From positions 1 through 26,495 of the forward strand of contig JAZSKX010000012.1 of NCBI GenBank assembly GCA_045535075.1: DNA of 26,495 bases, written 5' to 3'. Positions 1 through 26,495 of the stretch are shown piece after piece. This stretch comes from Candidatus Spyradenecus sp. Its GTDB lineage: Bacteria > Verrucomicrobiota > Verrucomicrobiia > Opitutales > UBA953. The notes beneath the pieces are model-generated. The model did no database searches. It was given only the letters and a program-made list of their open reading frames with translations, and was not told the origin of the DNA. Within the stretch, counting starts at the first letter, position 1. Every line of letters begins with the position of its first letter. The translations under genes and the position numbers were made by a program.

Positions 1-146
1 GGGCAATAATAATGAAAGGTGTGAAGTTGGGGGCATGTTGCGTCGTTGGGGCAGGTGCGGTTGTTACTGAGGGGGATTATCCCGACGGTAGCCTTATTGT
101 AGGGAATCCGGCAAAAGTTGTGAAAATTTATCCGATAGAAAAATGA
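1..146 (+). CDS. C-terminal fragment of a left-handed beta-helix (hexapeptide repeat) O-acetyltransferase, 5' truncated by the window edge
   Basis: Not in the ORF track. The frame from nt 3 reads AIIMKGVKLGACCVVGAGAVVTEGDYPDGSLIVGNPAKVVKIYPIEK*, with the typical 'VGAGAVVT...GNPAKVVK' LbH ending. The stop TGA at 144-146 overlaps the next ATG (ATGA). Confidence 0.85.
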   Translation, partial: AIIMKGVKLGACCVVGAGAVVTEGDYPDGSLIVGNPAKVVKIYPIEK

Positions 147-949
147 AAATTTCAATTATTACCGTTTGCTTCAACAGCGAAAAATATATTCGGGAGACGA
201 TAGAAAGCGTCATTACTCAAGATTATCCCGATATCGAGTATATCGTCATTGATGGTGCGTCGAAAGATAGGACGGTTTCCATTATCAACGAATATAAAAG
301 TAAAATCGCGTATTTCGTCTCGGAAAAAGACAAAAATATGTATGATGCAATTAATAAGGGGATGCGTGTTGCAACGGGAGAATATATCGCGATACTGAAT
401 TCGGATGATTTTTACGTTTCTCCTACGGTTGTTTCTCGTGTAGCGGGAAAACTTAAATCTTTGGATAAATCAAAATATTTAGGCGTATATGGTGATTTAG
501 TAAAAATAGATGAGCAGGGACGTTCCCGTGGAATACGACGCGGGATTCAAGTTTCGTTTAAAGGACTATTAGCTTCGGAGCAATTAACCTTCGTCGGTCA
601 TGGAACGGTGTTTTTGCATCGTTCGGTGTTGGGAAAAGTCGGTTTTTACGCGGATGAATTGTTTTCTGCCGCGTGTGATTACGATTATTTGTTACGGTGT
701 TTTAAGTTAAAACCGTTAAAGCATATTGCCGTTCCCGTAATGGGATTTCGTGATCATCCGGAGAGTATTACATCATCCGGGAAAATCGGGCAGGAAGTGC
801 GTGCTGTTTTATTGAAAAACGGCTGGAATAAACGTTCCCGTTTACTGTATCTGACGCTTTGGGGGATTTGGTGTATAAAAAATTTTAGAGCAGTTCTTCG
901 TTCAGGAGGAAAGCGCTTGTTGAGAGCTGTAGGAGAAGATTCAAAATAA
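143..949 (+). CDS. Glycosyltransferase family 2 (WcaE/WfgS-like)
   Basis: MKISIITVCFNSEKYI...EYIVIDGASKD...YDAINKG...ILNSDD (DXD) and a later DYD motif. Confidence 0.92.
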   Translation: MKISIITVCFNSEKYIRETIESVITQDYPDIEYIVIDGASKDRTVSIINEYKSKIAYFVSEKDKNMYDAINKGMRVATGEYIAILNSDDFYVSPTVVSRVAGKLKSLDKSKYLGVYGDLVKIDEQGRSRGIRRGIQVSFKGLLASEQLTFVGHGTVFLHRSVLGKVGFYADELFSAACDYDYLLRCFKLKPLKHIAVPVMGFRDHPESITSSGKIGQEVRAVLLKNGWNKRSRLLYLTLWGIWCIKNFRAVLRSGGKRLLRAVGEDSK

Positions 950-2257
950 ATGGAGAGTTTGGTTATGAAAACATCTGCATTCTTTTGCCTTTTGATGATT
1001 TTTTTACTGCCGTTTACGCATGCATTTGCGGTGAATTTCGTTTTGTGTCTTCCGGTAGTTACAGCGATTTTACTTTTTGTGGTCGGAACGCTTTGTGTTC
1101 GAACGACTCGAAATCCGTTTCGAACGAGCGATTTGTTCCTATTGGGGTTGTGGGTGTTATTGTCCGTTTCAATTGTGTTTGGAACAATGACGACAACAGC
1201 GATAAATCACTGGCTTGCATATACAACTTTTATTCTTGTGGTTTACTTTGGTGGGGGGCGTGTAATCGCCGGATTGACGGAGCGCAATCCTAATTTTTGG
1301 AATAGAATGTTAACAGCAATAACGTTTATGCTCTTAGGAGCGTGTGCTTATGCACTTGTTGATTGGTTGTTTTTTCTTACAACTGGAAGTGAAATTCCGT
1401 TGCCTCGCCCGGAGGGAGGGGGGAATGGCTCTGCGGCGGGATTTGTTCGTGCGAGAGGTTTTTTGGGCGAGCCATCAGGACTAGGAAATTTTATCTTGAT
1501 GTGGGCTCCATTAGCCATTTGGCATATCTTTTCTATTGGGCGTTCTCTTACGTTCCGGTATTTGTTCCTTGCTGTTGTTATTGGTGCTTTTTTGGCTACA
1601 TTTAGTACGAAAGGCATTCTTACGGCTCTTTCATCACTTCCCGTGGTCGTTGGGTTTATTGCACTGCGAAAAGGGCTTGATCTGAGTCGTATTGTTGGAA
1701 TTCTGTTTCTGTGTCTCGTCGGCGCGTTTGTCGTATTTGTTTCAGGGCTTGGAGACGTGATGTACGAGGCAATTGCACCTAAATTCTTCGGTAGTGATGT
1801 TTATAATGCACGTTTCGATCGGGGAATGAATGTCGTTAACTACATACAAGGTTTCCACTGGTTTGTAGGTTATGGTCCGGCTTCCTATGTAACACTTGTC
1901 GGGCATGATTCAGAGCAAAGCTTTTTATCCGGATTCGCATATTTACTGGGGGATGGAGGACTAATTGGAGTTACTCTCTTTTCCCTATTCCTATTTTCCC
2001 AACTTTTGCTTGCTCGAAAACTGAAGGATCAAGGATTGAAGATAACATTTTTTGTTACGCTGTATTATATTGTAGTCGGCGAGATCGTCGCTCCTATGCA
2101 TTACGGCATTGGGACATACTTCATCATTATTTTGTTGCATGTCGCAATTCAAAATCAAAGTAGAATTTTTAAAAACGCAGTTGTTTCTCGCGGCATGCCG
2201 TTACCGAGGAATTGGCAATGTATGCGATATTCAAGTATCCAAAGTGTAAAGAAATGA
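950..2257 (+). CDS. Polytopic membrane protein, probable Wzy O-antigen/EPS polymerase (O-antigen ligase-like family)
   Basis: About 10-12 hydrophobic segments, RARGFLGEPS and late GYGP motifs, and a position between glycosyltransferases. The true start may be the ATG at 965, which follows GGAGAG. Confidence 0.7.
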   Translation: MESLVMKTSAFFCLLMIFLLPFTHAFAVNFVLCLPVVTAILLFVVGTLCVRTTRNPFRTSDLFLLGLWVLLSVSIVFGTMTTTAINHWLAYTTFILVVYFGGGRVIAGLTERNPNFWNRMLTAITFMLLGACAYALVDWLFFLTTGSEIPLPRPEGGGNGSAAGFVRARGFLGEPSGLGNFILMWAPLAIWHIFSIGRSLTFRYLFLAVVIGAFLATFSTKGILTALSSLPVVVGFIALRKGLDLSRIVGILFLCLVGAFVVFVSGLGDVMYEAIAPKFFGSDVYNARFDRGMNVVNYIQGFHWFVGYGPASYVTLVGHDSEQSFLSGFAYLLGDGGLIGVTLFSLFLFSQLLLARKLKDQGLKITFFVTLYYIVVGEIVAPMHYGIGTYFIIILLHVAIQNQSRIFKNAVVSRGMPLPRNWQCMRYSSIQSVKK

Positions 2258-3330
2258 AAATACTTCATGTGATTAATTCGCTTTCGACGGGCGGGGCGGA
2301 GAAGTTGGTGTCGGATTTGGCTCCGCTTCAGCGGGAACGCGGGCACACGGTTGAAGTGCTTTTGCTTCGCGGAGGCGAAAGCGTGTTTCGGGCAGGTTTA
2401 GAAAGTGCGGGAATCCGGGTTTATGATTTCGGCGCGGGAACGTCGGTTTATTCTCCGTTGAATATTTTTCGGTTGATTCCGTTTATGCGGAAATATGACG
2501 TGATACACGTTCATCTCTTCCCGGCGCAGTATTGGGTGGCGATTGCGAAAGTTTTATCGTTTTCAAATACGTGTTTGGTGACTACGGAACATTCAACTCA
2601 CAATCGTCGGAGGGATATTTCTTTTTTCCGATTTTTTGATAAATGGGTGTATCGGCGCTTTACGAAAATTGTAGGGATTTCTCCAAATACGACGGCTTCG
2701 TTGGAGCGATACTTGAAGACACCGGGAAGAGTTCAAACGATTTCAAATGGAGCAGACATCGGTAAGATTCACGAGGCGGAGGCTGTTCTTCGGGAACGTG
2801 TCGTTCCCGCTGTATGTCGGTTAATGTTGATGCAGGTTGCGGGTTTTCGAGAAGCTAAAGACCAGGATTGCGTTATTCGTGCCTTAAAAAATTTTCCTTC
2901 GGACGTTCATGCCGTTTTCGTTGGAGACGGCGTGCGGCGGGAGATTTGCGAAAAGCTCTCGGAAGAACTCGGCGTGCGAGAACGCGTGCATTTTCTCGGA
3001 ATCCGTTCTGATGTTCCTGCGCTTTTGAAATCTGCGGATGTTGTCGTGATGTCGTCGCATTGGGAGGGCTTTGGATTGGCGGCTGTTGAAGGCATGGCGG
3101 CGGGAAAGCCCGTTGTTGCGTCTGATGTCCCCGGGCTTGCGGAAGTGGTCGGAGGTGCGGGAATCCTTTTTCCGAAAGGCGATGAAAAAGCTCTTGGGGA
3201 AATTATTTTAAAACTCGTTTCGGACAAAGAATTTTACGAAAAAACCGCCGCAGCCTGTTCCCGTCGGGCGCAGGATTACGATATTCGCAAAACCGCTGAG
3301 GCGTATTTGGCGGTGTATGCGGGCGGATAG
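2254..3330 (+). CDS. Glycosyltransferase family 4 (GT-B)
   Basis: MKILHVINSLSTGGAEK N-terminus, HVHLFP, TEH, and WEGFGLAAVEGMAAGKPVVASDVPG (EX7E). Start set to the ATG at 2254, which overlaps the upstream stop (ATGA). Confidence 0.93.
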   Translation: MKILHVINSLSTGGAEKLVSDLAPLQRERGHTVEVLLLRGGESVFRAGLESAGIRVYDFGAGTSVYSPLNIFRLIPFMRKYDVIHVHLFPAQYWVAIAKVLSFSNTCLVTTEHSTHNRRRDISFFRFFDKWVYRRFTKIVGISPNTTASLERYLKTPGRVQTISNGADIGKIHEAEAVLRERVVPAVCRLMLMQVAGFREAKDQDCVIRALKNFPSDVHAVFVGDGVRREICEKLSEELGVRERVHFLGIRSDVPALLKSADVVVMSSHWEGFGLAAVEGMAAGKPVVASDVPGLAEVVGGAGILFPKGDEKALGEIILKLVSDKEFYEKTAAACSRRAQDYDIRKTAEAYLAVYAGG

Positions 3331-3439
3331 ATTTTGAGCTTTTCAGCGCGAATGCTTTTGCTCGAATACAATTAAGTAGACACTTGCTATGTTCATTTTT
3401 TTGGGGAAAATGCAAAATTTTCTATGGCTTTAAGCAATA

Positions 3440-3471
3440 AAAGTCTTGCGATCGGGTAATAAAGTCTTGCG
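3440..3471 (+). promoter_or_regulatory. 11-bp direct repeat AAAGTCTTGCG x2 upstream of the PEP-CTERM gene
   Basis: Exact copies at 3440-3450 and 3461-3471, a 21-bp period. The second copy runs into the palindrome CTTGCGCAAG (3466-3475). Function is inferred only. Confidence 0.4.
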
Positions 3472-3564
3472 CAAGCCTGTTCGCTTGTTAGTCTGTTTGG
3501 TAGGAATTGTGTAGGTGTTCGCGTTTGTGGGCGTGCGATTCCGAATTAAACATTCTGATTACGT

Positions 3565-4428
3565 ATGAAATTGAAAAACTTGCTTTTCCCTTGTTCGTTT
3601 TTTTTGTTGGCGGGAACGCCTTTGGTTTCTTTGGGCTCGGAACCCGAGGCATTTTTGACGGATGGTTTAGGGATTGATTGGTTCGGCTATCGCAGTAATA
3701 CGACAAAAACCGTTTTTTCTTATGAGGACGGAAAAACGACGATGACGAATTTGGATTCGGATTCGTATGTTTGGGGGTATTTACCGCAAGCAGTTTCATT
3801 GGAAGTCGGGCAAGCTCTCACATTTGCGGGAACGGCGACATTTAATTCCGTTGCATCGTCGGGAGCTTTTTACATCGGAATTTATAATAGCGGGGTAAAT
3901 GCAAAACCGGAGACGGGAGCTACGTTTTCGAGTATCGTCGCGGGAACCTACGATATGACGGGATTTTTTGGAGGGACGAATAAGAAGGCGAGCGGAACGA
4001 CGACGCATGTTTATTCCCGTTTTGCCGGAAAAGCTCCCGGGGCAAGCGGGAGCGGCGGAGCCGGTTTTATGACTTCAAATCAGGGGGCGGCTTATATTGC
4101 TTCCGCGTCTCCGGAGATGCAGATTGAGCATCCGAGCGCGAACGTCGCGTATGAATTTTCCCTGAAAATCCTTCGAACTGCGGCAGGTTATGATGTCTTA
4201 ATGGGCGACGGGGAGCCGGTTTCTTTTGTTTCCGAAAAATCGCCGGCTTCCGGAGTATTTGATGTGATTGCGATAAAGTCGCCGGGAAGCGGAATTACGC
4301 TTTCAAATTTTTCGATTTCGACGACGGGAACGGCGATTCCGGAACCGTCGATGTTCGGATTTTTCGCAGGGATTTTTTCACTTGCAGCGTTTGTAGCGCG
4401 AAGGAGACGAAGCGGGGAAAAGTTTTGA
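3565..4428 (+). CDS. Secreted PEP-CTERM (exosortase-sorted) surface protein, Ser/Thr/Gly-rich
   Basis: N-terminal signal-peptide-like segment. The C-terminus IPEPSMFGFFAGIFSLAAFVARRRR is PEP + transmembrane helix + Arg cluster. Confidence 0.9.
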   Translation: MKLKNLLFPCSFFLLAGTPLVSLGSEPEAFLTDGLGIDWFGYRSNTTKTVFSYEDGKTTMTNLDSDSYVWGYLPQAVSLEVGQALTFAGTATFNSVASSGAFYIGIYNSGVNAKPETGATFSSIVAGTYDMTGFFGGTNKKASGTTTHVYSRFAGKAPGASGSGGAGFMTSNQGAAYIASASPEMQIEHPSANVAYEFSLKILRTAAGYDVLMGDGEPVSFVSEKSPASGVFDVIAIKSPGSGITLSNFSISTTGTAIPEPSMFGFFAGIFSLAAFVARRRRSGEKF

Positions 4429-4517
4429 GTTTGCCTTAAAAATTTGTTTTGGGGCCCGGTGCTAGAAACCGGGAGTCGGCTTTCTTTAATCTCTCATTTT
4501 CTCCGAACTTTCCGATT

Positions 4518-4533
4518 TGGCACGGCTTTTGCT
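4518..4533 (+). promoter_or_regulatory. Sigma-54 (-24/-12) promoter of clpB
   Basis: TGGCACGGCTTTTGCT matches TGGCACG-N4-TTGCW exactly, with GG at 4519-4520 and GC at 4531-4532. It ends 17 nt before the clpB ATG. Confidence 0.75.
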
Positions 4534-4550
4534 GACGCTTTAAAGGTATT

Positions 4551-7157
4551 ATGGATTTCAATAAATTTACCGAAAAAAGCCGCGAAGCCATTACTTCCGC
4601 TCAAACGATTATGTCCGAGCACGGGAACCCGATGCTCGAAACCTGGCATTTGCTCGCCGCGTTACTCAAGCAGGACGGCGGTATCGTTCCCGCGCTCCTC
4701 GCGAAGATGAAAATCGACAATGCCGGTTTTTCTCAAAACATTGAACGCGAGCTTGCGCGTCTTCCGCGCGTGAGCGGCGGCGGGAACGTGCAACAGGGCG
4801 CGGCTTCGGGAACGATTCAAAAAGTCCTCGCCAAATCCGTCGAAGAAGCCCGCGCGCTCAACGACGATTTCGTCAGCACGGAGCATCTTTTCCTCGCGCT
4901 CCTTGCCGCCGCTCCGGAAATGAAGGAAATTTTTAGGGCTTTCGACATTTCCCGCAACGCCGTGCTCGCCGCACTCAAGGAATTGCGCGGAAACCAGCGC
5001 GTAACGAGCGACAACCCGGAAGCGACTTACGATGCACTCGGCAAATACGGCGTCGATTTGGTCGACATGGCACGCAAGGGCAAACTCGATCCCGTCATCG
5101 GGCGCGACGAGGAAATTCGCCGCGTCATTCAAATTCTTTCCCGCAAAACGAAAAACAATCCCGTGCTCATCGGCGAGCCCGGCGTCGGCAAAACCGCCAT
5201 CGTCGAAGGCTTGGCGCAACGCATCGTGCGAGGCGACGTTCCCGAAGGCTTGCGCGACAAAACCGTCTTTTCCCTCGACATGGGCTCGCTGCTCGCGGGA
5301 GCGAAATATCGCGGTGAATTTGAAGAACGCCTCAAAGCCGTTTTAACCGAAATTAAAAAATCCGACGGGCGCATCTTGCTTTTCATCGACGAACTTCACA
5401 CGCTTGTCGGCGCAGGCAAAACCGACGGAGCAATGGACGCCGGGAACATGCTCAAGCCGATGCTCGCACGCGGCGAATTGCACTGCATCGGCGCAACTAC
5501 GCTCGACGAACACCGCAAATACATCGAAAAAGATGCCGCGCTCGAACGCCGATTCCAAAGCGTGCTCGTCGAGCCGCCGAGCGTCGAAGACACGATTTCG
5601 ATTCTGCGCGGCTTGCGGGAACGCTTCGAGGTGCACCACGGCGTGCGCATCATGGACAGCGCCATGGTCGAAGCCGCCGTGCTTTCCAACCGCTACATTT
5701 CCGACCGCTTTTTGCCCGACAAGGCGATCGACCTCGTCGACGAAGCCTGTGCGCAAATCCGCACCGAAATGGACTCGATGCCGGAAGAGCTCGATTCGCT
5801 TTCCCGCCGCGTCATGCAACTCGAAATCGAAGAAACGGCATTGAAAAAAGAAACCGACGAAGCGTCGAAAATCCGCCTCGAAGCTCTGCGCAAGGAGCTG
5901 ACGGAAGCACGTTCCGAAGCGACCGCTCTGCGCGCGCGTTGGGAAGCGGAAAAGGAAAGCGTCGGAAAAATCCAAAAAATCCGCGCCGAACTCGAAACCG
6001 CGCGCCACGACGCGGAAGCCGCCGAGCGTTCCCGCGATTACAACAAAGTCGGCGAACTGCGCTACGGGAAAATTCCACAGCTGGAAGCCGATTTGAAAAA
6101 ATACGAGAAAATCGCCGAAGAAAAATCCGGCGGGAACGACAAGCTTTTCCGTGAAACGGTTTCGCCCGACGAAATCGCCGAAGTCGTCGCGCGCTGGACG
6201 GGCATTCCCGCTTCAAAATTGCTCGAAGGCGAAAAACAAAAATTGCTCGGTCTTCAAAGCGAACTCGAAAAACAGGTCATCGGACAGGAAGAACCCGTGC
6301 GCCTCGTTTCCGAAGCGATTTTGCGTTCCCGCGCCGGCGTGCAGAATCCGCGTCGCCCGGTCGGAAGTTTCCTCTTTCTCGGACCGACCGGCGTCGGCAA
6401 AACCGAGCTCGCCAAGAGCCTTGCGCGTCAGCTTTTCGACAGCGAAGACGCGATGATTCGTATCGACATGTCCGAATACATGGAAAAGCATTCCGTGTCG
6501 CGCTTGGTAGGTGCGCCGCCGGGCTACGTCGGTTTTGAGGAAGGCGGGCAACTCACCGAAGCCATTCGCCGCAAGCCGTATTCCGTCGTTTTGCTCGACG
6601 AAATCGAAAAAGCGCATCCGGATGTATTTAATATTTTATTACAAATTCTCGACGACGGGCGTTTGACTGACGGACAGGGGCGCACGGTCGATTGCCGCAA
6701 CGCCGTGTTTATTCTCACGTCCAACATCGGCTCGCGCTTCCTCGTCGAAGGCGTGGAAAACGATGCGATTCCGGAACGCGTGCGGGAACAGGTGATGGCG
6801 GAATTGCGCGCCGGATTCCGTCCGGAATTTTTGAACCGCATCGACGATATCGTTTTGTTCAAACCGCTTGGCTTGAAGCAAATTTCGGCGATTGTCGACT
6901 TGATGATTGCGTCGCTGAACAAACGCTTAGAAGAACACCGCATTACGGTTTCGCTCGACAAATCCGCTCACGCGTGGATTGCCGAAAACGGCTACGATCC
7001 CGTTTACGGGGCGCGTCCCTTGCGACGTTTTATCCAAAAGGAAATTGAAACGCCGCTGGCAAAGGCGATCATCGGCGGGAACGTCGCTGACGGGCAAACG
7101 GTGAAATTTTCCAAACCGAAATCCGAAGAATCCGGTTTAAAACTCTCCGCGAAATAA
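4551..7157 (+). CDS. clpB: ATP-dependent chaperone ClpB
   Basis: Clp N-domain, two AAA+ modules (GEPGVGKT and [14 protein letters not shown] and LLDEIEKAH), coiled-coil middle domain, GYVG pore loop, GARPLRR; 868 aa. Confidence 0.97.
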
Positions 7158-7160
7158 GTG

Positions 7161-7201
7161 AAAAAATAAGAACTCCGGCGAAACCGGAGTTCTTATTTTT
7201 T
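7161..7201. terminator. Bidirectional intrinsic terminator between convergent clpB and rodZ-like genes
   Basis: Perfect 18-bp inverted repeat AAAAAATAAGAACTCCGG-cgaaa-CCGGAGTTCTTATTTTTT with A and T tails. Confidence 0.9.
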
Positions 7202-7218
7202 TGTCTGATTGAGCTGTT

Positions 7219-8031
7219 TTATTTTGCTGGATCAATCAGCCAAGAGGTGCGATCGGAGGTCATCTGGCGCGGATTGGTTCCGAGCGGAATCAGATTGGCG
7301 TTTCCGGCGTTGGTGAAGGATTCTTTGGAAGGATATTTAATTTTACTTCCCGAAGGGACTTCCTCCCGAATGTAAAGTTTGCCGCGGGCGGTGATTTTCT
7401 TGGGGCGTCCGACGGGAACGAATTCGTCAAGAATGATTGCTCCGGCGATTGGCTTGCCGTTTTCCCAGCCTACGTATTGCTCGTGAATGGTGATTTTCTG
7501 CGGTTGATTGGTCGTGATTTCGATTTCGTAAGCAGGTGTGTTGCTAACGGCAGTCGCGGCATCCGTTGCGGCTACGTCGTTTTCGGGCGTGCACATTTTA
7601 AGCGCAAAGACGGATACGCCGGCAATCAGTAAAATCGCGGCGGCTGCCACGGCGATGGCGAGTTTGCGCGGTGTACGGACGGAGGTCGGCGGCGGCGGGA
7701 ACGAAGTCGTTCCGAACGGGTCTTCGGCATCGGTATTTTCCGTGACGGCTTGCTTAATCGGGGAGAGTCGGAATGCGCTTCGGGTGCCCGATGCCTTTGC
7801 GTTGCCGGACTCCTTAAATTCTGCAACGAGGGCGTCGGCGTTGAGTTTTAGTAATTTTGCGTAAATGCGGAGAAACCCGATACGGTAAACGGGAGCGAGG
7901 TCGATGGAGTCAAAATCGTCGTTTTCCATCGCGATGATATAATGACGGCGAATATGCGTGCGGTCGGATGCACTGCGTTCGTCGAATCCGAGTTTTTCCC
8001 GTGCTTCTTTGAGTTGTTGTCCGATGCTCAT
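7219..8031 (-). CDS. rodZ: RodZ-like protein (N-terminal HTH, single TM helix, extracytoplasmic C-terminal domain)
   Basis: MSIGQQLKEARE...THIRRHYIIAMENDDF...YRIGFLRIYAKLLKL is the RodZ HTH pattern, followed by the TM segment LAIAVAAAAILLIAGVSVF. Confidence 0.72.
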   Translation of the reverse strand: MSIGQQLKEAREKLGFDERSASDRTHIRRHYIIAMENDDFDSIDLAPVYRIGFLRIYAKLLKLNADALVAEFKESGNAKASGTRSAFRLSPIKQAVTENTDAEDPFGTTSFPPPPTSVRTPRKLAIAVAAAAILLIAGVSVFALKMCTPENDVAATDAATAVSNTPAYEIEITTNQPQKITIHEQYVGWENGKPIAGAIILDEFVPVGRPKKITARGKLYIREEVPSGSKIKYPSKESFTNAGNANLIPLGTNPRQMTSDRTSWLIDPAK

Positions 8032-8087
8032 GATTTTCTACAATTCAATGCTTGTTCGTTTTTATCGCAAGTTTTTTTGCGGCTGTT

Positions 8088-8990
8088 TTATGGGATGATG
8101 ACTTTTACCGTTGCACCGAGTTTGTTGACGTGCATTTTTCGGACACGCCAGTGAATGGACAAAGTATCACAGAAATCGGCGATTTCGTTGCCGAATCCGT
8201 CGTCATCATTTTTTACGACGGCGACAATTGTGGGACCGGCTCCGGAGACGTATGCGGTAACGGCGTTGTCGGATTCTTTAATAAAGTTGAACACTTTTTC
8301 GCCTTCGGGAACGAGTTTGAGGCGGTAGCTTTGGTGAATACGATCTTTACATCCGGCGCGGATAAGTTGTACGTCTGCTTTTTCCAGCCCTTCGAGAAGA
8401 ATCGGAATGCGTGACATATTGTAAATACAATCCGAGAGTCCGTAGGATGTCGGGAGGATCGCGCGGGCTTCTTCGGTGGAAACGCGAACGTCCGGCATGA
8501 GGGCGTAAAAACTGATGGCATCCGAAATCGGATAAACGTGCCAGTAGACGAAATCGTTTTCAATAATTGCGGCGACGAATCCTCCCAAAATCGCGGGAGC
8601 AACGTTGTCCGGGTGTCCTTCAATGAGCGAGGCGATTCGCAGGATTTCGGCTTTGTCGAAATTGAGCCCGGCAATTTGGTTTGCCGCCATAATTCCTGCG
8701 ACGATGCAGGTGGAGCTGGAGCCGAGCCCGCTACAAAGGGGAAGGTCGGTATCGAAGTGAATGCTCAGCGGCGGGACCTGACGCCCGTAGCTGGTGAGAG
8801 TCTTGGCGAGGGTTGTGTAAACAAGGTTTGTTTCTGCGCTTGCAAATTCCGGCTCGCAACCCGTGATGGTAAGCCCTTCGCCTCCGGTTTCGAATGTGAA
8901 GCGGTTAAACATATCGAACGCAACGCCCATAACGTCGAATCCCGGGCCGACGTTGGCGCTGGTTGCGGGAACGGAAATTTTAAATCGCAT
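8088..8990 (-). CDS. thrB: Homoserine kinase (GHMP family)
   Basis: VPATSANVGPGFD, PLCSGLGSSS, EGHPDNVAPA, DRIHQSYR and SGAGPT motifs. Start moved to the ATG at 8990 (MRFKISV). Confidence 0.95.
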   Translation of the reverse strand: MRFKISVPATSANVGPGFDVMGVAFDMFNRFTFETGGEGLTITGCEPEFASAETNLVYTTLAKTLTSYGRQVPPLSIHFDTDLPLCSGLGSSSTCIVAGIMAANQIAGLNFDKAEILRIASLIEGHPDNVAPAILGGFVAAIIENDFVYWHVYPISDAISFYALMPDVRVSTEEARAILPTSYGLSDCIYNMSRIPILLEGLEKADVQLIRAGCKDRIHQSYRLKLVPEGEKVFNFIKESDNAVTAYVSGAGPTIVAVVKNDDDGFGNEIADFCDTLSIHWRVRKMHVNKLGATVKVIIP

Positions 8991-9079
8991 AATCGGTTTG
9001 TAAATCGGAGGAAGTGATTTATGTTTCAACAAATTAAATACAAAAGCGTTTCCCGCGAAAAGCATGAAAGCGGGAACTA

Positions 9080-9119
9080 AGAAAATGCCGGTTGCAAACT
9101 CCGGCAACCGGCATTTTCT
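9080..9119 (-). terminator. Strong hairpin downstream of the response regulator, probable terminator
   Basis: Perfect 16-bp inverted repeat AGAAAATGCCGGTTGC-aaactccg-GCAACCGGCATTTTCT, about 25 nt after the stop at 9145. Confidence 0.75.
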
Positions 9120-9144
9120 AGAGTAAAATTGGGCTTAAACCCGA

Positions 9145-9624
9145 TTAGCCTCGGCGGAGCTTTTCGAGAAGAACGCTTTGGTCGAGAATCGGCATGTAGT
9201 CTTCGTGCGCAATGCCTTTTTCGAGAATGAAAAGCGTGAGGAGGTGTTTTGCCTGAGCGAGAAGCTCGTGCGGTTTCCACGGTTTTTCAAAATACGAATC
9301 GATATGGGCTTCGTTGACGGCGCGAATCGTATCGGCATGCGTGGCTTGCCCTGTGAGCAGGATTTTGCGCGTTCCCGCGAAGCGTTCGTCTTTGGAGATT
9401 TCTCCGAGGAGGTCGACTCCGTTTTTCCCGGGCATGACGTGGTCGGAGATAACGAGCCCGAGTTGGTCGCCGGAATCTGCGATTTCGTTAAGAAGGGTTT
9501 GCACTGCGGCGGCGGATTCGCATTCTTCGATGCGGAAGAATTTTGCGAGCGGACGGAGATCTCGCAAGACGGAGTCCAAAACTTCGGGTTGATCGTCGAC
9601 GCAGATAATATTGATTTTTTCCAT
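9145..9624 (-). CDS. Stand-alone response regulator (receiver domain, no recognisable output domain)
   Basis: MEKINIICVDDQ...VISDHVMPGKNG (phospho-Asp)...LLTGQ...EKPW. Start set to the ATG at 9624, giving 159 aa. The longer track ORF overlaps the kinase out of frame. Confidence 0.9.
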   Translation of the reverse strand: MEKINIICVDDQPEVLDSVLRDLRPLAKFFRIEECESAAAVQTLLNEIADSGDQLGLVISDHVMPGKNGVDLLGEISKDERFAGTRKILLTGQATHADTIRAVNEAHIDSYFEKPWKPHELLAQAKHLLTLFILEKGIAHEDYMPILDQSVLLEKLRRG

Positions 9625-9686
9625 GGAATGTAAGTGCTGTTGTGTTTTCGTGCTGGGAAAGATAATCGGACGGTTGGAAGAAAATT

Positions 9687-11090
9687 TCAAGTATTCGTTT
9701 TGCTGTAAGGCAGGTGAATCCGGAAGGTCGTTTTCCCGGGAACGCTTTCGAGCGAAATTTCGCCCTCGTAGGAGTCGACGAGGCGGCGGACGATTGCCAA
9801 GCCCAAGCCGAGTCCGAACTGCAATCCGTTTTTCTTCGTCGTAAAATCCGGCTGGAAGATTTTTTGGTGCAGGCTTTCGGGAACGCCCGGTCCGTTGTCC
9901 GTGATGCTGACGGCGATAAATCCGCGGAGCGTTCCCGTGGGAACGACTTGGAGGCGTATCTGAATTGTAGGATTCGGCGTTCCCGCGAGCTTGAGCGCAT
10001 CGCAGGCATTTTTGGTGATATTGACCCAAATTTGAACCAGCTCCGTCATGTCCGCGCAAATGGTCGGGCAGTCCCGGGCTTCTCCGATTTGTGCTTCGAG
10101 GCGAACTTCTCGCAGGTGGGTTTTCAAGAGTGCGATGGCTTCGCAAAGCGATTCGTGGATGTTGGTTCCGGCTTCGCGGACGATGTTTCCGCCGCCGCCA
10201 AGCAATTTGACCGAACGCACGATGCTGGCGGCATGCTTCGCGGCAACGCGCATGTCGTGCAAATCATGGCCGAGTTCCCAATAGCGTGCCGTGTTCTCAA
10301 GGTTTGCGATGAATTTTTTCCCGAGTTCCTTAGCGCCTTCGCGCGTTCCCGCGATGCGGACGAGGACTTTCGCAATGTCCGGTGCAAGCTCGTAGGTGTC
10401 TTCAAATTCTCGGGCAAGTCGGCGGACATCTTCGCTGGAAGTAACCGCCGAATAATTCAGCCCGCGGCGGAAAATTTCCAAAAGTTCTTCGGAACGCTCG
10501 GAAAGGGCGGCTTCTACGAAATCGAGCACAAAGTCCGTTTTCCGCGCAAGCACACCGACGGCGTTATTGAGTTCGTGGGCGATTCCCGCGGCGAGTTGCC
10601 CGAGAGTCGCGGACATTTCCGCGCGATGCATGCGCTTCAACGCCGCTTCTTTTTCAACCGTACGTGTAAACACGCGGGAATTACGTACGGCGAGTTCGTG
10701 CAACATCGCGGGCGCAAATTGCTCGACAAGCGAACCGTAAATTTCCGGTTCGACCGCGGGAACGTCCGTGTCGATGTAAGCGAGTTCGACATCCGTTTCC
10801 GCAATCATTTCGGAGGAAACGGCGTAGCGTTGGGAAAAGAAACTTTGAATCCCGATGTAGGAACCGGCGCTTGCGTGAAAAATTTCGTAGCGCATTTCGT
10901 CCGGGTCATCTTTGTTTTTCTGATACGCGGTAACTTCGCCGCGTACAATCAGGAAAAGCTGCTTGCTGGCTTCATCCTGGCGAAGGATCACGTCGCCTCG
11001 TCTGAACGAGAGGCGACGGCTCGGATCGGAGAAATAAACCCGATTGATGCGTTCCAGGTTTTTTTGGTACGGGAGCGGTTCTGCGGGCAC
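9687..11090 (-). CDS. Cytoplasmic sensor histidine kinase with an N-terminal cyclic-nucleotide-binding (CAP_ED-like) domain
   Basis: FRRGDVILRQDE...LFLIVRGEV...YIG (cNMP fold), H-box LAAGIAHELNN, N-box QIWVNITKNACDA, DNGPG, FTTK, GLGLGL. No TM helix. GTG start is approximate. Confidence 0.88.
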   Translation of the reverse strand: MPAEPLPYQKNLERINRVYFSDPSRRLSFRRGDVILRQDEASKQLFLIVRGEVTAYQKNKDDPDEMRYEIFHASAGSYIGIQSFFSQRYAVSSEMIAETDVELAYIDTDVPAVEPEIYGSLVEQFAPAMLHELAVRNSRVFTRTVEKEAALKRMHRAEMSATLGQLAAGIAHELNNAVGVLARKTDFVLDFVEAALSERSEELLEIFRRGLNYSAVTSSEDVRRLAREFEDTYELAPDIAKVLVRIAGTREGAKELGKKFIANLENTARYWELGHDLHDMRVAAKHAASIVRSVKLLGGGGNIVREAGTNIHESLCEAIALLKTHLREVRLEAQIGEARDCPTICADMTELVQIWVNITKNACDALKLAGTPNPTIQIRLQVVPTGTLRGFIAVSITDNGPGVPESLHQKIFQPDFTTKKNGLQFGLGLGLAIVRRLVDSYEGEISLESVPGKTTFRIHLPYSKTNT

Positions 11091-11145
11091 GGGAAGGGGA
11101 TTTTAAGGGTAAATTAAAAGCAACGGAGCGATTTCGCGGGAACGA

Positions 11146-12480
11146 TTATTCCCACGAAACCGGCTGCCCCGTACATTCGAGAACGCCGCGCCAAAGCTCA
11201 CTCGTCGTGTTGACGCGCTTACGCCCTTTAGCGATAAGCGAGAGCGGCAGATTGACGTGAACACGATGGCACATCGCAACAATCATACCCGTTTTTCCCG
11301 CCATGCCGGCATGAACGGCATTGTGTGCCAAGTGCGAGCAGTATGCATTGTCGTACGCGTTTGCGGGAATGCTTCGAATAATGTAGCTCGGGTCGATATA
11401 TTTAATCGACGTTTCAATGCCGTGCTTTTTCATGTCGGCGCTGATGCGGTCACGCAGGAATTTCCCGATGTCGGCGTGGCGTTTGTTCCCGGAGGCGTCT
11501 GTGCCGAGATTGTTGTCTTTAATTAAATCCTGACCGGCACCTTCGGCGACGACGATGACGGCGTGATCGCGCGTCGTGATGCGTTCCCGCAATTTGGCGA
11601 GGAAGCCGTTCGGCCCGTCGAGCTTGAGCGGCACTTCCGGAATAAGCACGAAGTTGGCTTCCGAGCTGGCGAGCGAGGCATAAGCCGCGATAAATCCGGA
11701 GTCGCGTCCCATGAGTTTAACGATACCGATGCCGCGCGGTGCGCCTTTGGCTTCGACGTGTGCGCAATTAATAACCTTAACGGCTTCCGAAACTGCGGAT
11801 TCGAACCCGAAGCTTTTGTCGAGCAAAATAATATCGTTGTCGATTGTTTTCGGAATGCCGATGACGGATTTTTTCAGATTGCGTAATTTGCATTCCTGCG
11901 AGATTTCATTGGCGGCGCGGAGTGTGCCGTCTCCGCCGACGACGAAAAGAATATCGATTCCCATGCGTTGGAGCGTATCGACGAGCGTCGGCGTATCCTG
12001 TTGCCCGCGGGAACTCGCGAGAATGGAGCCGCCTTGAGCGTGAATGTCGGAGACAACGTCCGTGTCGAGCAGAATCGGCGAATGCCCGTATTTCGCGACC
12101 AAGCCTTCGTAGCCGTAGCGGAAGCCGTAGATGCGGGAGACGCCGTAGGAGTGCTGCAAGCCCATTACGAGATTTCGGATAACATCGTTCAAGCCCGGGC
12201 AAAGTCCGCCGCAGGTAACGATGCCGACTTTCGTCTCGGCGGGATTAAAGAAAATACATTCGCGCGGACCGGCAGCCTCGAACGAGGGAAGCGGGCGACC
12301 TTCCTTGATTGCTTTCATCGTTCCCGCGTAGGTGATGTCAAAAAGAATGCGATCGTTGTCCGTTTTAAAGAGTTGTTCGGAGTAGCTTTCTTTTTTGAAA
12401 GGCGAGGGAAATCTGCATTCGCCGAGATTTTCGATTTGTGTGTCTGCTTCTGTAATTTTGGGGACTTCGTAAGAACTCAT
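11146..12480 (-). CDS. pfkA: ATP-dependent 6-phosphofructokinase (PfkA family, group X type)
   Basis: TCGGLCPGLNDVIR, GGDGT (Gly at the ATP/PPi-discriminating site, so ATP is likely), PKTIDND, LMGR and YIDPSYIIRS. Confidence 0.92.
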   Translation of the reverse strand: MSSYEVPKITEADTQIENLGECRFPSPFKKESYSEQLFKTDNDRILFDITYAGTMKAIKEGRPLPSFEAAGPRECIFFNPAETKVGIVTCGGLCPGLNDVIRNLVMGLQHSYGVSRIYGFRYGYEGLVAKYGHSPILLDTDVVSDIHAQGGSILASSRGQQDTPTLVDTLQRMGIDILFVVGGDGTLRAANEISQECKLRNLKKSVIGIPKTIDNDIILLDKSFGFESAVSEAVKVINCAHVEAKGAPRGIGIVKLMGRDSGFIAAYASLASSEANFVLIPEVPLKLDGPNGFLAKLRERITTRDHAVIVVAEGAGQDLIKDNNLGTDASGNKRHADIGKFLRDRISADMKKHGIETSIKYIDPSYIIRSIPANAYDNAYCSHLAHNAVHAGMAGKTGMIVAMCHRVHVNLPLSLIAKGRKRVNTTSELWRGVLECTGQPVSWE

Positions 12481-12637
12481 ATGCTTATGCGGTTATGCGC
12501 GAATTCTCCCACTTGAAGGGCTTGTTCGCAAGATTTTTAAAACTCTCGGCGGATAAGTTTTTGCGGGAACGACAAAAAAGCGCGGGAACGCCTTATCCTT
12601 GAAATTCGCTCATAAAAAGAACACTATCAAAGCAATT

Positions 12638-14209
12638 ATGAGCAAAACAGTTCTACTTGTTATTCGTGACGGTTGGGGAGCCAACCACAACGCCGCGCAG
12701 GATAAATTCAATGCGCTCAAAATCGCGAACATTCCGTTCTCGAACAAACTTTCCGCCGAATGGCCGCGCACGGAAGTCGCCGCACACGGTCCCGCCGTCG
12801 GGCTTCCCGAAGGTATCATGGGCAACTCCGAAGTCGGGCACCAAAACATCGGAGCCGGACGCATCGTCCCGCAGGAAATCATGCGTATCGACCTCGGTCT
12901 CACCGACGAAGGCATGAAAAACAACGCCGTGCTTCAAGCCGCTTTCGGAAACGTGAACGCGAAAAATTCCACGCTTCACCTTATGGGTCTCGCCAGTGCT
13001 GCCGGCGTGCACTCCACGCTCCCGCACCTCTACGGGCTTATTCGCGGCGCAAAAGCCGCCGGCGTGCAAAACGTTTGCATTCACGCTTTTATGGACGGAC
13101 GCGACAGCCCGCCGACCAGCGGTGTCGGTTTCATCAAGGAAATCGAAGACGAATGCGCCAAAATCGGTCTCGGCAAAATCGCCACGGTTTCCGGTCGCTT
13201 CTGGGCGATGGACCGCGATAACCGCTGGAACCGCGTCGAAAAAGCCTACAACTGCCTCGTAGGCGGAGACGCGCTCACGGCAGAATCCGCCACCTCTGCC
13301 GTAGAATGGTATTACGACAATCCGTCGAGCGACTCCGAACAGGGCGACGAATTTGTCCTCCCGACCCGCGTCGTTAAAGACGGCGTTCCCGTCGGCTCCA
13401 TTAAAGACGGCGACAGCGTCATCTTCTTCAATTTCCGCGGCGACCGCCCGCGTGAACTCACGCACGCGTTTATCGACGACACGTTCGACGGCTTCCCGCG
13501 CGCCAAAAAGCTCGATATTTACTACGCGACGATGACCGAATACCAGAAAGGTCTTTGCCCGAATGTCGTCTTCCCGAAGCCGCAACCGATGAAAAATATT
13601 CTCGGTGATTGGATTGCGCAACAGGGCTTGACGCAGTTCCGCACGGCGGAAACGGAAAAATTCCCGCACGTTACGTTCTTCTTCAACGACTATCGCGACG
13701 AACCGTTCCCGGGCGAAGAGCGCGGGCTCATTCCGTCGCCGAAAGAAGTCGCCACCTACGACCAGAAACCGGAAATGTCCGCCGAAGGCGTTTGCGAATC
13801 CACGATTAACGCGCTCCGTTCCGGCAAATACGCGCTTATCGTAACGAATTTCGCCAATCCGGACATGGTCGGGCACACAGGCAAACAGCCCGCAATCATC
13901 AAGGCTGTCGAAACGGTCGACAAATGCCTCGAACGCATTTGCGCCGTCGCCGACGAATGCGGCGTCGATATGCTCATCACCGCCGACCACGGGAACGTCG
14001 ATGAAATGTATGACGAAACGACGAAGGGCCCGCACACGCAACACACGCTCAATCCGGTTGAGGTTGTCCTTTATGGGAACGGCGTCAAGAACGTGAAACT
14101 GCGCCAAACGGGCGGTGCGCTCGGCGATATTGCTCCGACCCTGCTCGACATGATGGGCTTGCCGACTCCGCCGGAAATGACGGGCAAATCCCTGATTGAA
14201 AAAGCTTAA
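12638..14209 (+). CDS. gpmI: 2,3-bisphosphoglycerate-independent phosphoglycerate mutase
   Basis: [12 protein letters not shown] (catalytic Ser), [31 protein letters not shown] and HTLNPV. Start set to the ATG at 12638. Confidence 0.97.
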
Positions 14210-14223
14210 TTAACCGCGTGAAA

Positions 14224-14305
14224 CCGTTCCCGCAAAGCGACGGGAACGGAGAATCGGTTTTGTCGCGTTCCCGCGCTTGTCTTTTAGCGGGAACGCGTTT
14301 ATTTT
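14224..14305 (+). terminator. Two tandem hairpins after gpmI, each made of an inverted pair of the GCGGGAACG motif; the second has a U-tract
   Basis: CCGTTCCCG-caaagcga-CGGGAACGG (14224-14249), and CGCGTTCCCGC-12 nt-GCGGGAACGCG (14264-14297) followed by TTTATTTT. Confidence 0.7.
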
Positions 14306-14333
14306 ATCCCGAAACCTTTTTTTATAAAAAACG

Positions 14334-15845
14334 ATGAGCGAAAAGAAATCTTCCTCCAATCTGATGAACGACATCATCAACCTGTGCAAACGCCGCGGCT
14401 TTATCTTCCAGTCGTCCGATATTTACGGCGGATACAACGGATTTTTCGATTACGGTCCTCTTGGCGTCGAGTTGAAAAACAATATCAAGCAGGCGTGGTG
14501 GAAAGATATGGTGCATCGCCGCGACGACATTGTCGGGCTTGATTCGACGATTATTCACCACCCGACGACGTGGAAGGCGTCCGGGCACGTTGATAATTTT
14601 ACGGACCCGCTCGTTGATTGCAAAGAGTCGAAAATGCGTTATCGTGCCGACCAGCTGTTTTTCGCACCCGTCATCGTCGCCGGCGAAACTATCGGCTACG
14701 TTTCCGTTTTGGAAGACGAAGGCATGCAGGCGCAGGCGGAGGAAATGGCGAACGACATGAAGCGCAAGCTCGCGAAGCAGGGCGAAATGGCGTCGATCGT
14801 GTTGAAAGATTACACGGAAGCGAAGCCTGAAGAATACGCGCTGATTCCGTCTCCGGCGACGGGCAAGCCCGGTTCGCTCACGCCGCCGCGCGCGTTCAAC
14901 ATGATGTTCCAAACCTACGTCGGCGCGTTGCGCGACGAAACGGCGGTCGCCTATCTGCGCCCGGAAACCGCGCAGGGCATTTTCATCAATTTCAAAAATA
15001 TCGTCGATACCGGGCGCGTCAAAGTGCCGTTCGGGATCGCGCAAACGGGTAAGGCTTTCCGCAACGAAATCAATCCGCGCAACTTCATTTTCCGTTCCCG
15101 CGAGTTCGAACAAATGGAAATCGAATATTTCATTTCGCCCGACGCGGATTGGCAGTCGCTTCACAAAGGCTGGATCGAATACTGCATGGATTGGTTCGAC
15201 GGGATCGGCATCCCGAAATCGCGTCTTTCGCTTTACGACCACCCGAAAGAAAAACTCGCGCACTACTCGAAGGGCACGACGGATATTATGTTTGAGTTCC
15301 CGTTCGGCGTGCAGGAATTGCAGGGCGTTGCCGCGCGCGGCGATTACGACCTGACGCAGCACCAGACGGTTTCCGGCAAGTCGATGGAATATTTTGACGA
15401 AGCGGCGAAGCGCAAATACGTGCCGCATGTTATCGAACCGTCCGTCGGCGTGGACCGCATTTTCCTCGCCGTGCTTTCCGCAGCGTATTGCGAAGAAGAA
15501 GTGGACGGCGAAAAACGCCTCGTGCTCAAGCTGCACCCGCGCCTCGCGCCGTATAAAGCCGCCGTGTTCCCGCTCGTGAAAAACAAGCCGGAACTCGTTG
15601 AACGCGCCGACGCTATTTACAAGCGCCTCAAACGCCGCTGGAACGTCTTCTACGACGCGGCGGGAGCAATCGGGCGTCGCTATCGCCGTCAGGACGAAAT
15701 CGGCACGCCGTTCGGCATCACGATTGACTTCGATACGATTGAAAAAGACGGCAAGGTTACGCTCCGCGACCGCGACACGCTTCAGCAGATTCGCCTCACG
15801 GAAGACGAGCTCGTCGCCTATCTTTCCGAAAAAATCGACGGATAG
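14334..15845 (+). CDS. glyQS: Glycine--tRNA ligase, homodimeric alpha2 (eukaryote/archaea-like) type
   Basis: [54 protein letters not shown], and the [14 protein letters not shown] anticodon-binding domain. Confidence 0.96.
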
Positions 15846-15862
15846 TTCAACAAGCAATAACG

Positions 15863-16678
15863 ATGAGTAACCGGAATAAAATCCTACCGTTTTTGTGTGG
15901 TTTTGCGTCTCTGTTTTTCGCGTCGTGTGCCTCGGGCCCGGTCGGCGGGAACGCGTTGCCTTTGCAGTTTTCGACATTATCCGTCGAAGAAAAATCCGTC
16001 CTCGAATGCGATCCCAAAAAACCGGAACTGAGCATCAGTGTCGATTTGCGGTATGCGACGGATCTTGAGAATCCGACGGTTTCGCTTGAGATTAATCACG
16101 AGATTCTCGAAACGGCACTTTCTTCTTACGAAGAAAAAGTGTCGTTCTCAAAGAATGCGGATTTTGAGAAAACCATGAGAGACTATGTTGCCAAGGAAGT
16201 GAAATCTTACCAGGAAACGTGGACTGAAATTTTCAACGACTGGGGGCACTCTTCCGGCGCGGAAAACATGATTGCGATTCGCGGGAACACGCGCGGCTTT
16301 GTCGAAAATGCAATTATTTACGGTCTTGAGATCGACCGAGACATGGGCGGCGCTCATCCGATCCATCTCAAGTATTTCCTTAATTTCGATGCGACAACGG
16401 GAAAGCGTTTGAGCCTTGCCGATATTTTTAAACCCGAATACGAAAAGGAATTGACGGAATTGCTTATGCGGAAAGCGATGGTTTTGGAGAATGTTACCAC
16501 CAAAAGCAGACTCTCCTGCGAGCCGCGCCCGACGGAAAATTTTGTCATCGAAGGAGACGGAATTCTTTTTTATTTCAATCCGTATGATATCGCGCCGTAT
16601 TCCCGTGGCCCGATCAGCTTGAAGTTGCGCTATACGGAGCTCGCGCGTTTACTGAAAAAATCCGCATCGGCTCAATAA
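15863..16678 (+). CDS. Lipoprotein of the DUF3298/DUF4163 (RsiV/PdaC-like) family
   Basis: Lipobox-like FFAS-C, the GGAHP motif, NFDATTGKRLSLADIF and FYFNPYDIAPYSRG. Confidence 0.78.
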   Translation: MSNRNKILPFLCGFASLFFASCASGPVGGNALPLQFSTLSVEEKSVLECDPKKPELSISVDLRYATDLENPTVSLEINHEILETALSSYEEKVSFSKNADFEKTMRDYVAKEVKSYQETWTEIFNDWGHSSGAENMIAIRGNTRGFVENAIIYGLEIDRDMGGAHPIHLKYFLNFDATTGKRLSLADIFKPEYEKELTELLMRKAMVLENVTTKSRLSCEPRPTENFVIEGDGILFYFNPYDIAPYSRGPISLKLRYTELARLLKKSASAQ

Positions 16679-16696
16679 CACAAATAGCCGAATCAG

Positions 16697-16735
16697 GCGT
16701 TCCCGTGATTTTGTTTCGCGGGAACGCTTTTTTTT
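16697..16735 (+). terminator. Intrinsic terminator whose stem is an inverted pair of the (G/A)CGGGAACG motif
   Basis: GCGTTCCCGTGA-ttttgtt-TCGCGGGAACGC (12-bp stem, one G-U pair) followed by T8, 18 nt after the stop codon. Confidence 0.88.
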
Positions 16736-16817
16736 GTATTTCGATTTTAACGATTAGATTTCGGAAAATTATTTTCTGTTGGAGACGCTTTGAAAATAGC
16801 TTTATTGTCAATGTATT

Positions 16818-17816
16818 ATGAAAGCAAAAGCCCTTGTTTATAACGAAACCGGAAAGCCGCTCGAAGTTTTGAACCTGCAGGAAATTGACGTTCCCGCACC
16901 GCGTGCCGACGAAGTTACAATCGCGCTCGAAATGGCTGTCGTTCACCCGTCCGACATGGGAATGATTGGCGGAACCTACGGTCGCTTGCGAGAACTTCCC
17001 GCCGTTGCCGGGCGCGAGGGCGTAGGGCGCGTTTCCGCTGTCGGCGAAAATGTTAAAAATCTCGCCGTGGGCGACCGCGTGCGCATGCCGGAGGACGCCG
17101 GCGTTTGGCGTGAAGCGATTACCGTTCCCGCCGCTGAAGTCGAAAAAGTGCCGGCGGACGTTCCCGCCGAGCTTGCGGCGATGGGGTTTATTAATCCGAT
17201 GACGGTTTGGCGTATTCTTCACGATTTCGTTGAACTCAAGCCCGGAGATTGGGTTTTGCAAAACGCGGGAAGTTCCGCGCTCGGACAATGCCTCGTTCAA
17301 ATGGCGAACGCGCTCGGTTTGAAAACCGTTTCTATGGTGCGCAATGTTGAAAAATGGGAACCGGTTTTGAAAAATCTCGGTGCCGATGCCGTTTTGCCGG
17401 AAGAAAAAGATTCGATTAAAAAAATCGCGGAAATCGTCGGCGGGAAGGCGAATCTTCCGAAGCTCGCGCTCAATTCCATCGGCGGCGAAAGTGCGGCGCG
17501 CCTCACGCGCATGGTCGGCTTCGCGGGAACGATCGTTACGTTCGGCGGTATGACCGGCGACCTGATTCGCTTCCCCACGCGCGAATTTATTTTCAACGAC
17601 TTGCGCCTGCGCGGATTTTGGATGGATCGCTGGAATCGCGCGGCTTCGACTGAAGCAAAAGCGGAAATGGCAGACAAAATTTTTGCTATGATGCGTGACG
17701 GAAAACTCAACATGGCGGTCGATGCCGTGTATTCACTCGATGAATACAAATCCGCAATCGCACGCGCCCTTGAAGGCGGGCGCAACGGTAAAGTGCTGTT
17801 TCGCGGGAACGCCTAA
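16818..17816 (+). CDS. MDR-family 2-enoyl thioester reductase (MECR/Etr1-like, zinc-independent)
   Basis: VHPSD...GTYG, PAVAGREGVG, INPMTVWRIL, GDWVLQNAGSS, LALNSIGG, TFGGM and IFNDLRLRGFW are all characteristic of the ETR subfamily. Confidence 0.85.
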   Translation: MKAKALVYNETGKPLEVLNLQEIDVPAPRADEVTIALEMAVVHPSDMGMIGGTYGRLRELPAVAGREGVGRVSAVGENVKNLAVGDRVRMPEDAGVWREAITVPAAEVEKVPADVPAELAAMGFINPMTVWRILHDFVELKPGDWVLQNAGSSALGQCLVQMANALGLKTVSMVRNVEKWEPVLKNLGADAVLPEEKDSIKKIAEIVGGKANLPKLALNSIGGESAARLTRMVGFAGTIVTFGGMTGDLIRFPTREFIFNDLRLRGFWMDRWNRAASTEAKAEMADKIFAMMRDGKLNMAVDAVYSLDEYKSAIARALEGGRNGKVLFRGNA

Positions 17817-17832
17817 ATTTAATTTTTCCCCG

Positions 17833-18735
17833 ATGAAAATCGCGATTGTCGGAGCCGGAGCCATCGGCACGTTTTACGGCGTAAAGCTTGCGCAAGCCGG
17901 ACATGATGTCCGTTTCCTTTTGCGTAGCGATTACGAGGTTGTTCGAAAAAACGGATTTGAAGTTCACGACTGCGGAAACGTTTTCTGCGTTCCCGTGAAT
18001 GCGCATAAAACGCCGGAAAGTATCGGCGTTTGCGATCTCGTTTTTGTCGCGCTTAAAACAACGGCAAACGCACATTATTCGGATTTGATTGCGCCGCTTG
18101 TCGGCGCGGGAACGCGCATTCTCACCGTCCAAAACGGCTTGGGAAATACGGAAAAACTTTGCGAGCTTTTCGGTACGCAAAATGTTCTCGGCGGAATTTG
18201 CTACGCAACGATTAATCGAACGGCGCCGGGCGTCGTCAAGACCAACGGTCGCACGCTACTTTGGATTGCTGAACCGGAAGGTTTGCCGCAAGAGCGTACG
18301 CGGGAACTCGCCGCGATGTTTACGTCTGCCGGACTCGCCGCCGAAGCGCAGGATTCTTTGGCGGCAATGCTTTGGAAAAAACTTTGTTGGAATGTTCCGT
18401 TCAACGGGCTTTGCATCGCCGGCGGCAATATTGATTGTGCGCAACTCATGGCTTCGCCGGAATTGATTGAGTTGTCGTGGGCGCTTATGCGGGAACTGCA
18501 GGCGGCGGCGCGCGCCATCGGAGTGGAAATTTCCGATTCGCATTTACAAAAACAGGTGGACGTTACCGTGAAATGCGGCGCGTATCTGCCGTCGAGCTTG
18601 CTTGATTTTCGTGCCGGGCGTCCGGTTGAAGTCGAATCTATTTGGGGCGAGCCGTTGCGTGTCGCCCGTGCCGCCGGCGTTCCCGTGCCGCATCTCGAAA
18701 CGCTTTATTGGCTTTTGAAAAAACTTTGTCGCTGA
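17833..18735 (+). CDS. panE: 2-dehydropantoate 2-reductase (ketopantoate reductase family)
   Basis: MKIAIVGAGAIG, VALK, QNGLG, WKKLCWNVPFNG, SSLLD and EVESIWG. Start set to the ATG at 17833. Confidence 0.88.
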   Translation: MKIAIVGAGAIGTFYGVKLAQAGHDVRFLLRSDYEVVRKNGFEVHDCGNVFCVPVNAHKTPESIGVCDLVFVALKTTANAHYSDLIAPLVGAGTRILTVQNGLGNTEKLCELFGTQNVLGGICYATINRTAPGVVKTNGRTLLWIAEPEGLPQERTRELAAMFTSAGLAAEAQDSLAAMLWKKLCWNVPFNGLCIAGGNIDCAQLMASPELIELSWALMRELQAAARAIGVEISDSHLQKQVDVTVKCGAYLPSSLLDFRAGRPVEVESIWGEPLRVARAAGVPVPHLETLYWLLKKLCR

Positions 18736-18768
18736 GCGGTTATTTGCGGGAGAATCAAATTCTAAGCG

Positions 18769-20835
18769 ATGTCGGACGGCGTTTTCACAAGCGGCGAAAA
18801 GCCTTTCAAGCTCTCATCGGAATTTAAACCGACGGGCGATCAGCCGCAGGCAATCGACCTCATCGCCCGAAGCGTCGAGCGTGGGAACAAATATCAGACA
18901 CTGCTCGGCGTAACCGGCTCCGGAAAAACTTTCACGATGGCGAACATCATCGAGCGCGTTCAACGCCCGACACTCATCATTTCGCACAACAAAACGCTCG
19001 CCGCCCAGCTTTATTCCGAGTTCAAACACTTTTTCCCCGACAACGCCGTCGAATATTTCATCAGTTACTACGATTATTATCAGCCGGAAGCCTACGTTCC
19101 CGCGACGGATACTTATATCGAAAAAGATTCCGCGATTAACGATGACATTGAGCGGCTGCGCATCGCGGCAAGCTCGGCTTTGCTTTCGCGACGCGACGTC
19201 ATCGTCATCGCGTCCGTTTCCTGCATTTACGGCTTGGGCTCGCCTCAGGATTTTCGCGAAATGATGATTCCGATGCGCGTCGGGATGCGCCTGCGCCGCG
19301 ACGAATTGCTCGAACGCCTCGTCGCCAACATTTACCGCCGCAACGATATCGAGCTGGAGCGTTGTTCATTCCGCGTGCGCGGCGACACCGTCGATGTTTT
19401 TCCCGCGTATATGGAAACTGCGATACGCATCACGTTTTTTGACGACGAAGTCGAAAGCATTCGCGAGCTTGATCCGCTCACCGGACGCGCGGGAACGAAG
19501 CTGAACCGCTTTGATTTGTATCCGGCAAGTCAATACATCACGACGCGGGAACGCATCAATGAAGCTATCGGGAAAATTCAAAACGAGCTCGAAGTGCAGG
19601 TTGCGAAGTTCGAGCGCGAAGGCAAATTGCTCGAAGCGCAACGCATCCGTATGCGCACGGAAAACGATATCGAAATGCTCCGCGAAACGGGCTTTTGCTT
19701 CGGCATCGAAAACTATTCCATGCACATAGGCGGACGCACGCCGGAGCAACGCCCGTGGTGCCTGCTGGACTTTTTCCCGAAGGATTTTCTCGTTTTCATC
19801 GACGAATCGCACGTTACGCTTCCGCAGATTCACGGCATGTCGCACGGCGACCGTTCCCGCAAAAACCGCCTTGTGGAATTCGGATTTCGCCTGCCGAGCG
19901 CCGTCGAAAACCGCCCGCTCAAACCGGAGGAATTTGACGAAGTCGTTCCGCAAACCGTTTTCGTTTCCGCCACGCCGGCGCCGTTCGAGCTGGAAAATTC
20001 CGCTGTCGTTGCCGAGCAGATTATCCGTCCGACGGGCTTGCTCGATCCCGTGATGGAAGTGCGCCCGATTAAGGGACAAATCGAAGACGTGATTCACGAA
20101 ACGACGCTCGCGATTGAGCGCGGCGAACGCGTGCTTGTTACAACGCTCACAAAGCGCATGAGCGAAGATATTTGCGAATTCATGCGGGAACGCGGAATGC
20201 GCGCCGAATATTTGCATTCCGACATCGACGCGATTGAGCGCGTGGAGATTTTGCGCCGCCTGCGCCAAGGCGCGTTCGACGTTCTCATCGGCGTCAATTT
20301 GCTCCGCGAAGGCTTAGACATTCCGGAAGCCGCGCTCGTAGCGATTCTCGATGCCGACAAGGAAGGATTTTTGCGTAGCGAAACCTCGATCATCCAAACG
20401 GCGGGACGCGCCGCGCGCCACGAAAACGGACGCGTTATTCTTTACGCGGACGTGATGACGCAGTCGCTCGCTCGCGCAATCGCAATTTGCCAACTGCGGC
20501 GGGAACGCCAGACGGCTTACAACGCCGAGCACGGAATTACGCCGCGCGGCGTGCGTCGCGCCGTGCAGGAAAGCCTGCTTCCGCCGCCGGACGAAGATGC
20601 GGGAACGCTGCTGATGGCGGCGGAAGGCGCGGGCGACGAAGATGTCGCCGCCGTGCTCGCAGAGCTCGAAGAGGAAATGCTCGCCGCTGCCGATCGTCTC
20701 GAATTTGAGAAAGCCGCATTGTTGCGCGACCAAATTGCCCTGCTCAAAAAAGGCGCGGCGGGAACGCCCGCTTCCGCGAAAAAATCCAAACCGTATTTTC
20801 CCGCCGTCAAAGCCAAAGCGCGCCGGAGAAAGTAG
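18769..20835 (+). CDS. uvrB: Excinuclease ABC subunit B
   Basis: PTGDQP, GVTGSGKT, YYDYYQPEAY beta-hairpin, DESH, NLLREGLD, QTAGRAAR and the C-terminal UVR domain (FEKAALLRD). Confidence 0.98.
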   Translation: MSDGVFTSGEKPFKLSSEFKPTGDQPQAIDLIARSVERGNKYQTLLGVTGSGKTFTMANIIERVQRPTLIISHNKTLAAQLYSEFKHFFPDNAVEYFISYYDYYQPEAYVPATDTYIEKDSAINDDIERLRIAASSALLSRRDVIVIASVSCIYGLGSPQDFREMMIPMRVGMRLRRDELLERLVANIYRRNDIELERCSFRVRGDTVDVFPAYMETAIRITFFDDEVESIRELDPLTGRAGTKLNRFDLYPASQYITTRERINEAIGKIQNELEVQVAKFEREGKLLEAQRIRMRTENDIEMLRETGFCFGIENYSMHIGGRTPEQRPWCLLDFFPKDFLVFIDESHVTLPQIHGMSHGDRSRKNRLVEFGFRLPSAVENRPLKPEEFDEVVPQTVFVSATPAPFELENSAVVAEQIIRPTGLLDPVMEVRPIKGQIEDVIHETTLAIERGERVLVTTLTKRMSEDICEFMRERGMRAEYLHSDIDAIERVEILRRLRQGAFDVLIGVNLLREGLDIPEAALVAILDADKEGFLRSETSIIQTAGRAARHENGRVILYADVMTQSLARAIAICQLRRERQTAYNAEHGITPRGVRRAVQESLLPPPDEDAGTLLMAAEGAGDEDVAAVLAELEEEMLAAADRLEFEKAALLRDQIALLKKGAAGTPASAKKSKPYFPAVKAKARRRK

Positions 20836-20862
20836 GAGCGCTTCGGGTTTTGCGAACGTGTT

Positions 20863-21795
20863 TTATCCGTTCCCGTGAGACTTTTCCAAATCGCGCCGGG
20901 CCTTGCTTCGAGTAACGAGATAGACACCGAAAAACACACTCATTGCCGCAAGCAGTTTTGTCCATGTAAAATGATCTTGCGCGACCGCGATGGCTAGGGC
21001 GCAGGCAACGATCGGCTGGACGTAATTGTACATGCTGGCACTCGTCGGGCGAATGCGTCGCACAGCCATCGGAATGAGCAGGTAAGCGAGAAAAGTTGCG
21101 CCGATGAGAACATATGCCATTGCTGCAATTGTTTGAAAGTCTGCGGGAACGATGAACATTCCTCCGGGGCGAAGCATCGCGGGAACGGTGAGCGGCGCGA
21201 CTTCCAAAACGGCAAAAAGAAACATCCATTTCATCATTGTTACGGCCTGATATTTTTCCGAGATCGGCTTGGAAAAAACGAAGTAAAGCGCGTAGATAAA
21301 ACTGCTGCCGAAGATACAGAGATTTCCTGCGAGGCTTGAGGCGGAAGCATTCTCCGAAGTCGTTGCAGAAAGCAGAACGAGCCAAATTGCACCGCCCGCG
21401 CCGACAAGTACTCCCGCTGTTTTCAGCCATGTAATCGGTTCCCGAAGAAAAATCGCTGCAAAAAGCATTACGATAATCGGCGTTCCCGTCGTAATCACGG
21501 ATGCATCGATCGGCGAAGTCATGCTTAAGCCCCAAATGAAAAGCGACTGATTCCCGGCGATTCCGCAAAGCGAGCAGGCAAAAAGTACGGCGATTTCCTT
21601 GAACTTGAGTTTCTCTTTCGGAAGGAAAAATGAAATCCCCCAGAAAAGCACGCAGGCGGCGAGCATGCGGGAAAGCGTATGAAATTCCGGTGTGAGCCTA
21701 CCGTCGAGCAACCATTTCGAAATCGGATAATTAATTCCGAAAATCAAATTCGCCGTAAAAATCAGCAAATGTCCTTGAATGCGTTCTTTAGTCAT
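20863..21795 (-). CDS. EamA/DMT family transporter (downstream paralogue)
   Basis: About 10 TM helices in two EamA repeats, TSPIDASVI, LREPIT and YNYVQPIVA. Confidence 0.9.
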   Translation of the reverse strand: MTKERIQGHLLIFTANLIFGINYPISKWLLDGRLTPEFHTLSRMLAACVLFWGISFFLPKEKLKFKEIAVLFACSLCGIAGNQSLFIWGLSMTSPIDASVITTGTPIIVMLFAAIFLREPITWLKTAGVLVGAGGAIWLVLLSATTSENASASSLAGNLCIFGSSFIYALYFVFSKPISEKYQAVTMMKWMFLFAVLEVAPLTVPAMLRPGGMFIVPADFQTIAAMAYVLIGATFLAYLLIPMAVRRIRPTSASMYNYVQPIVACALAIAVAQDHFTWTKLLAAMSVFFGVYLVTRSKARRDLEKSHGNG

Positions 21796-22714
21796 TTTTT
21801 GCCTTCGGGAGTTCCCGCGATTCGCTGCGCGTAACGATGTAGAGACCGCTCAAAACGGCGAGTGTTGCGAGGATTTTTTCCGGCGTAACAACGTCTTGAG
21901 CGAGTAGGGCTGCGAGCAAAAATGCGACAATCGGATGAATTGTGTTGTACATGCTTGCAGTTGTCGGTCGAATTCGTCTCACCGCCATCGGAATCAGCAG
22001 GTAGCCTAAAAACGATGTACCGAAAAACACGAATGCGATTGCCGCCCAAGCTTTGGCGTCGAGCGGCGCAAGAAGTAAAGTTTCGGCGCTTGCCATCGCG
22101 GGAACTGTGAACGGAAGGACTTGTAGCGTCGCGAAGAGAAACATCCATTTCATCATTGTCGTCGCCCGATATTTTTCCGAAAGCGGCTTGGAGAAAACGA
22201 AGTAAATCGCGTAAACAATACCGCTTGCAAATACGAGCAGATTGCCGAGCAAGCTTGATGCCGCGTTCCCGCTGCCGGGCGTCGTCGACTGGATTATCAG
22301 CCATGTAGCTCCCGCGGCGCCCAGCAAAACGCCGATTACTTTTTCCCGTGTTAAAGCTTCCCGAAGAATCAGCGCCGAAAACACAAGCACGAGAATCGGA
22401 CGTCCCGTCATGATGACCGAAGCGTCAATCGGCGATGTCTGCGCCAGCCCCCAAACAAAAAGCAGTTGATTGCCCGTAATTCCTCCGATTGAACACAGAA
22501 AAAAAATGCCGATTTCTCTGCGGGAAAGCTTTTCGCCCGGTAAAAAAAGTGAAAGTCCCCAAAACAAAACACAGGAGGCAATCAGGCGTACGGATAAATA
22601 AAAATCCGGAGTCAGATGCGTCGACAAAAGCCATTTCGAAATCGGGTAGTTGAGTGCAAAAATCAACGCCGACGCGAAAATCAGTAAATGTCCGATGATA
22701 CGCTCTTTTGCCAT
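21788..22714 (-). CDS. EamA/DMT family transporter (upstream paralogue)
   Basis: Same architecture as its neighbour. Start set to the ATG at 22714 (MAKERIIGH aligns with MTKERIQGH). Overlaps the next gene by 8 nt. Confidence 0.9.
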   Translation of the reverse strand: MAKERIIGHLLIFASALIFALNYPISKWLLSTHLTPDFYLSVRLIASCVLFWGLSLFLPGEKLSRREIGIFFLCSIGGITGNQLLFVWGLAQTSPIDASVIMTGRPILVLVFSALILREALTREKVIGVLLGAAGATWLIIQSTTPGSGNAASSLLGNLLVFASGIVYAIYFVFSKPLSEKYRATTMMKWMFLFATLQVLPFTVPAMASAETLLLAPLDAKAWAAIAFVFFGTSFLGYLLIPMAVRRIRPTTASMYNTIHPIVAFLLAALLAQDVVTPEKILATLAVLSGLYIVTRSESRELPKAKND

Positions 22715-23033
22715 TTTATTTCCCGCCGAAAATACGCTCTTCACTTCCGAAAGAAAATCGAAAAACTTTCCGGATAGAGGATGAAGTCATGGCGTGGCGG
22801 TGAAGCGTAAGGATTATTTTTTCACGGGAACGCCGCGACCTTCTTTGCCGATTTTTCATTCTTGTATTCAAGACTGATTGCTTCTTGTTTCGTTGTGTTC
22901 TTGGCGGGGGATTTTGTTTTCTCACGAAGCGGGCAAGGCTCACTAGGCTTTGAGGCGGATTGTTCAGAGATGTTACGGCATAACCTCAAAACGTTTTGCG
23001 TTTGCGGCGGGAATGCGTAATGCTCAGGCGGAT

Positions 23034-25682
23034 ATGCCAAGCGAAGAGCGAGCGGAGAATTTGCCTATTTTTGAACTGCGGGAACGTCTGAAAACTGCGT
23101 GCACGCGCTCTCGGCGCATCGTTCTCCAAGCGCCTACCGGTTCCGGGAAATCGACGCAGATTCCGCAGTTTTTGCTCGACGACGCGCTCGTTCCCGCCGG
23201 CAAACAAATTGTCGTGCTTCAGCCGCGCCGACTGCCGACGCGTATGCTCGCCGCGCGCATTGCGCGGGAACGCGGGCAAAATCTCGGCGGAGAAGTCGGC
23301 TACCAAATTCGTTTCGACCGTATCGAATCCGCGGATACGCGCATTAAATTTGTCACGGAAGGCTTGTTGCTACGCCAATTACTGGGCGGGAACGCGGCAG
23401 ACTCCGAAAAAATCGGCGCGATTGTTTTCGACGAATTTCACGAGCGGCATCTTTATTCGGATTTAACGCTTGCGTTTGCTCTGGAGCTTCAGCGCACGAC
23501 ACGCCCGGATTTGCTCATCATCGTGATGTCGGCAACGCTCGACACGGATTCGCTTGCCGCTTGGCTTGCGCCCTGCGAAACGCTGACGGCTCAAGGGCGC
23601 ATGTTCCCCATCGAAATCGAATATTCGGCAGCGGGCGGCGCAACCCGATTTGCGGGAACGCAGATGCGCAACGGATTTTTGCCGCGCTATGCGGTTTGGG
23701 ATCATGCGGCGGCGGCGTTTCGCAAAGCGTTTCACGCGGAGCCGGAGGGCGATTTTCTTATTTTCATGCCGGGTGCGTATGAAATCACAAAAACGATTGC
23801 GGCGATCGCGGGAACGCCGGAAGGGCGCGAATGTGCGCTGCTGCCGCTTTACGGCGAACTTTCCGCCGCCGAGCAGGATCGCGCCGTGGCGCCTGCGCCT
23901 GCGGGAACGCGCAAAGTCGTCGTCGCCACAAACGTTGCGGAAACGTCGCTGACGATTCCCGGCGTGCGCGTCGTGATTGATTCCGGCTTGGCGCGCATTG
24001 CGCGTTACGATCCGCATCGCGGCATCAACATGCTTCTTATTGAAAATATTTCGCAAAGTTCCGCCGACCAGCGTGCCGGGCGGGCAGGGCGAACCGCGCC
24101 GGGACGTTGCGTGCGGCTTTGGTCGCGTGCGGATCAGCAAAATCGCGCCGTGCGCGACGTTCCCGAAATCCGTCGTGTCGAACTCTCGGAAACGCTTTTG
24201 CTTTTAAAGGCTGGAGGTATTGAAAATTTGGATACGTTCCCGTGGTTTGAAAAGCCGGAAGCGCACGCGCTGGAAAAATCGCTGGAGCTTCTACGCGATT
24301 CGGGCGCGCTCGACGCGGCGGGAAAACTCACGCGCACGGGCGCGGCGATGGCGCGTTTCCCGCTTCATCCGCGCTACGCACGCATGATGATTGCCGCGAA
24401 CGAGCTCGGTTGCTTGCGTCAAATCGCCTTCGTCGCGGCGATGGCGCAGGGGCGCGACATTATGCTCGAACTCGCCGATCGCCGACGTAGCGAAGACCGC
24501 GAAGATTTGCTCGGCGAAACGGATTCCGATTTTTTCCATCGTCTGACACTGCTCGGCATGGCGCGAAAAAAGGATTTTGATTTCGAGTTTTGCAAGCGTT
24601 GGGGCATTCATGCGGGTGCGGCGCGGCAGGCGGATCGGCTCGCGGCACAGTTTTTGAAAATTGCGGAAAATGTTTTTGCGCGGGAACGCCGCGAAAGAGA
24701 AACGTTGTCGGCGGGAACGTCGGGTGCGCCGGACGTTTCTCCCGATATTTATGATGCCGTTCGCCAATGCCTTTTGCTCGGGTTCGTCTCGCAACTGGCG
24801 CGGCGCGTTGATGCGGGAACGCTGCGTTGCAAGCTCGTTCACGGGCGTAGCGGCGAGTTGCGGCGCGGGAGCGCGGTGCGGCACGCGAGGCTCTTGGTCG
24901 CGGCGGAAGTGGAGGAAATTCAGACGCGCGGTGAAGTTACGGTTTTCCTTTCGCTTGCGACGGCGGTCGAAGAAGCTTGGCTTGAAAAATATTTTCCCGA
25001 AGATTTTGAAACGCGCGACACGGTGAGCTTTGATGCGGCGCAAAAGCGCGTGCTCACGCGGCGGGAACGCGTGTTTCGCGGACTCGTACTGAGCTCACGG
25101 GAACTGCCGGATGTCGTGAGCGATGCGGCTTCGCGTATGCTTGCGGATGAGGTGATTGCCGAGCGGCTTGTTTTGGAAAAATGGGATACGCAGGTCGAAG
25201 CGTGGATTAACAAAGTGAATTTTGCCGCGAAGCATTGCCCGGAGCTCGGCATCGCGACGCTTGATGATGACGGGCGGCGCATGCTTGTGGAGGAGCTTTG
25301 CCTCGGAGCGACGGCTTACAGGGATATTCGAGAAAAATCCGTTTGGAAAACGCTTCGAGGCTGGCTCTCACAGGAGCAGGAAATGGCGATGGACTCGCTG
25401 TTGCCGGATTCGGTTTCGCTCCCGCGCAAACGCCATCCCGCGAAAATCGTTTACACCGCAGATTGCGAGGCGGTTATCGGCGCGACGGTGCAGGAACTTT
25501 ACGATTGCCCGGGCGAACGCTTAAGAATTTGCGGCGGGAACGTGCCGCTCATCGTCGAAGTGCAATCACCGGCGCGGCGTACGGTTCAGCGCACGGCGGA
25601 CTTGGACGCGTTTTGGAAAACATCTTACGAGCACGTAAAAAAAGACCTCAAAGGCCGCTACCCGAAGCACGAATGGCGGTGA
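23034..25682 (+). CDS. hrpB: ATP-dependent DEAH-box RNA helicase HrpB
   Basis: LPI, APTGSGKST, QPRR, DEFHER, MSATL, ATNVAETSLTIPG, QRAGRAGR, HPR and the HrpB C-terminal FW..SY..VKKDLKGRYPKHEW. Start at 23034 is approximate. Confidence 0.93.
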   Translation: MPSEERAENLPIFELRERLKTACTRSRRIVLQAPTGSGKSTQIPQFLLDDALVPAGKQIVVLQPRRLPTRMLAARIARERGQNLGGEVGYQIRFDRIESADTRIKFVTEGLLLRQLLGGNAADSEKIGAIVFDEFHERHLYSDLTLAFALELQRTTRPDLLIIVMSATLDTDSLAAWLAPCETLTAQGRMFPIEIEYSAAGGATRFAGTQMRNGFLPRYAVWDHAAAAFRKAFHAEPEGDFLIFMPGAYEITKTIAAIAGTPEGRECALLPLYGELSAAEQDRAVAPAPAGTRKVVVATNVAETSLTIPGVRVVIDSGLARIARYDPHRGINMLLIENISQSSADQRAGRAGRTAPGRCVRLWSRADQQNRAVRDVPEIRRVELSETLLLLKAGGIENLDTFPWFEKPEAHALEKSLELLRDSGALDAAGKLTRTGAAMARFPLHPRYARMMIAANELGCLRQIAFVAAMAQGRDIMLELADRRRSEDREDLLGETDSDFFHRLTLLGMARKKDFDFEFCKRWGIHAGAARQADRLAAQFLKIAENVFARERRERETLSAGTSGAPDVSPDIYDAVRQCLLLGFVSQLARRVDAGTLRCKLVHGRSGELRRGSAVRHARLLVAAEVEEIQTRGEVTVFLSLATAVEEAWLEKYFPEDFETRDTVSFDAAQKRVLTRRERVFRGLVLSSRELPDVVSDAASRMLADEVIAERLVLEKWDTQVEAWINKVNFAAKHCPELGIATLDDDGRRMLVEELCLGATAYRDIREKSVWKTLRGWLSQEQEMAMDSLLPDSVSLPRKRHPAKIVYTADCEAVIGATVQELYDCPGERLRICGGNVPLIVEVQSPARRTVQRTADLDAFWKTSYEHVKKDLKGRYPKHEWR

Positions 25683-25798
25683 TTATAAAAGCGGCTAGGC
25701 GATTTTCGGACGAATCATTTGATGTAAAAATGTGCAATGAAAAAGCCCTTACCTGATCGTCGCCGGACAGCTGTTCCCGCATAAAACGTAATCTTCGT

Positions 25799-26495
25799 TC
25801 ACAAGCTAAAATTACAAGCAAAGCAGTGGGCGCTTTTCATTTTGCCCCTTTTAAAAGTCGCACACCAACTCCAGCCGCCTTGTTCTTGGATGGGGTCGCG
25901 GGAGAGGAAGCGGCCGAGCGAGGGGGAATAGTGGCGGTAGTTGTAGTAAACGAGGTCGAGTTCGGAGTCGTAGTATTCCGACGACCATTGGAAGTTTTGG
26001 ACAACGTCGTTTTCGGAAGCGGTAACGGAACCGAACGGAGTGTAGGAATACGCCGTGCGGATGTAACCGTTCGGTCCGAAAAGTTCGCAGACGTTTTTCG
26101 TGATGTCGTAGCCATAGGTGAACCACGTGCCGTCCTTTTGGATTGCGAGCGGACGCGTCGCGGTCGGCTGAGACGGATTCCAAGTAACGAGCCACAAAGC
26201 CGGATGCGCCGAACGCGTTAAATCGAGCGCCGCAATTTGCAAATACCCGCGGTAAATGTAGCGGTGATGCAGCATCGTCGTTCCCGCAACCGTTACTTTC
26301 TTCTCAAACCGCCGCCCCTGCGAATCGTAGGCGCATTCCACGACGGTTTGCGTTCCCGCGTTTTCAAAGCGCACCGGGCGGTTTTCCGCGTTGTAGGCGA
26401 TTGTCCACGTTCCCGTGGAAGTGCGGATGAGCGTTGCATTCCCGTCCGCGTCATACGCCAACGCCTCCACCACGCCTTCGGCGCGGTCCCCCTCC
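25799..26495 (-). pseudogene. Rhs (YD-repeat) core fragment, cut by the window edge at the 5' end and truncated before the DPxG/toxin domain
   Basis: YDADGN, YNAENRP, YDSQGRR, YSYTPFG and FQWSSEYYDSELDLVYYNYRHYSPSLGRFLSRDPIQEQGGW, then 23 unrelated residues and a stop. Confidence 0.75.
26464..26495. repeat. Possible REP-like palindromic element (CCTCC-ACCACGCC-TTC-GGCGCGGT-CCCCCTCC), cut by the window end
   Basis: 8-bp hairpin with one mismatch (a G-U pair on the minus strand), flanked by CCTCC repeats. Resembles CCCCTCC-hairpin-CCCCCTCCCC intergenic repeats, recalled rather than searched. Confidence 0.45.

Follow-up and report, generated by a model that had tools for sequence, protein, structure and literature searches.

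The word R-CGGGAACG-c is best read as a genus-specific "self" word maintained by a DNA-level force, most likely a putative DNA uptake signal comparable to the DUS of Neisseriaceae and the USS of Pasteurellaceae, a reading that we hold with about even confidence. The window, i.e., the whole stretch of 26,495 nucleotides that was analyzed, belongs to a 1.95-Mb genome (G000) of one GTDB genus of gut Opitutales (g1). It contains 60 exact copies of GCGGGAACG, 39 on the plus strand and 21 on the minus strand, which turns the approximate tallies of an earlier note on this DNA into exact ones; none of 100 dinucleotide-preserving shuffles of the window reached 60 (mean, 0.85; maximum, 4). The copies are dispersed over 2331..26359, the last one occupying positions 26351-26359, with 53 of the 60 inside open reading frames and 7 intergenic (at 11136, 12563, 12582, 14225, 14266, 14287, and 16718). 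The 8-mer core CGGGAACG is present 85 times (521..26359), the first base being G in 60 cases; among the other 25 it is A in 17, T in 6, and C in 2, in agreement with the earlier description of about 25 first-base variants, mostly ACGGGAACG. The start of the signal had been placed at 2331, which is correct for the exact 9-mer but not for the 8-mer, since three copies with a non-G first base lie upstream, the first of them at 521. These three are the only 8-mers in the motif-poor, low-GC (0.42) stretch 1..2300. This stretch lacks exact 9-mers and carries glycosyltransferase genes, and its surface-polysaccharide DNA was probably acquired.

The enrichment extends over the whole genome. CGGGAACG occurs 5159 times in G000 (2.6 per kb, or one per 378 bp) and makes up 2.1% of the genome, GCGGGAACG occurs 3244 times (1.66 per kb), and the top-ranked words at k of 8 to 11 are all based on CGGGAACG. 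Densities exceed 1 copy per kb on 14 of the 18 contigs, including all 13 of at least 16 kb, while the remaining 4 contigs (2.0 to 3.7 kb) have 0 to 1.0 copies per kb. Base composition alone (order 0) predicts 69 copies, corresponding to a 75-fold excess, and an order-3 Markov model predicts 587. The genome logo reads Y-Y-R-CGGGAACG-c, with R-CGGGAACG-c as the core and almost no information in the flanks beyond positions -3 to +1. The word also has a sharp mismatch profile, in that most one-base variants of its core are 10 to 100 times rarer than CGGGAACG itself and even the commonest, at core positions 4, 6, and 8, are 6 to 9 times rarer; core positions 1, 2, and 5 are predicted to tolerate change least. 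The spacing of the word is approximately random (CV, 1.10) and not more even than random.

The force that keeps the word acts at the DNA level, as can be seen from its behavior in genes, where 84% of the copies reside (the intergenic density is 3.2 per kb). Shuffling of synonymous codons reduces the coding copies from 4317 to 472 ± 18, removing 89% of them, and the enrichment thus survives a codon-aware null as well as the Markov null. All six reading frames are used, the dominant one being xCG-GGA-ACG with 1500 copies. The proteome itself bears the mark of the word, in that its most overrepresented tripeptides are translations of it (VPA, 5.1-fold; AGT, 5.0-fold; RER, 3.7-fold; TGT, 3.6-fold), with permuted controls at 0.9- to 1.2-fold; furthermore, 994 of the 1215 Ala-Gly-Thr tripeptides are spelled GCGGGAACG, compared to the roughly 7% expected from codon usage.

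In noncoding DNA, the word frequently builds the stems of transcription terminators. The genome holds 146 inverted pairs of the form CGTTCCCG-N6-16-CGGGAACG, of which 134 are intergenic and 126 have an adjoining T run or A run, while the reverse arrangement is rare. In the window, the clearest case is an intrinsic-terminator-like hairpin downstream of the DUF3298 gene (16695..16739, plus strand), in which the inverted pair GGCGTTCCCG...CGGGAACGCT forms a 14-bp stem followed by a T run. The terminator scan ranked it as the best site within 4000-23999, and its predicted RNA fold (-26.8 kcal/mol; z = -5.3) was not equaled in stability by any of 200 shuffles. Two successive hairpins follow the iPGM gene (14223..14310, plus strand), namely, CCGTTCCCG-N8-CGGGAACGG and then GCGTTCCCGC-N12-GCGGGAACGC with a T-rich tail, the second folding at -23.0 kcal/mol (z = -3.6). 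Pair counts, scan, and folds agree with the building of terminator stems, which the earlier note had named as part of the signature of such repeats; its observation of a T-rich 5' flank at intergenic copies is real as well, although this flank is mostly the A/T-rich loop of the inverted-pair hairpins. A different arrangement, two direct copies 19 nt apart, is found on the plus strand in the divergent pfk/iPGM intergenic region (12563..12590).

The word is limited to one clade. Every one of the 19 g1 species is enriched for it, at GC contents of 48 to 65%, with 340 to 5581 copies per genome against 34 to 88 for reversed-word controls. The same word is not enriched in 82 genomes of four sister genera (at most 176 copies) or in 145 genomes from 38 other families of the order (at most 196 copies), and the sister-genus genome G001 (GC, 0.55) has 11 copies in 500 kb where 15 are expected. 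Foreign DNA within the genome stands out in the same way: the longest motif-free gaps of G000 include low-GC islands and two Mu-like prophages, and the word is depleted in these prophages even though their GC content is host-like. The source organism is known solely from metagenome assemblies; metagenomes containing the species span 20 runs in 9 studies. Dialects of the word, which the earlier note had suggested surveying, were found neither in sister genera nor in word-poor congeners, and there is no comparable word in G001 (500 kb), G003, G004, or G005. Three candidates were discarded: CCACCAACC in G056 and AGATTAAAG in G035, considered as replacement words, are local arrays at contig ends or at one locus, and CGGGTACG, which topped the first 100 kb of G001, had 48 copies over 500 kb, where 15 are expected, with no logo around it.

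Comparison among species shows that the word is actively maintained in most lineages and decays approximately neutrally in two. In blocks that are 98% identical, 94 to 96% of the word sites are retained, versus 83.5% expected under neutrality. The pair G000 and G035 illustrates decay: 45 of the 62 word sites of G035 (73%) are intact in G000, while only 45 of the 211 word sites of G000 (21%) are intact in G035, close to the neutral value of 16%. Four species have a decayed word, through two independent decays, one in G035, G050, and G052 and the other in G056; the other 15 species are word-rich. ComEC, DprA, PilT, and the secretin are intact in all four, and the pilin genes, where examined, are likewise kept, with one TGA (in G056) and one gene split over two contigs (in G052) as the blemishes; the four-pilin cluster was located through its neighbor rluF, synteny holding in G035, G050, and G052 only. 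No loss of ComEC, DprA, PilT, the secretin, or any of the seven pilins was found in the word-poor species examined and, as the decaying lineages keep the competence genes tested, this natural experiment did not point to a reader. A second secretin is found in all 4 word-poor species but also in 3 word-rich species and is uninformative.

The genome under study has much of the machinery that uptake would call for, i.e., ComEC, DprA, ComM, a type IV pilus cluster with the order PilB-PilT-PilB-PilC, an Amuc_1098-like secretin with PilM-like and Amuc_1100-like neighbors, and seven prepilin-like genes, among which no ComP-like receptor was identified. ComEA, required for uptake in the Gram-negative systems studied, is the exception to the set of competence genes that had been anticipated: its profiles (HHH_3 and TIGR00426) match, below the cutoff, only an 805-amino-acid open reading frame that is probably Tex-like. 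The same competence-gene profiles match in 5 to 13 of 14 model genomes used as controls, and such genes are widespread, also in bacteria not known to be transformable, so that their presence does not show competence; nor does it discriminate between g1 and its sister genera, the machinery having been surveyed in g1.

These observations can be accommodated by the following sequence of events: (i) cells of g1 would preferentially bind and import word-bearing DNA by means of the type IV pilus, the secretin, and ComEC; (ii) the imported fragments would be recombined into the chromosome by DprA, RecA, and ComM; (iii) with word-bearing fragments imported more often, mutations creating the word would spread and those destroying it would be replaced, a form of molecular drive; (iv) the word would come to fill coding and noncoding DNA to the extent that the encoded protein allows, and would even alter protein sequence; and (v) inverted pairs would be co-opted as the stems of transcription terminators. 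The reading of the word during uptake, like the protein that would do it, is what we infer here; uptake is in this sense a candidate function. The uptake interpretation of the earlier note fared well in its testable sequence-level predictions, dialects excepted; the lack of a ComEA match above the cutoff and the lack of dialects speak against it, and motif-dependent uptake itself is putative.

A different sequence-specific DNA transaction might instead maintain the word, either a motif-directed bias in repair or gene conversion or a "self" mark recognized by some nuclease or defense system, with the decaying lineages having lost that system; we regard this as unlikely, albeit a serious contender. 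It is in keeping with the neutral decay in two lineages that keep every competence gene tested, with the absence of a ComEA match above the cutoff in G000, and with the depletion in prophages, which fits any self mark. HIP1, whose density is similar, has been associated with a methyltransferase or with VSP-type repair, and G000 encodes three methyltransferases of the HsdM type and two of the C5 type. However, all described HIPs are palindromic while the word is not, and several further observations weigh against this explanation: (i) C5 methyltransferases (PF00145) are found in 10 of the 19 g1 species, with 8 word-rich species lacking them and 3 of the 4 word-poor species having them, so that the methyltransferase alternative raised in the earlier note receives no support as far as C5 methylases are concerned, PF00145 being unrelated to word density; (ii) of the two C5 genes of G000, one is located where the motif is missing and GC is low (C12:44633-48942; GC, 0.40), and one in the motif-poor region with the Mu-like prophage of contig C8; (iii) no N6_N4 methyltransferase was found in G000 in a search that covered other methylase families in part; (iv) type I enzymes read bipartite sites, while the word is a contiguous 8-mer; (v) a VSP-like mechanism is disfavored by the transition variants at the two CpGs, which are not specially depleted (e.g., CGGGAACA, with 800 copies); and (vi) a self mark read by a nuclease would place almost no selection on each site, leaving the density of 2.6 per kb and the reshaping of the proteome unexplained.

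Comparison with a 400-kb sample of another g1 species (G048, also L001) shows recent gene-sized exchange within the genus. In this sample, 80.5 kb (approximately 20%) matches G000 at 94 to 100% identity as about 42 relocated blocks of 0.4 to 5.1 kb, while the rest is 64 to 88% identical, with almost nothing in between. In the window, uvrB (18757..20836, plus strand) is 98.6% identical to the G048 gene in DNA (30 differences) and 100% identical in protein; the similarity begins about 12 to 22 nt before the ATG and ends just past the stop codon, the flanks are unrelated, and 7 of 8 word sites are common to both genomes. Similarly, clpB (4551..7157, plus strand) has DNA identities of 98% to G048 and 97% to G002, against 87 to 89% to the backbone relatives G035, G050, and G052, and iPGM (12633-14209) and proS (approximately 14265-15847), which together span 12633..15847 on the plus strand, are each 99% identical to G048, where they lie on different contigs. 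Identities of 99% to G048 also apply to the gene for a zinc-type alcohol dehydrogenase (16817..17794, plus strand; query positions 12267-13244) and to as much of hrpB as the query included (22986..24500, plus strand; query positions 18436-19950). The minus-strand genes in 7219..12480 (an HTH protein, a GHMP kinase, a response regulator/histidine kinase, and pfk) belong to the backbone; they are motif-rich and 78 to 84% identical to G035, G050, and G052, whereas in G048 they have no match or one of no more than 78% identity. An assembly artifact as the source of this mosaic was rejected, the junctions being bridged by independent contigs from three other studies. In word-poor G035, only 13.9 kb aligned to the clade-A sample, with one 984-nt block of at least 96% identity, and this comparison was set aside as too small. 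Word density is 3.3 per kb in exchanged blocks versus 2.3 per kb in blocks of low identity, a difference that may reflect GC content (0.547 versus 0.530) or a conserved class of genes.

The form of the exchange raises the possibility that the word is itself a site at which DNA is joined, as a microhomology or as the target of a recombinase, and is tied to the single-gene shuffling and exchange in g1. Between G000 and G048, nearly every gene marks a break in gene order, and between G000 and G035 such breaks come every few kilobases. The exchanged blocks end at open reading frame boundaries in nonsyntenic contexts, a pattern that would not be expected from simple homologous replacement of alleles following transformation and that counts against the uptake reading. 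Resident Mu-like phages acting by transduction, or another vehicle, could give blocks of this kind. Among 86 block ends, 21% lie within 10 nt of an 8-mer, where gene boundaries give 6% and random positions 7%, and several junctions fall exactly at the motif arm of a terminator. Nevertheless, we consider a joining site improbable: 79% of the block ends are not at a word, some coincidence is to be expected in any case with terminators sitting at gene ends, and a role at junctions gives no account of the 84% of copies that are single, inside genes, and in all frames.

Still more improbable, and effectively refuted by the strand split, is a strand-polar guide such as Chi, the recombination hotspot, or KOPS/AIMS, which direct FtsK. 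The word is short, G-rich, and overrepresented throughout the genome, and the G-rich strand of 20-kb windows does hold a weak excess of its copies (54.7%), which correlates with GC skew (r = 0.58; 86 windows); however, 45.3% of the copies are on the other strand, Chi and KOPS being strongly polarized, and the small skew is accounted for by the word being G-rich itself and 60% sense oriented. The strand check proposed in the earlier note hence reveals no polarity of the Chi/KOPS type, with GCGGGAACG occurring 1581 times on the forward and 1663 times on the reverse strand of the genome; in addition, inverted pairs are common, and the order-0 excess is far beyond that of Chi. It is hardly credible that the word is a functionless outcome of preferences for certain codons, dipeptides, or terminators, or a miniature mobile REP/MITE repeat, for all that one frame dominates and terminator hairpins use it, an explanation effectively refuted by a flank logo too poor in information for any longer repeat unit, by the loss of coding copies on synonymous shuffling, by the spread over all six frames and intergenic DNA, and by sister genera of similar GC content that lack the word, as in the G001 count.

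The putative uptake signal therefore remains our preferred reading of the word, and we tentatively suggest, at somewhat less than even confidence, that an uncultured ruminant-gut genus of the PVC superphylum evolved such a signal independently, as a third lineage after Neisseriaceae and Pasteurellaceae, that it drives gene-by-gene exchange between species, and that two lineages have switched it off. Full-text literature searches returned no paper containing the CGGGAACG word and nothing linking uptake sequences with Opitutales; among the literature naming both "DNA uptake sequence" and Verrucomicrobia, no paper appears, in the portions accessible, to describe such a signal, and we know of no earlier description of such a tag in this bacterial branch. 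If true, a third and phylum-distant case would make self-recognition at uptake a recurrent solution, would offer a receptor unrelated to ComP, and would explain the exchange of core genes among gut Verrucomicrobia. If the uptake reading is wrong, a nonpalindromic 8-mer that takes up 2% of a genome, reshapes the proteome, and is off in two lineages would still point to an undescribed DNA-level drive. In either case, the word can serve as an almost perfect marker in binning and in telling host from foreign DNA in such metagenomes, as well as a design rule for future genetic tools in the g1 group.

Among known systems, the USS of Pasteurellaceae has a 9-nt core with weaker flanks, the DUS of Neisseriaceae is read by the minor pilin ComP, and both occur at roughly 1 copy per kb. 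The word resembles the USS in its short nonpalindromic core with weak flanks, in its thousands of copies on both strands and in genes and gaps, in its frame bias, its effect on peptide content, and its terminator pairs, in being common to related species, and in having no proven receptor. It differs from the USS in sequence, in belonging to the PVC group rather than to Gammaproteobacteria, in being confined to a single GTDB genus where the USS spans a family, in its density, about twice as high (2.6 per kb for the 8-nt core or 1.7 per kb for 9-mers), in that ComEA was not found in G000, and in that the uptake bias is putative here. With the DUS it shares the statistical signature, the terminator pairs, the clade restriction, the type IV pilus genes, and the interspecies mosaic genes among the species sharing the word; unlike the DUS, it has no dialects in four sister genera and one deeper sample and no identified ComP-like receptor, the pilin-like genes being intact even where the word decays. 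A preprint describes the USS and DUS as one family, the DUES, and sequence-specific DNA uptake as documented in only two proteobacterial families (bioRxiv 10.1101/2025.10.24.684340).

Outside of uptake, the word is comparable to HIP1 in being an 8-nt word that is present in coding DNA and maintained at the DNA level, HIP1 being of similar or higher density. HIP1, a highly iterated palindrome of cyanobacteria, is linked to methyltransferases, whereas the word lacks palindromic symmetry and shows no correspondence with C5 methylases. Chi, KOPS, and AIMS are, like the word, overrepresented G-rich octamers, which in those systems are read by a machine; they are, however, polarized along the leading strand and far less enriched, while the word is divided 55:45 between the strands.

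A pattern search of the 26,495-nt window returned 60 exact copies of the 9-mer GCGGGAACG, i.e., the 8-mer core CGGGAACG (the word) with a leading G, between positions 2331 and 26359, against a mean of 0.85 and a maximum of 4 in 100 dinucleotide-preserving shuffles. Our recount reproduced the tallies of an earlier note on this DNA, both the approximately 60 copies (exactly 60, 39 on the plus and 21 on the minus strand) and the approximately 25 with a changed first base, mostly one base (25, comprising 17 A, 6 T, and 2 C), as well as the described placement in coding and intergenic DNA; ORFs account for 53 of the 60 copies and the window's 1.5 kb of intergenic DNA for the other 7. The enrichment is not limited to the window and extends throughout its genome (G000) and to the whole of genus g1, one GTDB genus of gut Opitutales with 19 species. 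In the G000 assembly (18 contigs, 1,949,087 nt, 99.45% complete, 0.13% contaminated), of which the window is contig C13, the 9-mer totals 3244 copies (1.66/kb) and the core 5159 (2.6/kb, average spacing 373 nt); these words rank first at k = 8 to 11 and take up 2.1% of the genome. The sequence logo reads Y-Y-R-CGGGAACG-c, with G in 63% and A in 25% of copies at position -1 and C in 47% at position +1, and beyond -3 to +1 the flanks hold no information except a period-3 ripple from coding DNA. Most one-base variants of the core are 10 to 100 times rarer, and even the commonest, at core positions 4, 6, and 8, are 6 to 9 times rarer.

The excess persisted genome-wide under the Markov and codon-aware nulls that the earlier note had proposed. 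Markov models of order 0, 1, and 3 predict 69, 183, and 587 cores, respectively. A simple gene call (1459 genes, 86.5% of the genome) placed 4317 copies in genes, compared with 472 ± 18 (maximum, 505) in 20 runs of synonymous shuffling, a null that is conservative because the word itself has inflated codon usage; word density is 2.56/kb in coding and 3.20/kb in intergenic DNA. The tripeptide AGT is written GCG-GGA-ACG in 994 of 1215 cases, where codon usage would give about 7%. The word occupies all six frames, led by xCG-GGA-ACG with 1500 copies, followed by the antisense Val-Pro frame with 1187, and its translations are the most over-represented tripeptides of the proteome (VPA, 5.1-fold; AGT, 5.0-fold; RER, 3.7-fold; TGT, 3.6-fold; VPV, 3.1-fold; RSR, 2.8-fold), while the five permutations of A, G, and T used as controls stand at 0.94- to 1.24-fold. 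The force behind the word is strong enough to alter proteins. There is about an even chance that the word is an uptake signal that arose newly and independently and belongs to the kind found in Neisseriaceae (DUS) and Pasteurellaceae (USS), biased uptake itself being putative.

The Opitutales affiliation guessed earlier agrees with the names given to the UvrB-based relatives (Opitutales bacterium, Candidatus Spyradenecus, or Candidatus Spyradosoma), which were sampled from the gut of ruminants, birds, and humans. All 16 loci at 79 to 100% UvrB identity (GC 0.48 to 0.65) have CGGGAACG as their most frequent 8-mer (0.95 to 5.1/kb), and the next loci among the best 80 matches (L017 to L030) lack it. 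Fifteen g1 genomes are word rich, with 3060 to 5581 9-mers, and four are word poor (G035, G050, G052, and G056, with 760, 746, 732, and 340, respectively), the reversed-word control giving 34 to 88 across the genus. The 82 genomes of four sister genera hold 6 to 176 9-mers, with the control mostly equal to or above the word count, and the rest of the order (145 genomes, 38 other families) holds at most 196 copies each. The survey for sequence dialects suggested by the earlier note came out negative, as no comparable word was found in the sister genera (500 kb of G001 and 57 to 100 kb each of G003, G004, and G005). Replacement words in word-poor G056 and G035 were also considered and rejected, the striking words there being local arrays. 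In G056, dense cCACCACCAACCc arrays lie at the ends of several ~6-kb contigs (L117 and L120 to L126, contigs of ~5.7 to 6.1 kb) and may be terminal repeats of a multicopy element; CCACCAACC has 81 copies in 87 kb of this genome. In G035, AGATTAAAG-type short tandem repeats cluster between genes at one locus (L111, C5:1-20000), which accounts for 38 of the 40 copies counted over 108 kb. The sister-genus genomes G001 (L144 to L183) and G004 (L154 to L158) carry, respectively, a longer low-copy repeat, GGTAGGGACGAC (13 copies in 500 kb), and an CCCAGGGCGTTGCC-like unit (~14 times in 60 kb), at densities not comparable to that of CGGGAACG.

Comparison of congeners bears on how the word is kept. 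In blocks shared by G000 and the word-rich G048, which differ by 2.2% at other positions, 255 word sites are common, 10 occur only in G000, and 16 only in G048, a retention of 94 to 96% versus a neutral expectation of 83.5%. In G035, a backbone relative differing from G000 at 20% of positions, 45 of 211 G000 sites are intact (21%; neutral, 16%), and 45 of the 62 G035 sites (73%) are intact in G000. By RluF identity, G035, G050, and G052 adjoin G000, the word-rich G015 and G019 fall outside, and G056 stands separate. The simplest reading of these comparisons is that the ancestor was word rich, with G000 retaining the word and two separate losses, one at the G035 clade and one at G056. This pattern of maintenance and decay also fits another motif-specific drive acting at the DNA level, an alternative that we regard as possible but distinctly less probable and against which stands the finding that C5 methylases, the family surveyed across the genus, do not track the word. 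G000 encodes three HsdM-type and two C5 methylases, and an N6_N4 methylase was not found in it; of the two C5 genes, one falls within a low-GC stretch free of the motif and the other within a motif-poor region with a Mu-like prophage on contig C8. C5 methylases occur in 10 of the 19 species; 8 word-rich species lack them, whereas 3 of the 4 word-poor species have them, a distribution that, for C5 enzymes, lends no support to the methyltransferase alternative raised earlier.

Low-GC islands are represented among the 20 longest motif-free stretches of G000 (3.1 to 5.4 kb), as are two regions whose GC is like that of the host and whose genes are Mu-like prophage genes by PHROGs (Gam, transposition proteins A and B, terminase, portal, and head protease). 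The two prophages (C16, about 183 to 221 kb; C8, about 20 to 33 kb) have 0.65 to 1.2 words/kb, 2 to 4 times fewer than the genome mean. Such transposable phages could contribute to rearrangements and gene exchange. Over its first 2.3 kb (GC 0.42) the window contains glycosyltransferase genes, three 8-mers, and no 9-mer; the contig-end cluster to which these genes belong (window 1-3330; GT2, an unassigned 435-aa ORF, and GT4; GC 0.42 to 0.46) is probably a surface-polysaccharide locus of horizontal origin.

Against the 16 related loci, uvrB alone of the window aligns, with unrelated flanks even at 98.6% identity. Six window genes within 4551-24500 (clpB, iPGM, proS, ADH, uvrB, and hrpB) are 98 to 99% identical to G048 and 94 to 97% to G002, another member of the genus, and each sits elsewhere in both; for the genes between them, identity to G048 does not exceed 78% where a match exists at all, and identity to G035, G050, and G052 is 78 to 84%. 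These last three genomes match every window gene at 78 to 90%. The uvrB similarity to G048 begins in the 5' leader and ends just past the stop codon, with 30 evenly spread differences and identical proteins. A second 20-kb sample (C1:100001-120000, L184) is mosaic in the same way, and in 400 kb of one G048 contig (C11:1-400000, L186 to L205) identity to G000 is bimodal, with 80.5 kb at 94 to 100% (about 42 blocks of 0.4 to 5.1 kb), 0.4 kb at 88 to 94%, and 161 kb at 64 to 88%. About a third of the aligning DNA thus falls in the highest class, in single-gene blocks that each map to a different place in G000; identity of G035 to G000 is unimodal (66 to 92%). Gene order is very fluid, nine one- or two-gene blocks of the window (4551-26495) lying on other contigs or at other places in all 18 other species at 76 to 99% identity; G000 and G035 share collinear blocks of up to 11 kb. 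An assembly artefact was ruled out as the origin of the window's gene order by contigs from four runs of four studies, one of which may be the source sample: for 16800-22800, a 10,234-nt contig (X1) spans the whole, contigs of 4,755 nt (X4) and 3,135 nt (X2) cover 16800-21078 and 17312-20446, and X5 contigs span the uvrB/EamA junction. Allele identities are graded (G048 > G002 > G007 > G039/G046), which puts these G000 alleles inside the G048 clade, and therefore G000 looks like the recipient. Taken together, the alignments indicate recent, massive, gene-sized exchange between word-sharing species, exactly what a shared uptake signal would favour. The vehicle may be transformation, Mu-like phages, or something else; ORF-precise ends and non-syntenic positions are not predicted by simple homologous replacement. 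Exchanged blocks have 3.3 words/kb versus 2.3/kb in low-identity blocks, and their GC is also higher. Their ends match ORF ends and lie within 10 nt of an 8-mer in 21% of cases (controls, 6 to 7%), and since only this fraction ends at a word, a role of the word at recombination junctions is improbable.

A polar guide of the Chi or KOPS type is very unlikely: in the strand-skew check proposed earlier, 54.7% of copies were on the G-rich strand (86 windows of 20 kb), a roughly 55:45 split that excludes such polarity, and the small skew arises because the word is G-rich and sense-oriented in 60% of copies. The extreme skew of two 20-kb windows (9+/66- and 11+/55-) is due to two giant genes, both on the minus strand, of 4791 aa (C5:125845-140217) and 4270 aa (C8:185333-198142). 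Spacing is near exponential (CV, 1.10). Inverted pairs of the form CGTTCCCG-N6-16-CGGGAACG number 146, 134 of them between genes and 126 either followed by a T-run or preceded by an A-run; they take up ~6% of all and ~1/3 of intergenic copies, and the opposite arrangement is rare in the genome. The best terminator-like site in 4000-23999 of the window is such a pair (16695-16729; -26.8 kcal/mol, z = -5.3), and a second lies near 14264-14297 (-23.0 kcal/mol, z = -3.6). Least credible of all is an origin as a composition by-product or mobile repeat, which the codon-aware null rules out together with the logo of the flanks.

In support of a DNA uptake signal stand every testable sequence-level hallmark other than dialects, the presence of most of the machinery, and rampant gene flow among congeners. 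The competence genes listed for search in the earlier note were largely recovered: G000 has ComEC, DprA, ComM, a GspE/PilB-PilT-PilB-PilC/GspF cluster, an Amuc_1098-type secretin with PilM-like and Amuc_1100-like neighbours, and seven prepilin-type genes, four of them in a row beside ruvX (C1:259100-266264; recJ lies three genes beyond rluF), an arrangement kept intact in G035, G050, and G052. ComEA was not found in G000, where the sole matches to HHH_3 and TIGR00426 are below cut-off and in an 805-aa ORF, and this counts against the uptake reading, as does the lack of any lesion in candidate genes of the lineages in which the word has decayed: no reader emerged among ComEC, DprA, PilT, secretin, and the pilins examined in the word-poor species, the first four being intact. 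Three single pilins occur in all 19 species, one with a TGA in G056 and one split across contigs in G052. A second, shorter secretin (~775- to 880-aa ORF; PF00263, E about 1e-42) is encoded by 7 of the 19 species (G015, G019, G035, G050, G052, G056, and G058) and not by G000.

Full-text searches with the word and its complement gave a sole match, apparently unrelated, and no published description among the text retrieved; "uptake sequence" with "Opitutales" returned nothing, and the matches to "DNA uptake sequence" with "Verrucomicrobia", as far as their excerpts show, appear not to describe such a signal. Uptake-enhancing sequences are treated, in the accessible part of a 2025 preprint, as a property of Neisseriaceae and Pasteurellaceae, with frame bias and terminator localisation reported for them (10.1101/2025.10.24.684340). 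To the extent covered by that part, the word described here resembles these known uptake sequences in both respects, sharing their frame bias and their localisation in terminators.
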